In this document: positions 1-64,000 of the stretch, piece after piece
Layout of the letters: every line of letters starts with the position of its first letter
Numbering within the stretch: the first letter of the stretch is position 1
Assembly: GCA_964431835.1 (NCBI GenBank)
Contig: CAYSKO010000003.1
Span: 53,132-117,131, forward strand
From: an uncultured Planctomycetia bacterium
Lineage (GTDB): Bacteria > Omnitrophota > Gorgyraeia > 2-02-FULL-51-18
DNA length: 64,000 nt
Direction of reading: 5' to 3'
Notes under the pieces: model-generated
The model's input: the letters and a program-made list of their open reading frames with translations, nothing else
Told to the model about the DNA's origin: nothing
Database searches by the model: none
Program-made: the position numbers and the translations under genes

Positions 1-208
1 TCGGCCGGGGCTGGACGTAATGCACGTTGAACTTCGGCGGCGCGACGGCCTTCACCGCGACGCGGTCGCCGCCGACCTGGCGGACGATCTCGGCGAACGC
101 GGCCGTCGTGGTCACGACGCGCACCTTCGCGGACGCGTGAAGCGGGTGCGCCGCCGCGAGCCATAAGCAGGCCAGGAAAAGCACTTTCATCGCACGGATC
201 ATTCTCAT
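1..208 (-). CDS. metal ABC transporter substrate-binding protein, ZnuA/TroA family (N-terminal fragment; gene continues past window start)
   Basis: Absent from ORF track because there is no stop in the window. Minus-strand ATG at 208..206 is preceded by AGGAGA. Translation MRMIRAMKVLFLACLWLAAAHPLHASAKVRVVTTTAAFAEIVRQVGGDRVAVKAVAPPKFNVHYVQPRP is a signal peptide plus a typical TroA/ZnuA N-terminus. Confidence 0.55.
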   Translation of the reverse strand, partial: MRMIRAMKVLFLACLWLAAAHPLHASAKVRVVTTTAAFAEIVRQVGGDRVAVKAVAPPKFNVHYVQPRP

Positions 209-217
209 GGCGTTCTC

Positions 218-1486
218 CTAGACGAGCTTGTGTTTGTGTTCGCCGATGGCGAACGTGCCCTGGACGAGCACCTGGTTGTCGTCCTCGCCATCCGCGAGAT
301 CGAAGTGCGACAACTGCACGCGCCAGCGCGCGAACTCGCTTTGATGGAACGTAAGGTAGCCGGTCACGCCTTCGTCACGGCTGTCCGGGCTTCCGGGCTC
401 GAGCGCGATGAGATCAACTGCGTCCAGACGGACGCCGGTCGACCACCGCGTGTGGAAGCGCAGGTCGGCCAGCAGGTACGCGCCCCACGTGGAGCCGTCG
501 AGGTCCTCGTAGATCAGATTGCCGAATTCGTCCTCGCTCTCGTAGAACGATTCCGAGCGGTCCACCCAAAAGAGCTCGGACTGCAGCTTGAACCCGCGAT
601 CGGCGGCGAAGCGGTGCCTGAACGTGCCGTCCACGCCGATCACGTTGACCTCGAACGACGAGTCGTCATCACGTGAACCGGCCAGGTGCGACGCGCCGAG
701 TTCGATCCCGGAGACGTCGGAGAAATCCCAGTAGTTCTTGAGGTGTGAGTACACGGTCGGCTCGCGGCGGCTTTCGCCGAAGAGCGTCCCCTCTTCCCCG
801 TTGCCGCCCTCGAGAACACCGAGCGTCGCTTCGTGCGCGCCGCCGGTCGGCAGATCGAGCGGGACGGTCCAATCGGCGCCCGACTTCGAGAAGCCGTGAT
901 GGCCGAAGTAGCGGGCGACGACGAGCGGCTCGTCGACGGTGTCGAGCGTGTCGCGGTGCACGGGGATCGCCTTGCCGATCTTCGGCAGGACGCGTCCGAA
1001 TCGAGCGGTCGAGCCGAGCGGCAGGCCGAAGCGCGTGGCGTACGCCTCTTCGATCGACATCTCCTCGAAATCGGCGATGCCGAGCGTCGCGTCGAAGCGT
1101 GTCCAGGGATCGACGGCCGCCCCGAAAACGACTTCGAGCTCGCGGACGCTGATCCGGTCCGCGCCTTCCTCGTCCTCTTTCGCGCTGTCGGACGTGAAAA
1201 CGACGTCGCCGATGACGCCGATGTCGGGGTTCCAGCGTCCGGCGGACGGCGCAGGGCGGCCCGCCAAAGGACCGCTTTGCGGGCCGGGCGTCGTGAACGC
1301 CGGCGGCGTCTGGCCTTTCAGGAGTGCGATCTCGCGCTGCTGGTGTTCGACGGTCAGCGAAAGGTCCTTCACCAGACGCCCGAGCTCCTGGACCTGCGTT
1401 TCGAGCGAGGCGGCGTCGGCCGCCCGAGCGGGACCGCCCTGGAGCGCGCAGCATACGCACAAGACGAGTGCAAAAAAGAATTTCAT
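218..1486 (-). CDS. outer-membrane beta-barrel protein with N-terminal coiled coil (putative porin)
   Basis: ORF 218..1792 trimmed to the internal ATG at 1486 (MKFFFALVLCVCCALQGGPARA signal peptide, GGAGG RBS). The Arg-rich upstream extension is implausible. Coiled-coil LETQVQELGRLVKDLSLTVEHQQREIALL is followed by a beta-strand-rich C-terminus. Confidence 0.5.
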   Translation of the reverse strand: MKFFFALVLCVCCALQGGPARAADAASLETQVQELGRLVKDLSLTVEHQQREIALLKGQTPPAFTTPGPQSGPLAGRPAPSAGRWNPDIGVIGDVVFTSDSAKEDEEGADRISVRELEVVFGAAVDPWTRFDATLGIADFEEMSIEEAYATRFGLPLGSTARFGRVLPKIGKAIPVHRDTLDTVDEPLVVARYFGHHGFSKSGADWTVPLDLPTGGAHEATLGVLEGGNGEEGTLFGESRREPTVYSHLKNYWDFSDVSGIELGASHLAGSRDDDSSFEVNVIGVDGTFRHRFAADRGFKLQSELFWVDRSESFYESEDEFGNLIYEDLDGSTWGAYLLADLRFHTRWSTGVRLDAVDLIALEPGSPDSRDEGVTGYLTFHQSEFARWRVQLSHFDLADGEDDNQVLVQGTFAIGEHKHKLV

Positions 1487-1524
1487 GGGTAAACCTCCGT
1501 TGAGAGTGAAAACGAAAAACCGCC

Positions 1525-1824
1525 CTAGAAAGAAGGGGCGGCCGGAGGGGCCCGCGGGACGCGGGCCGAGAGCGGAGCTAGCGGGAGGAAGCGGACGTTC
1601 GAAGAAGCGCGAAGGAAAACGGCGGCCCCATTCTGCGGGACGGCTGGCGAAACCGAGCAGACGTCGAACGACGCGCCGTGAGTCTGAAAATGATGGAGCG
1701 CACAGCCGGTATGATCGGAGTGATCGGAATCGGCGCCGTGCACGTGCGCGACGGCCGCGAGACCGGCGGGAACGCCGGAAGCGGCCAGGCAAAAAACGAG
1801 GAGAACCGCCGCGAGTTTCTTCAT
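1525..1824 (-). CDS. small secreted His-rich putative metal-binding protein, translationally coupled to csoR
   Basis: Signal peptide MKKLAAVLLVFCLAASGVPAGLAA followed by HVHGADSDHSDHTGCALHHFQTHG. The start overlaps the csoR stop (ATGA at 1821-1824). Confidence 0.45.
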   Translation of the reverse strand: MKKLAAVLLVFCLAASGVPAGLAAVAHVHGADSDHSDHTGCALHHFQTHGASFDVCSVSPAVPQNGAAVFLRASSNVRFLPLAPLSARVPRAPPAAPSF

Positions 1825-2099
1825 GCTTTCCCCGACAGGAGAAGTTTCGAAATGAACTTGAGCTCCCTGGCGCGCGCGTCCTTGGGGCTCTTACCGCTGA
1901 GGCAGTGATCGATATGGCGTTCGTAAACCTTGAGGGAAATCTGGTTCATCGCGGATCGCACGGCCGCGAGCTGGACGAACAACGTCTCGCACGAGCGCCC
2001 TTCTTCCAGCATCGCGCGCACGGCCCGTAGATGGCCCTCGCAACGCTTGAGGCGGTCGGCGGTGGCCTTATCGTATTGGTGCTTCACAGTATCCCCCAT
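1821..2099 (-). CDS. csoR: CsoR/RcnR/FrmR-family (DUF156) metal-sensing transcriptional repressor, copper-type C-H-C fingerprint
   Basis: 92 aa. Contains LKRCEGHLRAV and YERHIDHC (Cys, then His-x3-Cys), matching the CsoR metal-ligand pattern. Typical size and alpha-helical composition. Confidence 0.8.
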   Translation of the reverse strand: MGDTVKHQYDKATADRLKRCEGHLRAVRAMLEEGRSCETLFVQLAAVRSAMNQISLKVYERHIDHCLSGKSPKDARARELKFISKLLLSGKA

Positions 2100-2109
2100 G
2101 GGGGGATAC
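2088..2109. promoter_or_regulatory. perfect 22-bp palindrome AGTATCCCCCATGGGGGATACT centred on the csoR start codon; candidate CsoR operator (autoregulation)
   Basis: Read directly from the sequence. Interrupted C5/G5 tracts flanked by AT inverted repeats match the DUF156-family type-2 operator architecture. Confidence 0.6.
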
Positions 2110-2154
2110 TAGCAGAAGCGCAAGGAACGTGTCAACCCTAACCGCGAAAAGGAC

Positions 2155-2931
2155 TTATTTCTTGAACGCCGCGGGAAGGAGCGTCGTTCGCACGCGCAGG
2201 CTGAGCGCGTCGACGGCCATAACGACCGCGAACGTGAGGACGAGCGCCGAAAGGAGGTGACGGTACTGCAACATCTGGACGTATCCGAGCATGTAATACC
2301 CGATGCCGCCCGCGCCGACGAAGCCCATGATCGACGACGCGCGGATGTTGTACTCGAACATGAAAAAGAGCTGGGAGAGCGTCGCATTCGCGGATTCGGG
2401 CAGGATCGCGAAGCGGAAAAGCTGGAGCGGATTGGCGCCGGTGGCGCGCACGGCTTCGAGGACCTCCGGATCGACCCCTTCGAACGCTTCGTAGTAGAGC
2501 TTGCCGAGATACCCCACCGTGTAGAACGCGACTCCCATCACCCCCGCCGCGGGGCCGAGCCCGAGCGCCACCACGAAGACCACGCCGAAGAGGATGGAAG
2601 GCACGGTGCGAAGGATACCCACCACTGTGCGGGCCACCGTGCTCGCGCCGGGACCGAACAGAGAGCGGCTACCGAAAAACGCGAGCGGCATCGCCAGGCA
2701 AAGCCCCACGAGCGTGCCCGCAAACGCGATCTCGACCGTCTCGAGCATCGCCCACGCGAGTGGACCGAACGCGGCGGTGTCTGGGGGGAAAAGATCGCGC
2801 GAAAAAATTCCGAGGCGCTTCACCGCCGGCCAGAAGCCGCGCACGTCGAGAAGCCCGAGGTGGCCGAGAGTTCCGAGCGCGGCCGCGAGGAGGAGGCACC
2901 AAAAAAAACGCGAGCGATTCCGGTGATTCAT
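2155..2931 (-). CDS. phnE: phosphonate-type ABC transporter permease (PhnE family)
   Basis: 258 aa polytopic membrane protein with a BPD_transp_1-like EAA region (…SIMGFVGAGGIGYYM…). Start overlaps the phnC stop (ATGA). Confidence 0.75.
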   Translation of the reverse strand: MNHRNRSRFFWCLLLAAALGTLGHLGLLDVRGFWPAVKRLGIFSRDLFPPDTAAFGPLAWAMLETVEIAFAGTLVGLCLAMPLAFFGSRSLFGPGASTVARTVVGILRTVPSILFGVVFVVALGLGPAAGVMGVAFYTVGYLGKLYYEAFEGVDPEVLEAVRATGANPLQLFRFAILPESANATLSQLFFMFEYNIRASSIMGFVGAGGIGYYMLGYVQMLQYRHLLSALVLTFAVVMAVDALSLRVRTTLLPAAFKK

Positions 2932-3674
2932 CGGAGAAGCTCCACGATTCCTTCCGCCGTGAGGGTGGAGGCTTCCGCGTCGCGCACCACGCGGCCTTCA
3001 CGCATCACGATCACGCGGTCGGCGTATTCAGCCGCGGTGTCGGCATCGTGCGTGGTCACGATGAATCCGAGACCTTGCCCCGCGAGCGCGCGGATCATTC
3101 CGAGGATCTCGTGGGACGTGACGGGATCGAGCTGGGAGACGAGTTCGTCGGCCAGGATGAGCTGGGGGCGCGCCATGAGAGCGCGCGCGATCGCCACGCG
3201 CTGGCGCTCGCCGCCGCTTAAGTTCCGCGCCGGACTCTCGGCCTTGTCGGCCAGGCCCATGCGCAGAAGGAGCCCTTTGGCCTCGTCGACTGTTTCCTTC
3301 GGGAATGCCTTAAAGAGCGATCGCCACGTGCCGGTGCGGCCGAGCGCGCCCGTAAGCACGTTGTCGAGGGCGGTCAGTCCGCGCACGAGCCCGAGAGACT
3401 GGGGGATGTAAGCGAGCGCAGGGCGGCACTGCACGCCGTTCCGGTGAGGCGAATCCGCCGAGGTGAGTTCCCCGTTCTGCGGCCGCAGAATGCCCTGCAT
3501 AATCTTGAGGAGCGTCGTTTTCCCGCAGCCGGAGCGGCCGAGAAGCATCGCCACCTCGCCGCGGCGGACGGTGGCCGAGACGCCTCGGAGGACGGGCGTG
3601 CGGTCGTCGTAGGAAAACCAGACGTCGTTCGCCGACAGTACCGGAGTCCGGCAGGCACCTTTCGAAGACTTCAT
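2928..3674 (-). CDS. phnC: phosphonate-type ABC transporter ATP-binding protein (PhnC family)
   Basis: Walker A GRSGCGKTT, ABC signature LSGGERQRVAIARAL, Walker B LILADE. Confidence 0.8.
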   Translation of the reverse strand: MKSSKGACRTPVLSANDVWFSYDDRTPVLRGVSATVRRGEVAMLLGRSGCGKTTLLKIMQGILRPQNGELTSADSPHRNGVQCRPALAYIPQSLGLVRGLTALDNVLTGALGRTGTWRSLFKAFPKETVDEAKGLLLRMGLADKAESPARNLSGGERQRVAIARALMARPQLILADELVSQLDPVTSHEILGMIRALAGQGLGFIVTTHDADTAAEYADRVIVMREGRVVRDAEASTLTAEGIVELLR

Positions 3675-4579
3675 TTCTTCTTCGATTCCTCGTACGGGAG
3701 TCGGGTTTTCGTGAGCATCTGGCGCAGGCCGTCCAGATGCTTTTCATCCGCCTCGGCGAACCGCACGAAGATGCCCGAGACGAATTTCCGCATGAGCGCT
3801 TTGCCTTCCTCGTCGTTCATGCCAAGGAGAGCACCCTTCAATTTTTCGGCAGATTCGCCCGTGAAGTCCTTCGAGAAAACAATCGCGTGCGAGGGAATCG
3901 GGCCCTGCTTCTCGACGGCCCGCGTGGAATCCATGGTCTCCCGGTACAGTTTCTCGGGAACATCGCCGGCGATGACGGTCACGTCGGCCTGCCCAGCTTT
4001 CAGGGCCTCGACCGCCTGCGCGTAGCCGCCGGAGAACGTGACACCCGCAAAAAATGCCTTCGGATCGGCGCCGCTTTCCGTCGCGGGAACGAGGCCGAGC
4101 TCGACAAGCTTCGCCAAAGGCGCGACGTAGCCGGACGTCGAAAGCGGGTTGGGAAACGCTGCGTTCTTCCCTTTCAAGTCCGACAGAGACTGCGCGGGCG
4201 AATCCTTTTTCACGATCCAGTACGAAAAATAGTAAGGCTCTTCCTTCTTTTCGCCGTCGATCAACACCTCGCGGATCTCGGCGAGAGCGACGCGCGCTTC
4301 GGCCTTTTCCACCGCGAGCGCCGCTGGCCAGGCGCCCATGAACGCCGCCTGCGCGTGCCCGAACCGCAGCGCCTCGACGACGCCGGCGTAGCTCGTCGGG
4401 AACGTGATTTCGACGTCCGCGCCCGTAGCTTTCTCGAGGCGTGCCTCGAGGTCTTTCGCGCGGTCGGTAAGCTCCGCGGGGGTCGACGTCGGCTGAACGG
4501 CGATGACGATCCTTTCTTTCGCGGAGGCCGCGGAAAGCGTCAGCAGAAAAACGGCGGCCGCGGAGAGAATTTTCTTCAT
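3671..4579 (-). CDS. phnD: PhnD/SsuA-type periplasmic substrate-binding protein
   Basis: Signal peptide MKKILSAAAVFLLTLSAASA. PhnD-like fold motifs (YVAPLAKLVELG, GGYAQAVEAL). Stop overlaps the phnC start. Start overlaps the tonB stop (ATGA 4576-4579). Confidence 0.7.
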   Translation of the reverse strand: MKKILSAAAVFLLTLSAASAKERIVIAVQPTSTPAELTDRAKDLEARLEKATGADVEITFPTSYAGVVEALRFGHAQAAFMGAWPAALAVEKAEARVALAEIREVLIDGEKKEEPYYFSYWIVKKDSPAQSLSDLKGKNAAFPNPLSTSGYVAPLAKLVELGLVPATESGADPKAFFAGVTFSGGYAQAVEALKAGQADVTVIAGDVPEKLYRETMDSTRAVEKQGPIPSHAIVFSKDFTGESAEKLKGALLGMNDEEGKALMRKFVSGIFVRFAEADEKHLDGLRQMLTKTRLPYEESKKK

Positions 4580-5268
4580 GGGGCGTTCCTTTCGTTGGAT
4601 TTCAGTTGGAATCGGACCGGGACCTCCGCCTCGGAGTCGACGGCGATGCCCCCGAGGCGTGCGGGCTGGAAACGCCAGCGGCGGACGGCTTCGATGGCCG
4701 CCCGGTCGAGCGAAGGAAAACCGGAGGTGCGGGACAGCGCCACAGAGGAGGGTCGGCCGTTCCGGTTCACCGAGACCGCAAGGAGGACGACGCCTTCCTC
4801 TCCCGCGCGACGGGAAGCTTCAGGATAGCGCGGCGGCGGATTGCGAAGGTAATCGGCGGACGCGCCGGAAACCGCGCCCGCACCGGCGCGCAGCGTGGTG
4901 GCGTCTTTGCCGGGAACGGGAGAGCTGCCGTCTCCGGAGACGACGGGTTTGGGAGCCGCCTGGGGCGGCTCGGGAAGCGAAGCGGTTTCGGCTTGCGGCG
5001 AAGGCACGGCCGGGACAGGGGGAGCGAGTGCTTCGGCGGGCGCGGCTTCGGGCGCCGGCGGCGCGGCGACGAGATCAACCTCGACGCTCGAGAGGCCAGC
5101 GGCGACGCCGTAGCGCGCCTCTTCAACGAGAAGGCGGCCGCCGCCGAACACGAGCGCGGCGTGAAGGAGAAGGGCTAGGCCCGCGGACAGCCACTTGTCC
5201 GAACGGCGGGGACTTTCGGACGGATACGCGCGCACGGCGACGGGGGGTTCTGCGAAGGCGACGTTCAT
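4576..5268 (-). CDS. tonB: energy transducer TonB
   Basis: N-terminal membrane anchor, Pro/Ala-rich spacer, and a C-terminal TonB_C domain (NPPPRYP…VVLLAVSVNRNGRPSSVALSRTSGFPSLDRAAIEAVRRWRFQPA). Confidence 0.85.
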   Translation of the reverse strand: MNVAFAEPPVAVRAYPSESPRRSDKWLSAGLALLLHAALVFGGGRLLVEEARYGVAAGLSSVEVDLVAAPPAPEAAPAEALAPPVPAVPSPQAETASLPEPPQAAPKPVVSGDGSSPVPGKDATTLRAGAGAVSGASADYLRNPPPRYPEASRRAGEEGVVLLAVSVNRNGRPSSVALSRTSGFPSLDRAAIEAVRRWRFQPARLGGIAVDSEAEVPVRFQLKSNERNAP

Positions 5269-5681
5269 GCGGCTTCCATGCCTTTCGTTTGAATGGACAC
5301 TTTTTCGATCCCGCGCTTGCGCGCTTCGTCGAGCACGCGGATGGCGGCACCGAATTTCGCGTTCTCGTCCCCGTTCACGAACACCTTCGCGTCCGGATCG
5401 GAAGCTTTGAGCGCGTCGAGCCGGGGGCCGAGCTCATCGAGAGAGAGCTTGTCTTTGTCGAAGTAGACGTCGCCCGCTTCGGTGACGGTGATAACCGCGT
5501 GCGCGTCGCGCTTCTCGGGAGCGGAGGTCGCCGCGGCCGGAAGCTTCACCGGAACGCCCTGGTTTTTCACCATCGACATCGACACCATCACGAACGTCGC
5601 CAATAAAAAGAAGACGATATCGATGAGCGGAATGATCTCGATACGCGCGCGGCGTTTAGCGGTCGGTAAAGGAATTCTCAT
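5265..5681 (-). CDS. exbD: biopolymer transport protein ExbD/TolR
   Basis: RRARIEIIPLIDIVFFLLATFVMV TM segment plus the periplasmic ExbD fold. Confidence 0.85.
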   Translation of the reverse strand: MRIPLPTAKRRARIEIIPLIDIVFFLLATFVMVSMSMVKNQGVPVKLPAAATSAPEKRDAHAVITVTEAGDVYFDKDKLSLDELGPRLDALKASDPDAKVFVNGDENAKFGAAIRVLDEARKRGIEKVSIQTKGMEAA

Positions 5682-6273
5682 GGGGCTTTAAGAGGATTTC
5701 GAGGTGATTGGACGCGTCTTCTATCTCGTGCCGCGCTTCTTCGAGGCGGGCGCTCAAATAATTGAACGGGATGAGCGCGACGATCGCGATGCCCAGGCCG
5801 AACGCGGTGGCGATGAGCGCTTCGGCGATGCCGCCCGTGATGACGGCCGGCGCTTCGAGCTCGCGGTTTCCCAGAAGACCGAACGCGCGGATCATGCCCG
5901 TCACCGTGCCGAGTAGACCCAGAAGAGGCGCGAGCGTGACGATCGTGTCCAGCACGGACAGGCCCTGGTTAAAGCGCTTCAGTTCGCGGTTGGCCGCGCG
6001 CAGGAGCGCGCCCGAAAACGACTTCGCGCGGTTCGACAAGCCGTAGGAGAGGACGCGCGCGACGAAGTCGCCGCTGTCTTGTCCCGCGCGCGCGGCGGCG
6101 TTGAAGTCGCCCCGCTCCGCCTCCGCAAGGATGCGCTCCACCGTTTCCGGGCTGCGGCGCGTACGCTCGCGCCAGATGAAGAACATGCGCTCGAGGACGA
6201 CCGACAGGGCGACGACCGACGCGGCCAGAAGCGGCCACATGATCGGTCCGCCGCGTTTAATGAGCTCGGTCAT
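5656..6273 (-). CDS. exbB: MotA/TolQ/ExbB proton channel protein
   Basis: Three TM helices. Conserved TolQ/ExbB motif LGLLGTVTGMIRAFG…GGIAEALIATAFGLGIAI. Confidence 0.85.
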   Translation of the reverse strand: MTELIKRGGPIMWPLLAASVVALSVVLERMFFIWRERTRRSPETVERILAEAERGDFNAAARAGQDSGDFVARVLSYGLSNRAKSFSGALLRAANRELKRFNQGLSVLDTIVTLAPLLGLLGTVTGMIRAFGLLGNRELEAPAVITGGIAEALIATAFGLGIAIVALIPFNYLSARLEEARHEIEDASNHLEILLKPHENSFTDR

Positions 6274-6277
6274 CGGA

Positions 6278-8386
6278 TCACCACCGGACGCGGGCGCCCG
6301 CGTAGTACGTGCGATCGAGCGCCGGCTCGATCCCGTCCGCGCGAACCCGCGAGAAGTAAGTTTCGTCCGTGACGTTGCCGATACCCGCGAGGACCGTCAC
6401 CGCGTCCTTGTACACGGGGATTTCGGCGGTGAGATCCCAGACCTCGTATGCGGGAACCGCGCTCAGACCCGTCGTCCCGGCGAGGTTGTTGTCCGCCCAG
6501 TAGTGGTCCTCGACGAACGTTCCGATCAGCGCGACCTTGCCGCGGCCTTCGAGGAAACGCCAGACGAGACCCGTCTTGAAAACGTAATTCGGAGCGTACG
6601 CAGGTTCCTTGCCCGTCAGCGGGCCGCCTTCGAATTCGGCGTTCAGGAACGAGGCGCTGCCGTACCAACTGAGCGTGCCGAGCGGATGCTCCCGGTGCTC
6701 GACGCCGCGTACGTCGGAGGCGAAGCGGCAAAGGTCGATCTCGCCGGAGAGCTCGACGCCGTCGTACTGCACGTCGCCCACGTTCGCGCGCTGCGTCAGG
6801 GCACCGACCGAAAGCGTGCCAAAAAAATTCTCGTAGTCCGTGAGGAACGCACTCGCGTCGTACGTGGCCCAGGGCGTCGCGCGGCCGCGCACGCCCGCCT
6901 CGTACGTCCATGTCTTGCCTTCTTCGAGGTCGGTCGCGGGCAGCGTGTTGTTGCCCGACGGCGCGAGATCGTCGAACGACGGCGGTTTGTAGCCCTGCGA
7001 CACATTCCCGTAAAGCTCGGCCGACCACGGCAGCGCGTATTCCAAACCGAGGCCGAAGAGCGGCACCGCGTAGGTTTCCTCGATGTTGTGGAGCGGCGAC
7101 GTTTTCCCCGTGTTGAAGTTCTCCGTCACCTCGATCTGGATCAGTTCCGCGCGGACCGCCGGGCTCACCGATAACGCCCCGAACTGGAACTTGTTCTCCG
7201 CGAATACCGAGGCCGAGAGCGTGTTGTAGTCGAAGTCGAAGATCGGAGTCCCCTGGTCGGAAGGATAACTCGTCGTGCGGTCCTGCGAGCGCGGCGCGTC
7301 GGCGCCGTAGAAGAGTACGCCGCCGGTGAATGTGTGCCGTTCGCCCCAGGCGTCCCAGTCGTGGCGCACGCGGGACTCGATCGCGGCGGAGTACACTTCA
7401 CGGCGGTCCAGGTTCGCGGCGTTCGAGACATTTGTCGTGCGACGGTGGCTGAAGCGGTCGAAATAGCTGCCGTAGACGGTCGTGGTCCAGAGAGTCGCTT
7501 CCGAAAGGTCGCGTTCGAACGAGAGGCTCATCGCGTAACGCTCGGTCTCGAGACGGTCGAACGGACGGATCGTCTGATAACGGTCGGCCTCGTACTGCGC
7601 GAGCGTGAGACGTCCCGGTTCGCCGGCGTCCTTGTCGTGCGCGTCGAAATTCAGGATCCAGCGCGTGTCGGTCGCGGCGTCCATCGTCAGCTTGAAGCTG
7701 CCGCCGTAAAGCTCGAAATCCTCGTTTTCGCTGCGCTGACCTTCACTCTGGCTGTGGTGAAAGTACCCAAGATAACCCCAGCGGCCGGAAGTGCCGGTCA
7801 CGCGATTGAAGGTGCTGTACAGGTCGTCGGAGCCGAAAACATGCTGCGTGTCCGCCGTGAACGCGCGGTCGTCGACGGGATCGTAGGTGACGTAATTCAA
7901 TGCGGGACCCGGCTGCGGTCCGTAAAGAAGCGAGCTGCCGCCGCGGATCAGCTCCACGCGCTCAACCGCTTCGAGCGGTGGTGTGTAGTACGTCGTCGAG
8001 TATCCGTAGCGTTCCATGCCGATCGGAAGACCATCCTTCAAGGTCAGCACGTCCTGGGACTCATGCGGGTCGCCAATTCCGCGGTAATTGACGTTCACGT
8101 GTCCCTGGTTGTTCTGCTCGGAAACCAGAAGCCCCGGCAGCTGCGAGAAGGCCTGACGGTAATTGTTGTTTTGAATCTGCGGCTGATTTTGGAGGAGGGC
8201 CACCGACGTTTTCTTTCCGGCGAAGATACGCGTGCCTTCGACGTCCTGCTTGAACGATTCTCCCGACTCGGCAGTGACCAACACTTCTTTCATTTTAGTT
8301 TTTGGAGCCGCTGCGTCGGCAGAAGCGGGTGCGGCATGCAGACATAGAAGGGTGAAGGCCCCCAGAAGCGCAATCCGTACGTTCAT
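6278..8386 (-). CDS. TonB-dependent outer-membrane receptor
   Basis: ORF 6278..8398. The second ATG (8386) is preferred because GGAGA lies 8 nt upstream and MNVRIALLGAFTLLCLHAAPASA is a signal peptide. TonB box/plug (VLVTAE…), a long beta-barrel, and a C-terminal aromatic residue. Confidence 0.85.
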   Translation of the reverse strand: MNVRIALLGAFTLLCLHAAPASADAAAPKTKMKEVLVTAESGESFKQDVEGTRIFAGKKTSVALLQNQPQIQNNNYRQAFSQLPGLLVSEQNNQGHVNVNYRGIGDPHESQDVLTLKDGLPIGMERYGYSTTYYTPPLEAVERVELIRGGSSLLYGPQPGPALNYVTYDPVDDRAFTADTQHVFGSDDLYSTFNRVTGTSGRWGYLGYFHHSQSEGQRSENEDFELYGGSFKLTMDAATDTRWILNFDAHDKDAGEPGRLTLAQYEADRYQTIRPFDRLETERYAMSLSFERDLSEATLWTTTVYGSYFDRFSHRRTTNVSNAANLDRREVYSAAIESRVRHDWDAWGERHTFTGGVLFYGADAPRSQDRTTSYPSDQGTPIFDFDYNTLSASVFAENKFQFGALSVSPAVRAELIQIEVTENFNTGKTSPLHNIEETYAVPLFGLGLEYALPWSAELYGNVSQGYKPPSFDDLAPSGNNTLPATDLEEGKTWTYEAGVRGRATPWATYDASAFLTDYENFFGTLSVGALTQRANVGDVQYDGVELSGEIDLCRFASDVRGVEHREHPLGTLSWYGSASFLNAEFEGGPLTGKEPAYAPNYVFKTGLVWRFLEGRGKVALIGTFVEDHYWADNNLAGTTGLSAVPAYEVWDLTAEIPVYKDAVTVLAGIGNVTDETYFSRVRADGIEPALDRTYYAGARVRW

Positions 8387-8403
8387 TGATTTCTCCATAG
8401 CTA

Positions 8404-8481
8404 TTGAGACTTGGTCTCAATATGAAGTTTAAAAAAAGAGACTCAATATGAGAATGAGTCGCATTTGAGAATATATCTCAA
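8404..8481. promoter_or_regulatory. three palindromic TGAGA/TCTCA sites in the promoter region of the TonB-dependent receptor operon
   Basis: TTGAGACTTGGTCTCAA (8404-8420), GAGACTCAATATGAGAATGAGTC (8438-8460), TTGAGAATATATCTCAA (8465-8481). An AT-rich island directly upstream of the receptor start. Candidate metalloregulator operator; no match to a classical Fur box. Confidence 0.45.
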
Positions 8482-8509
8482 TAGGCTCGCTTTGTCAACC
8501 GAAAATTCT

Positions 8510-9118
8510 CTAGCTCTGGCGCAGGAGAGTCACCCACTCCGAAAGCGTGTCGAACACACCGCGACGCATGAGCATTACGCCGATGGCGGCCAGGAGCAGG
8601 TTCGCGAGCTTGGAAAGCGTGTTGGACCCCGCCTCCCCCAGCACGCGCGAAATGAAAGGCGAGAGCTGGAGAATCACCGCGCAGAGAAGCAGGTTCGCCA
8701 CGATCGCGAAGATCGTCGGCAGAAGCCCGAACGAGCCCAGGAGAATGAGTGAGGTCGTGAGCACAGCTGGGCCGACCATGAGCGGCACGGCCAGCGGCAC
8801 CACGCCGACTTCGTTCTCGGGAAGGTCGGAACCCTTGCCGTGGGAGAGAAGCAGGTCGCGGATCGATACGATGAAAAGCACCGCACCGCCCGCCACGAGG
8901 AAATCATTGATCGTGATTCCGAGCCAGCGGAACACGAGGCGACCGACGAACACGAAGACGAGCGCCACCGCGAGCGCGACGAGGGTCGAATTCCTGACCA
9001 ATGCTTCCCGATCGGCGGGTTTCATGCGCCGCGTCAGCGACAGATACGCCGGGATCATGCCGAGCGGGTCGACCGCGACGAAGATCGGCACGAACGCCAG
9101 GAAATACATTCGAAGCAT
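8510..9118 (-). CDS. marC: MarC-family (UPF0056) integral membrane protein
   Basis: 202 aa with six TM helices and MarC family pattern (…LAVPLMVGPAVLTT…). Confidence 0.7.
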   Translation of the reverse strand: MLRMYFLAFVPIFVAVDPLGMIPAYLSLTRRMKPADREALVRNSTLVALAVALVFVFVGRLVFRWLGITINDFLVAGGAVLFIVSIRDLLLSHGKGSDLPENEVGVVPLAVPLMVGPAVLTTSLILLGSFGLLPTIFAIVANLLLCAVILQLSPFISRVLGEAGSNTLSKLANLLLAAIGVMLMRRGVFDTLSEWVTLLRQS

Positions 9119-9119
9119 G

Positions 9120-9629
9120 CTAGGCGCTCACGGCCTTCTCGACGTCGTCGAAAAGTTGCGGGGTCGCCGCGTGGTACTCGCCGAGGATCTTTCCGTCGGA
9201 CGCGACGAGGTAAGAAGTGGGAATGCCGACGACGTTGTATTTGGTCGCGACTTCCTTCTCCGAATCCAGAAGCAGTGGATAATTGAGGCCCGCTTTTTTC
9301 GCGAAGGTCTTCACGCGCTGTTCGGACTCCCCCACGTCCACGCCTAGGATAGTGAAACCGCGGCCGGAGAATTGCGATTGGAGCTTGATGAGGTCAGGGA
9401 TTTCCTCGCGGCAGGGAGGGCACCAGGTGGCCCAGAAGTTGATGAGGACCGCCTTGTGCGCGGCGAGTTCCTTTTCGAGGCTCACGCTATTGCCGTCGAC
9501 GTCCTTCAACGTGAAGAGCTTCTCGCCCTTCACCTCGTCTGCCTCGATCCGGGCCGCGGTGCCGCAGCCCATCGCGAAGAGCGCCGCCCCCAGACCCGCC
9601 ACCGTCATCGCACGTCGCACGAACGTCAT
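9120..9629 (-). CDS. TlpA/ResA-like thiol:disulfide oxidoreductase (thioredoxin fold, lipoprotein-type signal)
   Basis: ORF 9120..9794 trimmed to ATG 9629 (MTFVRRAMTVAGLGAALFAMGC). Active-site WCPPC. The Arg-rich N-terminal extension was rejected. Confidence 0.75.
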   Translation of the reverse strand: MTFVRRAMTVAGLGAALFAMGCGTAARIEADEVKGEKLFTLKDVDGNSVSLEKELAAHKAVLINFWATWCPPCREEIPDLIKLQSQFSGRGFTILGVDVGESEQRVKTFAKKAGLNYPLLLDSEKEVATKYNVVGIPTSYLVASDGKILGEYHAATPQLFDDVEKAVSA

Positions 9630-9916
9630 ATCAGTAGCCCTCCGGTTGTGATGAAAAGATACTCCGCGGCCGCGAGGGCGAGCCAGCCCAGGGCTTTCTT
9701 GATCCAAAGCGAACGTGCCCCCGCATCGTTGGCCCTCGAGCGGGCAAACGGCGAACGGAACGCGCCCAGGAGGGCGAGCCCGAAAAGCAGGCACGCGTTG
9801 GCCGCGAAGAAATAGATGAAAGCGTTCGAACTGAACGTCAGAGGAGGCAGATTCAAAAAAACGGGCCCCGGGCTCTGGCGGATCAGCCGCTCGACGCTGC
9901 CGAGAAGCGATTCCAT
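9626..9916 (-). CDS. small hypothetical membrane protein, translationally coupled to the tlpA-like gene (ATGA overlap)
   Basis: 96 aa with two or three hydrophobic helices (FIYFFAANACLLFGLALLGAF, LGWLALAAAEYLFITTGGLLI). AAAGGGGG RBS-like sequence upstream. Confidence 0.35.
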   Translation of the reverse strand: MESLLGSVERLIRQSPGPVFLNLPPLTFSSNAFIYFFAANACLLFGLALLGAFRSPFARSRANDAGARSLWIKKALGWLALAAAEYLFITTGGLLI

Positions 9917-10014
9917 GACGACCCCCTTTTAAGAGGCCATTTTACCAGAACCGGGGCTTGAACCGGGCAAAATGCGTCCCGGGCGGAAACCGCGGCCTTT
10001 TTCGGCCGCGCAGC

Positions 10015-10122
10015 TCACGTGCAGCCGCGCAGCAGGAAGAGGACCAGGAGAACGGGGATCGGAACGCCGAGCATCCAAAGAACCGCCCAGCCCACTTTAC
10101 CCGATTGATCGGTGATCTTCAT
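10015..10122 (-). CDS. unannotated small hydrophobic peptide (35 aa) MKITDQSGKVGWAVLWMLGVPIPVLLVLFLLRGCT
   Basis: Below the ORF-track size cutoff. ATG at 10122 with AGGAGA 4-5 nt upstream. Single TM helix. Lies between the YflT-like and tlpA-like genes on the same strand. Confidence 0.35.
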   Translation of the reverse strand: MKITDQSGKVGWAVLWMLGVPIPVLLVLFLLRGCT

Positions 10123-10167
10123 GACGTCTCCTTTCGTGGACAACGCCTTTCGTTTGACAGCCTTTAC

Positions 10168-10692
10168 TTACTTCGTGACGTGCACTTCTTTGGAAGTCGA
10201 GATGTCCTGCGCGCCCACTTCCTTGAAGATGTCCTTCACGCGGTCGGCTTCCTGGTTGTTCTCGGCGTGGACCGAGATGAGGAAGTTCCCCTCGCGGACG
10301 CGTCCTTCGTAACGTTTGGCTTCGTACTCGGGAATGCCCATGCCGATAAGCGCACCGGCCACTCCGCCGACCGCCGCGCCGAGCGCCGCTCCGGAGAGCG
10401 CCGCCATGATCGGGCCGGCCGCGACGAACGGGCCGATGCCCGGGATCGCGAGCGTTCCGATGCCGGCCAGCCAGCCGACGACGCCGCCCAGCACCCCGCC
10501 GGGAAGCGCGCCGCGCACCGTGCCTTCGGGCGCTTTCGTGTGTTTTTCATGAGCGAAATCCTTCGTGCCGGTCTTATCGGGAAAGAGCACGGAGATATCG
10601 TCGTTCGAGAACCCTTCGTTCTTGAGCTGGCTGACAACGTCTTCGGCTTGGATCTCGGTCGTTGCGATGCAGAATACGGCTTGTTTGGACAT
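10168..10692 (-). CDS. general stress protein: YflT-like N-terminal domain plus glycine-zipper membrane segment (DUF1269-like)
   Basis: N-terminus VFCIATTEIQAEDVVSQLKNEGFSNDDISVLF resembles the YflT/GsiB-type domain. Central GxxxG zipper GGVLGGVVGWLAGIGTLAIPGIGPFVAAGPIMAALSGAALGAAVGGVAGALIGMG. Confidence 0.5.
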   Translation of the reverse strand: MSKQAVFCIATTEIQAEDVVSQLKNEGFSNDDISVLFPDKTGTKDFAHEKHTKAPEGTVRGALPGGVLGGVVGWLAGIGTLAIPGIGPFVAAGPIMAALSGAALGAAVGGVAGALIGMGIPEYEAKRYEGRVREGNFLISVHAENNQEADRVKDIFKEVGAQDISTSKEVHVTK

Positions 10693-10707
10693 GACTTTCT
10701 CCTGTTT

Positions 10708-11112
10708 TTAAGAGCGTTCGGTTTCGAGAAGGTCTTCGACTTGGCCGGGCGCCGCCGTTTCCGCGTGCCGGACGATGGCAGATCTTTCCGATTCGTTCAC
10801 ACGGCCCCGGAGCGTGACGCGGCCTCCGGCGGTGATGACCGCGGTATTTTTGGCGCCGAAAGAGATCGAGTCGTCCGCCATCAACGCCTTCCGGATCGTC
10901 TGGGTGATTCGGATATCGTCGGCGCTCTGCGACTGATCCTCAACCGTCGGCGCGTCGGGCATGTCGCCGGCGGGCGGCGCGACCGGTGAAGGCGTCGAAG
11001 AGACGGCAGCCGTTTCCGATGGGGGAGCGAGCGCGTCTTCCGCAAAAGCGGACGAGCAAATCGAAGCGGCCCCCACGAGAAGCGCGATACCGACAATCGA
11101 ACGAATGATCAT
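10708..11112 (-). CDS. BON-domain periplasmic protein (OsmY-like)
   Basis: ORF 10708..11388 trimmed to ATG 11112 (MIIRSIVGIALLVGAASICSSAFA signal peptide, GGAGG RBS). BON motif ITQTIRKALMADDSISFGAKNTAVITAGGRVTLRGRV. Confidence 0.7.
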   Translation of the reverse strand: MIIRSIVGIALLVGAASICSSAFAEDALAPPSETAAVSSTPSPVAPPAGDMPDAPTVEDQSQSADDIRITQTIRKALMADDSISFGAKNTAVITAGGRVTLRGRVNESERSAIVRHAETAAPGQVEDLLETERS

Positions 11113-13172
11113 TCCTTCCTCCCTTCCGTTACGGACGTTTGTGTGGCGGCCAAATCTTCCAGATCTTTGAGAGCCAAGTGGGAGCGAAGCACTTCGGCCA
11201 CGCTCCACGCCTGGGCGATGCAGGCACGTGGCGAGTACGGCGCGTCGCCGTCGAAAATTTCGCTGATACTGCCGACGCCTGCTTCCTTCAAATGCCCGTG
11301 AAAACTGTCCAGCATCTGGCGCGCTTTCACCCGGTCGCGATAGACGCGCATCCAGGCGTTCAGGAACGGTCCAATGAGCCACGCCCAAACCATGCCCTGG
11401 TGATAGGCGGCGTCTCGGGACCAGCGGTCGCCTTCGTAACGCGGGTGATATTCCTTGTTGCCCGGATCCAGCGTCCGGAGACCGTAGGGCGTCAAAAGCT
11501 TCTTCGCGACCGAATCGAGAACGGGCTTCCAGTACGAACGGTCGAGAACGGAATACCGGAGCGCCATGGTGAAGATCTGGTTCGGACGAAGCGCCGGGTC
11601 GTTCCCGCGTTCCCCGTCGATGAGATCGTAGAGATGCTGGCCCGGCTCGAACCAGAAACGCGCGTTAAACGAATCGAACACCTTCTTCGCGAGAGCCGTG
11701 TATTCGTCCGGCGACTCGCCGAACTCGCGCGACCAGGTCGCCATGAGTTTAAGTGCGTTGTACCACAGGGCCTGGATCTCCACGGGTTTGCCGCGGCGCG
11801 GGGTGACGACCCATTCGTCGACTTTCGCGTCCATCCACGTGAGCGCGAGACCTTCGGCCCCACCGCGCACTAGGCCGTCCCGGGGATCGACGTAAATGCC
11901 GAAATGAGTTCCACGCTGATGGTGCTCGATAACCGTCTTCAGGACCGGATAGAGCCCCTTCACCGTCTCCTTGTCGCCCGTCACCTGGTAATAACGGTCG
12001 ATCGCGTGGAAGAACCAGAAGGTCGCATCCATCGTGTTGTAGATCCCGGTGCGCTGGCCCTCCGGGAAATGATTCGGCAAAAGCCCGTCCTTCACGTAAT
12101 GCGCGAACGTCTGAAGAATGGCCTTCGCCTCGTAGTGGCGGCCCGTGCAGAGAGTAAGGCCTTCGAGGGAGATCATCGTGTCGCGGCCCCAGTCGGTGAA
12201 CCAGTGATAGCCGGCGATCACCGTGCGCAGACGCTCCCCCGACGCCCGGTAAAGGACGTTCTCGTCCGAGCGGGTCCAGGGGAGGACCACGAACTGGTCC
12301 GCGGCGATCGTAAGACGCGCCGCGAACGCGTCGGTCGACGCCCGCGGAGAAAGGGACAGTAGTTTTTCGAGACGTTTCCTTTCGGCTTCGAGAATTTTTT
12401 CGCAGTCGCACTCGAGCGCTTCCCACGGCTCGGTGCTCGCGACGAAGGAGACGTTCTCGCTCGGTTTCAGCTCGAATTCGAAGGCGCCGGGGCTGTAGAG
12501 ATTCGTCACCGAATCGTGGCCCCGGTCTTTTTCTACGCGGTAAAGCACGCCCGAAGAAATACGTTCGTCGATAGTGAACGCGCCGTTTTTCGGCTGCAAG
12601 CGCAAGCGGAGAGTCGGCGCGCCTTCGAAGGCGTGGATCTCGTAGCGGCCGCGAGTGACGTTCATCGAGAAAGGCCACTGCGGCGCGTAACCGAGCTGGC
12701 CGTCGTGCATGCGGCACGAAAGATAGGGACGCAGACGCGTGCGGATCGTCTTTCCGGAGACGAGCCGGTAGTTCACGTAGACGGTGTTCTGCCCGTACGG
12801 CATCACGATGCGTTTCTCGATCACGCGGCCCGCGACCGAGAACGTCCAGACGGGCGTTTGCCAATCGAGACGGAATTCGCTTAAGAAACGATGAGCGTCT
12901 CCCGAAATACGTCCGTCCGCGTGCTCGGCACCGGTCAGATCGAGCCAGCTTCCGTCCGCTTCTACGGAGTCGTCTAGGCGCGGAATCATCACGGTGCGGC
13001 CGCGCGGCGCGGGCAGATTCGGAATGAAAATGCCGTGGTAACGGCGCGTGCCCACGCCCCGGAGCGAAGCTGACGCGTACCCTCCGAGGCCATTCGTCAC
13101 GAGCCACTCTTTCGTGAGGAGCTCCGCGCCGTCGTTTTCGAAAGGACCGCTGTAGACGATCGGCTCGACCAT
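11109..13172 (-). CDS. amylo-alpha-1,6-glucosidase / glycogen debranching enzyme (GDE_C family)
   Basis: GDE motif GYHWFTDWGRDTMISLEGL with six-hairpin glycosidase core. ATG at 13172 overlaps the treZ stop (ATGA). The track start at 13175 is a TTG one codon upstream. Confidence 0.8.
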   Translation of the reverse strand: MVEPIVYSGPFENDGAELLTKEWLVTNGLGGYASASLRGVGTRRYHGIFIPNLPAPRGRTVMIPRLDDSVEADGSWLDLTGAEHADGRISGDAHRFLSEFRLDWQTPVWTFSVAGRVIEKRIVMPYGQNTVYVNYRLVSGKTIRTRLRPYLSCRMHDGQLGYAPQWPFSMNVTRGRYEIHAFEGAPTLRLRLQPKNGAFTIDERISSGVLYRVEKDRGHDSVTNLYSPGAFEFELKPSENVSFVASTEPWEALECDCEKILEAERKRLEKLLSLSPRASTDAFAARLTIAADQFVVLPWTRSDENVLYRASGERLRTVIAGYHWFTDWGRDTMISLEGLTLCTGRHYEAKAILQTFAHYVKDGLLPNHFPEGQRTGIYNTMDATFWFFHAIDRYYQVTGDKETVKGLYPVLKTVIEHHQRGTHFGIYVDPRDGLVRGGAEGLALTWMDAKVDEWVVTPRRGKPVEIQALWYNALKLMATWSREFGESPDEYTALAKKVFDSFNARFWFEPGQHLYDLIDGERGNDPALRPNQIFTMALRYSVLDRSYWKPVLDSVAKKLLTPYGLRTLDPGNKEYHPRYEGDRWSRDAAYHQGMVWAWLIGPFLNAWMRVYRDRVKARQMLDSFHGHLKEAGVGSISEIFDGDAPYSPRACIAQAWSVAEVLRSHLALKDLEDLAATQTSVTEGRKE

Positions 13173-15055
13173 CAAGAATCCTCCGATTCAGAACTGAAAA
13201 AGACGGCCGATGTGGCCGAAAGCTTCCAGCCCGCCGCGCCGCAGGGATTGACACTGCCCTGCCCTCCGAAACGCACCTCGTCGCTCGAAAACTTCATGCG
13301 CCACCGCATGCCCGCCGGCGGAGCCAGGAGCGGCTCGGAAGCGGGGGTCAGGTCGAAATCCCCGCCGAGATTCACGATGAGAAGCCGGTCCCCCTTTTCC
13401 TCACCTGCCCAGCGGAGAAGGAGACTTTGAGGACCCAGCACGGCGCCGTCGATCGCCAAACGGTCCTGCGCGGCGATGACCGCATCGTCACGGCGCAAGG
13501 CGAGAAGTTCGCGCTGATAGGCGTAAAGGCCCGCGTTGGAAAGGCGTTCGGAGAAATCGAGTCGGCACTTTTCGAACGTCGCGTCGACGTCGGGCGCATC
13601 GAGCGATCCCAGCGCTTCTGCGCCTGCGCAACTGGCAAATTGTTTCAGGAAGTCGCGCCGGCCGGCGCGAACCTTCGACGCCAGTTCCGCGTTGTGATCG
13701 GCGAAGAAAACGAACGGCGCCGACGCGCCGAACTCCTGACCCATGAAAAAAAGAGGGGTCCCGGGCCCAAGCAGAACGATAGCTGCCATCGCCCGGTAGC
13801 GCGCGAAACCCGACAGCGCGTACAGCCGTTCGCCGAACAGGCTGTTGGCGATCTGGTCGTGGTTGAGAAGATACGTGACGAACGCCTCGCCCTTTGCGAA
13901 AGGGACCGACGTTCCGCGGTTTTGTTTCTGCCAGGCGTAATACTGCCCCTGATACAGGAATCCGCGTTTGACCGCGGAGATGATTTCCTGCGGGGTGCCG
14001 GTATAATCCGTGTAATACGCTTCGCGTTTGCCTGTCAGCGCGACGCGGGCCGAATGGTGGAAGTCGTCGTTCCAGACGCCGTCCAATCCGAACCCTCCGT
14101 CCTCGACAGGCAGGATGCACCGCGCGTCGTTGGGCTCGTTCTCGGCCACGATCAAGATCGTGCGGGCCGCGGCCGATTCGCGCGCGAGCCCCGCGAGCTC
14201 CACGATGACGTGAACCGGACCATCGTCGTAGATATTCTGCGTCGCGTCGAGCCGCAAGCCGTCTAAATGATACTCGGCGATCCAATAGGCGGCGTTTCGC
14301 ACGAAAAATTCGCGGACCGGTGTCGAATTCGGGCCGTCGTAATTGATCGCATCGCCCCAGTCGGTCGTGTGACGCTTCGAAAAATAATCGTCCGAATACT
14401 GTCCGAGATAATTGCCGTCGGGGCCGATGTGGTTGTAGACGACGTCGTGGATGACACCCAAGCCTTTGGCGTGCGCGGCGTCGACGAGGCGCTTCAAACC
14501 CTCCGGTCCGCCGTAGACATGTGCCGGTGCGTAGAGCCCCACTCCGTCGTATCCCCAGTTCCAGCGGCCGGGGAATTCCGTGAGCGGCATGAGCTCGATC
14601 GACGTGACGCCGAACGCCTTCAGCTCGTCGAGCTCGCCGATGACGGCATCGAACGTGCCTTCGTGCGTGAACGATCCGACATGGAGTTCGTAAAAAACCT
14701 GGCCTTTCATTCGGAGCCCGCGCCACCCGGCGTCGGTCCATCTGAAAACGTCCGGATCGACTACTGCCGAAGGACCGTGCGGGCCGTCCGGTTGCCAGCG
14801 GGAGCACGGATCGGGAAACGCGTCGCCTCCGTCCAACCGATAACGGTAGCGCGATCCGGCGCGCGCTTCGGGAACCGTTCCGGAAAAATAACCGCCGTCT
14901 TCGGGGGCGAGCGGATAGGCACGCTTCGTATCTTCGAGAACGACCTCGATGGACCGCCGCTTCGGCGCCCAGATCCTGAAAAAGACGCCGTCGGGACGCG
15001 CTTCCGCCCCGAGACCCATCTTCCAGCCCGTTCGTCCGCTGACCGCCGAAGTCAT
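13172..15055 (-). CDS. treZ: malto-oligosyltrehalose trehalohydrolase
   Basis: GH13 TreZ N-terminus VFFRIWAP…YRYRLDGGDAFPDPCSRWQPDGPHGPSAVVD. Catalytic motifs GLRLDATQNI and VAENEPND. Confidence 0.85.
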   Translation of the reverse strand: MTSAVSGRTGWKMGLGAEARPDGVFFRIWAPKRRSIEVVLEDTKRAYPLAPEDGGYFSGTVPEARAGSRYRYRLDGGDAFPDPCSRWQPDGPHGPSAVVDPDVFRWTDAGWRGLRMKGQVFYELHVGSFTHEGTFDAVIGELDELKAFGVTSIELMPLTEFPGRWNWGYDGVGLYAPAHVYGGPEGLKRLVDAAHAKGLGVIHDVVYNHIGPDGNYLGQYSDDYFSKRHTTDWGDAINYDGPNSTPVREFFVRNAAYWIAEYHLDGLRLDATQNIYDDGPVHVIVELAGLARESAAARTILIVAENEPNDARCILPVEDGGFGLDGVWNDDFHHSARVALTGKREAYYTDYTGTPQEIISAVKRGFLYQGQYYAWQKQNRGTSVPFAKGEAFVTYLLNHDQIANSLFGERLYALSGFARYRAMAAIVLLGPGTPLFFMGQEFGASAPFVFFADHNAELASKVRAGRRDFLKQFASCAGAEALGSLDAPDVDATFEKCRLDFSERLSNAGLYAYQRELLALRRDDAVIAAQDRLAIDGAVLGPQSLLLRWAGEEKGDRLLIVNLGGDFDLTPASEPLLAPPAGMRWRMKFSSDEVRFGGQGSVNPCGAAGWKLSATSAVFFSSESEDS

Positions 15056-15062
15056 GCGCTCT

Positions 15063-15218
15063 TCACCTCTCGCCTTCGGCGCTTCCGGGCGTGCGGCCGG
15101 CTTCCTCGAATCGGCCGCGGTCGGCGCCAGCTTCCTTGCCTTCGGCGCTTCCGGGCGTGCGGCCAGGCTCTTCGAATCTTTCGGTGCGTTTGGACGGCTT
15201 TTTGTTTTTCTTTTTCAT
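15063..15218 (-). CDS. small hydrophilic Lys/Glu/Gly-rich protein (51 aa) with internal peptide repeat; hydrophilin-like candidate
   Basis: Inside spurious ORF 15063..15584. ATG 15218 preceded by GAGGAG at 6-nt spacing. MKKKNKKPSKRTERFEEPGRTPGSAEGKEAGADRGRFEEAGRTPGSAEGER, encoded by a 2 x ~67-bp tandem DNA repeat. Stop lies 8 nt before the treZ start. Confidence 0.4.
   Translation of the reverse strand: MKKKNKKPSKRTERFEEPGRTPGSAEGKEAGADRGRFEEAGRTPGSAEGER
15071..15200. repeat. tandem direct repeat, 2 copies of ~67 bp; the first 27 nt (CCTTCGGCGCTTCCGGGCGTGCGGCC) are identical, the remainder diverged
   Basis: Read from the sequence at 15071-15137 and 15138-15200. Lies within the small ORF above. 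Confidence 0.7.
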
Positions 15219-15307
15219 GGGAATCTCCTCGAATTTTAAGAATATAGAAAGTAAATCAGGAAGGACACCGAGGCCACTCTGCGTGGCTCCGCTTGGGTAG
15301 AACGGAT

Positions 15308-15832
15308 TTAGTCGGGGGCGCCGTCGGTGGCGGAACCGGGGGCGCTTTCGGCCATGAGGCCGGTTTCGCGGATCGTCCGATTCTGGATTTCGAGCGTGTG
15401 CATGCGGTCGTGCGCTGCTTTGATGAACTCGTGCTGACGCTCCACGACGTCCCTCACTTCGATGGGAAGATCCCCCTTCAAAGCTTCCGCGTACGTCCTC
15501 ACTGCCGCGTCCTCGCCGCGTTCGCATTCCTCGACCACAGCTCCTTCGTCGTGTCCCTGAGCGGCGGTACGCAGCTTGAACCATCCGCGGTGGGCCGCGC
15601 CGGCGGCGGTCCCCGCTCCGCCCGTTTTGCCGCCCAGGCGTTCGATCTCGCGGTCCAGTTCGTCGGCGAATTGGGCACGCTGTTCTGCGTAAGTCGAAAA
15701 AAGCTTATGGAGCGAATCGTGTCTGCTTTTCTCGGCGGCCATGCGGTAGCCCAGCTCGCCGTCACGGCAGATGGAAAAGAGGTCTTTCAAAACGACGAGC
15801 AGATTTTTGGAATCACCGGCGGGGTCGACCAT
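15308..15832 (-). CDS. PA2169-family four-helix-bundle protein (DUF2383, ferritin-like stress protein)
   Basis: 174 aa with the characteristic pattern LKDLFSICRDGELGYRMAAEKS…AVRTYAEALKGDLP…VVERQHEFIKAAHDRM. Confidence 0.7.
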   Translation of the reverse strand: MVDPAGDSKNLLVVLKDLFSICRDGELGYRMAAEKSRHDSLHKLFSTYAEQRAQFADELDREIERLGGKTGGAGTAAGAAHRGWFKLRTAAQGHDEGAVVEECERGEDAAVRTYAEALKGDLPIEVRDVVERQHEFIKAAHDRMHTLEIQNRTIRETGLMAESAPGSATDGAPD

Positions 15833-15865
15833 GGCGCCTCCTTGGAAGTCTTGTGCGTACAGATA

Positions 15866-15921
15866 GTTATACGCCTAGAGCGATTAAAATATGGTTAAAA
15901 TGAAATTAGAACTTTTTAATC
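15866..15921 (-). promoter_or_regulatory. copy A of the 55-bp AT-rich stress element (promoter/operator candidate for the DUF2383 gene)
   Basis: TTATACGCCTAGAGCGATTAAAATATGGTTAAAATGAAATTAGAACTTTTTAATC on the plus strand. The egtD stop codon (TGA 15920-22) is embedded in the TTTTTAATC arm. On the coding strand TATAAC lies 33 nt before the ATG. Confidence 0.5.
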
Positions 15922-16894
15922 AAGCGTTCGTGAGGAAAAATAAGCCGAAATACTCGTTTTCGTCGGTCCACACTTCCTCGAGCTCAAGATCCGCGGCCAG
16001 CGCCAGACGCCGGAATCCGTCCACGTCGTATTTGTGACAGCGTTCCGTCAATATCGATTCCCCTTGTCCGAACCGGAACGTCTCCCCGTCGATCGTCGCG
16101 ATCTGCTCGCACGCACTCACCAGCCGCATCTCCACACGGCCTTCGCCCTCCGCGTAGACGGCCTCGTGCCGGAAATTATCCACGCGAATATCGCCGCCCA
16201 GCTCCCGGTTGATGCGAACGAGCAAATTCAGATTGAATGCGGACGTCAGCCCCTCTCGGTCGTCGTAAGCGCGCTCTAGAATCTCCCGCGGTTTCTTTAA
16301 GTCCACTCCGATGAGCAGGCCACCATTTGGATGGCAAAGCCTCGATATTTTCTCGAGAAGCTCGCGGGCTTGGGACGGTTCGAAGTTGCCGATCGTGGAA
16401 CCGGGGAAATAAACGATTTTGCGCGTCACGTAGCCGCCACACGGCGGTAGCGCGTAGAAATCGACAAAGTCGGCGAACACCGGGCAGACGTCGAGTCCCG
16501 GATAGGCGGTCGCAAAGCGCCGGGCCGTCTCGACCAGCGCGCCGCGGGCGATGTCGATCGGGACATAGCCGGCGGGAGACTGCATGCGGTCGAGAAGAAG
16601 CCGGGTCTTTCTCCCGGAACCGCTGCCGTATTCCACGAGCAGGCAGTCGGTCCCCATTCGCCCAACGATGTCGTCGATGTTCTCGCGCATGATCTTCGTC
16701 TCCACGCGACCGACGTAATAATCGGGGGTGTCGACGATGCGCTCGAAGAGCCACGACCCGCGTTCGTCGTAGAAATACTTGCACGGCAACTCTTTCTTCG
16801 GAAGGCGCAGACCGGCTAGAACTTCCTCCTTGAACGTCGTCTCCGGAGGAGAGAAATCGTATAACCGGGGCCCTTCGGTCTCCACGCGCATCAT
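15920..16894 (-). CDS. egtD: L-histidine N-alpha-methyltransferase (ergothioneine biosynthesis)
   Basis: YFYDERGSWLFERI, LLVEYGSGSGRKT, and the DUF2260 methyltransferase fold throughout. Confidence 0.85.
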   Translation of the reverse strand: MMRVETEGPRLYDFSPPETTFKEEVLAGLRLPKKELPCKYFYDERGSWLFERIVDTPDYYVGRVETKIMRENIDDIVGRMGTDCLLVEYGSGSGRKTRLLLDRMQSPAGYVPIDIARGALVETARRFATAYPGLDVCPVFADFVDFYALPPCGGYVTRKIVYFPGSTIGNFEPSQARELLEKISRLCHPNGGLLIGVDLKKPREILERAYDDREGLTSAFNLNLLVRINRELGGDIRVDNFRHEAVYAEGEGRVEMRLVSACEQIATIDGETFRFGQGESILTERCHKYDVDGFRRLALAADLELEEVWTDENEYFGLFFLTNA

Positions 16895-18165
16895 GAGCGG
16901 GCGTCCCGGGCGAGCCGGATGCCGGAAAACTGCCAGCGGTCCGACGGGCGGAAAAAATTACGGTACGAGACACGGATGTGGGAGCGCGGCGTCGCGCACG
17001 AGCCTCCGCGGAGAACCATGCGGTTCGACATGAATTTGCCGTTGTACTCCCCGAGCGCTCCGTCGGCTGGACGGAACCCCGGATAGGGAGCGTACGCGCT
17101 CGAGGTCCATTCCCAGACATCGCCGAAAAGCTGGGCGATCCCGCGGCCCCCGGGGGCGCGACGCGGACGGAGCCGCCCGGTTTCGAGAAAATTTCCTACG
17201 ATGCGTTCGGGACCCGCGGCGTATTCCCACTCAAATTCGGTCGGCAGGCGTGCGCCGCTCCACCGCGCGTAGGCGTCGGCTTCGTAAAAACTCACGTGGC
17301 AAACCGGCTCTTCGGGATCTACCGGACGCATCCCCTCCAAAGTGAAATGCCGCCAATCGCGCCCGTGACGCTCCCAGTACAGCGGGGCTTCCCATGTGTG
17401 GGTGCGCACTTCATCCCATCCGTCGGAAAGCCAGAGCTCCGGCCTGCGGTACCCGCCATCTTCGATGAACGCGGCGAATTCGCCGCACGTGGTCGGGCGC
17501 TCGGCCAAAAGAAATTCTTCGCAGCGGACACGGTGCCGCGGGGTCTCGTTATCGTAGGAAAAACCGCTCCCCGAGTGCCCCGCCTCCGTCTCCGCGGCGG
17601 GATACGCGCGCCAGCGCGCAGGCGTCCCGGCGGCCAGCTCCGCTTCTTCTTCGTCCGGCAAACGGTAGGCCGGCCGAAGCGGGTTCGACCCGAAGAGATG
17701 TTTCACGTCCGTCAGAAGGAGTTCCTGGTGCTGTTCCTCGTGATGGAGGCCCGTTTCGACGAGCCGTTCGAGCTCGGAGTCCGCGCCCGTGCCGATGAGC
17801 GCTTCCATTCGCGCGTCGACTGCGGCGCGGTAGCGCATCACTTCCGCGAGCGGCGGACGCGAAAGCAAACCGCGTTCTGCGCGCGGCTGACGTGGGCCGA
17901 GCGTTTCGTAGTACGAATTGAACAGATAGGCGTATTTGGGGTGGAACGGGCGGTGGCCTGAAACGAAAGGAGCGAGAACGAGAGTCTCAAAAAACCACGC
18001 CGTGTGTCCCAGATGCCATTTGACGGGACTCGCGTCGGGCATGGACTGGAGCGCGCAATCCTCGGCGCTCAGCGCCGAGGCGAGGGCCTCCGTGCGGGAG
18101 CGGACCTCCTTATAACGCGACACCAGGAGAAAATCGCAGGTGCGGGCATGCACGGTCGCGGCCAT
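16891..18165 (-). CDS. egtB: ergothioneine biosynthesis sulfoxide synthase EgtB (DinB_2 + FGE-sulfatase domains)
   Basis: DinB_2 N-domain HLGHTAWFFETLVL…HHEEQHQELLLTDV, then an FGE-type C-domain. Stop overlaps the egtD start (ATGA). Confidence 0.85.
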   Translation of the reverse strand: MAATVHARTCDFLLVSRYKEVRSRTEALASALSAEDCALQSMPDASPVKWHLGHTAWFFETLVLAPFVSGHRPFHPKYAYLFNSYYETLGPRQPRAERGLLSRPPLAEVMRYRAAVDARMEALIGTGADSELERLVETGLHHEEQHQELLLTDVKHLFGSNPLRPAYRLPDEEEAELAAGTPARWRAYPAAETEAGHSGSGFSYDNETPRHRVRCEEFLLAERPTTCGEFAAFIEDGGYRRPELWLSDGWDEVRTHTWEAPLYWERHGRDWRHFTLEGMRPVDPEEPVCHVSFYEADAYARWSGARLPTEFEWEYAAGPERIVGNFLETGRLRPRRAPGGRGIAQLFGDVWEWTSSAYAPYPGFRPADGALGEYNGKFMSNRMVLRGGSCATPRSHIRVSYRNFFRPSDRWQFSGIRLARDARS

Positions 18166-18192
18166 AGGGACCCCCAGATTGATATCCTTCTC

Positions 18193-18247
18193 TTATACGC
18201 GCCTGGCGATTAAAAGGGGGTTAGATTTGGATTAAAAGTTTTTAATC
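18193..18247 (-). promoter_or_regulatory. copy B of the 55-bp AT-rich stress element (upstream of egtB)
   Basis: TTATACGCGCCTGGCGATTAAAAGGGGGTTAGATTTGGATTAAAAGTTTTTAATC. The stop (TAA 18242-44) of the upstream 825-aa gene is embedded in the TTTTTAATC arm. TATAAG lies 26 nt before the egtB ATG on the coding strand. Confidence 0.5.
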
Positions 18248-20719
18248 GCGGGTTCTTTCGCGGGATTCTTTTTCGATCTCCCGCCGGCCGGTCTTGGGAT
18301 CCGTCCGCATCACCCACGCACGGGACGAAAGCGGAAGGCCGTCCAAGCTCGGTGCGTCCTCCTCGGGGACGTGGATGTCGACGACGAGGGGCCAGTGGTC
18401 TGACGATTGCCGGTCGAGCGAAGTCGTGGGGACGCGGATGCCGGTCACTTGGATGCGCGGGCCGACGAACACGTGGTCGATCCGCCCGAGCCCCATCCAC
18501 GTGTTCTGCGGACGGTGCGCGTTGAGATGAAGCTGCGTGTCGCGCAAAACCGAACCGATCTTGCGGTAAGCCGGAGACGTCGGCAGCGCATTAAAATCGC
18601 CGCACAGGACGACCGGCCCCGAACACGCCGAATTCGCGAGCCAGTCGGCGCCGGAGAGCGCCTCCGCCTGGAGCAAACGCTCGGCGGGCCAAATGCTCAG
18701 GTGGGAATTGATAAGCTGTAGCTTGGTGAACCCGATGTCGATCGCGACCCACATAGCCCCGCGCGGCTCGAGATCTTTGCGCAGCTGCGGAAGCGGCGCG
18801 ACTTTCACGAGGTACATCGGGAAACGCGAGAGGATCGCGTTTCCGTACTGGCCGTCCTCGATGAGGAAGGTCGGGTGGAAATGAAACGTCATGTCGAGCC
18901 GCCGGGCGATCTGTTCGACTTGGTCCACGCAGCCCGAGCGCGAGCGGCCGACGTCGAGCTCTTGTAGCGTGACGACGTCGGCGTCGTGCCGCGCGATCAC
19001 GCGCGCGATACGTTCGGGCGAGCATTTTCCGTCGAGGCCCACGCAGCCGTGCACGTTGTATGTCATGATCCGGACGGTACGGAGCGACGCAGGGCGGAAC
19101 GCGCGTTTCACGCGGCCGTCCGAGCGGCCGAGCACGCGGAGCGCGGCTTCCCGGATATGCGCGGGCCGGAGATAGGGCTTTTCGAGCGGCGGGAGTGGCG
19201 CGTCCGACGTCAAAAGCGCGAAGCCGTGCGTCTCCTGCGGTCCCGCCCCGGCGTGGCTGCCGTGTTCGAGCGGGAAACTGGACGACTGCGCTCCGTGACG
19301 CCAGCCGAGAATGATGAAGTCGCCTGCGTCGGGGTGATGAGCGAGAGCGGCGACGTCCCGCGCGGCTTCTTCGAGAAAAGGATGATCTGGTCCGAGGAGC
19401 CGCGCGGCATCGGCGGGCAAAGAAAAACGGCCGTCTTCGGTCCATACGAGCGCTTCTTCAGGCCGGCTCGGCAGCATCACCGCGGGCACGCCCAGACGAG
19501 CGGGCATCTCGGACGCGAAGCGTTCTTTGTCGCACGCGTCCATCTCGCCCGGCACGTAGACGTGCGCGATCGGACCCATCGCGGTCACGATCACGCGCGA
19601 AGGGGTCAGGCTTTCGTCGGCCGGCTCTTCCCCCGGGCGCGAGTCGAGCGCGTGCGACTCGAGAAGACCGGCCCCGGATTCCCAATGCGAAAGAGGCCCC
19701 GGATCGTCCGAATGGACGCGCTTGCCGAAAAATTCCGCGACCGCGGCCTCGAGCGAGCGACCGTTCTTCTGCGTATAGGAGTGGGCGTTTTCCTGGCCGT
19801 GATCGGAATAAACCCAAACGTCGTAATGGCGCTGCGCCGAGCGGTGGGCCGATCTCCACACGCGCCCGATCGCGTCGTCGATGCCGCGGAGCGACCAATG
19901 CGCGAACTTGGAAGTGGGCCCGCGCCGGTGCGACTGCTCGTCGTACCCGAGAAGATTCAAATGAATGACCGGCAGGCCGCGCGCGACGTCGATCGTCGCG
20001 CCTGCGATCACGAGCTCCCGCAGAAGCACGCAGACCGCCACGCGTGTCGGGACGAATTCGAGCTCCTTCCAAAAACGTTTACCCGCGAACGTTCCGCGTA
20101 CGCAGTCGATCGTGGCAAGGACGAACTCGATCACCATGAGAATCGCGGTGCGCAAGAGAATGTCGAAATAAAGCACCATCAGAATCGGAAGGACGAGCGG
20201 ATTCGGAGCGCAGAAAAGGGCCTTCCAGCCGATTTTCGCCGCGCAGAAGCGCGCGTCTTTCGCTCCCCCGGTGAACACGTTCGAATAGGAGCTGCCTTCG
20301 GCGAGGAGACCGGGAGCAACCTTCTCGAGTCGCCGTTCGACTTCGCTTGCCGACGCGGTGTCGTACATTTTGAATATGCGGCCGCTTTTTCGGTCGAGGT
20401 AGCTGAAGGCGGGCACGCAACTTTTGACGCCGTAGAAGATTTCCCCCTGGACGGAGGGCGTGTTGGAAGGCATGCCGGAATAATGGGAGTGGAGCGTGTA
20501 GTTTTCGTGATCGACGAGCCGCTTGAGGAACGGCATATCGTGCGCAGAGAGAGCGCGCGTCAGCTGCGGGCGGGAAAGACCGTCGATCTGGACCATGACG
20601 AGGCCCGGCGTCGTCGGCGAAGCGTTCGCGCGGGAAAGACCGAGAAGACGAATGGCCCACTCGCTCCGGCTGAAGACGCGACGGAACACCCGGACGACCC
20701 GGCTCAGTTTAAATACCAT
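18242..20719 (-). CDS. membrane-associated bifunctional phosphoesterase: N-terminal alkaline-phosphatase-superfamily (type I phosphodiesterase/nucleotide pyrophosphatase-like) domain, TM segments, C-terminal endonuclease/exonuclease/phosphatase (EEP) domain
   Basis: N-terminal MVQIDGLSRPQLT…HYSGMPSNTPSVQ (AP-superfamily metal site). Hydrophobic helices around residues 170-230. C-terminal EEP signature RIMTYNVHGCVGLDGK…VVTLQELD…GDFNALPTSPAY…SDHWPLVVDI. Confidence 0.6.
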   Translation of the reverse strand: MVFKLSRVVRVFRRVFSRSEWAIRLLGLSRANASPTTPGLVMVQIDGLSRPQLTRALSAHDMPFLKRLVDHENYTLHSHYSGMPSNTPSVQGEIFYGVKSCVPAFSYLDRKSGRIFKMYDTASASEVERRLEKVAPGLLAEGSSYSNVFTGGAKDARFCAAKIGWKALFCAPNPLVLPILMVLYFDILLRTAILMVIEFVLATIDCVRGTFAGKRFWKELEFVPTRVAVCVLLRELVIAGATIDVARGLPVIHLNLLGYDEQSHRRGPTSKFAHWSLRGIDDAIGRVWRSAHRSAQRHYDVWVYSDHGQENAHSYTQKNGRSLEAAVAEFFGKRVHSDDPGPLSHWESGAGLLESHALDSRPGEEPADESLTPSRVIVTAMGPIAHVYVPGEMDACDKERFASEMPARLGVPAVMLPSRPEEALVWTEDGRFSLPADAARLLGPDHPFLEEAARDVAALAHHPDAGDFIILGWRHGAQSSSFPLEHGSHAGAGPQETHGFALLTSDAPLPPLEKPYLRPAHIREAALRVLGRSDGRVKRAFRPASLRTVRIMTYNVHGCVGLDGKCSPERIARVIARHDADVVTLQELDVGRSRSGCVDQVEQIARRLDMTFHFHPTFLIEDGQYGNAILSRFPMYLVKVAPLPQLRKDLEPRGAMWVAIDIGFTKLQLINSHLSIWPAERLLQAEALSGADWLANSACSGPVVLCGDFNALPTSPAYRKIGSVLRDTQLHLNAHRPQNTWMGLGRIDHVFVGPRIQVTGIRVPTTSLDRQSSDHWPLVVDIHVPEEDAPSLDGLPLSSRAWVMRTDPKTGRREIEKESRERTRD

Positions 20720-20846
20720 CGGGACCGAACGGACCGCGGCGCCAGGACCACGCGATGGCCGCGCCGAGATAACCTATGACCGCGAACGCATACAGGCAGA
20801 GAAAAAGACTGAATACTTCTTCGGGGCGGAGCGGATAGAGGTTCAT
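20709..20846 (-). CDS. unannotated small membrane ORF (45 aa) overlapping the start of the phosphoesterase gene by 11 nt
   Basis: Minus-strand ATG at 20846, GAGGAGG 12 nt upstream. MNLYPLRPEEVFSLFLCLYAFAVIGYLGAAIAWSWRRGPFGPDGI. Below the track cutoff. Confidence 0.3.
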   Translation of the reverse strand: MNLYPLRPEEVFSLFLCLYAFAVIGYLGAAIAWSWRRGPFGPDGI

Positions 20847-20956
20847 GGGGTTGGCGGTCCTCCTCAGAACCGGTCGGGAATGACTCGGGCTTAACGTTTT
20901 TTTAAAGCGGGGCGAAACCCTCCGTAGACCCCCGGATCGATCCTGCCCAGAGAACG

Positions 20957-21010
20957 TTATAGCGCGGACGTAATTAAAGAGGCCTTAAATTAAGATTAGA
21001 AGTTTTTAAC
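20957..21010 (-). promoter_or_regulatory. copy C of the 55-bp AT-rich stress element (upstream of small ORF + phosphoesterase)
   Basis: TTATAGCGCGGACGTAATTAAAGAGGCCTTAAATTAAGATTAGAAGTTTTTAAC. TATAAC lies ~108 nt before the small-ORF ATG on the coding strand. Confidence 0.4.
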
Positions 21011-21149
21011 CCTGTCGGTGACTCCGATTGGAGCCACGAGCGAGCACTTCCACGCTCTAGGGAAATTCGCGTTCATCGCGATCTTGTTGCGGGAGTAAAG
21101 CCGCGCGTCGCGGCACTTTTGGAAAGCGAGGCGGGGGATTTGGGCGCCC

Positions 21150-22430
21150 TCAGACGACGACCGCCTCCGTGCTTTCTTTTTTTGCGAGCGATTCCTTCGT
21201 CGCCTTCCCGATGTTCTTGAAGATTTTCCATTCGGCTTTCAGGACGCGCATTGTCGTGGCCCACTTCCCGCCTGCGGCGTCGGTGCGGCGTCGGGACCGG
21301 CGCGTGAGACGCGAATACACTTCGAGCGCCTTGGCTGCGGAGCGCGGCATGGAATATTCGGCGGCGGTCTTAAGACACGCCTCCCGGAGGGCTGAGCGGG
21401 CCTCGGGCGAAAGATCCGCCGCCCATTCGAGCGCGCCCGCGAAGGTCTCTTCGTCTTCCGCCGGAAGGAGCCGGCCGCTCGTCAGGTCCACGACGATGTC
21501 ACGGACGCCGCAGGCGTCGACCGCGACGACAGGGACACCCGCCGAGAACGCTTCCGCGAGGACTAGGCCCTGCGTCTCGCTCTGCGACGCGAACGCGAAC
21601 ACGTCGATCGCGTGGTAGGCGTCGACGAGCGCCTGGTCCTTCACGATGCCGATGGCATGCACTCGGTCCGAAACCCCCGCTTCATCGAAAATCGCGTGGA
21701 CCGCGTCTTCCGAAGGCCCTTTGCCCGCCAGAAGGAAATGCGCTTCGGTGCGTTTTTTTAGGAACCGGGCGACGGCGCGCGCGGTGAACTCGAGATTTTT
21801 TTCCGGGGCGAGGCGTCCGATGTGCCCCACGACGAACGCGCCGGAGGGGATCCCCGCGCTCCGGCGGCACTCTTCGCGGTTGCCCGAAGCGAAGCGCTCG
21901 ACGTCGATCCCCGTCGGAACCACGTCGATGGGGCTTTCCACGCCGCGTTCGCGCAGCATGTGCATGACGGACGCGCTGGGCGCGATCACGTGGTCGGCGA
22001 GATTGGAATAGCCGACCGCCAGCTCCACCACGAAGCGCGTCAGACGCTCGGATTCGCCATGGGTGACGTAATGCATGTTCTGCTCGAAGAGGGTGTGGTG
22101 TGTGAAAACGAGCGGCACTTTGTGTTTATGGGCCACGCGCAGCGCGGTGGCGCCCATGAGAAAAGGGTGGTGCGAATGAACCACTTCCGGACGAAACTCT
22201 CCGAGCGCCTCGGCCAGCACGACCGGCACCGGAAATTTGAGCGAAAAGGGCGTACCGTGGACGTTCTTCATCGAAGGCACGCGGATGACTCCGCGCTCTT
22301 CGCCGTCCGTGCCCTCGAAAGCGGGCGCGACCACGACGACGTTGTGGCCGTAACGGCGGTATTCCTCGGTGAAAGCCTCGATGGATTTTTCCAAGCCGCC
22401 CACGATCGGCTTGTAGGTATTGGTCATCAT
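21150..22430 (-). CDS. GT4-family glycosyltransferase
   Basis: ORF 21150..22664 trimmed to ATG 22430 (MMTNTYKPIVGGLEKS, typical GT4 N-terminus). Catalytic C-domain E-x7-E region …SQSETQGLVLAEAFSAGVPVVA. Confidence 0.75.
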   Translation of the reverse strand: MMTNTYKPIVGGLEKSIEAFTEEYRRYGHNVVVVAPAFEGTDGEERGVIRVPSMKNVHGTPFSLKFPVPVVLAEALGEFRPEVVHSHHPFLMGATALRVAHKHKVPLVFTHHTLFEQNMHYVTHGESERLTRFVVELAVGYSNLADHVIAPSASVMHMLRERGVESPIDVVPTGIDVERFASGNREECRRSAGIPSGAFVVGHIGRLAPEKNLEFTARAVARFLKKRTEAHFLLAGKGPSEDAVHAIFDEAGVSDRVHAIGIVKDQALVDAYHAIDVFAFASQSETQGLVLAEAFSAGVPVVAVDACGVRDIVVDLTSGRLLPAEDEETFAGALEWAADLSPEARSALREACLKTAAEYSMPRSAAKALEVYSRLTRRSRRRTDAAGGKWATTMRVLKAEWKIFKNIGKATKESLAKKESTEAVVV

Positions 22431-22438
22431 GAGAATGT

Positions 22439-24718
22439 TCACCGAGCGCCTCCGAGCGGGTTGACTAATACGGAACCCGCGGACGTGCGGGCCGTCGCGG
22501 GAACGAAACCGGGCAGGCGAATCGCGATCTCCGGCCCTTCGCCACGCCACTGTCCGCTCCAAGTGACCCGCATGCCTCCGTTTTCTGGACGGAGTTCGAC
22601 CGAAACGGGGCCCCACGTGGTCGCCGTTTCTCCGAAGGACATCGGCTCGCCCGACGCGGTCCACTCCGGGGGAATCCCCGCGGCGATCACGAGCCTGTTT
22701 TCGGCCTCTTCTTCACGAACGAACATGTTACGGAGCATGAGAACCCATTCGGCTGCGGCCCAAACGTGCTGGCCATCCCCCATGCAGCCGCCTTTCGTCT
22801 GCGGGTGGACGGCCTCGGGCCACTGCCCCGTGGGCGACGCCAGGCGAGCGATGGCCTGCGTGAGATCGAAATGACGCGGGTCGCCCGCCCGCAGGAGGAT
22901 CTGCGCCACGTGGAGGGTGAGGTAGGGATTGATTCCGGAATGGCTGATCTGCTGGAAGAAGCCGCCTTCCACGAAGTAATCGCGCATGAGAAAATTCGCC
23001 GTGTCCGTCAGCCGGGGGTCGGCCGGCTTCCAAAGCTGGAGTGGGTAACCGCCCGCGATCGAACCGATCGAACCCGCGTCGAGGCGGCGGTACGGCGACG
23101 CCGGCACCGCCGCAGTGCCGGGAAAAGTCGCCGACGCGACGCTGCGGTCGACGCACGCTGAGAAATCGGCGGATTCGCGCCGGAAGACGGCCGCGTCGCC
23201 GGAGGCGCCGTACCGGTCGCAAAGCCACGCCGCCGCCTCGAGTCCCGCGATCGACCAGAAATCGTCCCAATAGTAAAAATCGTTGGGCCCCAAATGTTCC
23301 GCGCTGAATCCCGCGGGCATGAGTCCGGCGTGGCCTTTGCCGGAATCGGAGGCCAGACGTTTACGGACGATCCATTTGCCGGCTCTCAAGATCGAGTTCT
23401 TCCAAGCGGCCTTCGGGTCTTTTCCGGTCAGCTCGCACCAGCGGCGCATGGTCCAGAGCGCCTCTCCATTCGAATCCCACTCCCCTTCCTGCGAGAGGAA
23501 ATAACCGAACGGCGTTTGCCGGGAGGGAAAGCGATCGATCACCCGTTCCGCGCGGTGCGCGAGCCCCACGCAGATGAGCGCGTGGAGGATAAACGCGGCG
23601 TCCCGGAACCAGAAACGTTTGTAGGTGTAGGGACCGGGGTAAACATCGCCGGGCGAATGGAGAACGAGCGTGCGGATCGCCGCCTCGTAGAGAAAACGGA
23701 AATGCGCGTCCGGCACCACCAGCCGCGAGTGGCCCCGCAGGCTTTCCTCCCATTCCATCGGTTCGGGATCTTTCGGCGCGTGCTTGAGCGCCGACCGGAG
23801 CGCCGATTTCTTCGGGAGAGACGTGGAGGCGACGATCGTCCGCCGCTTGCCCGGTTCCAGACGGTAGAGCGCCGCGGCCGTCGCCATGCCGACGTCGCAT
23901 TTGACTTCACCCTCGCTTGCGGTGTCGTCCAGGCGCCGGGAGACGTCGCCGCGTTCGTAGCGCGAGAAGCGCAACCGTTCGGGCGCCTCGCTGAGCCGCA
24001 CGTAATTCTTCCCGTTCACCTTCCAGCCCGGCTGGTCTTCGGTCGAGGCGATGTGATGGATGAAGCTCACTCCTTCGGGGTTGTAGGGCCGAAGCGAAAC
24101 CACGAGCCACGCGGGCACGTCGGAAAGCGCTTCGTAACGCATGCGGCACACGGTCTCCCCGGCGGCGTGACCGACTTCCGCGCGGGCGAAAAGCTCGCGG
24201 CCGGCGGAGGCTGAACGCGTCTCCACGGAAAGCCCGTCTCCCATCGAAAGTTTTTGCTCGGCGTCGCGGACGCGCGCGGGAACCAGCGGAGCAGCTCCGT
24301 CCGGGAAAATCCACGCGTCCACCGACCAGCCGTCGAAAAGGGGCGTCACGAGACCCCGGGGATCGACGATCGGCATTTCGTCGCTGTCCGGAACGCCGAC
24401 GGCGGTCCAATTCCGGTGCGTGAGATTGATGTGGGTGACGTTGAAAGCGCGCGGCACGAAAGCCACGTCGTACGGGTCGAACTGGCGCTCGACCCAAAAC
24501 GGCCAGATCCAGTCCAGATTATGCTGAATCGCCTGGCTGTTCATGAGACCCCGGGCCTGGAGGACGGCGCCGGCGCGCAAAAGCTCGGTCGGGGCCATCA
24601 CTTCGCTGGGCTGGGAAAAACGCTGAAGGCTCGAAAGAAGCGAGATCGGGTCGAGGAAGCCCTGTGCGCGCGCCACGCGGCGCACGACAAACCTCCACGG
24701 AATCCATTTCATCCACAT
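22439..24718 (-). CDS. (alpha/alpha)6-barrel glycoside hydrolase, GH63/GH15-like (possible compatible-solute glycoside hydrolase)
   Basis: 759 aa. Motifs FWFRDAAFILHAL and GYFLSQEGEWDSNGEALWT are typical of six-hairpin glycosidases. The exact family is not resolvable by eye. Confidence 0.5.
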   Translation of the reverse strand: MWMKWIPWRFVVRRVARAQGFLDPISLLSSLQRFSQPSEVMAPTELLRAGAVLQARGLMNSQAIQHNLDWIWPFWVERQFDPYDVAFVPRAFNVTHINLTHRNWTAVGVPDSDEMPIVDPRGLVTPLFDGWSVDAWIFPDGAAPLVPARVRDAEQKLSMGDGLSVETRSASAGRELFARAEVGHAAGETVCRMRYEALSDVPAWLVVSLRPYNPEGVSFIHHIASTEDQPGWKVNGKNYVRLSEAPERLRFSRYERGDVSRRLDDTASEGEVKCDVGMATAAALYRLEPGKRRTIVASTSLPKKSALRSALKHAPKDPEPMEWEESLRGHSRLVVPDAHFRFLYEAAIRTLVLHSPGDVYPGPYTYKRFWFRDAAFILHALICVGLAHRAERVIDRFPSRQTPFGYFLSQEGEWDSNGEALWTMRRWCELTGKDPKAAWKNSILRAGKWIVRKRLASDSGKGHAGLMPAGFSAEHLGPNDFYYWDDFWSIAGLEAAAWLCDRYGASGDAAVFRRESADFSACVDRSVASATFPGTAAVPASPYRRLDAGSIGSIAGGYPLQLWKPADPRLTDTANFLMRDYFVEGGFFQQISHSGINPYLTLHVAQILLRAGDPRHFDLTQAIARLASPTGQWPEAVHPQTKGGCMGDGQHVWAAAEWVLMLRNMFVREEEAENRLVIAAGIPPEWTASGEPMSFGETATTWGPVSVELRPENGGMRVTWSGQWRGEGPEIAIRLPGFVPATARTSAGSVLVNPLGGAR

Positions 24719-24780
24719 ACGTTTGGCGGCGTCCCTTCGGTCGGAGAGAGCTCTATTTTACCACGAAAGACGCGCGGAGG

Positions 24781-26310
24781 CTATTGCGGCGCGGGGACGT
24801 CTAGGGGCTTCAGATTCCGCGTCGCTGGGCCGGTAAGGACCGAGCCGTCGCACCCGAACCGCGACCCGTGGCACGGGCAGTCGAAGCTTTTCTCCGCGCC
24901 GTTCCACTGGACGACGCATCCCAGATGCGTGCACGTGGCGGAGAACACGCTCAGTTCGCCCGTTTCGTCCCGGAAAGCCGCGGCTTTGCCCGGTCCGCGG
25001 CGGAAAATGCCGCCTTCGCCGGGAGCGAGGTCTTCGGGGGAGTCCAGATCCTCCTTTTTCACGCGGTCGGCGGCGAATTGGGTGACGACGTTGAGGTTTT
25101 CCTCGAGGAAGGTCATCGCCGAGCGGACGTTCTTGCGCGTCGGCTCGTAGATATCCGCCCACGCGTTCTTCTTTCCGGCGATCAGGTCCGCCAAAAGCAC
25201 CGCGGCGAGCGTGCCGTACGTCATTCCGTTTCCCGAATAGCCCGTGGCGATGTAGATGCTGTCGTGATAGGGACTGCGGCCGATGAAAGCCAACGAATCG
25301 ACGGGCTCGATCACCTGACCCGACCATCGGTACTCCGCTTCCCCGGCCATCGGGTAACGGGCGCGCGTCCATTCGTCCAATTCGAGGAACGGGCGCTCGT
25401 AATCGTCGTTCTGCCCCGTCTTGTGATCGCGGCCGCCGACGATCAGGTAATCGGAGGTGGGTTCCCGGTGCACGCGCACGTAGTTGTACGGGTCGTCCGT
25501 GTCCCACGCCAGCACATCCGGGACCGAGTCCTTCGGAACGCGGTACGCGGTGGCGTACGTGCGGTACGCGGATTCCTTCAGGAAGAAAAGGACGTTTTTG
25601 ATCGGTGAATGCGTTGCGACGACGACCCTGTTGGCCGTGATCTTGAATCCGCCACGCGTCTGCACGCCGTCCGGCTCGACCCGCTCGACGAACGTGTCGG
25701 TGAAGATCGTCCCCTTTTGCCGGACGATCGCCTTCACGAGACCTTCGAGATAGCGCATCGGATGGAACGCCGCCTGGCGCGGAACGCGCAGCGTCGGACC
25801 CGTTTCGAAGAAAGGGTAAGGCCCGCTCGGGAGAAGCTCCGCCTCGAAACCTGCAGACCGTGCGCCGACCAGCTCTTTCTCGAGAATCTTCGAACCGTCT
25901 TCCGGATGCAGGAAAAGGTAGCCGTCGACCCGGCGAAAATCGCAGTCGATTTTTTCCTCGGCAACGATGGATTCGATCCGGTCGATCGCCTCGCACTGGC
26001 TCGCGGCCACCGCGCGCGCCGTCTCGGCGCCGTGCATCTTTTGGATCTCCGCGTAGCCGAAATCCAGAAACGCCGAAATATGCGCCGTCGTGCGGCCTGT
26101 CTCGCCGGAGCCCACCGCGCCGGAGTCCACCAAGGCCACGCGGTACCCTTCCTTCGAGAGAAGGTACGCGAGCGTCGTTCCGGTGATGCCGGCCCCGACG
26201 ACCACCACGTCGACGTCGATGTCGCGGTCGAGCGTTTCGAATCGAAGCGAAGGCGCGGTGGCGGTCCAAAGCGGTTCGAGATTCCCCGGCGTGCGGTTGG
26301 AGCGGATCAT
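24781..26310 (-). CDS. FAD-dependent oxidoreductase (DAO family) fused to a C-terminal Rieske [2Fe-2S] domain
   Basis: ORF 24781..27102 trimmed to ATG 26310 (MIRSNRTPG…); the upstream part is Arg-rich and overlaps the real Gfo gene. Dinucleotide fold VVVVGAGITGTTLAYLL. Rieske motifs CTHLGC…CPCHGSRF at the C-terminus. Confidence 0.75.
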   Translation of the reverse strand: MIRSNRTPGNLEPLWTATAPSLRFETLDRDIDVDVVVVGAGITGTTLAYLLSKEGYRVALVDSGAVGSGETGRTTAHISAFLDFGYAEIQKMHGAETARAVAASQCEAIDRIESIVAEEKIDCDFRRVDGYLFLHPEDGSKILEKELVGARSAGFEAELLPSGPYPFFETGPTLRVPRQAAFHPMRYLEGLVKAIVRQKGTIFTDTFVERVEPDGVQTRGGFKITANRVVVATHSPIKNVLFFLKESAYRTYATAYRVPKDSVPDVLAWDTDDPYNYVRVHREPTSDYLIVGGRDHKTGQNDDYERPFLELDEWTRARYPMAGEAEYRWSGQVIEPVDSLAFIGRSPYHDSIYIATGYSGNGMTYGTLAAVLLADLIAGKKNAWADIYEPTRKNVRSAMTFLEENLNVVTQFAADRVKKEDLDSPEDLAPGEGGIFRRGPGKAAAFRDETGELSVFSATCTHLGCVVQWNGAEKSFDCPCHGSRFGCDGSVLTGPATRNLKPLDVPAPQ

Positions 26311-26321
26311 GGGACGGCCTC

Positions 26322-27467
26322 TTAAGTGACCGAAGGCGACTGCGCGTGCACGAGCGGCGGTTCGCGCTTCACCGGCGGACGGTCGATTTCCTGCGAAAGG
26401 TTCGGACGCTTGGCCCGGCTGAATTCCTCGAGCCGGACCGTCCGGCCGGTTTCCGCCGAGCGGTAGATCGCGCGGATAATGCGAACGTCGGCGAGGCCTT
26501 CGGCGCCCGAGGGTTCCGGATATTCCCCTTTTCGGATGCAATTCGAAAAATAGAGAAGCTCCGAAGCGAACTGGTCGTGCCGCTTGAACGTTTTTTTCAC
26601 GGTTTTTCCGCCGACGGTGAGCACGTGTCCCAGCTCCAGATCGTAACTGTACGCAGGTTCGACGCGCAACTTGCCCTTCGTACCGCAGATATCGTACGTC
26701 GAGAAGCCGGCGGCGCTGAAGCTGCACGTGAACGTCGCGATGCGGTCGCCGGGAAAGCGCAGGACCACGCCCGCCATCTCGTCGACCTCCCGGAAACGGG
26801 GATCGCCGGACGATTCGGTGAGCGCGGTCACCTCTAAAGGCTCCGCGCGGAAGACGTAACGCGCCGCGTTGATGCAGTAGACGCCGATGTCGTAGACGGT
26901 TCCGCCGCCGAGCGCCGCCTGCAGGCGGATGTCGCCCGGCTTCACGTTCATGGAGAACGCCGAATGGAAGAACCGGACCTCGCCGAGCCGGCCCGACCGG
27001 GCGATCTCGACGGCCTTCAGGTTCGCCTCCTCGAAATGGAGCCGATAGGCAACCATGAGGAAGACGCCGCTTTCGTCCGCGGCCTCGATCATGCTCCTGC
27101 ATTCCTCCTCGGTAACCGCCATCGGCTTCTCGCAGAGGACGTGAACGCCGGCACGCGCGGCACGCACTGCGTAATCGCAGTGCAGATTGTTCGGGAGCGC
27201 GATGTAGACCGCGTCGATCTTTCCGCTCCGCATCGCCTCGTCATACTCGTCGTACGAGTACGTCCGCACGCCGTAGCGGCGGCCGACCTTCTGGTTTTTG
27301 ACCGGATCGTCGGAGATAAGCGCGACGAGCTCCGAATTCTTGGAAGCGTGCTCGAACGCCGGAAGGACCGCCGCTTGGGCAATGTGGCCGATCCCCACCA
27401 CGGCGTAGCGGACGCGCCCGCTTCCTGCCTTGGCGCGGACTTTCGATTTGCGGGCGACGTCGATCAT
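26322..27467 (-). CDS. Gfo/Idh/MocA-family NAD(P)-dependent sugar oxidoreductase
   Basis: Rossmann N-domain VRYAVVGIGHIAQAAVLPAF…, EKP motif, and the Gfo/Idh/MocA C-domain. Confidence 0.8.
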   Translation of the reverse strand: MIDVARKSKVRAKAGSGRVRYAVVGIGHIAQAAVLPAFEHASKNSELVALISDDPVKNQKVGRRYGVRTYSYDEYDEAMRSGKIDAVYIALPNNLHCDYAVRAARAGVHVLCEKPMAVTEEECRSMIEAADESGVFLMVAYRLHFEEANLKAVEIARSGRLGEVRFFHSAFSMNVKPGDIRLQAALGGGTVYDIGVYCINAARYVFRAEPLEVTALTESSGDPRFREVDEMAGVVLRFPGDRIATFTCSFSAAGFSTYDICGTKGKLRVEPAYSYDLELGHVLTVGGKTVKKTFKRHDQFASELLYFSNCIRKGEYPEPSGAEGLADVRIIRAIYRSAETGRTVRLEEFSRAKRPNLSQEIDRPPVKREPPLVHAQSPSVT

Positions 27468-27910
27468 AACGGCCTCCGGACGCCTTTGGGGCGCGCGGGA
27501 CGAGAAACGTCCTCAAGAGTGGCGCCGGCCATGTCCGTGTCGCCGGTGTCCACCGCGAGATCGCCAAGCGAGACGATTCCAACGAGCCGCTGCTCTTTAT
27601 TCAAAACCACGAGGCGTCGGATCTGCTTCTCGCCCATCAGTTTTGCGGCCTCTTGCACGTCCTGGTCCTCGAATCCGTAAACGACGTCCGGGGTCACGAT
27701 CTCCCGTACCTTGGCGACATTGGGGTCCAGGCCTTCGGCGACGGCACGGATCGCGATGTCACGGTCCGTGATCATCCCGATGAGGCGGTGCCCCTCCAGG
27801 ACGGGCAACGGCCCCACGTCGAGCCGCTTCATTTTCTCGGCCGCTTCCTTGATCGTGGCGTCGGATTCGATCACTTCGACCTGTTTGGTCATCACGTCTT
27901 TAAGCAACAT
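27464..27910 (-). CDS. CBS-domain pair protein
   Basis: ORF 27464..27970 trimmed to ATG 27910 (MLLKDVMTKQVEV). Two CBS motifs. Stop overlaps the Gfo start (ATGA). Confidence 0.7.
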   Translation of the reverse strand: MLLKDVMTKQVEVIESDATIKEAAEKMKRLDVGPLPVLEGHRLIGMITDRDIAIRAVAEGLDPNVAKVREIVTPDVVYGFEDQDVQEAAKLMGEKQIRRLVVLNKEQRLVGIVSLGDLAVDTGDTDMAGATLEDVSRPARPKGVRRPL

Positions 27911-27974
27911 GGTTACCGGCCTTTCGTGGGGAGCGGTGCTTTGAGAGGCGGACGGAGTCCGTCCCTTCACTTGG

Positions 27975-28030
27975 TTATAGACCCCAAGTGATTAAAGACC
28001 GATTAAATTCCGATTAAAAAATTTTAATCC
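27975..28030 (-). promoter_or_regulatory. copy D of the 55-bp AT-rich stress element (upstream of the CBS-Gfo-FAD/Rieske-GH-GT4 operon)
   Basis: TTATAGACCCCAAGTGATTAAAGACCGATTAAATTCCGATTAAAAAATTTTAATC, with three GATTAAA direct repeats at ~13-bp spacing. The rlmN stop (TAA 28024-26) is embedded in the TTTTAATC arm. TATAAC lies 63 nt before the CBS ATG. Confidence 0.5.
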
Positions 28031-29085
28031 TTGGCGGGCGAGGAGAGGCGGGCGGATCGCAGCTGGCCGCAAGCAGCTTGAATGTCGCGACCCTTCGAGA
28101 AACGGACGGTGGTGCGGACGCCGGCTTCCTGGAGAATCTGCTGGAAACGCACGACCTCCGCGTAATTCGGCGCGTCGTGCGGAAATTCCTCGATCGCGTT
28201 GTACGGGATGAGGTTGACCTTGCAAAGCATCCCGCGGAGCAGGTTCCCGAGTTCTCTCGCTTCTTTCTCCGACGCGTTGATTCCCTTGATCAGAATGTAC
28301 TCGAACGTGATCGCGCGTTTGGTGACCTTCGCATACTGCTTGCAGGCTTCGATCAAAGGCTTCACCGGATACGCGCGGTTCACGGGCATGATGGCGCCGC
28401 GCACCGCGTCGTTCGGGCCGTGAAGGGACACCGAAAGCTCCACCTGCAGACCCTCCTGCGTGAGCTGCTGAATCTTCGGCACGATGCCGCAGGTCGAGAT
28501 CGTGATCTTGCGCGCGCCCAAGCCCAGGCCCGCCGGCGAATTCAAGACGCGGATAGCCTTCATTAGCTCGTCGTAATTGTCGAACGGCTCGCCGATCCCC
28601 ATGAAGACGATGTTCGTGAGTTTCTTGTCCGGCGAAGTGTCGCGCGCGGCGAGCACCTGCAGGAGGATCTCCGACATCTTGAGGTTCCTGAAGAATCCCG
28701 CCTGCCCGCTCGCGCAGAACGCGCAGTGGAACTTACAGCCGACCTGCGACGAAACGCAGACCGTGCGGCGGTCGTCGAGCGGCATGTACACGGCCTCGAC
28801 GTAATCATTCTCGCCTATTTTAAGAAGAAGTTTCGTGCTGGCGTCGCCTTCGGAAAGCTGGCGCTCGACGACCGGCGGGATCGCCAGTTCGAACGTCTCG
28901 GAAAGGCGCTTGCGGAGATCGACCGAAAGATCGGTCATCTTGTCGAATTCGTACACGCCTTTCTCGAAGACCCATTTCAGAACCTGCTCGGCGCGGTACG
29001 GCTCGACGCTCATCTCCTCGAATTTCTTGCGGAGCGCTTCGGGGGTGTGGTCGAGGAGGTTGGGTTTCGGTCTAGCCACGGACAA
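28024..29085 (-). CDS. rlmN: 23S rRNA (adenine2503-C2)-methyltransferase, radical SAM
   Basis: CKFHCAFCASG radical-SAM cluster motif and an RlmN-specific N-terminus. TTG start at 29085. Confidence 0.85.
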   Translation of the reverse strand: MSVARPKPNLLDHTPEALRKKFEEMSVEPYRAEQVLKWVFEKGVYEFDKMTDLSVDLRKRLSETFELAIPPVVERQLSEGDASTKLLLKIGENDYVEAVYMPLDDRRTVCVSSQVGCKFHCAFCASGQAGFFRNLKMSEILLQVLAARDTSPDKKLTNIVFMGIGEPFDNYDELMKAIRVLNSPAGLGLGARKITISTCGIVPKIQQLTQEGLQVELSVSLHGPNDAVRGAIMPVNRAYPVKPLIEACKQYAKVTKRAITFEYILIKGINASEKEARELGNLLRGMLCKVNLIPYNAIEEFPHDAPNYAEVVRFQQILQEAGVRTTVRFSKGRDIQAACGQLRSARLSSPAKD

Positions 29086-29704
29086 GCCTCTTTCTTTCGT
29101 TGAGATGCGCGGTGTCGTTGATGGAAAGCAGTTTCACGCGCGCGTCGGTCTCGTTGGCGAGCGTGACGCTCGTGTTGTCGATTTGGACGTTGAAAAGGAC
29201 CGCGTCGAAATCGGCCTCGAGCCATTCGGCGATGAGCGCGGTGATCGCGCCACCGTGGGTGACGACGAGCACCGTTTCTCCGCGGTGCCGCCGCGCGATG
29301 CCTCTAACGCATTTCACGATGCGTTTCCGGAACGCCGAAACGCGCTCCGCGCGCGGGATCACACAGGCCGAGGGCTTCCGGAGCCAGCGCTGGTAGCCTT
29401 TCGCGTAGAGGAGGTCCACCTCCTCGGGTGTCATTCCTTCCCACGCACCCAAATTGATCTCGCGCAGGAGCGGCTCGCGTGCGATCCTGAGGTCGAGCCG
29501 GCGGGCCACCTCGAGCGAAGTCGAATACGCGCGGCCCAAATCGCTCGAATAAATCCTGTCGATCTTGATCTTTCCGAGTCGCTGCGCGAGCCGCTTAGCC
29601 TGACGCAGCCCCCGCGCGGTGAGGCGCGAGTCGTAATGGCCCTGGATCCGGTTTTGGAGATTGAACTCCGATTCCGCGTGGCGGACGATGACCAAGTGCG
29701 TCAT
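29072..29704 (-). CDS. histidine phosphatase family protein (phosphoglycerate mutase-like)
   Basis: RHAESEFN catalytic motif and VVTHGG. Overlaps the rlmN start by 14 nt. Confidence 0.8.
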   Translation of the reverse strand: MTHLVIVRHAESEFNLQNRIQGHYDSRLTARGLRQAKRLAQRLGKIKIDRIYSSDLGRAYSTSLEVARRLDLRIAREPLLREINLGAWEGMTPEEVDLLYAKGYQRWLRKPSACVIPRAERVSAFRKRIVKCVRGIARRHRGETVLVVTHGGAITALIAEWLEADFDAVLFNVQIDNTSVTLANETDARVKLLSINDTAHLNERKRLVRG

Positions 29705-29716
29705 GACGAGAGAGCT

Positions 29717-30229
29717 TTAACCGAGCGCTTTCTTGTACTGCGCCGCGTATTCCTTGTAACGCCGTGCCTGGTCTTTATGAAAGGAAGCTTCCTTTTTGGT
29801 GAGGGTCCGGACCACCTTCCCCGGCACACCCACGACGAGGGAGCGCTCCGGAATCCGCGCGTTCTCGCGCACGAGCGCTCCGGCCGCGATGAGACTGTAC
29901 GCGCCGACGCGGGCGCCCGTCAGCACGCGTGAGCCGATCCCGAGGAGTACGTAGTCTTCGACGTCGCACGCGTGCGCCACCGCCTGGTGCCCCATGATCA
30001 CGCCGCGTCCCAGGACCGCGCCTTTGCCGTGATCGCCGTGCAGGACGCAGCCGTCCTGGACGTTCGAATCCGGGCCGACGCGGATCGGGCCCATGTCGCC
30101 GCGAAGGACCGCGCCGAACCACGCGCTCGAGCCCGCTTCCAGGCGCACGTCGCCGATCACGTGCGCTCCCGGAGCGACGAACGCGGTCTTGTGGATCACG
30201 GGCTTTTTGTTCTTGAAAGGAAAGATCAT
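29717..30229 (-). CDS. gamma-class carbonic anhydrase family protein (left-handed beta-helix, YrdA/PaaY-like)
   Basis: Hexapeptide repeats and the His ligand pattern (…VLHGDHG…). Confidence 0.8.
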   Translation of the reverse strand: MIFPFKNKKPVIHKTAFVAPGAHVIGDVRLEAGSSAWFGAVLRGDMGPIRVGPDSNVQDGCVLHGDHGKGAVLGRGVIMGHQAVAHACDVEDYVLLGIGSRVLTGARVGAYSLIAAGALVRENARIPERSLVVGVPGKVVRTLTKKEASFHKDQARRYKEYAAQYKKALG

Positions 30230-30250
30230 GGACTCATTCTACCAGAAAGG

Positions 30251-31267
30251 TCAGTCGAGAAGCGTCGTGTCGATCTCCTCGATCTCGCCGACGATCTCCT
30301 CGAGAAGATCTTCGAGCGTGACGAGACCGACGGTCTTCTGCGTCTTCGGATCGCGGACGATCGCGATTTGGATCTTTCGCGTCTGGAACTCACGGAGGAG
30401 CTCGGCCACGCGCTTGGAAGGTGCGACGTAGAAGGGCGTCGAGAGAAGGTCCTCCGCGCGGATCAGCGAGCTGTTCTTAAAGAGATAAAGGAGATCGCGA
30501 ACGTAAAGGATCCCGATCACATTGTCGCGCGTGTCGCGGTAAACGGGGATGCGGTTGTGCCCTTCTTCGAGAAGCACCCGCTCGAGCTCTTCTTCGTCTA
30601 TCGTCACGGGAACGGAGATCATCTTCTCGAGCGCGGTCATGACGTCGCGGACTTCGATCTCGTCGAAACGGAAGATCCGCTCCAGCATCTTTCGCTCGTT
30701 CTCGCCGTAGAAACCCTCCTCCTTGCCGATCGTGATCATCATCTTCATTTCTTCCTCGGTGATGATCGGCGAACGGTGGTGCGGATTTCCGCCCAAGAGG
30801 CGGATCACGGCGTTCGAGATCACCGTCAGGATGCGCGTGAGGGGGCTGAAGAGCGCGATAAAGAATTCGATCACATAGCGGAAGAGAAACGCCGTGCCTT
30901 CCGGGTGGTTCGTGGCCATCACTTTCGGAGTAAGGTCGCAAAAAATGACGATCACGATGGTCGTCAGGACGGTGACGAAGAAAAGATCGATCCCCTCGCC
31001 GCCGAAATAGTGCGTGAAGATGACGGTCGAGATCGCGGCGATGGCCGTGTTGACGAGATTGTTGCCTACGAGGATCGTCGCGATGACCTTGTCGAGCCGC
31101 GAGACCATGCGGTAAATGCGGGTGGCGCCTTTACGGCGCCCTTCCATCATGTGGCGCAGGCGCACCTTGTTGATAGAAATGAGCGCCGATTCCGAGGCCG
31201 AAAAGAACGCCGAAAAAAAGAACAGCACACCCAGCGTGATGGCGAGAGCGGAAATGGATGGAGTCAT
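30251..31267 (-). CDS. CNNM/CorC-family membrane protein (DUF21 + CBS pair); putative Mg2+/Co2+ efflux or hemolysin-like protein
   Basis: DUF21 TM domain followed by two CBS domains. No CorC_HlyC C-domain seen. Confidence 0.75.
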   Translation of the reverse strand: MTPSISALAITLGVLFFFSAFFSASESALISINKVRLRHMMEGRRKGATRIYRMVSRLDKVIATILVGNNLVNTAIAAISTVIFTHYFGGEGIDLFFVTVLTTIVIVIFCDLTPKVMATNHPEGTAFLFRYVIEFFIALFSPLTRILTVISNAVIRLLGGNPHHRSPIITEEEMKMMITIGKEEGFYGENERKMLERIFRFDEIEVRDVMTALEKMISVPVTIDEEELERVLLEEGHNRIPVYRDTRDNVIGILYVRDLLYLFKNSSLIRAEDLLSTPFYVAPSKRVAELLREFQTRKIQIAIVRDPKTQKTVGLVTLEDLLEEIVGEIEEIDTTLLD

Positions 31268-31295
31268 GAGTCTTTATTCGCGTTGTCCATGAGCG

Positions 31296-31330
31296 CGAAA
31301 TTATAGCACGGAGGTCGGGATTAATCGAGT
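31296..31330 (-). promoter_or_regulatory. corC operon promoter: extended -10 TGCTATAAT with a partial copy of the stress-element left half (TTATAGC…GGGATTAATCG)
   Basis: Minus-strand reading CTCGATTAATCCCGACCTCCGTGCTATAATTTCGCG… with TATAAT 32 nt before the ATG at 31267. This is the same -10-to-start geometry as element copies A, B and E. Confidence 0.45.
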
Positions 31331-31378
31331 CTCGCGGGGATTCGTACTCGGAGTGACTTCGAACGGCGTTTCCTTTTA

Positions 31379-31408
31379 TTGACAAGGCCGTAAGCCCGCC
31401 TCTACAAT
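31379..31408 (+). promoter_or_regulatory. sigma70-type promoter of nuoJKLMN: TTGACA-N18-TACAAT
   Basis: Perfect -35 TTGACA at 31379-84 and TACAAT at 31403-08. Only 12 nt separate it from the nuoJ ATG, with no SD, so the message is near-leaderless. Confidence 0.55.
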
Positions 31409-31420
31409 AGTCCCTTCTCT

Positions 31421-31912
31421 ATGCTTGAGACGGGACTCTTTTACCTCATTTCATTCGGAATTCTGTTATCCGCGATCGGCGTCATCACGTCTCGCTCGGC
31501 CGTTCACAGCGTTCTGTGCCTGGTCGCGGCGATGGGGCTGATGGCCGGCCTGTTCGTGCTCCTGAAGGCCTTCCTCTTGGCGACGGTGCTCATCCTCGTT
31601 TACGCGGGCGCCATCCTCGTCCTTTTCCTCTTCGTGGTCATGCTGATCGACTTCCGCACCGTTTCGATGGACTGGAAGGGCTTCGGGGCCGCCCCCGCCT
31701 TCGCGATCGCCGGTGCGGCGCTTCTTTTCTTCCAGACGTTCCGCGTCATCCGCACGATCCGCCTGGAACCCGCCCCGTCCGTGCACGGCACGACGGCCGC
31801 GATTGGCGAGACCCTCTTCCGCCAGTACGTACTCCCCTTCGAATTGACGGCTTTCCTGCTCCTGGCGGCGGTCGTGAGCGTCGTGGTCCTGGCTAAAAAG
31901 GGCCTCAAATGA
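31421..31912 (+). CDS. nuoJ: NADH-quinone oxidoreductase subunit J
   Basis: 163 aa with five TM helices and the NuoJ pattern. Confidence 0.8.
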   Translation: MLETGLFYLISFGILLSAIGVITSRSAVHSVLCLVAAMGLMAGLFVLLKAFLLATVLILVYAGAILVLFLFVVMLIDFRTVSMDWKGFGAAPAFAIAGAALLFFQTFRVIRTIRLEPAPSVHGTTAAIGETLFRQYVLPFELTAFLLLAAVVSVVVLAKKGLK

Positions 31913-32211
31913 TCGGTCTTCACCATTATCTCGCGGTTTCGGCGCTCGTGTTCGCGATCGGCCTCGTCGGCCTTCTGACGCGCCGGAACATCCTCATGAT
32001 TCTCCTTTCGATCGAGCTGATCCTCAACTCCGCCAATCTTTCGTTCGTCGCTTTCTCCTCATACCGGGGCGATCTCTCCGGCCAAGTCGTCGTTTTTTTC
32101 GCGATGATCGTGGCGGCCGCCGAAGTGACCGTCGGCCTCGCGGTGGTGGTGCTCCTATATAGGAAGAAGGGCTCGATCAACGCCGACGACGCCGCGGAGT
32201 TGAAATGGTAG
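31909..32211 (+). CDS. nuoK: NADH-quinone oxidoreductase subunit K
   Basis: 100 aa, three TM helices, conserved Glu residues (…ELILNSANL…AAAEVTVGLA…). Start overlaps the nuoJ stop. Confidence 0.85.
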   Translation: MIGLHHYLAVSALVFAIGLVGLLTRRNILMILLSIELILNSANLSFVAFSSYRGDLSGQVVVFFAMIVAAAEVTVGLAVVVLLYRKKGSINADDAAELKW

Positions 32212-34157
32212 AAAACCTGCCCCCGCTGCCCTGGGTGATCCTCTTCGCGCCGCTTGTGGCGTGTGTCCTGATCGTTCTTTTCGCGCTGAAGCGTCCCGGG
32301 GCGGCCGCGGGAATCGCGCTGGCGGGCATCGTGATTCCCTTCATCGCGAGCGCCGCGCTCTGCTGGTTCAACACGGTCGAGATGCACTCGGCGGTGGCCA
32401 CGATCTCGTACGACTGGGTCAAGATTCCCGGTTTCAAGATCGGTTTCGGCTACCTGATCGATCAAATGACTCTCGTCATGCTCCTCGTCGTGACCGGGGT
32501 GGGAAGTTGCGTCTTCCTCTATTCGTCCTCCTACATGAAGGGCGACACGAGCTATCCCCGCTTTTTTGCCTCTCTTTCCCTCTTCGCTTTTTCCATGCTC
32601 GGGATCGTGCTCGCGGACAACTTCCTCATGCTCTTCATCTTCTGGGAGCTCGTGGCCGTCAGCTCGTATCTTCTCATCGGCTTCTGGTTCGAGAAGCCCT
32701 CGGCGGCCGACGCGGGCAACAAGGCGTTCATCGTCAATCGCGTCGCCGACTTCGGGATGGTTCTGGGTATCTTCATGGTTTGGATGCTCTCGGGGATGGG
32801 CGGCGCCGAGCGCACGTTCCAGTTCCAGGAGCTCGCGCACCGCATCCCCGCACTTCTCCACGCGGGCACGATCCCGCAGAGTCTCTTCGTGATCGCGGGG
32901 CTCCTCGTTTTCTGCGGTGTGGTCGGTAAGTCCGCGCAGTTCCCGCTCTACATCTGGCTTCCGGACGCGATGGAAGGCCCGACGCCGGTCTCCGCGCTCA
33001 TCCACGCGGCCACGATGGTCGCGGCGGGCGTTTACATGCTGGCGCGCGTTTTCTTCCTCGTCTCCGGCGTCGAAGCCGCGATGACGGCGATCGCGGTGAT
33101 CGGCGCGATCACCCTCGTCCTCGCCGCCGGCCTCGCACTCGTCCAGAACGACATCAAAAAGATCCTCGCCTACTCGACCGTGAGCCAGCTCGGCTACATG
33201 GTGCTCGCGCTCGGCCTGGGCGGTCGCACGGAAGCGATGTTCCACTTAACGACCCACGCCTTCTTCAAGGCGCTTCTCTTCCTCGGCGCGGGCTCGATGA
33301 TCCACGCGCTTCACACGCAGGATATCTGGGAGATGGGCGGGCTTCGGAAAGAGATGCCTATCACCTCCTGGACGTTCATCATTGGCACGCTCGCACTCTG
33401 CGGCATCGCGCCTCTTTCGGGCTTCTGGTCGAAGGACGAAATCCTTGTCCTGGCCAAGCGCGAAAATTGGGTCCTTTTCACGGTCGCCACCCTCGGCGCC
33501 GGGCTCACCGCCTTCTACATGACCCGCGCGGTCTGGGTCGCGGTGCTCGGCGAGCGAAAGAAGAAGGCGAAATCCCACGGCAAGAAAGCGCATGCCCACG
33601 ACGCGCACGACGCCGGGCACGACGGCCACGCGCACGAGTCGCCGCTTCCAATGACGCTTCCGCTCATTTTCCTCGCGGTCCTTTCCGTCACGGCCGGCTT
33701 TTTTGGCCTGCCGGCTTTCCTGAATTCCGCCGCGGAGCACGGCGCCCCCCACGGCGAAGCCGTGCATCACGGCATCGACTGGTTCGTCGCGGGTCTCTCG
33801 ACCGCGGTGGCCCTGGGCGGCATCGCACTCGGCACTTTGCTCTACAAAAACGCCAAACCCGGCCATGACCCGGTCGTGAAGGGTCTCGGCGGTCTCTATC
33901 ACCTCATCGTGAAAAAGTATTATTTGGACGACTTCTTTTCCGCGCTGGCCGGATTCGTCCAGAACGCGGTCGCGGGCGTTCTTTACCGCTTCGACGTGAA
34001 GGTCGTCATCGAACGCGGGGTAAACGGCACGGCCGCGCTCACCCGCTCGGCCGCCGACCGCGTGCGCCGTGCGCAAACCGGACGCGTCCGCACGTACGCC
34101 ACGGCGTTCGCGTTCGGGATCGTCGCGGCTGTCTATTTCATCCTGCTGAAAGGCTAG
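32205..34157 (+). CDS. nuoL: NADH-quinone oxidoreductase subunit L
   Basis: 650 aa antiporter-like subunit with a long C-terminal extension (horizontal helix region). Confidence 0.85.
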   Translation: MVENLPPLPWVILFAPLVACVLIVLFALKRPGAAAGIALAGIVIPFIASAALCWFNTVEMHSAVATISYDWVKIPGFKIGFGYLIDQMTLVMLLVVTGVGSCVFLYSSSYMKGDTSYPRFFASLSLFAFSMLGIVLADNFLMLFIFWELVAVSSYLLIGFWFEKPSAADAGNKAFIVNRVADFGMVLGIFMVWMLSGMGGAERTFQFQELAHRIPALLHAGTIPQSLFVIAGLLVFCGVVGKSAQFPLYIWLPDAMEGPTPVSALIHAATMVAAGVYMLARVFFLVSGVEAAMTAIAVIGAITLVLAAGLALVQNDIKKILAYSTVSQLGYMVLALGLGGRTEAMFHLTTHAFFKALLFLGAGSMIHALHTQDIWEMGGLRKEMPITSWTFIIGTLALCGIAPLSGFWSKDEILVLAKRENWVLFTVATLGAGLTAFYMTRAVWVAVLGERKKKAKSHGKKAHAHDAHDAGHDGHAHESPLPMTLPLIFLAVLSVTAGFFGLPAFLNSAAEHGAPHGEAVHHGIDWFVAGLSTAVALGGIALGTLLYKNAKPGHDPVVKGLGGLYHLIVKKYYLDDFFSALAGFVQNAVAGVLYRFDVKVVIERGVNGTAALTRSAADRVRRAQTGRVRTYATAFAFGIVAAVYFILLKG

Positions 34158-34161
34158 CCGA

Positions 34162-35679
34162 ATGCTCTCCCTCGGACCGATTTCCTGGATTCTCCTGTCG
34201 CCGGCCCTCGGCGGTCTGCTCGTTCTTTTGGTTCCTCAGAACCGCCCCGAGTGGATCAAACGGATTGGCGTGGCGGCGGTGTCCGTGTCACTCGCGGTGG
34301 CGCTTGCGACGTTCCTGCGCTACGACATCACGGCGGGCGGCTACCAGTTCGTCGACAAATTCGAATGGATCCCGAAACTCGGCATCTCCTACCACGTGGG
34401 CGCCGACGGCATCAACCTCACGCTACTTCTCATGACCGCCATCGTCTCGTTCGCCGGCATGCTCGTTACCTGCTCGGTCACCGAGCGCGTGAAGGAATAC
34501 GTGACGTTCTACCTCTTCCTCATCGCAGGCTGCTTCGGCGTGCTTTCCGCGCTCGACGTCTTCTTCATGTATTTCTTCTACGAGTGCGCGGTCGTTCCGG
34601 TGTTCCCGCTGATCGGCGTGTGGGGCTCAGGCAACAAGGAATACGCGACGATGAAGCTCACGCTCTACCTCACGCTCGGAGCGGTGCTCGCGCTTCTGGC
34701 CATCCTCGCGCTCTATTTTGCGACAGGGCTCAACACGTTCGACTTCCCCGCGATCGAGAGCGCGCTTCGGGCGAACCCGCTTCCGCTGGCGTTCCAGCGC
34801 TGGGCGTTCCCCTGTATCATGGTCGGCTTCGGCGTGATCCTCACGCTCTGGCCCTTCCACACGTGGTCTCCGATGGGTTACGCGGCGGCTCCCACGTCGG
34901 TCTCGATGCTGCACGCGGGCGTCTTGAAGAAACTCGGTGCGTATCTCATCATCCGCCTCGGAATCTCGCTCATGCCCGACGGCGCCGCACAGTGGATGCC
35001 CTACGTCGCGTGGCTCGCCGTCATGAACATCGTCTACTGCGGCCTCGTCGCCTTCACCCAGCGCGATCTGAAATACATCCTGGGCTATTCCAGCTGCAGT
35101 CACATGGGCTATATCCTTCTCGGCCTCGCGTGCCTCACGCCGGTTGCGCTGAACGGCACGGTCTTCTTCATGTTCGCGCACGGCATCATGGCCTCCCTTT
35201 CGTTCGCGCTCGTGGGCTGGATCTACGCACAGACGCACACGCGCATGCTCGACGAATGGGGCGGCCTCGGCAAGAAAATGCCGTTCATCTCCGTTCTCTT
35301 CGCGATGGCAGCGATGGCGTCGGCCGGTCTTCCCGGCTTCGCGAATTTCGTCGGTGAAATGACGATCCTGGCCGGCGCGTGGGACAAATACCGCTGGCCT
35401 GCGGTCTTCGCGGTGGCGGGCCTCGTGATCACGGCCGGCTACATGCTGCGGACGGTCCGCGGGGCGATCCAGGGGCCCCTTCCGGCCCGCTGGAACGCGC
35501 TCGAAGACGCGCGCACCCTGCGCGAGCGGGCTCCCTATCTTCTTCTGGCCGGCGTTCTTTTGGCCGTCGGCATGTTCCCGGCGCTCATCATGCCGGTCGT
35601 CGAGTCGGGCACGCGCCCGGTGCTCGACCGCACGATCCAAAGCGTGGAAGTCGTGGAAGGAAACGTGGCCCATGTTTAA
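34162..35679 (+). CDS. nuoM: NADH-quinone oxidoreductase subunit M
   Basis: 505 aa Mrp-antiporter-like subunit. Confidence 0.85.
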   Translation: MLSLGPISWILLSPALGGLLVLLVPQNRPEWIKRIGVAAVSVSLAVALATFLRYDITAGGYQFVDKFEWIPKLGISYHVGADGINLTLLLMTAIVSFAGMLVTCSVTERVKEYVTFYLFLIAGCFGVLSALDVFFMYFFYECAVVPVFPLIGVWGSGNKEYATMKLTLYLTLGAVLALLAILALYFATGLNTFDFPAIESALRANPLPLAFQRWAFPCIMVGFGVILTLWPFHTWSPMGYAAAPTSVSMLHAGVLKKLGAYLIIRLGISLMPDGAAQWMPYVAWLAVMNIVYCGLVAFTQRDLKYILGYSSCSHMGYILLGLACLTPVALNGTVFFMFAHGIMASLSFALVGWIYAQTHTRMLDEWGGLGKKMPFISVLFAMAAMASAGLPGFANFVGEMTILAGAWDKYRWPAVFAVAGLVITAGYMLRTVRGAIQGPLPARWNALEDARTLRERAPYLLLAGVLLAVGMFPALIMPVVESGTRPVLDRTIQSVEVVEGNVAHV

Positions 35680-37114
35680 CGCCTTCTCGGCCGTCTGCCA
35701 GGTTTTCCGCACTGAGATCGGCGTCGTGGTCCTGGCGCTCGGCTGCCTTATTTTCGACATCCTCCTTCCCGACACCGAAAAGCGCGCGAAGACCCTGGCC
35801 TCGATCGCGATGATCGGCGTGGCGCTTCTTTTCGGGCAGCTCTGCTTCCAATGGGGAAATTTCGGCGCCGCGTTCGGAGGCTCGCTCGTCCAGGACGGCA
35901 TCTCCTTCTACTTCAAGCTGATCTTCCTCCTAGCCGCGTTCTTCACACTCTTCATGGCGCGCGAGTACCAGTCGAAGCTCAAGCGCGGGCGCGAGGAATT
36001 CGTCCTCCTCATCCTTTTCGCGCTGGTCGGCACGATCTTTCTCGCCTCGGCGAACGATTTCCTTCTCTTTTTCATCGCACTCGAGACGCTGACGGTGTCT
36101 CTCTACGTGATGACGGCCTATCTGCGCGACCGCGAGTCGTCGATCGAGGCGGGCGTGAAATACATCGTCCTGGGCGCTCTCTCGACGGCCGTCTTCCTTT
36201 ACGGCCTGAGCTTCCTCTACGGCGCCTCGGGTACCACGTCCTTTACCGAAATGGGCGTTCGCATCGCGGCGATGCCCTCGGTGCCCGTTTCGTTCCTCTT
36301 CGGCATGGTGCTCGTCGTTTCTTCGCTCGGATTCAAGATCGCCGCGGTGCCGTTCCACCTTTGGGCGCCGGACGTGTACCAGGGCGCGCCGACGCCGGTC
36401 ACGGCTTATCTCGCGATCGGCTCCAAAGCCGCGGGTTTCGCGGGCCTCGTTCGCCTCTCCATGACGGCATTCGCGCCCGCGCAGGAATCGCTTTCCGCTC
36501 TCTTCGCGGTCCTCGCCGCCCTCACGATCCTCTACGGCAACCTCGGTGCGATCCCCCAGACCAACGTGAAGCGCCTCATGGGTTATTCGAGTATCGGCCA
36601 CGCGGGCTATCTCCTCATCGGCCTCGCGGCCTTCTCCGCGGGCGGCGGAGAATCGCTCCTTTATTACCTCATGGCGTATCTCTTCAGCACCGGCGGCGTC
36701 TTCTTGGCGATCGTTGCGCTTTCCCAGACCGCCAAAGCCGACGAGGTGGCCGATTTCGCGGGCCTTTCGCGCCGTTCGCCGCTCCTGGCCGCGGGGATCA
36801 TGCTCGGCCTCCTGTCGCTGGCCGGCGTGCCACCGTTCGCGGGTTTCTTCGCAAAGTTCTATCTGCTTTGGACCGGCGTGAAAGCAGGCCTCCTCTGGCT
36901 CGTCGCGATCGGCGTCTTGAACGTCGTGACGTCGCTTTTCTACTACTTGAAGATCGTAAAAGCCATGTACGTCGACGCACCGGCGGACACGAACCCCATC
37001 CGCCTTTCGCCCGACCAAAAGATCATCCAATATCTCTGCATCGCGGGCATTGTGGTCCTGGGTATTTGGCAGGGCCCGCTGGTCCGGCTCGTCGAAGCCG
37101 CTTTCGGCCGCTAA
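35672..37114 (+). CDS. nuoN: NADH-quinone oxidoreductase subunit N
   Basis: 480 aa Mrp-antiporter-like subunit. Start overlaps the nuoM stop. Confidence 0.85.
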   Translation: MFNAFSAVCQVFRTEIGVVVLALGCLIFDILLPDTEKRAKTLASIAMIGVALLFGQLCFQWGNFGAAFGGSLVQDGISFYFKLIFLLAAFFTLFMAREYQSKLKRGREEFVLLILFALVGTIFLASANDFLLFFIALETLTVSLYVMTAYLRDRESSIEAGVKYIVLGALSTAVFLYGLSFLYGASGTTSFTEMGVRIAAMPSVPVSFLFGMVLVVSSLGFKIAAVPFHLWAPDVYQGAPTPVTAYLAIGSKAAGFAGLVRLSMTAFAPAQESLSALFAVLAALTILYGNLGAIPQTNVKRLMGYSSIGHAGYLLIGLAAFSAGGGESLLYYLMAYLFSTGGVFLAIVALSQTAKADEVADFAGLSRRSPLLAAGIMLGLLSLAGVPPFAGFFAKFYLLWTGVKAGLLWLVAIGVLNVVTSLFYYLKIVKAMYVDAPADTNPIRLSPDQKIIQYLCIAGIVVLGIWQGPLVRLVEAAFGR

Positions 37115-37130
37115 AAGCCCTCTAAACACG

Positions 37131-37176
37131 AAAAAACCGCCCGCACCGGGGTTCCCGGTGCGGGCGGCTCTTTTTT
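37131..37176. terminator. bidirectional Rho-independent terminator (nuoN plus-strand / treT operon minus-strand)
   Basis: AAAAAACCGCCCGCACCGGGGTTCCCGGTGCGGGCGGCTCTTTTTT: a 13-bp GC stem flanked by an A-run and a T-run. Confidence 0.8.
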
Positions 37177-37186
37177 CGGAAAGACT

Positions 37187-38422
37187 TTAAGAGAGGCTGA
37201 CGCGGTCTCCTTCGTGGAAGAGCGAGAGGAAAAGCAGCATGTAATCGCGCAGGTGCCTCGTGAGGAGGAAGTTCTGCCGCACGTGCTCGCGGCCGTTCTC
37301 CCCCAGCTTTTGGGCGAAGGCGGGTTCCTGAAGGAGCTGTTTCAGCCAGTAAGCGGTTCCCTCGATCGAATGCGTGAGAATCCCCGAGTGCTTGTGCGTG
37401 ATCTGGAGCGGAATGCCTCCGACCGCGCTCGCGATGACCGGCTTTCCCTTCCACAAGGCCTCGGTGATCGTAAGCCCGAAACCCTCCTTCAGCGATTTTT
37501 GGAGGATCACCGTCGACACCCGCTGGATCGCGTTAATTTCGAGATGGCTCGTCTGCGGCAAAAGCATGATGAGGATGTCGGGATTGTTCCCGACCTCATT
37601 CTTCACCTCGGCCAGCACCTCGGCGCCTTCGGGATCGTCGGCCGCCGTGCCCCCCACGAGGAGGAGACGCGCGTCGACGTAATCCTGAACCTGCTTGAAC
37701 GCGCGCACCACGCCCACGGGATCCTTCAGCCGGTCGAAACGCGAAACCTGCGTCACGAGCGGCTTGTCGAGGGGGATGCCGAGGCGACTGATGATCGCGT
37801 CGATCTCCTCCTGCGGCAAATCGCGGTTCTTCTCCGCGAGCGGGTCGATGGACGGCGAGATGAGGGCCTGCGGAATCGAGAGGCTTTGCGCGAAGATCGG
37901 GGCCGAGAAAACCGAGCTGTCGTAGGACTCGATGAACTGCTTTAAGAACGACCAGAGCCCGGGATCGGGGTTCGAGACGTCCACATGGCAGCGCCAGACC
38001 CATTTGTTACCCATTTTCTTTTTCCTCTGGACAAGCCCCGCGGGCTGGAGATCGTGCACGAAGATGATGTCTTCGTCGAGCGGCATGGCGGCGAGATTTT
38101 CCTCCTGCACCGCCATGAACGTGTCGTAATCGCGTAGCTCGAAGTGCTGGGGCGTTCCGTGAAGCGCGTTGTGCATTTTTTTCGTGACGGCGTAGAAGGC
38201 CTCCCCGCCCTTGATTACGTCCCACTTGGCGTCGACGCCGAGTTCCTGAAAGAGCGGAATCATGCGGTTCAGGATCTCCGCCACGCCGCCGCCGACGGCG
38301 GTCGAATTGATATTGAGTATCCGTTTCCCCTGGAGCTGCCGCGCGAGAAGCCGGATCTCGTCCATCACCTGCTTGCCTACGATCGGCTCGTAATCGCTTA
38401 AGGTCGGTTTAAGCCGTGACAT
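37187..38422 (-). CDS. treT: trehalose synthase, glycosyl-transferring (TreT, GT4)
   Basis: Strong resemblance to archaeal/bacterial TreT: DYEPIVGKQ…INSTAVGGGVAEIL, WRCHVDVS, SPSIDPLAEKN, VTQVSRFD, DDPEG, KEGFGLTITEALWKGKPVI. Confidence 0.8.
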   Translation of the reverse strand: MSRLKPTLSDYEPIVGKQVMDEIRLLARQLQGKRILNINSTAVGGGVAEILNRMIPLFQELGVDAKWDVIKGGEAFYAVTKKMHNALHGTPQHFELRDYDTFMAVQEENLAAMPLDEDIIFVHDLQPAGLVQRKKKMGNKWVWRCHVDVSNPDPGLWSFLKQFIESYDSSVFSAPIFAQSLSIPQALISPSIDPLAEKNRDLPQEEIDAIISRLGIPLDKPLVTQVSRFDRLKDPVGVVRAFKQVQDYVDARLLLVGGTAADDPEGAEVLAEVKNEVGNNPDILIMLLPQTSHLEINAIQRVSTVILQKSLKEGFGLTITEALWKGKPVIASAVGGIPLQITHKHSGILTHSIEGTAYWLKQLLQEPAFAQKLGENGREHVRQNFLLTRHLRDYMLLFLSLFHEGDRVSLS

Positions 38423-39083
38423 GGGTGGCCTCCTCCTTGAGACGCTTCTCGACGAGGAGGAGGATACGCTGGCGCAGGCCCTCCATCGTCTGGGTATAGG
38501 GGTCGAGCTTGTCGATCTGTCGGGCGAGTTCGTGCTCGCCGTTGTGGTTCAGCCAGTCCGAGAAATCGTTCACGCCGAGGGGTTGGCGCAGGCGCCCAGT
38601 GAAGATGTGGTAATAGAGCGAGCTGATCGTCACCTTCCGCAGGCAGTCCCGGAATTCTGCGAGGTTGCGCGCCACGAGCTCCGTCGGCAGGTCGAAGAGG
38701 ATCGATTTCATGAAATGAAACTCTTCTCCGGGCGGGCACTCGCGCACGGTAGGATTCTCGTGCAGGAACCGGTCGATGGCGCCCGCGATCGCGGTCCGCA
38801 GGTCTTCGAGCGAATCGAAGCGCACGGTGTCGATCGCGGCCAAGCGCTCGCCCATCCTGTCTTCCTGAAGAACGTTCGTCGTCCAGAATGCAAAATCGTT
38901 CGGCGGCTCCGGGGTCAGGAACTGGTGCTGCTGCAGGAAATGGTGCGTGTGGTAGTACACCGACGATTCGGGCACCACCGAGAGATGGTCCCGCAGCTCC
39001 CGCAGGTTCTTCGCCTTGAGCCCCGTCAGCATGACGAGACTGAGCTGGGTCTTGAAATAGAAGGGTTTTTCCGCCTTTAACAT
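38409..39083 (-). CDS. hypothetical protein co-transcribed between otsB and treT
   Basis: ORF 38409..39515 trimmed to ATG 39083 (MLKAEKPFYFKTQLSLVMLTGLKAKNLRELRDHLSV…); the upstream part is Arg-rich and overlaps otsB. 224 aa, no recognised motif. Overlaps the treT start by 14 nt. Confidence 0.5.
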   Translation of the reverse strand: MLKAEKPFYFKTQLSLVMLTGLKAKNLRELRDHLSVVPESSVYYHTHHFLQQHQFLTPEPPNDFAFWTTNVLQEDRMGERLAAIDTVRFDSLEDLRTAIAGAIDRFLHENPTVRECPPGEEFHFMKSILFDLPTELVARNLAEFRDCLRKVTISSLYYHIFTGRLRQPLGVNDFSDWLNHNGEHELARQIDKLDPYTQTMEGLRQRILLLVEKRLKEEATHVTA

Positions 39084-39847
39084 TGGCTGAGTTCCTCCAA
39101 AAATTTGTCGACCTCTTTTTGGGAATCGAGGTAATACTGTGCGTGCGATTTCCGCGAGCGGCCGACGCGGATCGTGAGTCCGAAGCGTCCCATAGCCTTG
39201 AACATGTCCTCGTCCGTGCGGTCGTCGCCGATGACGATCGGCAGCGAGCCGGGATACTTCTTCAAAAGATGCACCGCGGCGAATCCCTTGTGCCAGCGGA
39301 TCTTCGGAAACACTTCCCAGACCTTCTTGCCTTTGCGCCACGCAAGCGGATGCTTGGCGTAATGTTTTTTGAAGAACTCCACCATCTGCCCGAACGCGGG
39401 TGTGTGCTCCTTGGGTAGATTCCGGAAGTGGAGGCTGATCGTGAGTCCCTTGTCCTCGATCAGGATGCCCGGGAGGTAATAGAAATCGGCGTTCAGCTTC
39501 TCGACCAGGAGCCACATCGTGAACCTGAGGCGACGCGCCTTCTTCGCTTCCAATGGAAGGGCGAGCCCTTCCATTTCGAGCCCGTGGTTCCCGACGTAGA
39601 CGACATTCTTCAGGTCAAAATACGTCCGCAGGTTCTTCAAGCTCCGGCCGCTGATGATCGACACACGAAAACCAGGTTTTTTCACGAGCTGACGGAGAAG
39701 CCGCTTCGTGCTGTCGCAGAAACTCACTTCGTCGGGCGTGGGGGCGATCGAAACGAGCGTCCCGTCGAAATCCAACATCAAGAGCTTCTTCTTGTTTGAA
39801 AGAAGCCTCTTTTTGATCGCCGGCCAGTCCCGCCAAAGTAAACGCAT
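39077..39847 (-). CDS. otsB: trehalose-6-phosphate phosphatase (HAD-IIB)
   Basis: HAD motif I LLMLDFDGTL and motif IV GDDRTDEDMF. OtsB-like length. Confidence 0.8.
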   Translation of the reverse strand: MRLLWRDWPAIKKRLLSNKKKLLMLDFDGTLVSIAPTPDEVSFCDSTKRLLRQLVKKPGFRVSIISGRSLKNLRTYFDLKNVVYVGNHGLEMEGLALPLEAKKARRLRFTMWLLVEKLNADFYYLPGILIEDKGLTISLHFRNLPKEHTPAFGQMVEFFKKHYAKHPLAWRKGKKVWEVFPKIRWHKGFAAVHLLKKYPGSLPIVIGDDRTDEDMFKAMGRFGLTIRVGRSRKSHAQYYLDSQKEVDKFLEELSQC

Positions 39848-39849
39848 GG

Positions 39850-42120
39850 CTAAAGGATGCGGACGTTGACCGCTTGCGTAGGGTGAAGATCGAGGCGCAC
39901 GCCCGCCAGCTCGTGGATGAGGTCGGCTGCCCAGCGGTACACGTTACGGTCCTTGAGAAGCGCGCGCATGCGGCGCATCCGCTCTTCCTGCTCGTGGGGC
40001 CGCATGAGAAGCGCGGTGCGGATCGCCTCGGCCGTCTGCGCCGTGTCGTAAGGATTCACGATCACGGCGTCGCTCAGCTCCCGGGCCGCCCCAGTGAACT
40101 GGCTCAAGATGAGGACGCCCCGCTCGTCCTGCCGTGCCATCACGAATTCCTTGGCCACGAGATTCATGCCGTCGTGGAGCGACGTCACCATGCAGACGTC
40201 GGCTCCGGCATAGAACGGGGCGATGTCTTTCTGGCTGTGATGTTTCTTGAGAAGCAGGATCGCCTTCCAATTCTTCGCCTTGAAGCGGGCGTTGATGCGT
40301 TCAGCCTCCCGCTCGACCTCGTACACGAATTCCTGGTACTTCTGAATGAGCGACCGGCTCGGCGCCCCGAGCTCGACGAACGTGAAGCGGCCCTGGTATT
40401 CGGGGTTCTTTTCGAGGAAGTGTTCCACCGCACGGAAGCGCTCAAGGATGCCCTTTGTGTAATCAAGCCGGTCGACGCCGACTCCGACGAAGTCCGCCGT
40501 GATTCCGTAGGGCTTAAGGAGCTCCGTTTTCGAGACCGGCGCCGTCGCCGGGCTTTCGCCGCCGGAAAACGCGATGCTAATCGGGAACGGCTTGATCCAG
40601 GTCGTGTGTCCTTCCCGGTTGACGTTGAAATGCTCGTAATCGATGCGGCACTCGAGGATCCGGTCCACCGTTTGCACGAAGTTGTTGCAGTGGTACTGCG
40701 TGTGGAAGCCGATGAGGTCGGCGCCGAGCATGCCGTCCAAGACTTCCTGCTGCCACGGGCAAATGCTGAACGATTCCGGGTTCGGCCAAGGGATATGCCA
40801 GAAAATGGCCACGCGCGCGTCGGGGCGCTCGGCTTTGATGAGCCGCGGCAGAAGCGCGAAGTGGTAGTCCTGGATGAGCACGCAGGGCTCGGACGTGCCC
40901 TCGAGCTCCTGGAGAAGCGCCTTTGCGAATTTCTTGTTCACCGCTTCGTACGCCTGCCAGTCCGTTTCGCGGAACGTGGGACGCGTGTGGGCGACGTGGC
41001 AAAGAGGCCAGAGCCCCTCGTTCGAAAATCCGTAATAGTAGCCGGCCTCTTCTTCTTTGGTGAGCCAGACGCGGCGGAGGGTGTACTGCGGCTCCTCGGG
41101 CGGCACGCGCAAGCGGTCCGACTCGTCTACGGTCTCGCGGTCGGCGTCGCCGTTGCCCTCGGCGATCCAGGTACCGCCGCACGCCTTGAGAACGGGCTCG
41201 AGCGCGGTCACGAGTCCGCTCGCGGGGACGACGCACTCGATTTCCTTGCCCTTCTTCACGTGCTGGTAGGGCTCGCGGTTCGAGACAACGAAGAGCGGGC
41301 GGCCCTGGAGCTTCAAGCGGACGAATTCCTTTAAACGTTCCGGCGTCCAGAGTGACTCCGACGACTGGCGCAGACGCGCTTCTTCCTCAGCCGCCTCGCG
41401 GGCTTGGACGAGACTGATGGCGAGCTTCGAGATTTCCTTGGCGATTGGACCCAAGAGGCGCTCTTCGGCCGGCGAAAGCTGGTCTGGCTTCGCCTCGCCC
41501 ATGCGGACTTTCTTGATCCAGTCGGCGGTCTTGCGTATCGGACGCATCACGTTGAGATAAAAAACGCCGAGAGTCGTCGCGGAGACGAGCACCCAGATAA
41601 CCGCGATGCGGAGCAGGTTCATGAGCCAGATGCGGCGCAGGCGCTCGTGGATGAAGCCCGCTTTGTGAAAGACGGTGACGGCGTATTCGCCGGCGCCGGT
41701 TAGGACCGGCGTGGAGTAGGCGTGGATATCCCGCTCGCCGAGACGCATGAAATCGCCGGCCGGACGCCCCTGGCGGACGGCGGTCTGAACGACGTCCCGC
41801 ACCGCTTTGGGCGATTCGGCCGCGCCGAACACGCCCGAGGACCCGGCCACGAGGCGACCGTCCTTGTCGTGCACGCAGAGCCCGAGAAGATCCTCGCGGT
41901 TCGAAAATTCGTCGGCGATGGGCGCCAGTTTCTCGAGGTGCCCTTCGGCGAGCGCCGGACGGACGGCTTCACGGAAGCTGTCGGCCAAAAGCCCGGCGTT
42001 TCGTTCGAGCTCCGACTTGAGCCGCGCTTTTTCGGTCCGGACCTGCCAGAGCGAAGAAACGATGAAGAGCGCAGCGAGAACCAGGAGCAAAGTTACGATA
42101 AGTTTTAAAGTAGCCCGCAC
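39850..42120 (-). CDS. otsA: trehalose-6-phosphate synthase (GT20 OtsA) fused to an N-terminal ~270-aa two-TM periplasmic sensor module with a HAMP-like linker
   Basis: TM1 [21 protein letters not shown], a ~150-aa extracytoplasmic segment, TM2 [28 protein letters not shown], and a linker. The GT20 core starts near [31 protein letters not shown], with GFFLHIPFP-equivalent FWHIPWP and the C-terminal catalytic region. Confidence 0.75.
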
Positions 42121-42152
42121 GGCACTCCCGGGGAAGGAAAAATCGGGTTTGT

Positions 42153-43256
42153 TTAACGCGCGTTACGAGGTTCGGTCAGCGCGTCGTGAATCTGTACGGT
42201 CGTTTCCTTGGAGATCGAGAACGTCCGCGTCGGGTAAGGGATCGTAATCCCCTCTTTGCGGAAGCGTTCGTGAACGGCCTTGATGAACTCGTGTTTGATG
42301 AGGTATTGGTCGGTGAATTCTTTGCCCTGCATGATCACGCTAAAGCCGATTCCCGAGTCGCAAAACGAGTGGAAGCGGATGAACGGCTCGAAATCGGCCA
42401 CCCCTCCCGGCGTCGCCTTCATGATCTCCCGGGCCACGGCGGTGACGACCCGCTCGACTTTCGGCAGATCGCTTTCGTAGTGCACGGACACCTCAACGAG
42501 CACCGCGATCAGCTTCGTGGGGGCGTAATAGTTCGTGATCACGCTCGAGACGAGCTTCGCGTTCGGGATCACGATCATGTTGTTCGAAGGCTCGCGGATG
42601 CGGGTGCTGCGCCATCCAACGTCGGTGACGTACCCTTGCTGCCCGGCTTCCAGCTTCACGAAGTCGCCGATCGCGACCGGCTTGTCGATCGTGACGTAAA
42701 TGCCCGCGAAAAAATTAGAAAGAGTGTCTTGGAGCGCGAGTGCCACCGCCAGCGAACCGATACCCAGCGAGGCGAGGATCGGCGTGATCGATATCCCCAT
42801 GAGGTCGAGGAAAATCAGCGCGCCGAGGCCAATGATGAACCCGCGGACAAGGCCCTTCGCGACCCCCTGAGAGACGCTTCCGAACACGGGGGTCGAATGC
42901 CGAGTCATGTACCCGCGCACGAGCCGATCGAGGAAGAGGACGACCGCCAAAACCACGGCTCCCTGAAGCGCGATCCGCGCGAGCTGGCTCGCCTTTTCCG
43001 GAAGCGGCAGGAGCTCCATGAGGAGGGCCATGCCCGACGCGAGAATGATGAGGTTGAGCGGAAACGACAGGGCGTCGATCAGGATGTCGTCCCAGACCGC
43101 CGTGGTGCGCGAGGCCCAAACTTTGAACCGCCGGAACAGGATCTTCTTGAAAAGCCATAGTATCAGGAGCCAAGCGACGACGACGGCAGGCGCGAAAAGA
43201 TAAGCGGGCAGAACCTGATTCAGGGAATAAAACCAGCTGGAGGGCTGGGACGGCAT
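42153..43256 (-). CDS. mechanosensitive ion channel protein, MscS family
   Basis: TM helices followed by the MscS beta-domain pattern (…GDFVKLEAGQQGYVTDVGWRSTRIREPSNNMIVIPNAKL…). Confidence 0.8.
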   Translation of the reverse strand: MPSQPSSWFYSLNQVLPAYLFAPAVVVAWLLILWLFKKILFRRFKVWASRTTAVWDDILIDALSFPLNLIILASGMALLMELLPLPEKASQLARIALQGAVVLAVVLFLDRLVRGYMTRHSTPVFGSVSQGVAKGLVRGFIIGLGALIFLDLMGISITPILASLGIGSLAVALALQDTLSNFFAGIYVTIDKPVAIGDFVKLEAGQQGYVTDVGWRSTRIREPSNNMIVIPNAKLVSSVITNYYAPTKLIAVLVEVSVHYESDLPKVERVVTAVAREIMKATPGGVADFEPFIRFHSFCDSGIGFSVIMQGKEFTDQYLIKHEFIKAVHERFRKEGITIPYPTRTFSISKETTVQIHDALTEPRNAR

Positions 43257-43340
43257 CGGCTACCTTTCGGGATGACTTAAGTAGCCCTATTATATCAATT
43301 TCCGACTGTCTTTTCCCTATAAAAGGGGCCAGGTAGGATA

Positions 43341-43376
43341 AAAAGGCGGGGAGGGGTCTCCCCCTCCCCGCCAGAC
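43341..43376 (-). terminator. Rho-independent terminator after glnK
   Basis: GGCGGGAGGGGG-tct-CCCCCTCCCCGCC, a 12-13-bp G/C stem. A T-run follows on the minus strand (A-run 43341-45 on the plus strand). Confidence 0.75.
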
Positions 43377-43388
43377 TTCTTTTCTCGC

Positions 43389-43730
43389 TTAACCGATGGC
43401 GACGTTTTGCGTCTCGCCGGTCCGGATACGCACGCACTGGGCCAGGTCGACGACGAAGATCTTGCCGTCGCCGATGTTGCCGGTGCGGGCGCCCGCGGTG
43501 ATCGCCTCGACGGCGTGCTTCACGAACTCCTCGTTGACCGCCACTTCGATCTTCACCTTCCGGAGCAGGCTCCCCGCTTCCTTGTGACTGCGGTAAACCT
43601 CCGAGATGCCCTTCTGGCGGCCGCGTCCCATGACTTCGGTCACGGTGACGAGGTGGATCTGCTTTTCTTCCAGCCGGTCGAGCGTCTCGTCGAGCCGGTC
43701 GGGCTGGATGATCGCGATGATATATTTCAT
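43389..43730 (-). CDS. glnK: nitrogen regulatory protein P-II
   Basis: 112-aa PII fold with the T-loop RGRQKG…Y region. Directly downstream of amtB. Confidence 0.85.
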   Translation of the reverse strand: MKYIIAIIQPDRLDETLDRLEEKQIHLVTVTEVMGRGRQKGISEVYRSHKEAGSLLRKVKIEVAVNEEFVKHAVEAITAGARTGNIGDGKIFVVDLAQCVRIRTGETQNVAIG

Positions 43731-43741
43731 TATTTTTCTCC

Positions 43742-45082
43742 TTAGTCCAGGGTCGTGTAAGCGGCTTCGCGGTGCTGCGTCAAATCGAGGCCGATCCGCT
43801 CTTCCTGCTCGGTGACGCGCAGGCCGCAGATCAAGTCCACGACCTTAAGCAGGATGAACGTGACGACCGCCGAATAGACGACCGTAATGAGGACCGCCTT
43901 GAGCTGGATAAACAAAAGGCCCGGGTTGCCGTAAAACAGCCCGTCCGCGCCGGCGGAATTGACCGTCTTGTTCGCCCAGAGACCGGTTGCGATGGCTCCC
44001 CAGATGCCGCCGACGCCGTGCACGCCGAACACGTCGAGCGAATCGTCGTAGCCCATCTTCACCTTCACAACCGCGACGAAGAAGTAGCAGATCAGCGACA
44101 CGCCGATGCCGATCCAGATCGCGTCGATCGGGGTGACAAAACCGGCCGCGGGAGTGATCGCGACGAGGCCCGCGACGACGCCCGTGATCATGCCGAGCAT
44201 CGTGGGGTGCGCGTTGATCTTCCAGTCGAGGAGCGCCCACGTGAGGCCCGCCGCGGCGGCCGCGACGTGCGTGACGAGGAACGCGTTGACGGCCAGGCCG
44301 TTGGCTCCGAGCGCGGAACCGCCGTTGAACCCGATCCAGCCGAACCAGAGAAGACCCGCTCCGAGGACGGCGTAAGGAAGGTTGTGCGGGGGCGACATCT
44401 TCTTCGGGAAACCGGTGCGCTTGCCGAGAACCAGCGAGCAAACGAGCGCCGCGATGCCGGCGTTGATGTGGACGACCGTTCCGCCCGCGAAGTCGAGAGC
44501 GCCCATGGTGCGGATGAAACCGCCGACGGCCCAGACCCAGTGGCAGATCGGGTCATAAACGAGCGTCGCCCAGAGGACGATGAACACGCAGTAAGCGGCG
44601 AATTTCATTCGCTCGGCGAACGCGCCCAGGATCAGGGCGGGCGTGATGACCGCGAACATGCACTGGAACAGCATGAAGAGCGTGTGGGGGATGGTCGCAG
44701 CGTAGTCCGCGTTCGGCTCGGCACCCACGCCGGCCAGAGCGAGGAAGTTCAGACCGCCGATCAGGCCTTTCACGTCGGTTCCGAACGAGAGTGTGTAACC
44801 GATGAGGATCCACTGGATGGTGATGATGCACGCGGCCATGAAGCACTGCATGAGCACCGATAGGAAGTTCTTCTTGCGGACCAGACCACCGTAGAAGAAC
44901 GCCAGCGCGGGCGTCATGAGGAGAACTAGGGCGGAGCTGACGATGATCCAGGCGGTGTCGCCGGTATCGATCGTGGGCGCTGCCGCTTCTTCCGCAAACG
45001 CGATGGCCGGCACAAGCGCCGTTCCGGCCAGGACGAACAGGGCCGTGAACAGCCCTTTAAACCCTCTCCATGCGTCTTTCAT
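43742..45082 (-). CDS. amtB: ammonium transporter
   Basis: Signal peptide plus 11 TM helices. Amt signature DFAGGTVVHINAG. Confidence 0.85.
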   Translation of the reverse strand: MKDAWRGFKGLFTALFVLAGTALVPAIAFAEEAAAPTIDTGDTAWIIVSSALVLLMTPALAFFYGGLVRKKNFLSVLMQCFMAACIITIQWILIGYTLSFGTDVKGLIGGLNFLALAGVGAEPNADYAATIPHTLFMLFQCMFAVITPALILGAFAERMKFAAYCVFIVLWATLVYDPICHWVWAVGGFIRTMGALDFAGGTVVHINAGIAALVCSLVLGKRTGFPKKMSPPHNLPYAVLGAGLLWFGWIGFNGGSALGANGLAVNAFLVTHVAAAAAGLTWALLDWKINAHPTMLGMITGVVAGLVAITPAAGFVTPIDAIWIGIGVSLICYFFVAVVKVKMGYDDSLDVFGVHGVGGIWGAIATGLWANKTVNSAGADGLFYGNPGLLFIQLKAVLITVVYSAVVTFILLKVVDLICGLRVTEQEERIGLDLTQHREAAYTTLD

Positions 45083-45192
45083 TCATTCCTCCTTTGGCGA
45101 ATCATACGTCGTTCAATCCGACGTTATTCTGCCCGGGGAATGTTTCGGTGATGTTACGGAGGAGTAAAGTCTCGGGGACGGCCGTTTAACGG

Positions 45193-45759
45193 TCAGCGCC
45201 GCTTGGAGGAGCGCTTCTTCTGGTTCCGGTGCCGCAGCTCGGCCTCTTCGATGATGCGCAGAGCGGTCTTCCGGTCGTGCCAGCCCTCGACGCCGGTCTT
45301 TTTCTTCTCGAGGTCCTTGTACACCGTGAAGAAATGTTCCACTTCCTTCAAAAGATGCGGCGGAACGTCCGAGAGCTGCTGGATGTGGTTCCAGAACGGG
45401 TCGTTTAGCGGAACGCAGAGGACTTTTTCATCCGGACCTTTCTCGTCCCACATCTTGAATAAACCGACGGGCTTCGCCTCGATGATGCAGCCCGGGAACG
45501 TAGGTTCCCAAACGAGCACGAGTGCGTCCAGCGCGTCGCCGTCAAGCGCGAGCGTTCCGGGAATAAAGCCGTAATCGCTCGGATAATGGACCGACGAGAA
45601 GAGCATGCGGTCGAACTTGAGCGCCTTGCGCTCCTTGTCGTACTCGTATTTGTTGCGGCTTCCTTTCGGAATCTCGATGACGACCGTGAGGCTCTGGATA
45701 TCGCGGGGTTCCTTCTGGACTTTCACGCTCCTGGCCTTTCCCTTACGCTTTCCCGGCAT
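45193..45759 (-). CDS. ppa: inorganic pyrophosphatase (family I) with basic N- and C-terminal extensions
   Basis: ORF 45193..46308 trimmed to ATG 45759. Core …VVIEIPKGSRNKYEYDKE…DGDALDALVL… matches the PPase signature. The true start could be a little further downstream. Confidence 0.7.
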   Translation of the reverse strand: MPGKRKGKARSVKVQKEPRDIQSLTVVIEIPKGSRNKYEYDKERKALKFDRMLFSSVHYPSDYGFIPGTLALDGDALDALVLVWEPTFPGCIIEAKPVGLFKMWDEKGPDEKVLCVPLNDPFWNHIQQLSDVPPHLLKEVEHFFTVYKDLEKKKTGVEGWHDRKTALRIIEEAELRHRNQKKRSSKRR

Positions 45760-45776
45760 TCTTCTTTTTCCTTTCT

Positions 45777-46298
45777 TCACGCTTTTTTCCTCGCGGCGAG
45801 GCCGCAGGCTTTCGTGTTGAGGTGCTGCACGAGCGCGGTCGCCAGCATGGCGAGGAGAACCGACGCGCCGAAATAATAAACCCCTGGGAGCGGTTTCGCT
45901 TCGGCGAGCGCGCCGAGTTTGACGGCCACGATCAGGACGGCCACGATGAAGACGTCGAGCATCGACCACTTGCCCAGCAAAGATAGCCCGTTGATCACCC
46001 GGCTGCGCAGCGTCTCCCCGAGCGGCACGAACCACGCGCACGTGAGCATCGCGAGTTTCGCGATCGGAAAGATCACGGAAAAAAAGAAGACAAGCACCGC
46101 AAGGGAGAGGTGGCCGTCGTCGCGAAGCGCTTGGATGCCTTCCAGGATGGAGAAAGTATTCTGCTTCCAAAGCTTCCTGACCGTGAGGATCGGCATGTTG
46201 AGGCCGCGGTACAGAAGCCAAGCCGAAGCTGCGAGAATCAGCGGCACGTCGGGGCGAAGCGGAAAAAAACCGCAAAGCGGGCGCTTTGCGGTTTTCAT
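45777..46298 (-). CDS. PqiA-family (paraquat-inducible protein A-like) integral membrane protein
   Basis: 173 aa with four TM helices and the PqiA pattern …ILTV…LW…FSILEGIQAL…GHLSLAVLVFFFSVIFPIAKL…. Start overlaps the GIY-YIG stop (ATGA). Confidence 0.55.
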   Translation of the reverse strand: MKTAKRPLCGFFPLRPDVPLILAASAWLLYRGLNMPILTVRKLWKQNTFSILEGIQALRDDGHLSLAVLVFFFSVIFPIAKLAMLTCAWFVPLGETLRSRVINGLSLLGKWSMLDVFIVAVLIVAVKLGALAEAKPLPGVYYFGASVLLAMLATALVQHLNTKACGLAARKKA

Positions 46299-46558
46299 CG
46301 GATCGCACCGGCCGAAGCGGCCAGGCGAAGCTTTCCCGTACGGTCGAGACGGCGTATCTGCGCTTCGCGTTTCAAGGCCGCGGAACGGTCGGGGACGTCT
46401 TCGCGGTAAACCACGCGTAGAGGGCGGTTATATGCGGTGTAGCGCGCGCCCCCTTTGGAGTGCTCTGCGAAACGCCGGTCGACGTCGGTGGTTACGCCCG
46501 TGTACAGCGCGCGGTTGGCGCATTCGATCATGTACACGTACCACGGGCCGCCCGGCAC
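46295..46558 (-). CDS. GIY-YIG nuclease-family protein (UPF0213/YhbQ-like)
   Basis: WYVYMIECANRALYTGVTTDVDRRFAEHSKG. The in-frame GTG at 46558 gives an ~88-aa protein of typical size; the long track ORF 46295..47032 is Arg-rich upstream. Confidence 0.6.
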   Translation of the reverse strand: MPGGPWYVYMIECANRALYTGVTTDVDRRFAEHSKGGARYTAYNRPLRVVYREDVPDRSAALKREAQIRRLDRTGKLRLAASAGAIR

Positions 46559-46566
46559 CCGGCGGC

Positions 46567-46989
46567 CTACTCGACTCCGTCCGCCGGAACGCTGGTGGCG
46601 CCACTCATCGCCTTTGCCACGAATTCGTCCGCTTTCGTGACGGCCATCCAGCGCCGTTCCGAGAACAGCTGGAGGACGATCACCAGCGGAATCACCGCGC
46701 AGACGATACCGAAACCCAATGCCGCCGCCACACGCGCCGGAATGCTCCACGGCGCGTAAAGCAAAATGGCGAACTGGATCACGCCGAGCATGTTCGCGAA
46801 AATGATCACACCGAGGATGACGAGCGTCGAGATCATACATTCCTTGCGGATGATCTTGATGGCCCGCACGTAATAGCTGGCGAGTTCGATCTTCGCGAGG
46901 TCGACGGTGGTGCGCTTGTATTGTTTCAGAAGCCCGACGGAAACATCGTAAAGGACGTCGCCGAAGCGCCGGATAAAGCCTTGAATCAT
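46567..46989 (-). CDS. YqjE-like inner-membrane protein (phage-holin-3_6 superfamily)
   Basis: ORF trimmed to ATG 46989 (MIQGFIRRFGDVLYDVSVGLLKQYKRTTVDLAKIELASYY…), overlapping the elaB-like stop (ATGA). Two TM helices. Confidence 0.55.
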   Translation of the reverse strand: MIQGFIRRFGDVLYDVSVGLLKQYKRTTVDLAKIELASYYVRAIKIIRKECMISTLVILGVIIFANMLGVIQFAILLYAPWSIPARVAAALGFGIVCAVIPLVIVLQLFSERRWMAVTKADEFVAKAMSGATSVPADGVE

Positions 46990-47324
46990 CGCCGGCTGCT
47001 CGTGCCGAGAATGAAACCGAGCAGGACCGCACCGGCCGCGACGCCGCCGATATACGGCCACGGATTGCGGTGCACTTCGCGGTCCAAGTCCTCGGCCGCC
47101 TGTTGGATTTTTTCCTGGCCCTCTTCGAGACGTTCGGCCGCGACGCGGCGCACCTGGTTCATCACGTCCTTATTGTTGACCGCGACTTCGGTCAGCGTCT
47201 CGCGGATCGTGGAGTATTTTTCGCCCAGAAGCCGGCGGAGCTCGTCTTTTTTGTCTTTGGCGGCTTCGTTGAGGAGCTGGAGGGCTTCGTCGATCTTGCG
47301 GTTCGAATTTAGAGTTTCAGACAT
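46986..47324 (-). CDS. DUF883 family stress protein (ElaB/YqjD/YgaM-like, ribosome-associated membrane anchor)
   Basis: 112 aa. C-terminal NPWPYIGGVAAGAVLLGFILGTSSRR is the DUF883 hallmark. Confidence 0.75.
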   Translation of the reverse strand: MSETLNSNRKIDEALQLLNEAAKDKKDELRRLLGEKYSTIRETLTEVAVNNKDVMNQVRRVAAERLEEGQEKIQQAAEDLDREVHRNPWPYIGGVAAGAVLLGFILGTSSRR

Positions 47325-47386
47325 GGCTTTCTCCTTAGCGTGTTTGAGAATGGATCCTGTCCTGACTTTCCTTGGTGCAGACCCCT

Positions 47387-47415
47387 ATTTTACACCCCGA
47401 GGAGGGTTTACTCAA
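47387..47415 (-). promoter_or_regulatory. sigma70-like promoter TTGAGT-N17-TAAAAT upstream of the elaB-like operon
   Basis: Minus-strand reading …TTGAGTAAACCCTCCTCGGGGTGTAAAATAGGGG… lies 62 nt upstream of the ATG at 47324. Confidence 0.4.
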
Positions 47416-47451
47416 TCGAAAAGGAGGCGGAAAACCCTGAATTTGCTGCTC

Positions 47452-48330
47452 TTACGAAACCACGACCCGTAAGGGCTTGCCGGTAGCGGCAATTTCGAGT
47501 TCGGAGCCGTACGGAAAGGCGTGGCGCCGGTGAGCGCCGTCCGGAAAGATCGCGCCTTCACGCATGAGCGACCTAAGAAGTATCCTTCGGTCGGCCCCCA
47601 GAACGCCGCCACGCAGGCGGTAACCGTAACGATTCGCGTAATAAAGCTCTCGGGGAACGTATTGGAAGTAGCTCGAAGCGACTGCAAGGGCTCGGCCGCC
47701 GGCCGAAAACGCGGCTCCCGTGGACCCAGCTGCGGTGGCGACCCATACCCCGGAGCTGCGATGCTGTTCGCGGCGCTTCCCTACGGCGATCACGTAATGG
47801 CTCATCGCGGCCGGATTCGAATGCGCTACGAGAACGTCGTTCAGGACCGGCTCCTTCAGCGGACGCCCGTCGAGGCGAAGCGAGAGGCGCGCGGCCTCGA
47901 CCACTTTCGCCTTCCCGTCCAGAAGCCGGTCTAGGATGCGCGCGAACGAACGGCGGTCGGCACGGCATAGTTTGCCGACGCTGTGATTGGGGTCCGAATT
48001 CACGCCCAGAACAGGCTGTCGGTCCACGGAACGCGCCGCCTCGAGGAGCGTGCCGTCGCCTCCGACCGTCACGATGAAACCGTACCGCTCGACGCCGTGA
48101 AGCTCCCCGCGCGTTTTGGCTTCGACCGAGAGTCCGCGCTCCTGAAGAGCCGAAAGCACTTCGCGGACGGTCCCGTAGTGCTCGGCGTGCGAACGCTTAA
48201 GATGGGCGAGGTTCACGTCCCCCGCCTCGAAGGCGCGTTTCAGCCCCGAGGGCTTGTACTCGTCGAAATAGGCTTCGTAAGCGCTCTTCTTGTAAGCAAC
48301 GAGCACGCGGCCGGGACGGAATTTGGGCAT
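47452..48330 (-). CDS. nadK: NAD(+) kinase
   Basis: GGDGTLL and NxGxLGF-type motifs. 292 aa. Confidence 0.85.
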   Translation of the reverse strand: MPKFRPGRVLVAYKKSAYEAYFDEYKPSGLKRAFEAGDVNLAHLKRSHAEHYGTVREVLSALQERGLSVEAKTRGELHGVERYGFIVTVGGDGTLLEAARSVDRQPVLGVNSDPNHSVGKLCRADRRSFARILDRLLDGKAKVVEAARLSLRLDGRPLKEPVLNDVLVAHSNPAAMSHYVIAVGKRREQHRSSGVWVATAAGSTGAAFSAGGRALAVASSYFQYVPRELYYANRYGYRLRGGVLGADRRILLRSLMREGAIFPDGAHRRHAFPYGSELEIAATGKPLRVVVS

Positions 48331-48367
48331 ACATCAGTATCACAAAGGAGGGGTTGCGAAGTCAAAC

Positions 48368-48452
48368 GGGAGCGAGGCGTAAGCTCTCGCCGTCTACGGA
48401 ACTCCGAATACGTCGTTCCTTGTACGACGGCGAGAGCTTACGCCTCGCTCCC
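48368..48452. repeat. long hairpin 1: 27-bp perfect stem GGGAGCGAGGCGTAAGCTCTCGCCGTC / GACGGCGAGAGCTTACGCCTCGCTCCC with a 31-nt, itself near-palindromic, apical segment
   Basis: Read from the sequence. Lies in the 273-bp non-coding leader between DUF488 and nadK. Confidence 0.8.
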
Positions 48453-48481
48453 TTCCGCAAAGGGATTCGACATGGGCAGAA

Positions 48482-48562
48482 GGAACGGGTGGGGTGTTTC
48501 GGCTTCGTACGAGGAACGACGTATTCGGAGTTCCGTAGAAGCCGAAACTCCCCACCCGTTCC
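48482..48562. repeat. long hairpin 2: 25-bp stem (one mismatch) GGAACGGGTGGGGTGTTTCGGCTTC / GAAGCCGAAACTCCCCACCCGTTCC whose 31-nt apical segment is the reverse complement of the hairpin-1 apex
   Basis: Read from the sequence. Apex 48507-48537 (GTACGAGGAACGACGTATTCGGAGTTCCGTA) versus 48395-48425 (TACGGAACTCCGAATACGTCGTTCCTTGTAC). Confidence 0.8.
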
Positions 48563-48566
48563 GGAA

Positions 48567-48615
48567 CCTATTTTCTATGCGACTTTATATTTTTGAATTT
48601 CGATTAGAATTTGAA
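48567..48615 (-). promoter_or_regulatory. degenerate copy of the AT-rich stress element at the DUF488 stop / nadK leader
   Basis: CTATGCGACTTTATATTTTTGAATTTCGATTAGAATTTGAATTC. The DUF488 stop (TAA 48604-06) is embedded in GATTAGAA, as in the other copies. Confidence 0.3.
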
Positions 48616-49137
48616 TTCGGCCTGCTCAGGCGGGTAGAGAACGCGTTCGCGGTCGAGTTTCGCGAAAGGGGTGAGCTTGTGTTTCTGTGCGGTTTTTCCG
48701 GAGATGACGTGGAACACTTCGACGCCGCGCGCCGTCAGCGCGTCGGACAAGAGTGAACGGTGGCAGCGCCACGGCACGGACTCGGCGCACAGGACGGCGG
48801 CCGGACCTTTATCGGCGTTGAAGGAAAGGAGCGCGTCGAGAGCGCGGCGGAACTGCGGGGTTTCCATGTGATCGGCGTAGCCGCGGAAGGAATCGCTCTT
48901 CCATCCCCCGTTGGGCGAATCGGGCCGGGGACGGCGACGGCCGCCGAGATCGGGGAAATGTAGATAGGCGATGCCAGAGGGAGCGAGCTCTTCCGGAAGG
49001 GTGCGGATGTCGTACTGCGGGTGGCGCTTCGAGCGGGGAATCAGACGAACATCGGCCAGCGCCTTCACGCCGCTCGCTTCGAGGAGCCCGACGAGCTCTC
49101 CGAGCGGGCGCGTGGAATGGCCGACCGTGTAGATCAA
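48604..49137 (-). CDS. DUF488 family protein
   Basis: A probable TTG start at 49137 overlaps the response-regulator stop (TTGA). N-terminus (M)IYTVGHSTRPLGELVGLLEASGVKALADVRLIPRSKRHPQYD matches DUF488. The longer track ORF would overlap the RR gene by 64 nt. Confidence 0.6.
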   Translation of the reverse strand: MIYTVGHSTRPLGELVGLLEASGVKALADVRLIPRSKRHPQYDIRTLPEELAPSGIAYLHFPDLGGRRRPRPDSPNGGWKSDSFRGYADHMETPQFRRALDALLSFNADKGPAAVLCAESVPWRCHRSLLSDALTARGVEVFHVISGKTAQKHKLTPFAKLDRERVLYPPEQAEFKF

Positions 49138-49523
49138 GCCGCGACGGCGGCGGTGATCTTCGAGAGTTCCGACATTTCGATCGGCTTCGAAAGGCATGCG
49201 GTGGGGCGGATATTGAAGCGCTGGAGGAACATTTCGTTCGCAGTCGACGCCGTGAGAACGACCACGGGGACGTTGCGGAGCGCGGGATTGGCCTGGATCT
49301 CGACGATGATCTCGAAGCCGGTGCGCTTCGGGAGATACAGGTCGAGAAGGATGAGGTCGGGACGGTTGTCTTCGGTGAGTCCCTGCACGAGCTCGAACGC
49401 CAATTCGCCGTCCTGGATGACGTCCAGACGGTTGACCATGTCGCTCTCGCTCAGCGTTTCGCGGGTCATTCGCACGTCTTCGTTGTTGTCCTCGATCAGC
49501 AGGATGTTCATTTTACGGGCCAT
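49134..49523 (-). CDS. single-domain response regulator (CheY-like receiver)
   Basis: ORF trimmed to ATG 49523 (MARKMNILLIEDNNEDV). D…DLILLDLYLP phospho-acceptor motif, T and K residues present. No output domain. Confidence 0.75.
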   Translation of the reverse strand: MARKMNILLIEDNNEDVRMTRETLSESDMVNRLDVIQDGELAFELVQGLTEDNRPDLILLDLYLPKRTGFEIIVEIQANPALRNVPVVVLTASTANEMFLQRFNIRPTACLSKPIEMSELSKITAAVAA

Positions 49524-49726
49524 GGCGTGGGACCTTTCTTTGCGGGTTGACCTTGAAAGGACGGATCGTCTGATCGTTAGCAAAAGGCTTTAAGAAGGAG
49601 GAAAACTGCGATTTTCAGATTCGGTACCGGATCGAGCAAAAAAGACGGGAGTCGTGCGGCGGATCGACTTACGGACGATATTATATCATCCGCGGGTCGA
49701 AAAAGAAACCGGATTCTAGGGGGTTT

Positions 49727-51163
49727 TTAGGCGTTTTGCGGAGCCGGAGCGGGCGCTTTGCGCGAATAGACGTGGGTCGCATGGCCATAGAAGGCCTCGG
49801 CGCATTCCATCAGCGTCTCGCCGTACGTCGGATGCGGGTGCACGGTGTTCGCGAGGTCGAATGCTGTCGCGCCCATCTCGATCGCGAGCGCCCCTTCACC
49901 GATCATCTCTCCCGCGCCGGCACCGACGATGCCCACGCCCAGGATACGCTCGGATTCGGCGTCCACGACGAGCTTGGTGAGACCTTCTTTGTCGGTGGCG
50001 AGCGCGCGCCCCGAGGCGCCCCACGGGAACTTCGCGACCTTGACGGCGAGGCCCTTGTCGCGCGCCTCGTTCTCGGTCACGCCGCACCAGGCGATCTCGG
50101 GTTCGGTGAAGACAACCGCCGGAACGATCACGTCCTTAAATTGGTTCTCTCCGCCGAGGATCACGTCGACGGCGACGCGCGCCTCGCGCGCGGCCTTGTG
50201 CGCGAGCATGAGCCCGCCGACCACGTCGCCGATGGCGAAGATATTCGGGTCCGAAGTGCGCTGCTGCGCGTCCACCTTGATGAAGCCCTTCTCGTCGCGC
50301 TGCACCTTCGTGTGCTGGAGGCCGATATCGGAGCAGTTGGGGGTGCGGCCGACGGAAACAAGCACGCGGTCGTAGAGTTCGTCGACCGATTTGCCGCCGA
50401 AATCCATGTGCACCTTGATCTGCTTGCCGCTCGTGGACATCTTGGAAACTTTCGCGCCGAGGCGCACTTCTTTGAAATTCTTTTCCGCGTATTTCACCAC
50501 CGGACGGGCCAGATCGGCGTCGGCGCCGGCGAGAATCGAACCCATCGCCTCGACGAGCGTGATCTTGGAGCCGAGCGATGCGTACACGGTGCCGAGCTCC
50601 ATGCCGATGTAGCCGCCGCCGACGACGAGGAGCTCCTGGGGCACTTCTTCGAGCTCGAGCGCCTCGGTAGAGGTCATGATGCGCTTGTTGCCGAGGTCGA
50701 ACGCCTTGGGAAGCGCGGGCTTCGAGCCCGTCGCCACGATCGCCTTGTCGAACTGGAGGAACTTCTGTCCGTCCGGAGTTTCGACGCGCAGAATCTTAGA
50801 ATCTTCGAACACGCCACGCCCGATCACGACTTCGACGCCACGGGCCTTGGCCAATTGCTGGATGCCGCCGCCCAGTTTCTCGAGAATGGATTCCTTCCAA
50901 GCGCGGAGCTTGTCGATCTTGAGGACGGGCTTGGCGAATTCGATGCCGCGCGCCGAAGAGAGCTCGGCCTCGTGGATCATTTTGGTGGCGTGGAGATACG
51001 CCTTCGAAGGGATGCAGCCGCGGTTTAAACACACGCCGCCGAGACGTTTTTCCTGCTCGATCAGAACGACCTTTCGGCCCTTGTCGGCCGCGTAGAACGC
51101 CGCCGCGTAGCCGCCGGGGCCGGCGCCGATGACGACGACGTCGACCTTCTGGGAGCCCTTCAT
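49727..51163 (-). CDS. lpdA: dihydrolipoyl dehydrogenase (E3)
   Basis: GAGPGGY FAD fold, redox-active disulfide GGVCLNRGCIPSK, and the C-terminal interface domain. Confidence 0.9.
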   Translation of the reverse strand: MKGSQKVDVVVIGAGPGGYAAAFYAADKGRKVVLIEQEKRLGGVCLNRGCIPSKAYLHATKMIHEAELSSARGIEFAKPVLKIDKLRAWKESILEKLGGGIQQLAKARGVEVVIGRGVFEDSKILRVETPDGQKFLQFDKAIVATGSKPALPKAFDLGNKRIMTSTEALELEEVPQELLVVGGGYIGMELGTVYASLGSKITLVEAMGSILAGADADLARPVVKYAEKNFKEVRLGAKVSKMSTSGKQIKVHMDFGGKSVDELYDRVLVSVGRTPNCSDIGLQHTKVQRDEKGFIKVDAQQRTSDPNIFAIGDVVGGLMLAHKAAREARVAVDVILGGENQFKDVIVPAVVFTEPEIAWCGVTENEARDKGLAVKVAKFPWGASGRALATDKEGLTKLVVDAESERILGVGIVGAGAGEMIGEGALAIEMGATAFDLANTVHPHPTYGETLMECAEAFYGHATHVYSRKAPAPAPQNA

Positions 51164-52449
51164 ATCTTCACGTCCCCTTCTTTAAATTCTTCGAGGAAAC
51201 GCACGATCTCCTGCAGGAAACGCGCGCCGTCCGCGCCGTCGACCGCGCGGTGGTCGTAAGAAAGGCCAAGAGGCAGGAGAAGCTTGGGTTCGAAAACGGT
51301 CTTGTCCCCTTCCTTCACGGCGACGGGCTTGATCGACCCTTTGCCGACTCCGAGAATCGCGAGCTCGGGAACGTTCACGATCGGCGTGAAGAACGTGCCA
51401 CCGATGCCGCCCAAGTTCGAGATCGTGAACGAGCCGCCCTTCAGCTGGTCGACCGAAACCTTGCGCTGGCGCGTCTTCTCCGCGAGATCGCCCAGTTCCT
51501 TGGCGATTTCGAAAAGGCTCTTCTTGTCCGCGTCGCGGAGGACGGGAACGATGAGGCCGGTCTCGGTGTCGACGGCCACGCCCAGGTGCACGTAGTCCTT
51601 GAGGACCAGCGTTTCGCCGTCGGCGTCGAGCGACGCGTTGACCTGTGGATACTTTTTAAGAGCGGAAACGGCGGCCTTCATGATGAACGGCGTCACGGTG
51701 AGTGCGGCACCCTTCTTCTCGTAGGCGGCTGCGTACTTCTTTCGGAACGCCATGAGCTGGGTAATGTCGGCCTCGTCGAACTGGGTGACGTGCGGGACGG
51801 TGGTCCACGATTCCGTCATTTTCTCCGCGATCTTCTTTCGGAGCGACGAGAGCGGCTTCTTGGTGACCGGACCCCACTTCGAGAAATCGATCGATTCGCG
51901 CTTCGGAGCGGCCGGAGCCGAAGGAGCGGCCGGCTGGCCACCGCCCGAGAAAGCCATCTGCTGGAGGTTCAGGACGTAATCGCGGAGATCGCCGACCGTA
52001 ATGCGGCCGCCGGGTTCGGAGCCACGCACGCGCGAGAGGTCGATGCCGAGGTCTTGCGCAAGCTTGCGGACAGTCGGAGAAGCGGCCGGCGGAATGCCGG
52101 CAGGAGACTGGAACGAATACTGTGCCGGAGCGGACTGAGCGGGAGCCGGCGCGGGGCGTGCGGACTGCTCGGCGCTGCGCGCGTTCGGAGCCGCGGGAGC
52201 CGGCGCGGAAGACTCCCCGGCGCCGTCGAGCTGAACGATGACCTGGCCGACCGAAACCTTGTCGCCGACCTTGACGAGAATTTTCTTCACGACGCCGGCA
52301 TGCGTGGAAGGGATCGGAGCGACGGCCTTCTCGTTTTCGAGCTCGAGGATCGTCTGGTCCTTGGCGACGGTGTCGCCTTCTTTGACGAAAATGTTCACGA
52401 CCGACCCGGTGTCGGCCCCTTCCCCGAGGTGGGGAATGCGGATGTCCAT
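51160..52449 (-). CDS. aceF: dihydrolipoamide acetyltransferase (E2 of the pyruvate dehydrogenase complex)
   Basis: Lipoyl domain (…ELENEKAV…), Ala/Pro linker, E3-binding domain, and catalytic domain with a DHR-type motif (SYDHRAVDGA). Confidence 0.85.
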   Translation of the reverse strand: MDIRIPHLGEGADTGSVVNIFVKEGDTVAKDQTILELENEKAVAPIPSTHAGVVKKILVKVGDKVSVGQVIVQLDGAGESSAPAPAAPNARSAEQSARPAPAPAQSAPAQYSFQSPAGIPPAASPTVRKLAQDLGIDLSRVRGSEPGGRITVGDLRDYVLNLQQMAFSGGGQPAAPSAPAAPKRESIDFSKWGPVTKKPLSSLRKKIAEKMTESWTTVPHVTQFDEADITQLMAFRKKYAAAYEKKGAALTVTPFIMKAAVSALKKYPQVNASLDADGETLVLKDYVHLGVAVDTETGLIVPVLRDADKKSLFEIAKELGDLAEKTRQRKVSVDQLKGGSFTISNLGGIGGTFFTPIVNVPELAILGVGKGSIKPVAVKEGDKTVFEPKLLLPLGLSYDHRAVDGADGARFLQEIVRFLEEFKEGDVKI

Positions 52450-52476
52450 TCCAAATCTCCTAAATAAAAAAAGCCC

Positions 52477-55158
52477 TTACGGGCATATGGGGTAAATCTT
52501 CTCAGGATCGACGCCGAGGTCGCGTACGGCCTGGGCGACGACGGACGCGTCAATCTTGCCCTTTTTATGGAGGGCGAAAAGCGTGGCGATCACGGTGCAT
52601 TCGGCGTCCACTTCGAAGAAGCGGCGCAGGTGCTCGCGCGTATCGCTGCGCCCAAAGCCGTCGGTGCCGAGCGTCATGAGGCCACCGGGGACCCAGGGCG
52701 CGATCTGATCGGGCACGATGCGCATGTTGTCGGAGACGGCCACGAAAACGCCTTGCTCCTTTTCGAGCACCGTCTCGACGTACGATTTCTTCGGCTTCTC
52801 GGTCGGGTGCAGCATGTTCCAGCGCTGGGCGTTCGTCGCGTCCACGCGCAGCTGCTTGTAATTGGTGGCGCTCCAGACGTCGGCCGAGACGTCGTACTTC
52901 TCGGCGAGGATCTCCTGGGCGCGCAGCGCCTCGCGGAGGATCGAGCCGGAGCCGAGGATCTGGGCCTTGTGCTTTTTGCCGGCCGCGCCGGGGCGGAATT
53001 TGTAGAGGCCCTTCAGAATCCCCTCTTCAACGCCTTCGGGCATCGCGGGCTGATGGTAGTTCTCGTTATGGACCGTGACGTAGTAATAAATGTCTTCGTT
53101 GTTCACGTACATGCGGCGCATGCCGTCGCGGATGATCACCGCGATCTCGTAAGAGTAAGCGGGATCGTAGGCGATGACCGTGGGGATCGTGCTCGCCATG
53201 ATGTGGCTGTGTCCGTCCTGATGCTGGAGGCCTTCGCCGTTCAGCGTCGTCCGGCCGGCGGTCGCGCCGATCAGGAAACCGCGTGCCTTGATGTCGCCCG
53301 CGAGCCACATCATGTCGCCGACGCGCTGGAAGCCGAACATCGAATAATAGATAAAGAACGGGATCGTCGGCGCGCTCAAATTCGCGTACGACGTGGCCGC
53401 GGCGATCCAAGACGCCATCGACCCGGCTTCGGTGATGCCTTCCTCGAGAATTTGGCCGTCTTTGGCTTCCTGGTAATAAAGGAGGGATTCGCGGTCGACC
53501 GGCTCGTAGAGCTGGCCCTTCGGGGAGTAGATGCCGATCTGGCGGAAAAGCGCGTCCATGCCGAACGTGCGCGCCTCGTCCGGGATGATCGGAACGACGC
53601 GACGGCCGCTCTCGGGATGGCGTAGGAGCTTCGTCAGGATACGGACGAACGCCATCGTCGTCGAAGCCTCCGTCTCGCCGAAGCCCTTCAGGAACTCGGA
53701 ATAATAATCGGATTCGGGAATCCGAACGGGCTCGTGCTTCACGACGCGCTTCGGGAGGAAGCCGCCGAGCGCTTTGCGCCGGTCGAGGAGATACTTCATC
53801 TCGACCGAATCCTGCGCGGGTCGGTAGAACGGCGTGTCGACGATTTCTTCGTCCGAGATCGGGACGTTGAAGCGCGCCCGGAATTCGCGCAGTTCTTTTT
53901 CGTTCAGCTTTTTCTGCTGGTGCGTGATGTTGCGGCCTTCGCCGGCTTCGCCGAGGCCGTAGCCCTTGACCGTCTTCGCGAGAATCACGGTCGGGCGGCC
54001 CTTCGTCTCGACGGCCGCCTTGTACGCCGCGTAAACCTTCTTCGGATCGTGGCCGCCGCGGAGCATCTTCTGGATCTGCTCGTCGGAAAGGTGGTTCACC
54101 ATCTCGAGGAGCTCGGGGTGCTTGCCGAAGAAATGCTTGCGGGTGTAGCTGCCCGGCTCGACTGAATATTTTTGGTAGTCGCCATCGACCGCCTCTTCCA
54201 TGCGCTTCATGAGGAGGCCTTTATGGTCCTTCTTGAGGAGCTCGTCCCAATCGGAGCCCCAGATGACCTTGATGACGTTCCATCCGGCGCCGCGGAAAAG
54301 ACCTTCCAGCTCCTGGATGATCTTGCCGTTGCCGCGCACGGGGCCGTCCAGGCGCTGGAGATTGCAGTTCACGACCCAGATGAGATTGTCCAAGTGTTCG
54401 CGGCCGGCGACGGTGAGCGCGCCGAGCGACTCCGGTTCGTCCGATTCGCCGTCTCCGACGTAGCACCAAACCTTCGGTTCACGGCCTTTCAGGAAGCCGC
54501 GCGCGGACATGTAGCGAAGGAAGCGCGCCTGGTAGATCGACATGATCGGCGCCAGGCCCATCGAGACCGACGGGAACTGCCAGAAATCGGGCATCAAGTA
54601 AGGGTGCGGATAAGAGGAAAGACCGCCGCCCTCGGCGAGCTCCTGCCTGAAATTATGGAGGTGTTTGGCCGTGAGACGGCCTTCGAGATAGGCGCGCGCG
54701 TAATTGCCGGGAGACGCGTGGCCCTGGAAATAAACGAGATCGCCCGGACCGTCGCCGTTTTCCCCGCCGCGGAAGAAGTGATTGAACGCGACCTCGTAGA
54801 GCGTGCAAAGCGAGGCGTACGTCGAGATGTGTCCGCCCAGGCCGCTGTTGATGCGGTTGGCCTTCACGACCATGGCCATCGCGTTCCAGCGGACGTAGCT
54901 TCGCAGGCGCTTCTCGATCGCCATGTCGCCGGGATAAGGCGGCTCTTGTTCGACCGGGATCGAATTCACGTACGGCGTGTTCACCGATCGCGGGATCTGA
55001 ACGCCCGAATCCGAGAGCCGGCCGATCAGCTTATCGAGAAAATAGGGGTTGGTCTGGGACGCGTACTCGAGCATGTGCTCGAGCGAGTCCAGCCATTCTT
55101 GCGTGTCGTTGCCGTTGGCCTTCGAGAGGTCCACGGCCTTCAATTCTTTAGGATCCAT
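52477..55158 (-). CDS. aceE: pyruvate dehydrogenase E1 component, homodimeric type
   Basis: 893 aa, characteristic length and motifs of AceE-type E1 (ThDP-binding GDG…N). Confidence 0.85.
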   Translation of the reverse strand: MDPKELKAVDLSKANGNDTQEWLDSLEHMLEYASQTNPYFLDKLIGRLSDSGVQIPRSVNTPYVNSIPVEQEPPYPGDMAIEKRLRSYVRWNAMAMVVKANRINSGLGGHISTYASLCTLYEVAFNHFFRGGENGDGPGDLVYFQGHASPGNYARAYLEGRLTAKHLHNFRQELAEGGGLSSYPHPYLMPDFWQFPSVSMGLAPIMSIYQARFLRYMSARGFLKGREPKVWCYVGDGESDEPESLGALTVAGREHLDNLIWVVNCNLQRLDGPVRGNGKIIQELEGLFRGAGWNVIKVIWGSDWDELLKKDHKGLLMKRMEEAVDGDYQKYSVEPGSYTRKHFFGKHPELLEMVNHLSDEQIQKMLRGGHDPKKVYAAYKAAVETKGRPTVILAKTVKGYGLGEAGEGRNITHQQKKLNEKELREFRARFNVPISDEEIVDTPFYRPAQDSVEMKYLLDRRKALGGFLPKRVVKHEPVRIPESDYYSEFLKGFGETEASTTMAFVRILTKLLRHPESGRRVVPIIPDEARTFGMDALFRQIGIYSPKGQLYEPVDRESLLYYQEAKDGQILEEGITEAGSMASWIAAATSYANLSAPTIPFFIYYSMFGFQRVGDMMWLAGDIKARGFLIGATAGRTTLNGEGLQHQDGHSHIMASTIPTVIAYDPAYSYEIAVIIRDGMRRMYVNNEDIYYYVTVHNENYHQPAMPEGVEEGILKGLYKFRPGAAGKKHKAQILGSGSILREALRAQEILAEKYDVSADVWSATNYKQLRVDATNAQRWNMLHPTEKPKKSYVETVLEKEQGVFVAVSDNMRIVPDQIAPWVPGGLMTLGTDGFGRSDTREHLRRFFEVDAECTVIATLFALHKKGKIDASVVAQAVRDLGVDPEKIYPICP

Positions 55159-55241
55159 TTGGGATGTCCGTCCGCCTGTTTTCCGCTATATTATACTCAA
55201 GCGGACGCTCATTTTACTACACGGGGAGCCTGTTGCAACAG

Positions 55242-55943
55242 ATGAAATTTATAGACCACACGTTCGGAAACCCGGCGGAGGACCTCGCCTGCGACGAGGC
55301 GCTGCTCGACGCGTGCGAAACCGACGGCGGGGAAGCCCTGCGGTTTTGGGAACCGCACGACGCGTTCGTGGTCCTCGGCTACTCGAATCGCCTCCAAACC
55401 GAGACGCGCGTCGAGGCTTGCCGGGGCCTCGACATCCCGGTCTTCCGCCGCGCCTCGGGCGGCGGCACCGTGCTTCAAGCCCCTGGCTGCCTGAATTACG
55501 CGGTGATCTTGAAAAACGAGCGAGCCCCTTCCGTACGCGCGGCCAACGGCTACGTGATGGAACGCCACCGCGCGGCCCTAGAATCTCTTCTGGGTGAAAC
55601 GGTCGCGGTGCGCGGTCACACGGACCTATGTCTCGGGGAGCTCAAATTTTCCGGCAATTCCCAGCGCCGGAAACGCTCACACTTCCTCTTCCACGGCACG
55701 CTCCTGCTTTCGATGGACCTCTCGCTCGTGGCGCAGGCGCTCGCCGCCCCCTCGGTTGCTCCCGAGTACCGTCGCGGGCGCGGGCACGAAGCCTTCCTGC
55801 TCAACTTGGGAATTCCTCCCGCTCGCGTGAAGGCCGCCCTCGCTGCCGTCTGGAAAGCTTCTCGCTCCGAAGAGCCCCCGCACGCGCTGACCCGTGAGCT
55901 CTCCGCCCGGTACGCCGACCCCGCCTGGACCCAGCGTCTCTAA
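55242..55943 (+). CDS. lipoate-protein ligase / octanoyltransferase family protein (BPL_LplA_LipB catalytic domain only)
   Basis: ORF trimmed to ATG 55242 (MKFIDHTFGNPAEDLACDEALLD…). RRASGGGTVLQ and a K-containing motif (LKFSGNSQRR). Divergent from the PDH operon. Confidence 0.7.
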   Translation: MKFIDHTFGNPAEDLACDEALLDACETDGGEALRFWEPHDAFVVLGYSNRLQTETRVEACRGLDIPVFRRASGGGTVLQAPGCLNYAVILKNERAPSVRAANGYVMERHRAALESLLGETVAVRGHTDLCLGELKFSGNSQRRKRSHFLFHGTLLLSMDLSLVAQALAAPSVAPEYRRGRGHEAFLLNLGIPPARVKAALAAVWKASRSEEPPHALTRELSARYADPAWTQRL

Positions 55944-55948
55944 AAAAA

Positions 55949-55976
55949 TCGGGGACCGCCCGAAGGCGATCCCCGA
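55949..55976 (-). terminator. Rho-independent terminator between convergent genes
   Basis: TCGGGGACCGCCCGAAGGCGATCCCCGA, a nested stem preceded by A7 on the plus strand (T7 after the hairpin on the minus strand). Confidence 0.75.
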
Positions 55977-56001
55977 AGAATAGCGCGTTGTGGTGCTTGT
56001 C

Positions 56002-56508
56002 TTACATCGAGCTGCCGGTAGAACCGGAAGCCGAGGTCGAACCCGTTCCCGCGGAACCGGTCGCCGAAGCGTCGCCCGACGTGGAAGCGCCCATCGAACC
56101 CGCATCCGCCGAACCCGTCGCGCTCATCCCGGAGTCCGCCGAAGCGGTGGTGCCGGAGATGGCCGAGGCGTCGACCGAGGTCGCGTCCGAGGACGTGGCC
56201 GTCGTCGAAGCGTCGGAAGCGTCCGCCGCCGCGCTCAGCTCGACGGAGCTGGCCGTGAAGGCGCCGTTGTCTTCGTTCGCGTCGAGCATAACCATCGAGC
56301 CGGACTGAACGTCCGCCGCCGAAGTGCCCGTGCCCGAATACTTCGCGTCCTGGTTCATCTTAACCTGGACTTCCTGGCCGTCATCCTTGCGAACCGTCAT
56401 CATCCCCGTCGAAGAATCGAAGTTCGAAACGGTGCCCCTGATTTCGTCGGCGGACGCGGTTCCCGCGACGAGCAAAAGCCCGACCATCATAAAAGCGTAG
56501 TTCTTCAT
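56002..56508 (-). CDS. secreted protein with Ser/Thr/Ala/Gly-rich low-complexity C-terminal half
   Basis: Signal peptide MKNYAFMMVGLLLVAGTASA and AAAGGAGA RBS. The plus-strand mirror ORF 55988..56308 was rejected. Confidence 0.6.
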   Translation of the reverse strand: MKNYAFMMVGLLLVAGTASADEIRGTVSNFDSSTGMMTVRKDDGQEVQVKMNQDAKYSGTGTSAADVQSGSMVMLDANEDNGAFTASSVELSAAADASDASTTATSSDATSVDASAISGTTASADSGMSATGSADAGSMGASTSGDASATGSAGTGSTSASGSTGSSM

Positions 56509-56577
56509 TTTAAATCTCCTTTGTCTCTCGTATTCTCTAAAAAACGCCGTGGTCCACCTCGGACAACGGCGACCTTC

Positions 56578-57057
56578 TTAATAACGGGCTTCTACGCCCG
56601 TTTCCATGAGTTCCTTGAAACGGTCAAGGTCATGGTCGATCTGCTGGGACGGTTCGTCGCCGAATAGCCGCGCGAACGCGACTCCGACGGCGCCTGCCGG
56701 AGGATTATAGGCGAGCTCCACCTTTACATCCGTGCCGCCGTCCGGGGACTTGTCGAAGCGCACCGAACCGGTGTGCTCGATTTGCGAGCCCTCGATCGAC
56801 TTCCAGCTGATCACTTCGTTCACGCGGTCGGTCACGATCTCGGCGTCCCACTCCACCTTCACACCGAGCGGCGCTTTCGCCACCCAATGCGACCGGGTCT
56901 CGTCGATCATCTCGACGACTTCCAGATGCTCCATGAACCTCGGAAGATTCTCGAAGTCGTGCCAGAAGGCATAAAGCTCTTCGCGCGATTTATTGATCCG
57001 TACAGTCTTTTGAAATTTCATGTCGTACGATTCGATATCGCTCGGTTTTCTCGACAT
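56578..57057 (-). CDS. SRPBCC-family (polyketide cyclase/dehydrase-like) protein
   Basis: 159 aa with the typical helix-grip fold pattern. Confidence 0.65.
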   Translation of the reverse strand: MSRKPSDIESYDMKFQKTVRINKSREELYAFWHDFENLPRFMEHLEVVEMIDETRSHWVAKAPLGVKVEWDAEIVTDRVNEVISWKSIEGSQIEHTGSVRFDKSPDGGTDVKVELAYNPPAGAVGVAFARLFGDEPSQQIDHDLDRFKELMETGVEARY

Positions 57058-57069
57058 TTTCGATCCTCC

Positions 57070-57462
57070 TTACGTGCGCTGCCGCGGGTCCGCGAAAGAG
57101 CGCCGTCCCCGGACAGGTTCGTCGTGCGTCGAACAATCGGTGGCGAGCTTCACGAGAAGAAGCGCGCTGCCGGCCACCGTGAAAAAAAACGAAGTGGGGC
57201 GGTGGTTGAAGTCCGCGAGCCACGGAAGGAGCATGGATGCGACCGCGGCCGCGGATTCCATCGCTCCGTGGACCCCACAAGAAATCCATTTCACGAGGCC
57301 GAAGGAATAGGCGGTAAGAAGCGAAAGCGCCGCGTGAGCGAACGCGATCGAGTACGCGATACGGGCCGCGTCGCCTGGAAAATCGAATATCGTTGGTGCG
57401 GCGGTGAAAGCGAGAACCAGCGTGAAATCGACCACCGCGTGAGATACCGAATTAAGCTTCAA
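57070..57462 (-). CDS. small integral membrane protein (possible SPW-repeat family)
   Basis: TTG start at 57462 with GGAG 6 nt upstream. Four TM helices. LLPWL in the second half. Confidence 0.5.
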   Translation of the reverse strand: MKLNSVSHAVVDFTLVLAFTAAPTIFDFPGDAARIAYSIAFAHAALSLLTAYSFGLVKWISCGVHGAMESAAAVASMLLPWLADFNHRPTSFFFTVAGSALLLVKLATDCSTHDEPVRGRRSFADPRQRT

Positions 57463-57499
57463 AATGATCTCCGTAAAAGAACGGTCTTTGTGAATACAG

Positions 57500-57610
57500 G
57501 ATAGCGCTGGAGGAATTAGAGAACGGTTAGATTGGGATTAAAAGTTTCTAAGCTCTTAAGGGGCTATCGAGAAAACGGATTAGAGCGGGATTAGATTATT
57601 TTAAGGATTT
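57500..57610 (-). promoter_or_regulatory. copy E of the AT-rich stress element plus three extra GGATTAGA(T) direct repeats
   Basis: GATAGCGCTGGAGGAATTAGAGAACGGTTAGATTGGGATTAAAAGTTTCTAAG…ACGGATTAGAGCGGGATTAGATTATTTTAAGGATTTT. The histidine-kinase stop (TAA 57601-03) lies inside the element. TATCCT-like -10 sits 34 nt before the TTG start at 57462. Confidence 0.45.
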
Positions 57611-60600
57611 TCGGGAGGTTTGACGGGAAAGCGGACCGTGAAAACGGAGCCCTCACCCGGGCGGCTGCGCGCGACGAGCGAGCCGCCCTGACGCTGGATT
57701 ATTTTCTGGCAGATCGCCAAGCCGATTCCGGTGCCGGGGTACTCTTCCCTTCCGTGCAGCCTCTGGAAAGGTTTGAAAATGCGGTCGAGGTATTTTTCGT
57801 CGAAGCCGATGCCGTTGTCGGTGACCGTGATCTCGTGGAAATCGCCGTCGGCGCGGCCTTCGACGCGGATGAGCGGCGTCACGTCCTTTTTCGAAAACTT
57901 AAGTGAGTTCCCGACGAGATTTTGGAAGAGCTGTTTCATGTAGAGCGGGTTCGCCAAAACGACGGGAAGGGCGTGGGTTTCGATGATCGCGCCGGTCTGC
58001 GTGATGCGCGCTTCGAGGTCCTGTATCGTCTCGCGGAGGGTTTGCTCGAGGTCCACCTCGCTCACCAGCGCCTCTTTCGAAGTGACGCGTGAGAAATTGA
58101 GGAGGTCCTCGATCAGCGTCTTCATACGGAGCGCGGCTCCCTGCATGCGGTCGAAGTAATCTTTTTCCGTCGCGCCCATTCCCGGGATCTCGCGGGCCTT
58201 GAGCCGGTCCGAGAACGCGATGATCTTACGGAGCGGTTCCTGCAGGTCGTGCGAGGCGACGTAGGCGAACTGTTCGAGTTCCTTGTTCGATTCGACGAGC
58301 TGCAGCGTCTTCTCTCTAAGGCTCTCCTCCGCCAGCTTCTGGCCGTGGATCTCCGTGCACGTCCCGAACCATTTGACGACGCACCCGTGTTCGTCTTGCT
58401 GCGAAAATCCCCGGCCCAGATGCCACCGGTAGGTCCCATCCGAGCGGCGGAGGCGGTATTCGACGTCGTACGCCCCTTCACCGTGGACGGCGGCGAGCCA
58501 GGATTGGATCGTTTTCGCCTTGTCGTCCGGGTGCAGGACGACGAGCCAACCTTGGCCCAGGGAGGCGTCCGGGGAAAGCCCGGTGTACTCGTACCACCGG
58601 GCATTGAAGTAGTCGACGTTGCCGTCGGGCCGTGTGGTCCAGACGATCTGAGGGATCGCTTCGGAGAGCGTCCGAAGCGATCCTTCGTTCTCGCGGGACA
58701 CCTCATAGAGGCGCGCGTTGTCGAGCGCGAGAGCCGTGCGGCGCGCAATCTCGCGCGCCACGGAAAGGTCGGTCGCGTCGTAGCGGCGGCCGGATTCAGA
58801 CGTGACGAACGTGATCGCGCCGTACGCGCGGTCCCGCGCAACGAGCGGCACCGTCATACCGGAAACGAGCCCGAGCGATTTGAGCACGGAAAGATGGTGC
58901 GCATCCTTCGCGACTGCCTCCAGAAATTCGCTTTGTATTTCCTGAATGAATTCGGCCTGACCCGTGCGGATGACGTGGCCGGCGCCGTGCGGATCGCCGG
59001 GCGACGGCGGATAACGCCGCACGAGGTCCCGGGCGATCTCCACTTTCGCGGAATCGCCGTGCGCGATCACAGCGTGTTCGATCGACCCATCCTCCTTCGT
59101 GAGATAGACCGCGCACCAGTCCGCGAAGTGAGGCACGATGACCCGCGTCAGATGACCCGCCATCTTCTGCGCGTTGAGCGTCCGCGAAAGGATCTCGTTG
59201 GCCTCCGCGAGAAGACGGAGATTCTCCTCTTCCCTCTTTCGCGCCGTGATGTCGATGACCGAACCGATCATCCCGGCGAATTCGCCGTCGCGGAAGCGCG
59301 GCTCGCCGTGCGCGAGTACCCAGCGGTACTGCCCGTCGTAGCGCCGCAAGCGGTATTCGTAGCGGAATTTACCGCGCTCCCTGATGGCCGCACCGTAAAC
59401 CGAGACGAGCAATTCAGCGTCGTCGGAATGGACGAATTGAAGCCACCCTTCACCGGCGTTTTTTTCAAGCGACGCGCCGGTGAAATTAAGCCAAGGTTTG
59501 TTGAAGTAGTCCCGGCGGCCGTCGGCCCGCGAAGTCCAGATCATCACCGGTGCCGAATCGGCCATTGTTCGGAAGCGCTCTTCGCTCTCGGCGATTGCGA
59601 TCTCCGCGAGCCTTTTCTCGGTCACGTCGCGCGTGAAGCAGCGCGTGTGGACGAACTTGCCGTCCTCCCAATAGACGTCCGAAGAAATCAGTACGTGGCG
59701 GATCGAACCATCCCTGCACTTGAGACGCGCTTCGCGGCTGTGGAGCTTCTCGCCGCTGGTGAGCCGCTTCAGGATGTCCTCGATCACGTCGGAATCGGCG
59801 TGGAACTCGGCGATGTGCCGGCCGACGTATTCGTGGGGCTCGTAACCGAGCATCTCGAGCTCGGTGCGGTTGGCGCGTAGAATCGTCCCGTCCGGGCCGA
59901 CCCAGTGCAGGCCGACGGTGGCATTTTCGAAGAAATCGTTCAGCGCGCGGTAGGCCTGTTCGAGCTCGGCGGTGCGCTCCCGGACGTGGCTTTCGAGCTC
60001 GCGGTTCGAGGCCTCTAGCGCGTCCTCGATGCGTTTGCGCTCGGTCATGTCGCGCAGGATCATGGCGAAGCCCAAGAGTTTCTTGTCGGCGGCGCGCAGG
60101 ACGGTGAGGGTGGCGTGGGTCCAGAAGCGGCTGCCGTCCTTGCGGAGCCGCCAGCCTTCTTCGCAGTACACGCCCTTACGCACGGCGACCCGGAGCCCCT
60201 CTTCGGTTCTCCCCTTGTCTTCGGGCAAGTAGAACACCGAGAAATGACGGCCGATGATCTCTTCGGGCGCGTATCCCTTGAGACGCTCGGCACCGGCATT
60301 CCAGGTGGCCACGTTGCCGTCGGGATCGAGCAGGAAAATCGCGTAGTCTTGCACGGTTTCGACGAGTAGCCGGAAACGCTCCTCGCTCTGGCGGAGTGCC
60401 TCTTCGGATTGCCTTTTTTCCGTGATGTCTTGGCCGGTACCGATGAGGCGGCAGACCTTGCCCCCCGTGTCTTTCACAACGCGGCCGCGCGCTTCGAGGA
60501 TTCGGAACGTGCCGTCGGGCCGCAGGATGCGGTGCTCGAGCTGAAACGGCTTGCCGTCTTTGACCGCCTGTTGGACGCGCTCCCGCACGGCGGAGGCGTC

Positions 60601-61140
60601 GTCGGCCGGCAGACGCTCGAGAAAAGAATCGAACGTGAGCGGCCGGTCACCGGGCTTCAGTCCGTAAATGCGGTAAAGCTCGGCCGACCAAGCGACCTTG
60701 CTGGTTTTCACGTCCCAGCTCCAGCTTCCGACCCGGGCGACCGACTGGGCTTCGTCGAGTGCGTTGCGGGATTCGGCCAGTTGCTCGAAGCTCGATTTCA
60801 ATTCCGCATTGCGCGCGCTAAGCTCCTTATTGGCAGACTTGAGCTCCTGGTTCACGGGGTCGCGTAAGAAGCTCGTGACGCGAATCAGGAGATCCTGATA
60901 GAGCTCCTGGGCTTCCGCGGGATTCTTTTTGAGGTAGTCGAGGTACCGCTCGAACTTTTTGATCTTGCGGAGCGACATGCGCCGCTGGATGCGGCGCTGG
61001 ATCGTGGGAGACTTGTACAGGCGGAAATCGACCCCGCTCGTCGTGTGGAGAAGGGTGAGAATCCCCTCCACCCCCTCTTTGGCGGGCAACTTCTTAATGA
61101 CTCTGCCATTTTTAAGCGAACTGCGGCGCCGGGCTTTCAT
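57601..61140 (-). CDS. multi-sensor histidine kinase: CheR_N-like domain, coiled coil, ~5 PAS/PAC domains, GAF, HisKA, HATPase_c
   Basis: 1179 aa. N-terminal all-alpha CheR_N pattern (…LYKSPTIQRRIQRRMSLRKI…LLIRVTSFLRDP). H-box FAYVASHDLQEPLRKI. ATPase motifs DNGIGF…GTGIGLAICQKII. No receiver domain. Confidence 0.85.
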   Translation of the reverse strand: MKARRRSSLKNGRVIKKLPAKEGVEGILTLLHTTSGVDFRLYKSPTIQRRIQRRMSLRKIKKFERYLDYLKKNPAEAQELYQDLLIRVTSFLRDPVNQELKSANKELSARNAELKSSFEQLAESRNALDEAQSVARVGSWSWDVKTSKVAWSAELYRIYGLKPGDRPLTFDSFLERLPADDASAVRERVQQAVKDGKPFQLEHRILRPDGTFRILEARGRVVKDTGGKVCRLIGTGQDITEKRQSEEALRQSEERFRLLVETVQDYAIFLLDPDGNVATWNAGAERLKGYAPEEIIGRHFSVFYLPEDKGRTEEGLRVAVRKGVYCEEGWRLRKDGSRFWTHATLTVLRAADKKLLGFAMILRDMTERKRIEDALEASNRELESHVRERTAELEQAYRALNDFFENATVGLHWVGPDGTILRANRTELEMLGYEPHEYVGRHIAEFHADSDVIEDILKRLTSGEKLHSREARLKCRDGSIRHVLISSDVYWEDGKFVHTRCFTRDVTEKRLAEIAIAESEERFRTMADSAPVMIWTSRADGRRDYFNKPWLNFTGASLEKNAGEGWLQFVHSDDAELLVSVYGAAIRERGKFRYEYRLRRYDGQYRWVLAHGEPRFRDGEFAGMIGSVIDITARKREEENLRLLAEANEILSRTLNAQKMAGHLTRVIVPHFADWCAVYLTKEDGSIEHAVIAHGDSAKVEIARDLVRRYPPSPGDPHGAGHVIRTGQAEFIQEIQSEFLEAVAKDAHHLSVLKSLGLVSGMTVPLVARDRAYGAITFVTSESGRRYDATDLSVAREIARRTALALDNARLYEVSRENEGSLRTLSEAIPQIVWTTRPDGNVDYFNARWYEYTGLSPDASLGQGWLVVLHPDDKAKTIQSWLAAVHGEGAYDVEYRLRRSDGTYRWHLGRGFSQQDEHGCVVKWFGTCTEIHGQKLAEESLREKTLQLVESNKELEQFAYVASHDLQEPLRKIIAFSDRLKAREIPGMGATEKDYFDRMQGAALRMKTLIEDLLNFSRVTSKEALVSEVDLEQTLRETIQDLEARITQTGAIIETHALPVVLANPLYMKQLFQNLVGNSLKFSKKDVTPLIRVEGRADGDFHEITVTDNGIGFDEKYLDRIFKPFQRLHGREEYPGTGIGLAICQKIIQRQGGSLVARSRPGEGSVFTVRFPVKPPENP

Positions 61141-61200
61141 GTGGAATCCCCAGGGTTAGAAGGAAAGATTTTAGCGCTTTTTCGGACGGATGGAAAGGCC

Positions 61201-61785
61201 TTAAACGAGGTCGAAGATCAGAATTTCGGAGGGTTCCAGAGCCTCGAGAAGGAAACTTGTCTCTTCGCTGACGGCCGCGCCGTCGCCTGCCGAGAGGAAG
61301 GTCTTTTCCAAGCGGACCGCCCCCTCCTCCCCGCCCCGCGATGCGACTCTGCAGAGCCGGTTCCGGCGTTTTTCGGCCGCGAAGTTTTTTTGCTCGTAAC
61401 CGGGGGAGAGCCCCGGGCGCTCGGGAAGGATCCATATCTGGAGGAGGTGCACAGGCTCCGACGACGACGCGTTGAACTCGCTGTGCGTCACACCCGTGCC
61501 CGCCGACATTCGCTGGACGTCGCCGGGACGGATCACAGAGCCGTTTCCCATGCTGTCCTTGTGCTCCAGCGCCCCGGAAAGGACCACCGTGACGATCTCC
61601 ATATCACGGTGGGCGTGTGTGCCGAATCCTTTTCCGGGCTGAACGACGTCCTCGTTGATCACGCGCAGGGACCGGAAGCCCATGGAGGCCGGGTCGAAAT
61701 ACTCGGCGAAGGAGAAGGTGTGACGCGTATCGAGCCAGCCGTGGTTAAAGTGGCCCCTTTCGTCGGAGTGCCGAAGACGAATCAT
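61201..61785 (-). CDS. pirin-family cupin protein
   Basis: HxH…E…H metal site ([19 protein letters not shown]). 194 aa short pirin. Confidence 0.75.
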
Positions 61786-61862
61786 GGTTCTACCATACCA
61801 CGCAGACGAACTTCATTAGAAGTTCTTAAGAAAAACGGCTGAATAAGCCGCCCCGGAAAGGA

Positions 61863-63986
61863 TTAGGCGGACGAAGCGACCGCGCGGAAAGCCACGTAGG
61901 CCCGGTAAAGCTCTTGAGAGAGCGTCTGGAGGGCGCGGACGATGAGGCCCTTGTCCTCGTACGCCTGAGCCGTCGTGCCGGGCGCAACTTTCTGGAGGAA
62001 CTGGATTTCGTTCGCGCTGACGCGGGAGGCTTTGGTGAGGCTCTTGACCATCTGCTGAAGAATTTCGTCCTCCGCGTCCGTTACCGCGGCGGCGATGGCG
62101 GCGCGGATGTACTGTTCGTGCGGCATCACGTTGAAGTTCTGCGCGTCGGCGACGCCTTGTTGGACAGGCAGGTAACCCGCACCGAGCTCCGCGGCGCGGT
62201 CGATGATCCCCTGATTCCGCACGCCCGAGAAGAATCGCTTCGCTCCCCGCTCGATCTCGGCGCTGAGCGCGTCGGACTGCATCCCTTCGAAGTTCTCGAG
62301 GCGTTTGCCGTCCTTGTCCGCGAACTCGATAAGGACGTTGAGCTTGGACGAAGCGTCTTTGAACTCTTGCTTGAGTAGTTGGACGACGCGAGAAATCTCC
62401 CTCGGATCCTGGCTTTCGACTCCGAGCGTGTAAATGACGGTCTTCGACTCGTTGAGCCGGGAGACAAGCCTCCGGAGTTGTCCTTTTGACGTCCGGTCGC
62501 CGGCAGCTGCTTCATCCAGAGCCATGCGCACGATCGGGTCGGCGGTTTCGGTGCCGGCGGGCGCCGGAGCCGCTTGGCGAAGAGCCGCGGCGCCGAGGGT
62601 GACGGCGGCAGTTTCGGCGCTAGCTCCGGTCGGGTCGTTCAAATCGACGCGATAGCCGGCACGCTGCTTGACGAACTCGGCTCCCGTGAAGCCTGTTGAG
62701 ACGGTGATGGGTAGAACGCCGCGCCCGAGAACGCTTGAGGCGTCCTGAGCGGCGATCGAAGAGAAAAGCGCTTGGTCGGCGGCGTTCGTTTGGACGGTAA
62801 AGTTCTGCGGCAAACGTCCGGAGACGCCGTAAAACGCCTGGAAACTGTCCGCACGAGCCCCCGACCCGACGGCACCGGCCTCGGCGTCGATCCTCGAGAA
62901 CAGAAGGTCCTGTTGCCGGGCGATCTCGCTGAGCGCCTCGGCTTCCGTCGCCAAACGAGCCCCCTGCATCGACGCGAGCTTCGCCTGAGCGGCCTCGATC
63001 TGAGAGCGGCGCTCTTGAGTGTCGGGGCCTTCGGCCAGAGCTTTCTTTTCTTTCTCGAATTCGCCGGAGGCGGCCTTCAGGGCGGCGACGGCAAGCGCGC
63101 GGGAGTCGGGGGCGAAGACGCTCGTGTAATACTTTTGGGCCACGCGCTGGGATTCGTTGGCCGGAGCGAGCGTCGGAAGAAGCGTCGCCGCCGCGTCCAC
63201 GTCGGTCAAGGCTCCGAGCCGGGCGAGGCCTTGGGCGCCGTTCTTTGCGTATTCGTAGAGGAGTTGTCCCAGATTGGCGACGAGAATGTTCTTCACGTGA
63301 TTCTTCGAGGCGTCGAGAAGGCCCGCGCGGATGGTTTCGCGGAGCGCTTGGACGGTCGCGAAGTTGGGGTCGATGACCCGCGTCTCTTGGTAGATGCCGT
63401 CGATGATCACGAAGTCGGCGGCGGCGTCGGCGACGTGGCCCGAGAAGCCCTGCGTACGTAAAGTCTCAAGGAACGCGACGGCGCTGGCCTGGGTGCGCTG
63501 AGTGGTCTCGATGAAGGAGACGACCTCGGCGTTGGGGACGCCGGGCTGGAGGCGCGTCTTGTCTTCCAGCATCGAGCGGACGTTGTCGAATCCGAAGTAC
63601 TTGGCGGTATTGACGCCGGCGTCGGCTTCCTTGATGAGGCCCGCGGCGTTGCGGCTGTAGATTTCAGAGACAACGAGAGCGGAGAAGTCGGTGATGTTGG
63701 AGGTGATGACCTTGGCGCGTTTCAGCCACTCGCCGTTGCCCGGCACGATGCGGTCGAAGCCGTAGGCGAGCGCGGAGGCCTGGACGATCGTATCCACACC
63801 CTCTCCCCTTACGCCGAGGAGCTCGGCGGCCCTCAAGGCGAGCGCGCGGCGAAGGTCATCGGCGGAGGTCGGGGTCGAAGTCGACTGGTCGATGAGAAGG
63901 ATGGGGTCCAAGCCCTTGGCCGTGATCTCGGCGGCCGCGCCCTGGAAGAGCGGCGAGGGAATGTTTTTCAAGACGATGTTCTTCAC
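61863..63986 (-). CDS. large Ala-rich hypothetical protein (possibly N-terminally truncated by the window edge)
   Basis: 707 aa with no recognisable motif. GTG start at 63986. The reading frame stays open to position 64000, so the true start may lie outside the window. Confidence 0.4.
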   Translation of the reverse strand: MKNIVLKNIPSPLFQGAAAEITAKGLDPILLIDQSTSTPTSADDLRRALALRAAELLGVRGEGVDTIVQASALAYGFDRIVPGNGEWLKRAKVITSNITDFSALVVSEIYSRNAAGLIKEADAGVNTAKYFGFDNVRSMLEDKTRLQPGVPNAEVVSFIETTQRTQASAVAFLETLRTQGFSGHVADAAADFVIIDGIYQETRVIDPNFATVQALRETIRAGLLDASKNHVKNILVANLGQLLYEYAKNGAQGLARLGALTDVDAAATLLPTLAPANESQRVAQKYYTSVFAPDSRALAVAALKAASGEFEKEKKALAEGPDTQERRSQIEAAQAKLASMQGARLATEAEALSEIARQQDLLFSRIDAEAGAVGSGARADSFQAFYGVSGRLPQNFTVQTNAADQALFSSIAAQDASSVLGRGVLPITVSTGFTGAEFVKQRAGYRVDLNDPTGASAETAAVTLGAAALRQAAPAPAGTETADPIVRMALDEAAAGDRTSKGQLRRLVSRLNESKTVIYTLGVESQDPREISRVVQLLKQEFKDASSKLNVLIEFADKDGKRLENFEGMQSDALSAEIERGAKRFFSGVRNQGIIDRAAELGAGYLPVQQGVADAQNFNVMPHEQYIRAAIAAAVTDAEDEILQQMVKSLTKASRVSANEIQFLQKVAPGTTAQAYEDKGLIVRALQTLSQELYRAYVAFRAVASSA

Positions 63987-64000
63987 GAAGTCGATCGGGA

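Follow-up and report, generated by a model that had tools for sequence, protein, structure and literature searches.

A phased four-box array at promoters of stress-protection genes and its probable response regulator

An AT-rich element recurs at gene junctions upstream of stress-protection genes within a 64-kb window (the whole stretch of DNA analysed here) of the genome, with 62% GC, of an uncultured Eisenbacteria-like bacterium, which raises the question of what this element is and which protein might read it. A first-pass annotation of the sequence had reported five full copies, and all five were found at positions that were good to 1-3 bp (Table 1, copies A to E). Here we describe the architecture of the copies, their conservation in relatives, and their likeness to the operators of two-component response regulators (RRs).

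Architecture of the repeated element

On the transcribed (minus) strand, the five copies aligned in a common gapless register with the full pattern GATTAAAA-NN-TTYTAATC-N3-WTYTAAYC-N3-YTYTAATY-N11-TATAAC. Each copy contains four TYTAAT (=ATTARA) boxes with a strict 11-bp period, one inverted (box0, G[AGC]TTARAA) and three direct (box1, TTYTAATC; box2, WTYTAAYC; box3, YTYTAATY), and box3 is followed after 11 nt by a -10-like hexamer, TATAAC, TATAAG or TATCCT. Thus, the spacing is exactly 11 bp and not the approximately 11-13 bp given in the first-pass annotation, and what had been viewed as an inverted repeat is primarily a set of four phased hexamers. Copy D is the most regular, with three GATTAAA on the plus strand.

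The array stands well above chance. In the window, GATTAAA has 10 matches against 3.6 expected, TYTAA-N6-TYTAA has 11 against 0.05, and the 37-nt four-box pattern has 5 against 0.00, while first-order Markov randomisations of the window contained no match to the four-box pattern even with 4 mismatches allowed. The earlier judgement that the element is unlikely to have arisen by chance was therefore borne out. A partial second array, E2, lies directly upstream of copy E with 4 of the 23 specified positions mismatched, and a sixth copy with 3 mismatches was found just past the end of the window (L121:4199-4235). Two other proposed copies were not supported: the degenerate copy at 48567-48615 has a single good box and was undetected at up to 4/23 mismatches, and the left-half copy at 31296-31330 in the corC promoter is one imperfect box with a 14-nt rather than an 11-nt distance to a canonical TATAAT.

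Table 1. Positions of the arrays and of the genes behind them
Feature	Position	Strand	Parts
Copy A, promoter/operator module (gapless alignment)	15866..15921	-	box0 15914-15921 (inverted), box1 15905-15910, box2 15895-15899, box3 15883-15888, TATAAC 15866-15871
Copy B	18192..18247	-	box0 18240-18247, box1 18231-18236, box2 18221-18225, box3 18209-18214, TATAAG 18192-18197
Copy C	20956..21011	-	box0 21004-21011, box1 20995-21000, box2 20985-20989, box3 20973-20978, TATAAC 20956-20961
Copy D	27974..28029	-	box0 28022-28029, box1 28013-28018, box2 28003-28007, box3 27991-27996, TATAAC 27974-27979
Copy E	57498..57553	-	box0 57546-57553 (GCTTAGAA), box1 57537-57542, box2 57527-57531, box3 57515-57520, TATCCT 57498-57503
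E2, partial second array	57568..57606	-	CCTTAAAA-TA-ATCTAATC-CCG-CTCTAATC
Unit served by A (Pfam)	10168..15832	-	DUF2383 15308-15832, TreZ-like 13172-15055, glycogen debranching enzyme 11109-13175, YflT-like 10168-10692
Unit served by B (ergothioneine synthesis)	15920..18165	-	egtB 16891-18165, egtD 15920-16894
Unit served by C	18242..20846	-	small membrane peptide 20709-20846, 825-aa phosphodiesterase/EEP protein 18242-20719
Gene string behind D	21150..27970	-	CBS 27464-27970, Gfo/Idh/MocA 26322-27467, FAD-oxidoreductase (DAO)+Rieske, unknown 759-aa protein, GT4 21150-22664
Genes behind E	56578..57462	-	SPW-like membrane protein (121/130 aa) 57070-57462, SRPBCC/polyketide-cyclase-like protein 56578-57057

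No TTGACA-like -35 is present at the copies, and a sigma70 consensus scan of the 15-29 kb region of the window found no promoter. In copies A to D the final base of the -10 is C or G where T would be canonical, which is a caveat on reading these elements as activator-dependent promoters. At copy A the -10 is followed after 33 nt by the ATG of the DUF2383 gene, with the Shine-Dalgarno sequence AAGGAGG present, and at copy B after 26 nt by the egtB start. With no -35, boxes in the -35 region and a fixed register to the -10, the first-pass idea of an activator-dependent promoter is supported and most likely right. Its other option, an alternative sigma factor, does not fit, since four repeated units signal an RR of the OmpR/PhoB family rather than an alternative-sigma promoter.

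Genes served and conservation in relatives

The gene identities assigned earlier were largely backed by Pfam (for the egtB/egtD pair, FGE-sulfatase/DinB_2 and Methyltransf_33), and the description of the downstream genes as stress-related agrees with the trehalose, ergothioneine, DUF2383 and YflT-type genes among the targets. The genes of unit A are probably co-transcribed, and the gene string behind D is likely a single operon. Downstream of the sixth copy are a 91-aa protein and a stand-alone receiver.

In two relatives with 55-60% protein identity, the promoters orthologous to those at A, B and C also carry the array. The orthologue of site A is a perfect copy in an Eisenbacteria MAG (L159:14534-14570), upstream of a 138aa-DUF2383-treZ-GDE-BON-YflT operon; that of site B has 2 mismatches (L158:8415-8451), lies upstream of egtB-egtD and has TATAAT at N11; and that of site C is again a perfect copy, in the syntenic Eisenbacteria MAG (L159:7974-8010), where the box array is the sole strongly conserved block of the intergenic alignment. 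In all three footprints a canonical -10 is found at N11 despite diverged flanking intergenic DNA, and the -10 in the relatives is a plain sigma70 TAnnnT. The comparison of orthologous intergenic regions, which the first-pass annotation had put forward as a check, thus showed conservation of both boxes and -10 at A, B and C. The TAAT core is conserved beyond plain AT-richness, and conservation of box0 is weaker in the two closest relatives (CTTAGAAA, CTTAAAAA, GTTAAAAA). The peptide motif LYxFAVIGYxxAAI of unit C is conserved in L159, and the gene string behind D is syntenic there.

These results bear on whether the copies could be selfish repeats of the REP/MITE kind or could serve the upstream genes as intrinsic terminators. 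Such elements would be intergenic and carry an inverted repeat, as the copies do (8 bp), and upstream stop codons do fall inside box0. The TAA stops of the EEP gene (18242-18244, copy B) and rlmN (28024-28026, copy D) lie within it, and the egtD stop TGA (15920-15922) abuts it in copy A; the earlier placement of stop codons in this arm held for these three and failed for copy E, where the stop of a PAS/GAF histidine kinase (57601-57603) lies in E2 instead. However, only the boxes and the -10 are shared between copies while spacers and flanks vary, every copy faces the next gene, and orthologous positions are kept. Furthermore, no terminator-like site was predicted for the transcribed strand of the elements, and for 3 of the 5 copies the RNA fold is not better than that of shuffled sequences, the stems being AU-only. 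We therefore regard selfish repeats or terminators as very improbable. Gene-directed orientation, orthologous conservation and the absence of terminator calls effectively refute this reading, and the first-pass preference for a regulatory element over a selfish repeat is upheld. Taken together, the copies are real promoter/operator modules, non-random and at a fixed distance to the -10.

Known operators and linked response regulators

The element had been said to resemble no known regulator box, yet its half-site is that of CovR and its geometry is that of CiaR. The ChIP-seq consensus of CovR is ATTARA-N5-ATTARA, two ATTARA-like hexamers, and CovR acts mainly as a repressor (PMC8893699). TYTAAT and ATTARA are exact reverse complements, the 5-bp spacer and head-to-tail arrangement are the same in both, and CovR/CsrR is an OmpR/PhoB RR with a global stress/virulence-type regulon. 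Unlike CovR sites, which are loosely placed in AT-rich promoters and serve chiefly in repression, the array here is rigid and in register with the -10 in a GC-rich genome. The CiaR promoters of streptococci, including those of csRNA genes, have TTTAAG-N5-TTTAAG-N10-TATAAT (PMC3091779). As in the array, direct hexamers with an 11-bp period on the transcribed strand end 10-11 bp before the -10 and replace the -35. The differences are that the half-site closes with T/C in the array while G is essential for CiaR, that CiaR promoters have two boxes where the array has four (one of them inverted), that 11 nt separate box3 from the -10 in this lineage, and that the RRs neighbouring the motif elsewhere are CopR/CusR-like and not CiaR orthologues.

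The copper boxes of CopR/CusR/CzcR/PcoR are palindromes (ATTCATnnATGTAAT; AAAATGACAAnnTTGTCATTTT), and box0/box1 (ATTAAAAnnTTTTAAT against ATTCATnnATGTAAT) shares their geometry ATTAnnn-NN-nnnTAAT; in ATTAAAA-nn-TTTTAAT the outer ATTA/TAAT and the 2-bp centre match. The inner bases of the half-sites are not shared (AAA/TTT in the array, CAT/ATG or GACAA in the copper boxes), and two further direct repeats reach toward the -10 here. In the PhoB pho-box and in GlnR/PhoP complexes, tandem winged-helix sites replace the -35 and abut the -10, and GlnR/PhoP-type arrays hold up to four protomers on one DNA face. The array resembles these in its tandem sites in place of the -35 and in its multiple boxes on a single helix face; it differs in half-site sequence and in the inverted distal site.

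The genomes of other bacteria were scanned with the four boxes only, and the -10 was held out. The pattern was found at more than 119 loci in many phyla, of which some AT-rich matches are surely chance. A TAnnnT lay 10-11 nt after box3 at 25 of 36 sites in loci with GC of at least 0.47, at 22 of 30 with GC of 0.40-0.47 and at 30 of 53 with GC below 0.40; this peak comprises 57-73% of sites, while most other positions have 0-2 and few reach 4-7. The direction bias of downstream ORFs in this set is only moderate (57 versus 31 of 88), a point against the promoter reading. An OmpR-family RR with REC and winged-helix domains is encoded in 45 of 119 8-kb loci (~40%). About 30 loci have the fixed order RR, histidine kinase (HK, ~1.45 kb), motif and target, and at L023, L027, L030 and L067 a divergently oriented RR gene lies 41-49 bp from box0; a metagenome scan added three more independent RR-linked cases. 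The RR-HK-linked motif occurs in at least 12 phyla and is identical to the motif here. As with CopR/CusR, the genes of the RR-HK pair lie next to their target or diverge from it.

Six RRs from different phyla all scored best on NCBIfam TIGR01387 (CopR/SilR/CzcR heavy-metal RR) with 249-284 bits, a score that passed the trusted cut-off for only 2 of the 6, and they share a nearly invariant recognition helix, TN(V/I)IDVY(I/V)N(Y/H)LRxK(I/L). Neighbour RRs from Firmicutes and Actinomycetota have the CovR/ArlR-like helix DVYIRYLR. Among the structural matches of a neighbour RR were solved PhoP and OmpR-family complexes, and the CovR DNA-binding domain ranked only 20th among the solved structures. 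A CzcC/TolC-like efflux gene is the target in Mucilaginibacter, whereas no target in the window is a gene for metal efflux; HtrA protease and small RNAs with anti-Shine-Dalgarno sequences, both themes of the CiaR regulon, come back in the cross-phylum set. In Desulfobacterota a discrete ~90-nt RNA with a strong terminator at its end lies behind the module, which thus acts as a promoter there. The element is not private to this genome but is a known kind of switch in many bacterial phyla.

The linkage of RR and motif is demonstrated in other phyla, not in Eisenbacteria, and in the 64-kb window plus ~18 kb of recovered flanks no OmpR-type RR gene was found, only stand-alone receiver domains. A different DNA-binding protein (another transcription factor family, a nucleoid-associated protein or an alternative sigma factor) could therefore read the array in this lineage, so that the linkage would not transfer. 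The weaker conservation of box0 in the closest relatives, and the fact that 11-bp-phased A/T tracts also bend DNA, would suit such a protein. Nevertheless, it is improbable: the TAAT core and not mere AT-richness is kept at orthologous sites, four units do not fit a bipartite sigma promoter, the relatives have a sigma70 -10, and the RR-HK-linked motif extends to Acidobacteriota loci (L043, L097) that equal this genome in GC content and resemble it in the style of the -10.

Proposed mechanism and regulon

The phasing of four hexamers at 11 bp, with one inverted and the other three direct, is the hallmark of a winged-helix OmpR/PhoB RR. We propose that the element is probably an activator-dependent sigma70-type promoter in which the -35 is replaced by the operator of an OmpR/PhoB RR of the CopR/CusR-like clade. 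PhoB, CiaR, PhoP and GlnR recruit RNA polymerase to a weak -10. With TATAAC counted as -12 to -7, the four TYTAAT half-sites would lie on a single helix face at about -60/-55 (inverted), -51/-46, -40/-35 and -29/-24. A sensor kinase would phosphorylate the RR, which would dimerise and fill the array, two dimers being the probable arrangement; the promoter-proximal pair would occupy the place where sigma region 4 normally reads the -35, and the bound RR would recruit RNA polymerase to the weak -10 (TATAAC/G).

Because the closest match to the half-site, CovR, mainly represses, activation is probable rather than certain. The same kind of RR might instead coat the array from -60 to -24, block RNA polymerase and occlude a weak constitutive promoter until stress relieves the repression, and the half-site and spacing do equal the CovR motif. 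Still, we consider repression unlikely, since a promoter without a -35 and with a poor -10 in this lineage would be very weak unaided, and since the fixed N10/N11 register from box to -10 across phyla is that of the activator-dependent CiaR and PhoB promoters. Repressor sites need no fixed register to the -10.

CopR/CusR-type regulators typically have a tiny regulon; the density here, five to seven sites in ~82 kb, is unusually high for such a regulator and counts against an RR of this type. We infer the identity of the regulator in this genome, activation over repression and the inducing signal. Under activation by an RR, a single two-component signal would control DUF2383-TreZ-debranching enzyme-YflT, EgtB-EgtD, the small peptide with the EEP phosphoesterase, CBS-Gfo-...-GT4, SPW/SRPBCC and, outside the window, the 91-aa protein with the stand-alone receiver. 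If this is true, the promoters wired together in this way constitute a stress-protection regulon.

Layout of the element copies

The first-pass annotation had described five full copies of the element with a rigid layout. Re-read on the minus strand, which encodes all of the neighbouring genes, these copies (A to E) align in a single gap-free register: G[AGC]TTARAA (box0), NN, TTYTAATC (box1), N3, WTYTAAYC (box2), N3, YTYTAATY (box3), 11 nt and a -10-like hexamer, which is TATAAC in A, C and D, TATAAG in B and TATCCT in E. Box0 is inverted, and box1 to box3 are direct TYTAAT half-sites whose terminal base is T in box1 and box3 and C, T or G in box2. The half-sites had been placed at about 11-13 bp from each other; the measured spacing is exactly 11 bp in all five copies. 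On the plus strand the array reads GATTAAA-N4-GATTAAA-N4-GATTAAA or similar, and in copy D GATTAAA lies at 27990, 28001 and 28012 with an inverted one at 28023.

In the window, GATTAAA was observed 10 times (3.6 expected), TYTAA-N6-TYTAA 11 times (0.05 expected) and the 37-nt four-box pattern five times (0.00 expected), always on the minus strand. First-order Markov randomised windows gave no matches to the pattern, even with 4 mismatches permitted. Immediately beyond the end of the window is an extra copy that carries 3 mismatches, and a partial array, E2, lies upstream of copy E (Table). The earlier suggestion that the stop codon of the upstream gene falls inside the element arm held for A, B and D, where it lies in or against box0, but not for E, where the kinase stop is in E2. 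A pirin gene and an unannotated protein of more than 700 aa (1549 aa in the window flank L121) are found upstream of this kinase. Two further sites, a degenerate copy at 48.6 kb and a half-copy at corC, failed the same relaxed scan, the latter also having the wrong spacing to its TATAAT, and both were dropped as members.

The copies have the layout expected of pho-box-type promoters, in which two or more half-sites recur 10-11 bp apart (centre to centre) and the array stands in place of the -35 and ends about 10 bp before the -10 hexamer. A -35 hexamer is absent at copies A to E. A consensus scan of the 15-29 kb region of the window returned no sigma70 consensus promoters, which is consistent with activator dependence. 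The hexamers of copies A to D end in C or G, not in the near-universal T at -7, and a Terriglobales locus (L043, L097) has TACAAC at the same place. Such endings in the window copies may mean that basal promoter activity is very weak or that the sigma factor preference is specific to the lineage.

Coordinates of the element copies and associated features (L-numbers are recovered loci; unprefixed positions are in the window)
Feature	Position	Strand	Remarks
Copy A	15866-15921	-	-10-like hexamer at 15866-15871
Copy B	18192-18247	-	-10-like hexamer at 18192-18197
Copy C	20956-21011	-	-10-like hexamer at 20956-20961
Copy D	27974-28029	-	-10-like hexamer at 27974-27979
Copy E	57498-57553	-	
E2 partial array	57568-57606	-	holds stop codon of the kinase upstream of E
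Extra copy, 3 mismatches	L121:4199-4235		after msrA stop; followed by genes for a 91-aa protein and a stand-alone receiver
Sensor kinase, 1179 aa	57601-61140	-	N-terminal CheR_N, five PAS, GAF, HisKA/HATPase; stop codon within E2
Small hydrophobic peptide, 33-45 aa	20709-20846; L159:~8618-8722	- (window)	core LYxFAVIGYxxAAI; directly upstream of the 825-aa phosphodiesterase/EEP gene, overlapping its start
CsoR-like repressor	1821-2099		
Stand-alone receivers of the window lineage	49134-49583; L121:4742-5176; L158:3966-4409		
Arrays facing a divergent regulator gene	L023:7111-7200; L067:5018-5101		Firmicutes/Clostridiales MAGs
Small secreted family 1	L006, L011, L050, L070, L073, L083, L111, L112, L115 and others		GEIxAIDxxKNEIxVK...GxKVKVTVKDGK, His/Lys-rich tails
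Small secreted family 2	L035, L042, L072, L079, L089, L107, L110		GKVxSVxLxDxxKxxKSEIVV...TTTIYD
Stand-alone receiver family	L016, L036, L068, L103, L118, L120		first gene after motif; 35-59% identical; motif DADDY(Y/F)DK(S/A)
Candidate sRNA family	L100:2361-2462; also L047, L051, L052, L063, L074, L090, L091, L114, L117, L119		Desulfobacterota/Syntrophia MAGs

Target genes and conservation in relatives

The window targets of the copies are DUF2383/TreZ/GDE/YflT, EgtBD, EEP, CBS-...-GT4 and SPW/SRPBCC. Pfam backed the gene identities assigned in the first-pass annotation, namely DUF2383, TreZ, debranching enzyme, YflT, EgtB/EgtD, EEP phosphoesterase, CBS, Gfo, FAD/Rieske, GT4, SRPBCC and NAD kinase. 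A metal-homeostasis cluster with a CsoR-like repressor, ZnuA/ABC-3, OEP-MFP-RND efflux and Fur lies beside the window start (L123/L124), and the motif was not found in this cluster at up to 4 mismatches.

Window DNA is present in metagenome assemblies (Logan SRR6448207/09/12 and a JGI sample), and the nearest relative in the collections is the Candidatus Eisenbacteria MAG GCA_035496715.1. Protein identities between the two are 59.5% for EEP, 56% for GT4 and 63% for a 759-aa protein, and synteny is extensive (Gfo-DAO/Rieske-760aa-GT4-...-hemerythrin-EEP-...-138aa-DUF2383-TreZ-GDE-BON-YflT). The small hydrophobic peptide ahead of the EEP gene is also conserved between them. On the basis of synteny and identities of 55-63% to this MAG, the window bacterium was taken to be Eisenbacteria-like. 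A comparison of orthologous intergenic regions, which had been proposed with the original claim, found the motif at the counterparts of A, B and C. The Eisenbacteria MAG has two perfect copies: one before hemerythrin/EEP, the counterpart of copy C, where the box array is the sole strongly conserved block of the aligned intergenic region, and one before the DUF2383-TreZ-GDE-BON-YflT operon, the counterpart of copy A, with a different gene upstream. In a second relative (L158, 55% identity), a 2-mismatch copy upstream of egtB-egtD is the counterpart of copy B. The -10 of the relatives is canonical (TAGACT, TATACT, TATAAT) and likewise 11 nt from box3. Thus, the membership of the stress genes in the regulon is conserved within the window lineage. 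Across phyla it is not: no motif lies upstream of the DUF2383 homologues found elsewhere (L154-L157, at most 49% identical), and DUF2383 membership is therefore lineage-specific.

The copies might also have been selfish repeats of the REP/MITE kind, an alternative named when the element was first described, or terminators. However, full-length similarity is missing, conservation being confined to the boxes and the -10; every copy points the same way as the gene downstream of it, and the sites are orthologous in relatives. As for terminators, the consensus scan called none at the copies on the minus strand, and the predicted folds of the copies are A-U stems with z-scores of +0.2, -2.8, -2.2, +1.2 and +0.1. 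Because of this box-only conservation, co-orientation, orthology and unremarkable RNA folding, both readings are effectively refuted. The module is a real, well-defined cis-regulatory element, most likely of the known operator/promoter kind of OmpR/PhoB-type response regulators.

Occurrence across phyla

One genome per species was scanned with the four boxes only, the -10 being left out of the pattern on purpose, and at least 119 loci matched. The matches listed include Elusimicrobiota, Omnitrophota, Desulfobacterota, Nitrospinota, Nitrospirota, Acidobacteriota, Actinomycetota, Bacillota, Bacteroidota, Planctomycetota, Spirochaetota, Bdellovibrionota, Eisenbacteria and others. Some of the AT-rich matches must be chance, but most are not, because three independent signals accompany them: the held-out -10, recurring downstream genes and linkage to a response regulator.

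Among the matches listed, the held-out TAnnnT starts 10 or 11 nt after box3 at 25 of 36 sites with a locus GC of at least 0.47, at 22 of 30 with a GC of 0.40-0.47 and at 30 of 53 with a GC below 0.40, that is, at 57-73% of sites across GC classes; most other positions have counts of 0-2 and a few have 4-7. The cross-phylum -10 is often extended (TGnTAnACT).

The recurring downstream genes among these matches encode small secreted proteins (12 + 7), receiver-domain proteins (9), HtrA/DegP proteases (8), CzcC/TolC-like efflux proteins in Mucilaginibacter (5, the only loci listed with a CzcC-like target), PepSY proteins, ferritins and universal stress proteins. Two small secreted families of about 90-155 aa are the commonest listed targets in Elusimicrobiota and Omnitrophota; Pfam and PDB profile searches for a CusF-like identity of these proteins gave nothing significant. 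The stand-alone receiver family with the DADDY(Y/F)DK(S/A) motif spans Omnitrophota, Desulfobacterota, Spirochaetota and Planctomycetota; its members may serve the same two-component system as connectors or as sinks for phosphate. In the window lineage, the receiver-only proteins are of a different type.

A response regulator with receiver and winged-helix domains is encoded in 45 of the 119 8-kb loci listed. In about 30 of the listed loci its gene, on the same strand, ends about 1.45 kb upstream, giving the order regulator, histidine kinase (TM-sensor-HAMP-HisKA-HATPase), motif and target. In four others, Firmicute-like and otherwise (L023, L027, L030, L067), the regulator gene diverges 41-49 bp from box0, and in L023 and L067 a TATAAT that faces this gene is found 10-11 bp from the inverted box0 and an additional box. 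The array in these two loci seems to serve two divergent promoters, which may explain the inverted distal box of the conserved architecture. A less specific metagenome scan again found the regulator(-kinase)-motif order in three independent contigs. When the -10 of the lineage type (TATAAS) was used in a metagenome-wide scan, the 27 loci obtained were unrelated and mostly AT-rich; the window lineage was not among them, so that the scan gave no estimate of regulon size.

In eleven Desulfobacterota loci, the motif is followed by a discrete predicted RNA of about 85-95 nt. It would start after the -10 of the motif and have a short hairpin at its 5' end, a CU-rich anti-Shine-Dalgarno stretch that is left unpaired (AACUCUUUCCUCCUC) and a strong terminator (AUCCACCG...CGGUGGAUUUUUU; fold z = -7.5), a design that resembles the CiaR-dependent csRNAs. 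Rfam searches of these loci gave no match at the gathering score, and E-value mode gave sub-threshold chance matches only. Judged from this sequence arrangement, a discrete candidate sRNA with its own terminator, the module probably behaves as a promoter elsewhere too.

The probable regulator and a proposed model of activation

Six neighbouring response regulators from different phyla all had NCBIfam TIGR01387 (CopR/SilR/CzcR heavy-metal response regulator) as the best match, with 249-284 bits, although only two of the six exceeded its cut-off of 279 bits. Their recognition helix, (T/S)N(V/I)(I/V)DVY(I/V)N(Y/H)LRxK(I/L), with DVYIRYLR in the Firmicute and Actinomycetota proteins, is near invariant, as expected of an orthologous group keeping one DNA specificity. 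Among solved DNA-binding domains, those of PrrA, DrrD, ArlR, Mtb PhoP and PcoR are nearest, with CovR further down. ArlR, which has the closest, near-identical solved helix, binds a different inverted repeat (ATNGYANNTTAANNTRCNAT), so that its specificity is not the same. Within the window and about 18 kb of recovered flanks, the search for an OmpR-type regulator found receiver-only proteins only. That a different DNA-binding protein reads the array in the window lineage appears rather improbable to us. With 6-7 sites in about 82 kb, the density points to a large regulon, such as CopR/CusR-type regulators do not typically have. As inducing signals, envelope, metal and oxidative stress would each fit the targets across phyla.

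Three known systems resemble the element. The CovR ChIP-seq motif consists of two ATTARA-like hexamers arranged head to tail 5 bp apart (PMC8893699), and the window element has both this half-site, the reverse complement of TYTAAT, and the tandem 5-bp spacer. A CovR-like repressor reading the array is still unlikely, since the fixed register between boxes and -10 points to activation. Moreover, CovR is streptococcal and mainly a repressor, whereas the element resides in a non-streptococcal host of 62% GC and the regulators linked to it in other phyla are CopR/CusR-like. The CiaR promoter, TTTAAG-N5-TTTAAG-N10-TATAAT, has an NTTAAG half-site in which the last G is essential, with 10 bp to the -10 (PMC3091779). 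Its layout equals that of the window element, but the specificity differs (terminal T or C/T/G, spacer 11). CopR, CusR and CzcR bind the palindromes ATTCATnnATGTAAT or AAAATGACAAnnTTGTCATTTT (bioRxiv 10.1101/2023.09.26.559466). Box0/box1 (ATTAAAAnnTTTTAAT) shares their outer ATTA/TAAT and 2-bp centre, but its inner bases are AAA/TTT instead of CAT/ATG or GACAA; half-sites of the GTAAT/TGACAA type are absent, and metal efflux or detoxification genes are not among the window targets. From this comparison of sites, the element probably works like the CovR, CiaR and copper-box systems but is not a strict member of these regulons. A literature search for GATTAAA, TTTAAT or TTTTAAT motifs of response regulators outside streptococci found nothing relevant.

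From the architecture, we infer activation, not repression, at the array, with PhoB/CiaR-type class II activation as the most economical model. If TATAAC is taken as -12/-7, the boxes would lie at about -29/-24, -40/-35 and -51/-46, with the inverted one at -60/-55. Phosphorylated regulator dimers would occupy the phased boxes, the proximal box pair would replace the -35 contact, and together they would recruit RNA polymerase to the weak -10.

The module does not reveal a new regulatory principle. What is noteworthy is that its architecture is shared by many phyla alongside one response regulator clade, and that it would govern a coherent set of stress-protection genes in the uncultured lineage of the window. 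Tentatively, and with somewhat less than even confidence, we propose an ancient CopR/CusR-related two-component operator (ATTARA x4, 11-bp phase, N10-11 to the -10), with specificity and helix almost unchanged in at least 12 phyla and apparently undescribed beyond streptococcal look-alikes. In the window lineage it would have grown from a small envelope/metal module (HtrA, small periplasmic proteins, receiver-only proteins, efflux) to a general stress/desiccation master switch (trehalose, ergothioneine, DUF2383, BON, YflT), and in Desulfobacterota it would also drive a new anti-Shine-Dalgarno sRNA family. If true, this would be an OmpR-family substitute for sigmaB/EcfG. When combined with the -10 at N10/11, the pattern predicts members of the regulon in phyla such as Elusimicrobiota, Omnitrophota, Desulfobacterota and Acidobacteriota, among them HtrA, receiver-only proteins, periplasmic proteins that lack annotation and an sRNA family that likewise lacks it, paired with a recognisable regulator-kinase operon. 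For an Eisenbacteria-like candidate phylum without cultured members, it offers a stress-regulon cis-code that is concrete and testable, in which one 56-bp module would place trehalose/glycogen remodelling, ergothioneine synthesis and several stress proteins of the 'hydrophilin/DUF' sort under one two-component signal.

What the first reader, a model, noticed from the sequence alone, without database searches (positions are those of the whole stretch)
21150..27910. Uncharacterised operon: CBS protein, Gfo/Idh/MocA dehydrogenase, FAD oxidase fused to a Rieske 2Fe-2S domain, six-hairpin glycoside hydrolase, GT4 glycosyltransferase, driven by stress-element copy D
Five tightly packed genes (ATGA overlaps and 8-12-nt gaps) form an apparent sugar-modifying pathway. 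The GT4 and GH63/15-like pair suggests synthesis and turnover of a glycoside compatible solute (compare glucosylglycerate or mannosylglycerate systems). The DAO-family flavoprotein with a C-terminal Rieske domain is an uncommon fusion, related to opine or sarcosine oxidase-type two-component oxidases. The whole operon lies behind element copy D, with a hairpin-containing 63-nt leader.
Basis: inference. Interest (0 to 1): 0.55.

Follow-up and report, generated by a model that had tools for sequence, protein, structure and literature searches.

The report
Conserved glycosyltransferase–GH15-like pair, stress operon
The five genes are real and probably co-transcribed, but the conserved part is a sugar-adding enzyme paired with a large unannotated sugar-cleaving-type protein, which across many bacterial phyla sit beside membrane-lipid genes, pointing to an unknown membrane glycolipid rather than a soluble stress sugar.

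Summary
All five minus-strand genes exist as described: a CBS pair, Gfo/Idh/MocA, DAO+Rieske, a 759-aa protein and a GT4. They lie behind a real, repeated promoter-like element.

Corrections:
- One junction is 62 nt, not 8-12 nt.
- The leader hairpin is not significant.
- The DAO-Rieske fusion is common, not rare.

U759 belongs to a very large family annotated only as "hypothetical". In 66 of 68 informative genomes from many phyla it sits next to an orthologous GT4. Often a two-domain phosphoesterase (alkaline-phosphatase-type + EEP) follows; here that gene is at 18242-20719, outside the finding, behind its own element copy.

Recurrent neighbours are VTT/DedA-type proteins, GtrA (sometimes fused to U759), Aas/PlsC-type acyltransferases and patatin. 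CBS, Gfo and DAO-Rieske appear in 0 of 80 reference genomes. Gfo and DAO-Rieske are linked to U759 only in a narrow clade.

Best reading (0.42): a stress-induced module that makes or remodels a lipid-anchored alpha-glycoside, analogous to PlcP-Agt. The compatible-solute reading remains possible (0.2). Function is untested.

The parts
27974..28028 (-). Promoter-like element, copy D. It reads ATTAAAA, then three T(n)TAATC repeats at an 11-bp period (core 27990-28016), then TATAAC (27979-27974). It starts at the rlmN stop codon. A 7-bp inverted repeat, CACTTGG-N9-CCAAGTG, brackets the -10-like box.
   Evidence: Sequence read. Repeat family. The pattern is found 5 times against 0.05 expected. Seven copies from two genomes are aligned.
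27464..27910 (-). CBS-pair protein, 148 aa. First gene of the operon.
   Evidence: Pfam CBS, 94 bits, two stretches. Same gene call on contigs L001 and L002.
26322..27467 (-). Gfo/Idh/MocA NAD(P)-dependent sugar-type oxidoreductase, 381 aa. Its start overlaps the CBS stop (ATGA).
   Evidence: Pfam GFO_IDH_MocA N- and C-terminal domains. Best NCBIfam model is D-xylose 1-dehydrogenase Gfo6, 251 bits against a cut-off of 350.
24781..26310 (-). FAD-dependent (DAO family) oxidoreductase with a C-terminal Rieske 2Fe-2S domain, 509 aa. This is the YhfW-type architecture.
   Evidence: Pfam DAO 166 bits and Rieske 48.5 bits. More than 7,800 matches, and all 120 listed share the architecture. Only its closest relatives (59% identity) are also directly upstream of a U759 homologue.
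22439..24718 (-). U759: a 759-aa protein with a GH15-like fold (N-terminal helices, beta-sandwich, (alpha/alpha)6 barrel, C-terminal beta-sandwich). It belongs to a large unannotated family and is one half of the conserved core.
21150..22430 (-). GT4 (GT-B, retaining-type) glycosyltransferase, 426 aa, 8 nt after U759. It is the other half of the conserved core.
   Evidence: Pfam Glyco_transf_4 122 bits and Glycos_transf_1 109 bits. An E-x7-E motif (ETQGLVLAE) is read in the sequence. Best NCBIfam models are MshA, alpha-monoglucosyl-DAG synthase and GlcNAc-PG synthase, all below cut-off. It is next to U759 in 66 of 68 informative loci.
21095..21114 (-). Possible weak terminator after GT4: GCCGCG-acg-CGCGGC followed by TTTAC.
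   Evidence: Read from the sequence. The consensus scan did not call it.
20956..21009 (-). Second copy of the same promoter-like element (core 20972-20998, CTATAAC 20962-20956), in the 430-nt spacer between GT4 and the phosphoesterase gene.
20709..20846 (-). Small ORF of 45 aa with one hydrophobic helix, overlapping the start of the phosphoesterase gene. It is conserved in a related genome.
   Evidence: Gene call on L001 and L002. Translation. A homologous 33-aa ORF lies before the orthologue in L089 and shares LxLYxFAVIGYxxAAI. Kyte-Doolittle 19-residue maximum 2.2.
18242..20719 (-). 825-aa two-domain phosphoesterase. The N-terminal domain is alkaline-phosphatase/NPP-type and carries a hydrophobic helical hairpin (about residues 176-247). 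The C-terminal domain is endonuclease/exonuclease/phosphatase (EEP). It is the frequent third member of the conserved module and lies outside the finding's coordinates.
   Evidence: Pfam Exo_endo_phos 90.7 bits, Phosphodiest 36.6 bits and PGAP2IP-type EEP 35.5 bits. 1,668 homologues; all 120 listed carry the EEP domain and 115 also have the Phosphodiest hit on record. It follows GT4 in 27 of 48 loci with enough sequence. Model pLDDT 82. Foldseek matches are generic EEP enzymes and phosphonoacetate hydrolase. Hydrophobic segment with KD19 2.31 at residues 179-197.

Best explanation
The evolutionarily conserved unit is not the five-gene set. It is the pair U759 (GH15-like) plus GT4, here followed by a two-domain alkaline-phosphatase/EEP phosphoesterase at 18242-20719 that has its own copy of the same promoter element.

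Proposed mechanism (inferred):
1. The retaining GT4 transfers a sugar from a nucleotide sugar to a lipid acceptor at the cytoplasmic face of the membrane. The acceptor is diacylglycerol-type or, less likely, polyprenyl-phosphate-type. The product is an alpha-glycoside.
2. U759, a GH15-type inverting alpha-glycosidase or transglycosidase-like enzyme, processes, elongates or turns over that alpha-glycoside.
3. The phosphoesterase acts on phosphodiester head groups, either to supply the lipid acceptor or to remodel the product. This is analogous to PlcP-Agt lipid remodelling.
4. In other lineages a VTT/DedA-type or GtrA-type membrane protein at the same locus would move the lipid across the membrane.

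In this genome and a few relatives the pair has been recruited into an operon with a CBS protein, a Gfo-type sugar dehydrogenase and a DAO-Rieske flavoprotein. These may modify the head group or serve an unrelated redox role. The operon sits behind a direct-repeat promoter element. The same element also precedes egtB-egtD (ergothioneine), a DUF2383 gene that is followed by a TreZ-like amylase, and a 121-aa/SRPBCC/168-aa gene set. That pattern suggests a stress regulon.

Shown: gene content, folds, synteny statistics and element enrichment. Inferred: substrate class, direction of catalysis and regulation.
For: Core pair:
- GT4 lies beside the U759 homologue in 66 of 68 loci with at least 1.6 kb downstream.
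- The AP/EEP protein is present in 27 of 48 loci with at least 5.5 kb downstream.
- CBS, Gfo and DAO-Rieske are present in 0 of 80.
- In Microbulbifer hainanensis the module is a self-contained VTT-U759-GT4-AP/EEP block with unrelated flanks.

Lipid theme:
- A VTT/DedA-type gene (19 loci) or GtrA (20 loci, directly upstream) is present in 38 of 68 loci with at least 1 kb upstream. GtrA is fused to the N-terminus of U759 in at least 10 of the 120 best hits.
- A PP-binding + PlsC-type acyltransferase is inserted between U759 and GT4 in 24 loci.
- A full Aas-like acyltransferase, an MFS transporter (possibly LplT-like) and a hydrolase lie next to the pair in L090.
- Patatin is present in 7-8 loci.
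- Two of the GT4's three best curated-model hits are lipid glycosyltransferases: alpha-MGlcDAG synthase, 126 bits over the full length, and GlcNAc-PG synthase, 110 bits.
- The AP/EEP protein has a hydrophobic hairpin (KD19 2.31), and a conserved one-helix small ORF precedes it.

U759:
- GH15-like motifs (FWFRDAAF, GEWDSNGEALW, YYWDDFW, QWPE...GDGQHVWAAAEW) have invariant acidic residues across a family that is 26-54% identical to U759.

Precedent: a phospholipase gene next to a glycosyltransferase gene for phospholipid-to-glycolipid remodelling (PlcP-Agt, PMC4796936).

Regulation: element enrichment and conservation in locus L089.
Against: - No lipid gene other than the AP/EEP protein and the small ORF is near the pair in this window or in its closest relative L089.
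- U759 and GT4 themselves have no transmembrane or strongly amphipathic segment.
- The EEP domain's closest structures are Tdp2, nocturnin and uncharacterised EEPs, not sphingomyelinase or phospholipase C. The AP domain's closest structure is phosphonoacetate hydrolase. A phospholipase role is therefore unsupported by fold.
- The hydrophobic hairpin could be a buried cap rather than a membrane anchor.
- The GT4 scores are far below every equivalog cut-off.
- A hydrolase-type enzyme translationally coupled to the synthase is unusual for a simple biosynthetic route.
- No experiment of any kind bears on this family.
Confidence: 0.42

Rival explanations
1. One reading: synthesis and turnover of a soluble glycoside compatible solute. 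GT4 makes a phosphorylated alpha-glycoside of a small acceptor, as sucrose-phosphate, mannosylfructose-phosphate or MshA-type synthases do. The AP/EEP protein dephosphorylates it. The GH15-like enzyme hydrolyses it when stress is relieved.
For: - The synthase + phosphatase + hydrolase logic matches the three conserved proteins.
- The best single NCBIfam hit of the GT4 is MshA, an inositol-phosphate glycosyltransferase, and its PDB matches include MshA-like proteins, BshA and a sucrose-phosphate-synthase-like protein.
- The genes sit in an apparent stress island with egtB/egtD, a TreZ-like amylase and DUF2383 behind one shared element.
- Several hosts are halophilic or marine: Thiohalophilus, Methylohalobius, Microbulbifer, Kiloniellales.
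- Known solved GH15 relatives act on soluble alpha-glucosides.
Against: - Recurrent neighbours are membrane or lipid proteins: VTT/DedA-type, GtrA and GtrA-U759 fusions, Aas/PlsC-type acyltransferases, patatin.
- From general knowledge, known solute pathways use HAD or histidine-type phosphatases and GT20/GT55/GT78/GT81 synthases (GT4 in the case of sucrose). None uses an 825-aa two-domain phosphoesterase with a hydrophobic hairpin.
- No GH63/MGH-type sequence signal in U759.
- Synthase and hydrolase are translationally coupled in 66 of 68 loci, which would set up a futile cycle.
Confidence: 0.2
2. Cytoplasmic alpha-glucan or oligosaccharide metabolism. GT4 acts as a glycogen-synthase or GlgM-like or oligosaccharide-elongating enzyme. 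U759 acts as a glucoamylase, glucodextranase or dextran-dextrinase-like trimming or transglucosylating enzyme. This would be comparable to the hydrolase-plus-GT4 logic of mycobacterial polymethylated polysaccharide clusters.
For: - The GT4 matches archaeal GlgA structures (67 bits) and the glgA_Coryne model.
- TreZ-like amylase and GDE-like genes lie nearby in the window and in L089.
- Acyltransferases at the locus could acylate an oligosaccharide.
Against: - Glycogen or trehalose genes are not among the recurrent neighbours across the 80 loci.
- GtrA fusions and VTT proteins have no role in cytoplasmic glucan metabolism.
- U759 fails all GH15 sequence models.
Confidence: 0.1
3. The five genes form one clade-specific pathway that oxidatively modifies or catabolises a glycoside. 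U759 cleaves it, Gfo oxidises the released sugar, and DAO-Rieske oxidises an amine or alcohol aglycone. The CBS protein acts as a nucleotide-sensing regulator.
For: - Gfo-DAO/Rieske-U759-GT4 order is conserved in locus L089, whose AP/EEP orthologue is about 60% identical to the window's.
- The two closest DAO-Rieske homologues (59% identity) also sit directly upstream of a long same-strand ORF. In L092 that ORF is a U759 homologue at 68% identity.
- Gfo is closest to a sugar 1-dehydrogenase model.
Against: - 0 of 80 reference loci with U759 carry Gfo, DAO-Rieske or CBS.
- More distant DAO-Rieske homologues (51-56% identity) sit in unrelated contexts.
- A GT4 is biosynthetic, not catabolic.
- The 62-nt gap separates the two halves.
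Confidence: 0.12

Closest known systems
PlcP-Agt phospholipid-to-glycolipid remodelling operons (SAR11, Phaeobacter, Agrobacterium; PMC4796936)
   Same: A phosphoesterase gene sits next to a glycosyltransferase gene. There is stress-type control from a direct-repeat promoter element. The inferred logic is to free or alter a lipid acceptor and then glycosylate it.
   Different: - No PlcP-type protein was noticed at the locus. The phosphoesterase here is a fused alkaline-phosphatase/EEP protein whose fold matches are not phospholipases.
- There is an obligatory third partner, the GH15-like U759, which PlcP-Agt systems lack.
- The element sequence is not a known Pho box.
- Phosphate control and lipid products are untested.
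- Whether the GT4 is an Agt orthologue could not be tested.
Bacterial GH15 enzymes (glucoamylase 1lf6, glucodextranase 1ulv, dextran dextrinase 9ju0)
   Different: - 12-14% identity; no hit to the Pfam GH15 model; a profile search gives only E = 0.43 to 1lf6.
- U759 has about 100 extra conserved N-terminal residues and a C-terminal beta-sandwich.
- It reads WDD where GH15 reads WEE.
- It is cytoplasmic, coupled to a GT4, and sometimes fused to GtrA.
   Same: The logic of glycoside synthase, phosphatase and six-hairpin hydrolase, and the association with stress.
   Different: - The synthase family is GT4, not GT81, GT55 or GT78.
- The phosphatase type differs.
- The neighbours are membrane-lipid genes.
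Bacillus subtilis YhfW (FAD-linked oxidoreductase with C-terminal Rieske domain; PMC7317962)
   Same: The same DAO + Rieske domain order, and a similar length as recalled (about 510 aa). Function is unknown in both.
   Different: Direct homology to YhfW was not tested here. YhfW is not reported next to glycosyltransferase or GH genes.

Membership tests
CAZy GH15 | Significant sequence similarity to GH15 members (Pfam Glyco_hydro_15 or the equivalent) | tested here: not met
   No Pfam or NCBIfam hit at E <= 0.01. phmmer against PDB finds nothing relevant. A family profile against PDB gives only 1lf6 at E = 0.43.
CAZy GH15 | (alpha/alpha)6 catalytic barrel preceded by the bacterial-type N-terminal beta-sandwich | tested here: met
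CAZy GH15 | Catalytic general acid and general base carboxylates at the conserved barrel positions | tested here: inconclusive
   D485 (in YYWDDFW) and E635 (in QWPE) are invariant across 66 divergent members and sit at motif positions analogous to GH15. No residue-level superposition could be made.
CAZy GH63 (GgH/MgH type) | Sequence match to GH63 or MGH1-like models | tested here: not met
CAZy GT4 | GT-B fold with Glyco_transf_4 N-domain, Glycos_transf_1 C-domain and an E-x7-E motif | tested here: met
   PF13439 at 122 bits and PF00534 at 109 bits, both above cut-off. ETQGLVLAE is read in the sequence.
alpha-Monoglucosyl-diacylglycerol synthase (NF049988) | Score at or above the curated equivalog cut-off | tested here: not met
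   125.9 bits against a cut-off of 400, although the alignment covers positions 6-390 of 398.
MshA, D-inositol-3-phosphate glycosyltransferase (TIGR03449) | Score at or above the curated equivalog cut-off | tested here: not met
   129.6 bits against a cut-off of 462.5, with a partial alignment.
PlcP-Agt lipid-remodelling system | A PlcP-type phospholipase C adjacent to the glycosyltransferase | not tested
   No search with a PlcP sequence or model was run. The adjacent phosphoesterase is an AP/NPP + EEP fusion, with fold matches to Tdp2, nocturnin and phosphonoacetate hydrolase.
PlcP-Agt lipid-remodelling system | Pho-box control and induction by phosphate starvation; glycolipid product | not testable with these tools
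   The element has 11-bp-period direct repeats ending about 10 nt before a -10-like box. That geometry resembles a Pho box. The sequence identity of the binding protein, the inducing signal and the product all need experiments.
Gfo/Idh/MocA oxidoreductases | N-terminal Rossmann domain and C-terminal alpha/beta domain | tested here: met
   PF01408 at 105 bits, PF22725 at 94.5 bits and PF02894 at 73 bits. The D-xylose 1-dehydrogenase equivalog is not met (251 against 350).
YhfW-type DAO-Rieske flavoproteins | DAO FAD domain followed by a C-terminal Rieske 2Fe-2S domain in one polypeptide of about 510 aa | tested here: met
   PF01266 at residues 34-376 and PF00355 at residues 425-501. All 120 listed homologues share the architecture. 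Sequence comparison with YhfW itself was not done.
Alkaline-phosphatase superfamily (NPP/Phosphodiest) + EEP fusion | Both domains above Pfam cut-offs with conserved metal and nucleophile motifs | tested here: met
   PF01663 at 36.6 bits (cut-off 23) and PF03372 at 90.7 bits (cut-off 24.5). Invariant D46, T87, D260, H264, D306, H307 and H489 in the AP part, and N555, E587, D708, N710 and H775 in the EEP part, across 27 sequences.

The most novel reading that the evidence does not exclude
U759 founds a new GH15-like glycoside hydrolase or transglycosidase family whose only genomic partner is a dedicated GT4. Together, helped by an AP/EEP phosphoesterase or an Aas-type acyltransferase and by a GtrA- or VTT-type lipid translocator, they would make a previously unrecognised membrane glycolipid. 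That lipid would be widespread in Omnitrophota, Planctomycetota, Proteobacteria, Nitrospinota and others. In this clade it would be stress-induced and further oxidised by Gfo and DAO-Rieske.
Probability: 0.3. Interest if true: 0.7.

Novelty: new variant of a known kind. Interest (0 to 1): 0.5.

Why it matters
U759 is about 750 aa and has at least 4,600 homologues. The closest 120 are 54-66% identical to it, and the named ones span several phyla. Even so it has no Pfam or NCBIfam model, no informative name and no solved relative by sequence. Its near-obligatory pairing with one GT4 lineage, and its recurrent membrane-lipid neighbours, mark an unexplored glycoconjugate pathway.

If the product is a membrane glycolipid, it would add a widely distributed lipid class, and probably a new CAZy family, to bacterial envelope biology and stress physiology. 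Cultured hosts (Microbulbifer hainanensis, Methylobacter sp., Thiohalophilus thiocyanatoxydans) make the question testable now.

For this window the practical lessons are narrower. The 'five-gene pathway' is a clade-specific composite. The functionally linked third gene lies outside the reported coordinates.

Tried and rejected
- Sequence-family assignment of the 759-aa protein. Pfam, NCBIfam, phmmer against PDB and a profile against PDB gave nothing significant.
- Names for distant family members. All were 'hypothetical'. The organism name for the window's proteins was not given by any source.
- Plasmid collection. Only three weak (22-25% identity) partial hits, to 'discoidin domain-containing' proteins; uninformative.
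- 'DAO-Rieske is a rare fusion tied to this pathway'. Rejected for the family as a whole. Kept for a narrow clade.
- 'The EEP domain is a sphingomyelinase or phospholipase C'. Not supported by fold matches or by NCBIfam or PDB sequence searches.
- Leader hairpin as a regulatory structure. Not better than shuffles.
- Sigma-70 promoters or intrinsic terminators inside the operon. None above background.
- Amphipathic membrane helices in the U759 N-terminus and the GT4 C-terminal tail. Hydrophobic-moment values are unremarkable.
- Literature searches for this gene combination found no description of it. One search failed on syntax.

Full report
OBSERVATION

All five genes lie on the minus strand.
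- CBS pair, 27464-27910, 148 aa from MLLKD.
- Gfo/Idh/MocA, 26322-27467, 381 aa.
- DAO + Rieske, 24781-26310, 509 aa.
- A 759-aa protein here called U759, 22439-24718.
- GT4, 21150-22430, 426 aa.

Two metagenome contigs with 100% identical proteins carry the same gene calls. Pfam confirms four of the five assignments above gathering cut-offs.

Spacing, read from the coordinates: CBS/Gfo overlap by ATGA; Gfo to DAO is 11 nt; DAO-Rieske to U759 is 62 nt; U759 to GT4 is 8 nt. No sigma-70-type promoter was found in the scanned stretch 18000-28200, and terminator-like sites did not exceed background. Co-transcription is plausible but unproven.

THE SIX-HAIRPIN PROTEIN

U759 hits nothing in Pfam or NCBIfam and nothing relevant among PDB sequences.

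An AlphaFold model built on 26 homologues has pLDDT 81 and pTM 0.84. It shows low-confidence N-terminal helices, a beta-sandwich (about residues 130-300), an (alpha/alpha)6 barrel (about 335-665) and a C-terminal beta-sandwich.

A family profile finds only glucoamylase 1lf6 among PDB sequences, at a non-significant E of 0.43. It aligns FWFRDAAF to VWSRD.

Across 66 members that are 26-54% identical to U759, R372, D373, E413, D415, S472, E474, H475, D485, E635 and W653 are invariant. The fold claim is therefore right. Membership of GH15 or GH63 by sequence is not met. The family is best described as an unannotated GH15-like family.

HOW BIG AND HOW CONSERVED

The word-indexed search gives 4,637 homologues. 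The best 120 are 54-66% identical over the full length. Those with a source name come from Omnitrophota, Gamma- and Deltaproteobacteria, Methylobacter and Rhodovibrionaceae, and are called 'hypothetical'. About ten carry an N-terminal GtrA domain. The exhaustive search gives 2,256 clusters at the 50% level with E <= 1e-3. Distant members occur in Bacteroidota and Thermotogota MAGs.

WHAT IS CONSERVED AROUND IT

I fetched 80 loci from one-genome-per-species references and located homologues of all six window proteins by tblastn. I then counted only loci with enough flanking sequence.

| Feature | Count |
|---|---|
| GT4 beside U759 | 66 of 68 loci |
| 825-aa AP/EEP homologue | 27 of 48 loci |
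| PP-binding + PlsC-type acyltransferase | 12 of 48 loci (both in 2, neither in 11) |
| VTT/DedA-type gene upstream | 19 of 68 loci |
| GtrA gene upstream | 20 of 68 loci (either VTT or GtrA in 38) |
| CBS, Gfo, DAO-Rieske | 0 of 80 loci |

Clustering of neighbour ORFs and Pfam scans identified the acyltransferase (24 loci in all), the VTT domain, GtrA and a patatin phospholipase.

Further individual loci:
- One locus has the pair next to a full Aas-like AMP-binding/PP-binding/acyltransferase, an MFS transporter and a hydrolase.
- Another has U759-GT4-AP/EEP.
- In the cultured Microbulbifer hainanensis the block VTT-U759-GT4-AP/EEP is flanked by unrelated genes.

Two main variants follow. Proteobacteria carry VTT-U759-GT4-AP/EEP. 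Omnitrophota and some Planctomycetes carry GtrA(-fused)-U759-acyltransferase-GT4, sometimes with patatin.

THE THIRD GENE IN THIS WINDOW

The AP/EEP gene lies at 18242-20719, just outside the finding. It has Exo_endo_phos at 90.7 bits, Phosphodiest at 36.6 bits and a PGAP2IP-type EEP hit. It has 1,668 homologues; all 120 listed carry the EEP domain and 115 also have the Phosphodiest hit on record. Metal and nucleophile motifs are conserved in both domains.

It is separated from GT4 by 430 nt. That spacer contains another copy of the promoter element and a 45-aa one-helix ORF. The small ORF is conserved before the orthologue in a related genome.

Its model (pLDDT 82) matches generic EEP enzymes (Tdp2, nocturnin, uncharacterised bacterial proteins) and phosphonoacetate hydrolase. 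The fold gives no support for a specific phospholipase activity. A hydrophobic helical hairpin (KD19 2.31 at residues 179-197) may anchor it to the membrane or may be a buried cap.

THE UPSTREAM THREE GENES

All 120 listed homologues of the DAO-Rieske protein have the same DAO-Rieske architecture, and more than 7,800 proteins matched the query. It is the architecture described for B. subtilis YhfW, whose function is unknown (PMC7317962). Homologues at 51-56% identity sit in unrelated contexts.

The closest relatives tell a different story.
- In a Candidatus Eisenbacteria MAG, whose AP/EEP protein is 60% identical to the window's, the order is Gfo-DAO/Rieske-U759-GT4. Then come three inserted genes, the AP/EEP gene, DUF2383, an amylase and other stress-type genes.
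- The two best DAO-Rieske hits (59% identity) are each followed after 61-87 nt by a long same-strand ORF. In L092 that ORF is 68% identical to U759.

Gfo is closest to a D-xylose 1-dehydrogenase model but falls below its cut-off.

THE ELEMENT

Copy D begins at the rlmN stop codon. It reads ATTAAAA, then three T(n)TAATC repeats at an 11-bp period, then TATAAC 10 nt later. The core pattern occurs 5 times against 0.05 expected, always on the minus strand.

The copies precede these genes (coordinates mapped):
- DUF2383, followed by a 51-aa ORF and a TreZ-like amylase
- egtB-egtD
- the small ORF and the AP/EEP gene
- the CBS operon
- a 121-aa/SRPBCC/168-aa set

Two copies occur in the Eisenbacteria-like locus, and 23 columns are invariant across seven copies.

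From general knowledge of PhoB, direct repeats at an 11-bp period ending about 10 nt before a -10 box are the usual geometry for OmpR/PhoB-type activators. The binding protein and the signal are unknown. The gene set looks like a general-stress regulon. The leader hairpin is not significant.

MECHANISM

A retaining GT4 makes alpha-glycosides, and GH15-type enzymes act on alpha-glucosides. The pair therefore plausibly makes and then processes one alpha-glycoside.

The nature of the acceptor is the open point. The repeated recruitment of two unrelated putative lipid translocator families at the same position argues for a lipid-anchored product made at the cytoplasmic face. So do the GtrA-U759 fusions, the Aas/PlsC acyltransferases, patatin, and the GT4's resemblance to alpha-MGlcDAG and GlcNAc-PG synthases. 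The closest known logic is PlcP-Agt remodelling (PMC4796936).

Against this, the window's own clade shows no lipid genes beyond the AP/EEP protein and the small ORF. The phosphoesterase fold is non-specific. U759 and GT4 show no membrane segments.

I put the lipid model at about 0.42, the compatible-solute model at 0.2, a clade-specific five-gene oxidative pathway at 0.12 and alpha-glucan or oligosaccharide metabolism at 0.1.

VERDICT

The notable result is a very large, well-conserved, unannotated GH15-like family locked to a GT4 partner. I call it a new variant of a known kind, and the function remains untested.

Noticed in passing
window 15882-15908, 18208-18234, 20972-20998, 27990-28016, 57514-57540 (minus strand), plus a degenerate copy at about 57578-57604; L089 7985-8011 and 14545-14571: A promoter-like element of about 55 nt: TTAAAAA, then three T(n)TAAT/C cores at an 11-bp period, then CTATA(A/C). 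It precedes DUF2383, egtB-egtD, the small ORF and AP/EEP gene, the CBS operon and a 121-aa/SRPBCC/168-aa set. It is conserved in a related MAG whose AP/EEP protein is about 60% identical. The geometry resembles sites for OmpR/PhoB-type activators.
   Followed up: partly
window 27968-27990 (minus strand): Only in copy D, a 7-bp inverted repeat CACTTGG-N9-CCAAGTG brackets the -10-like TATAAC. It could be an extra operator specific to the CBS operon.
   Followed up: no
window 20709-20846 (minus strand); L089 8620-8721: A small ORF with one hydrophobic helix overlaps the start of the AP/EEP gene (45 aa here, 33 aa in the related MAG). Both share the motif LxLYxFAVIGYxxAAI, so it is probably a real micro-protein partner of the phosphoesterase.
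   Followed up: partly
window 15920-18165 (minus strand): An EgtB-like gene (DinB_2 + FGE-sulfatase) and an EgtD-like gene (Methyltransf_33), which are ergothioneine biosynthesis genes, lie directly downstream of the AP/EEP gene behind their own element copy.
   Followed up: no
window 13172-15832 (minus strand): DUF2383, a 51-aa ORF, and a CBM48/alpha-amylase/DUF3459 protein (TreZ-like, suggesting trehalose synthesis from glucan) behind another element copy. The Eisenbacteria-like locus L089 also has DUF2383 next to an alpha-amylase/DUF3459 gene (no CBM48 hit on record), plus GDE-like, BON and YflT genes.
   Followed up: no
window 57601-61140 (minus strand) and 56002-57435: A 1,179-aa multi-PAS sensor protein with a CheR_N domain lies directly upstream of two element copies. 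Those copies precede a 121-aa unknown protein, an SRPBCC protein and a 168-aa unknown protein. The sensor is a candidate regulator of the element-controlled set.
   Followed up: no
loci L008-L080 (for example L009 12268-13737, L033 12262-13731): In Omnitrophota and Planctomycetes a gene of about 489 aa sits between U759 and GT4. It encodes the C-terminal subdomain of an adenylating enzyme, a carrier-protein domain, a hydrophobic segment and a PlsC acyltransferase. It tends to replace the AP/EEP gene (both present in 2 of 48 loci).
   Followed up: partly
window 21095-21114 (minus strand): A GC-rich hairpin, GCCGCG-acg-CGCGGC followed by TTTAC, lies 36 nt after the GT4 stop. It is a possible weak terminator separating the operon from the AP/EEP transcription unit.
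   Followed up: no

Follow-up and report, generated by a model that had tools for sequence, protein, structure and literature searches.

HAMP-coupled enzymes include class III adenylyl cyclases, GGDEF/EAL proteins and PP2C phosphatases; their outputs form or remove second messengers or protein phosphorylation; most of them need a dimer for activity. In receptors of the LapD type the cytoplasmic domains are degenerate and catalytically dead. Post-translational control has been described for GgpS of Synechocystis, a GT20 compatible-solute synthase that is activated by salt; GgpS is soluble, and ions release it from inhibitory binding to nucleic acids (PMC6753628). In the msc-gt-tpsp operon of Thermoproteus tenax, trehalose is made under stress and released through MSC (the fill-and-jettison model), and the fused TPS-TPP is activated by binding of a PimA-like GT4 (PMC3634074).

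The window analysed here, the whole stretch of 64,000 nucleotides, holds a five-gene unit on one strand, with a promoter at one end and a terminator at the other. The genes and the flanking elements are:

43345..43372, minus strand: intrinsic terminator closing the upstream amtB-glnB unit (12-bp stem with 11 GC pairs, then TTTTTAT)
43289..43297, minus strand: candidate extended -10 element TG-a-TATAAT, read from the sequence, 33 nt upstream of the MscS ATG
42153..43256, minus strand: MscS-family mechanosensitive channel, first gene (PF00924, PF21088, PF21082), with a 32-nt gap to the OtsA start
39850..42120, minus strand: sensor-OtsA, 756 aa, GTG start with GGGAG about 5 nt upstream
39077..39847, minus strand: OtsB trehalose-6-phosphate phosphatase (PF02358 E 5e-35; TIGR00685 131 bits against a cutoff of 68), 2-nt gap after OtsA
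38409..39080, minus strand: OrfY homologue, DUF5752 (PF19027 E 7e-68; PDB 4cso, 'OrfY protein, transcription factor', E 4.8e-20)
37187..38422, minus strand: TreT trehalose glycosyltransferring synthase (PF21269 E 5e-52; PDB 6zj4 E 8e-120, 2x6q E 3e-96)
37137..37167, both strands: bidirectional terminator hairpin after TreT (minus) and nuoN (plus) (14-bp stem, 13 GC pairs, T-runs on both strands)

Counted from MscS, the gaps and overlaps along the unit are 32, 2, -4 and -14 nt, the start of the OrfY homologue (MLKAEK) overlapping the OtsB stop by 4 nt. The earlier note had called OtsA co-operonic with MscS (upstream), OtsB, a conserved hypothetical protein and TreT, and the common strand, the gaps of 32 nt or less and the bounding elements bear this out; the hypothetical protein is present in the unit and is a homologue of T. 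tenax OrfY (PDB 4cso). The consensus promoter scan missed the candidate extended -10 element because no -35 hexamer matches. The Rfam search found no riboswitch or other RNA family in the whole window.

As in the T. tenax operon, a mechanosensitive channel, TPS and TPP, a GT4-family enzyme and an OrfY homologue are genetically linked here (PMC3634074; PDB 6zj4, 4cso), and the channel lies in one unit with the TPS/TPP and the GT4-family enzyme. The window operon departs from that of T. tenax in encoding TPS and TPP as two ORFs, in having a true TreT (6zj4, E 8e-120) as its GT4 and in giving the TPS a transmembrane sensor of its own; it contains no fused TPS-TPP with a PimA-like GT4. Sensor-OtsA shares with GgpS that it is a GT20 compatible-solute synthase, whereas GgpS has neither a membrane sensor nor a HAMP.

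Judged by sequence and predicted fold, sensor-OtsA is a trehalose-6-phosphate synthase joined to a type of membrane sensor normally found on signalling kinases, with an outside domain, two transmembrane (TM) helices and a HAMP relay. The predicted parts are, from the N-terminus:

42046..42108, minus strand: TM1, about residues 5-25 (Kyte-Doolittle peak 1-29; part of AF2 helix 2-59)
41626..42045, minus strand: periplasmic PDC/sCache-fold sensor domain, residues 26-165
41551..41625, minus strand: TM2, about residues 166-190 (Kyte-Doolittle peak 161-192; inside AF2 helix 155-206)
41401..41550, minus strand: divergent HAMP, residues 191-240 (AS1 191-206, connector 207-216, AS2 about 217-240), from conservation, heptads, weak profile matches and the WalK fold match
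41296..41400, minus strand: near-invariant linker, residues 241-275 (polar Ala/Glu/Arg helix, W258-T-P260 break, amphipathic helix 260-271 into GT20 beta-1)
39850..41295, minus strand: GT20/OtsA catalytic domain, residues 276-756 plus the stop codon (PF00982, TIGR02400, PDB OtsA structures)

The 275 residues before GT20 contain two hydrophobic segments (19-residue Kyte-Doolittle peaks at 1-29 and 161-192), and exactly two, at the same positions, are found in 41 of 41 full-length homologues examined. Between the TM helices lies an alpha/beta domain of about 140 aa with the elements of a PDC fold, in which a long N-terminal helix is combined with a five-stranded antiparallel sheet and flanking helices. 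The arrangement suggested in the earlier note (TM1, periplasmic segment, TM2, HAMP-like linker) stands in its two TM segments and its periplasmic domain; the length of the latter has to be corrected from about 150 aa to about 140 aa. In Foldseek, the N-terminal module can be superposed over its whole length on full-length WalK (E 4.8e-10, 259 columns). It resembles the input of WalK (YycG)-type histidine kinases in its order of TM1, extracellular PAS/sCache, TM2 and HAMP, at a sequence identity of about 12-16%. In contrast to WalK, the output is a GT-B glycosyltransferase (GT20) in place of the PAS-DHp-CA kinase domains, so that neither a phosphorelay nor a response regulator is involved.

Pfam and NCBIfam scans of residues 1-275, in which the periplasmic and HAMP parts were also submitted separately, gave no match even at E<=10; the module was identified through one-by-one scans of 54 orthologues, profile searches and fold searches. 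Weak matches to the Pfam Cache clan appear among these orthologues (CHASE8 in 9 of 54, sCache_4 in 9, dCache_3 and sCache_3_2 in 7 each, dCache_1 in 3), and none in the window protein itself. For the TM1-periplasmic-TM2 part the best Pfam match is SMP_2 (YtjB-AhpA, PF10144, 'membrane protein affecting hemolysin expression'), found in 29 of the 54 orthologues with a best E of 4.9e-6 and absent from the window protein; the source databases list it for homologues P0227, P0266 and P0280 as well, and it is the JGI name of fragment P0008. SMP_2 proteins are stand-alone two-TM proteins without enzymatic output, from which sensor-OtsA differs by having one. Within the sensor, alpha1, the F72-x-x-R75-E76-x-L78-x-G80 junction and the C-terminal helix are the conserved parts. 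Variation peaks, at an entropy of 2.3-3.0 bits and with indels, in beta2-loop-alpha3-beta3/4, which forms the ligand pocket in CitA/DcuS-type Cache domains. By family alignment entropy there is no conserved Cache ligand-binding pocket, and therefore no family-wide ligand.

Directly after TM2, about 50 residues form a helix-connector-helix (pLDDT 84.8 in the AF2 models, which are of the monomer). AF2 helix 155-206 runs without a break from TM2 into AS1 and is followed by a loop at 207-216 and by AS2 from 217 or 224. P194, W201, G208 and E229 are invariant in the 54 orthologues, with P194 at the Pro that starts AS1, G208 at the Gly that starts the connector and E229 at the Glu that starts AS2. 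Both helices have a/d heptad spacing, with hydrophobics at 191/195/202/205 and 223/226/230/233/237. Pfam HAMP (PF00672) finds no match in the window protein even at E<=10 and matches 19 of the 54 orthologues, all below threshold (best E 8e-5; homologue P0024 reaches 19.7 of the 25 bits required). The best PDB matches of the family profile are the Af1503 HAMP, end to end, at E 0.07-0.8.

The linker that follows is invariant at E247, A248, R251, W258, T259 and L263, and strong hydrophobics are scarce at 240-257. It joins beta-1 about 10 residues before the SNR loop. Including GT20 in the model lifts the block-mean pLDDT of residues 261-270 from 73 to 87, and helix 260-271 before beta-1 is specific to the fusion family when compared with canonical OtsA/TPS. 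Mean pairwise identity is 41% for the sensor, 52% for the HAMP, 67% for the linker and 70% for GT20, a gradient typical of a signalling protein with equal constraint on relay and output.

The fusion design is widespread in uncultured bacteria. It occurs in at least 136 species-level genomes, all metagenome-assembled and spread over about ten phyla (Omnitrophota, Elusimicrobiota, Nitrospirota, Verrucomicrobiota and others), and the family comprises at least 205 clusters at 50% identity. A full-length database search returned more than 120 intact fusions, the window's own protein among them; a Candidatus Eisenbacteria MAG supplies the closest homologue (70%). Where the database names the fusion at all, the label is only "trehalose-6-phosphate synthase". 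Searching with the N-terminal 275 aa gave 23 fragments, all of at most 464 aa; this search appears to favour matches of query-like length, and its result therefore says nothing on family size. Among the matches listed for the sensor-module profile (the best 150 of 3,482), an HMM-based test found linker plus GT20 as the output domain of 49 of the 49 representatives that were long enough, and no other output domain in any of them. We found no description of the architecture in the literature on OtsA/TPS with HAMP, transmembrane, sensor or N-terminal extension, on DUF5752 or on OrfY.

The ORF found here coincides exactly with the coordinates 39850-42120 of the earlier note, and the fusion of OtsA to an N-terminal two-TM membrane module that it described recurs as the same single ORF in 73 of the 80 genomic loci retrieved. 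Nearly all of the 73 that are not cut by a contig end have an ORF of 733-761 aa. OtsB lies within the flanks in 60 of the 73 loci, nearly always directly downstream of the fusion, an OrfY homologue in 35 and TreT in 36; the order OtsA-OtsB-OrfY-TreT is kept in 28. MscS adjoins the fusion in 12 of the 73, upstream or between OtsA and OtsB, and in some lineages only. No conserved periplasmic partner gene was seen.

Could the module be a membrane tether or scaffold and nothing else? It would then place OtsA near MscS, OtsB/TreT or a transporter, or hold a dimer, and the periplasmic domain would carry no regulatory information. The canonical Cache ligand pocket is indeed not conserved, MscS is encoded beside the fusion in some lineages, and the activity of the T. 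tenax trehalose synthase is set by a complex with a partner protein and not by a sensor (PMC3634074). Nonetheless, we consider this unlikely. A tether has no need for a folded PDC domain plus a HAMP, and across about ten phyla P194, G208, E229 and the linker are invariant or conserved like the catalytic domain; moreover, the whole module matches the input of a bona fide sensor kinase. The domain check likewise did not reduce the N-terminal region to a known non-sensor membrane anchor, an outcome for which the earlier note had allowed.

PF00982 (GT20) covers residues 277-739 at E 4e-117; its score of 392 bits exceeds the cutoff of 32.5, and the match takes in positions 4-472 of the 473 in the profile. 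PDB OtsA structures match the domain at E 1e-73 to 5e-63. The GT20 motifs SNR, GGL, YYxGFSNxxLWP, [20 protein letters not shown] and DGMNLVAKE are kept, and the donor and acceptor motifs, SNR(282), [37 protein letters not shown] and DGMNLVAKE, are invariant in 41 homologues. The binding residues of E. coli OtsA are Arg9, Gly22, Tyr76, Trp85, Asp130, His154, Arg262, Lys267, Arg300, Asp361 and Glu369, and the Arg of the SNR loop corresponds to its glucose-6-phosphate-binding Arg. Like the canonical soluble OtsA/TPS (E. coli 1gz5, M. thermoresistibile 5jij, fungal Tps1 5huv), the protein has the GT20 fold end to end, all substrate-binding motifs and an adjoining OtsB; unlike them it has the 275-aa extension of membrane sensor, HAMP and linker. 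The mycobacterial enzyme, as aligned, lacks five cysteines that are invariant in the fusion family (C314, C374, C454, C478, C643). By its motifs, the GT20 domain is catalytically intact and of the OtsA type.

These observations bear on an inside-out mode of action resembling that of LapD, in which GT20 would report the cytoplasmic status of a substrate or product (UDP-glucose, glucose-6-phosphate, trehalose-6-phosphate) via the HAMP, and the periplasmic domain would bind or release a partner. We regard this as quite improbable given that the substrate-binding motifs are all intact, in contrast to the dead domains of LapD-type receptors, that OtsB follows the fusion as often as stated above, as expected of a working biosynthetic enzyme, that WalK-type inputs match far better than LapD does, and that a conserved periplasmic partner gene was not seen. 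A LapD-like dead-enzyme receptor was rejected on these grounds.

Alternatively, the GT20 domain might make another sugar phosphate, for example glucosylglycerol phosphate, in which case the protein would not be an OtsA. TIGR02400 (OtsA) scores 425.7 bits, below its equivalog cutoff of 564.85, and the GgpS model TIGR02398 also matches, at 300 bits and likewise below its equivalog cutoff. Yet TIGR02400 is the best single-function model, OtsA models score highest overall, and the best solved homologues are all trehalose-6-phosphate synthases; OtsB, itself above its equivalog cutoff, follows after 2 nt, and the operon also contains TreT. A non-trehalose GT20 is thus very improbable, and we rejected it. 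Finally, an artefactual extension, whether through an internal true start (such as a Met downstream of TM2, raised in the earlier note) or two genes joined by a sequencing error, has a negligible probability, since in spite of the GTG start the single ORF recurs in 73 independent loci, about 70 of which have an ATG aligned to residue 1 of the window protein, the N-terminal region is kept across phyla at 41-52% protein identity, and the window protein has no Met from residue 207 to the GT20 domain.

The reading that we favour, and hold to be probable, is that of a receptor-enzyme that gates trehalose-6-phosphate synthesis post-translationally from an envelope or osmotic cue. The analyses establish the domain architecture and how far it is conserved, the integrity of the catalytic motifs and the gene order; the relay from sensor to enzyme and the control of synthesis are our inference. 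Sensor-OtsA would be an inner-membrane, probably homodimeric, one-component receptor-enzyme with a cytoplasmic N-terminus, built in the order TM1, periplasmic PDC/sCache, TM2, HAMP, polar signalling helix with a Trp-Thr-Pro break, docking helix and cytoplasmic GT20. TM2 and the HAMP would relay a change sensed in the membrane or in the cell's surroundings, as they do in WalK-type kinases, and the invariant linker would carry it on to beta-1 near the SNR loop. There the linker could set the position or closure of the GT-B N-lobe, turning trehalose-6-phosphate synthesis up or down without new transcription. OtsB would then make trehalose, TreT offering a second route, and the co-transcribed MscS would release solutes on osmotic downshift, so that MscS, sensor-OtsA, OtsB and TreT might together constitute a self-contained fill-and-release osmoprotection module. 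Osmotic or envelope stress is the most plausible cue, and of all steps this is the least certain.

By analogy, the T. tenax msc-gt-tpsp operon (PMC3634074) and GgpS (PMC6753628) may count as precedents for this reading. The fusion is dedicated, the module never being on another output among the matches listed, and this counts for the receptor-enzyme reading as well. On the other side are the HAMP matches below threshold (none in the window protein at E<=10; PDB profile E 0.07-0.8), the variable Cache pocket region and the linkage to MscS in only 12 of the 73 loci. The layout of extracytoplasmic sensor, TM2, HAMP, signalling helix and cytoplasmic catalytic domain in one polypeptide is that of the HAMP-coupled enzymes. 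Unlike theirs, the output is a primary metabolic enzyme; the GT-B active site lies within one chain, and control by a dimeric HAMP is therefore not obvious. The mechanistic question raised is how a dimeric four-helix relay would act on such an enzyme.

How bacteria bring the synthesis of compatible solutes into line seconds after an osmotic or envelope insult has been explained for few enzymes, GgpS being an example. With chances that we judge to be even, sensor-OtsA represents a new output class for HAMP-type transmembrane receptors, the direct gating of a primary metabolic glycosyltransferase by an extracytoplasmic or membrane cue, and forms with MscS a fill-and-release osmotic module widespread in uncultured phyla. 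If so, a GT-B glycosyltransferase would join kinases, cyclases, chemoreceptors and phosphatases among the outputs known to be under HAMP control, and the cell surface would have direct access to a metabolic flux, independent of transcription. The fusion family is large and confined to poorly studied, mostly uncultured lineages, in whose cells a signal from outside may directly switch the production of a protective sugar.

We identified in the window a trehalose-6-phosphate synthase fused to a predicted membrane sensor. Its gene is the second of five closely spaced genes:

43345-43372, minus strand: strong terminator of the upstream amtB-glnB unit
43289-43297, minus strand: candidate extended -10 element TGaTATAAT, perfect, 33 nt before the MscS ATG
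42153-43256, minus strand: MscS, first gene of the unit
39850..42120, minus strand: sensor-OtsA, 756 aa, GTG start with GGGAG about 5 nt upstream
39077-39847, minus strand: OtsB, passing the equivalog cutoff
38409-39080, minus strand: DUF5752 protein, homologue of the solved OrfY (4cso), E 4.8e-20
37187-38422, minus strand: TreT, matching 6zj4 at E 8e-120

The earlier note had described the gene at 39850-42120 as an OtsA with a two-TM N-terminal extension, and this is what the protein contains: a Pfam scan assigns residues 277-739 to a complete GT20 domain (E 4e-117), and two segments, 1-29 and 161-192, are membrane-spanning by hydropathy. Exactly two such segments, at the same positions, were found in all 41 full-length homologues examined. 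Curated domain libraries fail to recognise the N-terminal module in the window protein, residues 1-276 giving no Pfam or NCBIfam match even at E<=10. In the AlphaFold2 model of residues 1-288 (pLDDT 84.8), TM1 runs on into a long periplasmic helix, the periplasmic part forms a five-stranded alpha/beta domain, and a continuous helix (155-206) crosses the membrane as TM2, followed by a loop and a second long helix. The best Foldseek match is full-length WalK (259 columns, E 4.8e-10), in an alignment that spans the entire TM1-sensor-TM2-HAMP module; model and match together bear out the proposed order of TM1, extracytoplasmic segment and TM2. A profile of 54 orthologous modules matched the WalK extracellular domain at E 2.7e-4. 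Scanned singly, 29 of these 54 orthologues matched SMP_2 and 19 matched HAMP, and CHASE8, sCache_4, dCache_3, sCache_3_2 and LapD_MoxY_N were matched as well. In the segment after TM2, the HAMP landmarks Pro194, Gly208 and Glu229 are invariant, both helices have clean a/d spacing, and the best PDB match of the segment profile is the Af1503 HAMP, end to end, at marginal E-values (0.07-0.8). The linker that had been called HAMP-like thus reads as a divergent HAMP and, by the Pfam threshold, not as a formal member.

Mean pairwise identity is 41% in the sensor, 44-49% in the TM helices, 52% in the HAMP, 67% in the linker and 70% in GT20. The linker (241-275) is almost invariant (EEARLR...W-T-P-ERLKE). 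Since its first half (240-257) has few strong hydrophobics and is dominated by Ala, Glu and Arg, it resembles a metastable polar helix more than a stable coiled coil. After an invariant W258-T259-P260 break, an amphipathic helix (260-271) joins GT20 beta-1; the block-mean pLDDT of residues 261-270 is 73 when only the N-terminal part is modelled and 87 when the full-length protein is, which suggests that this helix is packed on the catalytic domain. Directly after beta-1 lies an invariant SNR(282)EP loop, whose Arg we take to be the counterpart of the glucose-6-phosphate-binding Arg9 of E. coli OtsA. An N-terminal module serving purely as a tether or scaffold is hard to reconcile with an invariant HAMP and linker, and we consider it unlikely.

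The enzyme itself is very probably active, because trehalose-6-phosphate synthases of solved structure align with GT20 from end to end (5jij, 1e-73; 5huv, 1e-71; E. coli 1gz5, 5e-63), its substrate-binding motifs are all retained and invariant across the fusion family, and OtsA models rank first in NCBIfam, albeit below equivalog cutoffs. As the GT20 enzyme is not degenerate, inside-out signalling of the LapD kind seems quite improbable. Five GT20 cysteines (C314, C374, C454, C478, C643) are invariant in 41 family members and are replaced by other residues in the aligned M. thermoresistibile OtsA; together they may make up a redox or metal site that only the fused family has.

The gaps or overlaps between successive genes, from MscS to TreT, are 32, 2, -4 and -14 nt. 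The extended -10 element, missed by a consensus promoter scan and with no recognisable -35, lies just past the amtB-glnB terminator, and beyond TreT there is a GC-rich hairpin with a T-run. A single strand, gaps of at most 32 nt and these flanking signals agree with the operon that had been proposed, with MscS upstream and OtsB, a conserved hypothetical protein and TreT; the hypothetical protein can now be named as the DUF5752 homologue of OrfY, whose structure carries the annotation 'transcription factor'. Judged by sequence, TreT is a true TreT. The neighbouring genes contradict a GT20 product other than trehalose-6-phosphate, for which we see very little chance.

Directly upstream of the unit lie amtB and glnB (P-II; 43389-45082, minus), and nuoL/M/N (complex I gene end; 32205-37114, plus) converge on the terminator shared with it. 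About 25 kb away, a bona fide TreZ (malto-oligosyltrehalose trehalohydrolase; 13175-15055, minus; TIGR02402, 610 bits, cutoff 539) adjoins an archaeal-type glycogen debranching enzyme (11112-13175, minus; TIGR01561, 408 bits, cutoff 364), with no TreY seen beside it; the two are therefore part of a third, glycogen-based trehalose route besides the OtsA/OtsB/TreT operon. Elsewhere the window encodes a fused FAD oxidoreductase (DAO) and Rieske protein (24784-27102, minus) and a 1,179-aa cytoplasmic multi-sensor histidine kinase (57604-61140, minus) with an unusual N-terminal CheR_N, then about four PAS, GAF, HisKA and HATPase. Its many long overlapping opposite-strand ORFs are artefacts of 62% GC.

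In genomes scanned at one per species, 136 loci encode a relative, and 80 of them were retrieved. The N-terminal module and GT20 form a single ORF in 73 of the 80; where no contig end interrupts this ORF it is almost always 733-761 aa long, and in about 70 of the 73 an ATG aligns with the first residue of the window protein. These counts show that the start codon and extension are genuine, against the internal true start that the earlier note had set as a refutation; an annotation artefact, which they likewise contradict, has practically no probability left. OtsB lies within the flanks of 60 of the 73 fusion loci, directly downstream in nearly all. OrfY and TreT each occur in about 35, with DUF5752/OrfY between OtsB and TreT in about 35 loci across phyla, and in 28 loci the order sensor-OtsA, OtsB, OrfY, TreT stands alone. 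Full-text literature searches yielded no mention of DUF5752, nor of OrfY together with TreT and Thermoproteus, and what this protein does in trehalose metabolism appears uncharacterised. MscS is present in 12 of the 73 loci, between sensor-OtsA and OtsB in a group of Omnitrophota and 'Planctomycetales' MAGs (retrieved loci L001, L002, L007, L011, L012, L013, L017, L019, L020) or directly upstream of sensor-OtsA in the window, a Nitrospirae MAG and two other loci (L054, L070, L080). This variation by lineage suggests that recruitment of the channel to the cluster was repeated or rearranged. A published precedent for such channel-linked trehalose synthesis genes is the msc-gt-tpsp operon of Thermoproteus tenax, for which the model is that the cell makes trehalose under stress and lets it out through the channel (PMC3634074).

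The sensor+HAMP profile returned 3,482 cluster representatives at E<=1e-3, 914 at <=1e-10 and 205 at <=1e-30. No output other than GT20 was found among the best 150 of the 3,482: of the 149 newly returned, 49 run on into linker and GT20, 92 are truncated metagenomic fragments, and the tails of 8 are frameshift junk or the beginning of the same linker. With the full-length query we recovered the window's own protein (P0173) and over 120 fusions, each about 750 aa long (57-70% identity), from MAGs of Omnitrophota, Eisenbacteria, Kiritimatiellia and Nitrospirota; those that bear a name are labelled just 'trehalose-6-phosphate synthase'. Further lineages from the genome scan are Elusimicrobiota, Verrucomicrobiota, Acidobacteriota, Ignavibacteriota and Melainabacteria, among others. 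Two variants depart from the common layout: the homologue P0285 (894 aa) has an extra low-molecular-weight phosphotyrosine phosphatase domain (PF01451), and P0024 (913 aa) is longer by about 155 residues at its N-terminus, where the sensor profile finds a second matching stretch. In a word-indexed protein search, the matches to a 275-aa query were all 464 aa or shorter and did not include the 100%-identical full-length protein, which the 756-aa query recovered; domain-only queries therefore under-report multidomain homologues. Sensor-HAMP-enzyme fusion as a design and OtsA as an enzyme are well known. It is their combination, in which a HAMP drives a GT-B glycosyltransferase of metabolism, that appears undescribed; full-text literature searches found no description of a Cache- or HAMP-fused OtsA.

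The analyses demonstrate the architecture, how conservation is distributed, that the catalytic motifs are intact, and the synteny. Beyond these, we infer that sensor-OtsA would be a dimeric receptor-enzyme, in which a periplasmic or membrane cue would pass through TM2 and the HAMP to the polar linker and on to the GT20 N-lobe, where the relay would govern binding of the acceptor or how the two lobes close, and thereby how fast trehalose-6-phosphate is made. Least certain in this scheme is what the cue is. Within the sensor domain, conservation is lowest in the region corresponding to the ligand pocket of CitA/DcuS-type sensors. It is concentrated instead in helix alpha1, the F72-x-x-R75-E76-x-L78-x-G80 junction and the C-terminal helix, a pattern that fits a physical cue, lineage-specific ligands or a protein partner, such as YycH/YycI, which modulate the extracellular domain of WalK. 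The trehalose pathway, the linkage to MscS and the precedents of T. tenax and of GgpS, a GT20 enzyme activated by salt (PMC6753628), underlie an osmotic reading, in which the cue that would control trehalose synthesis may be osmotic.
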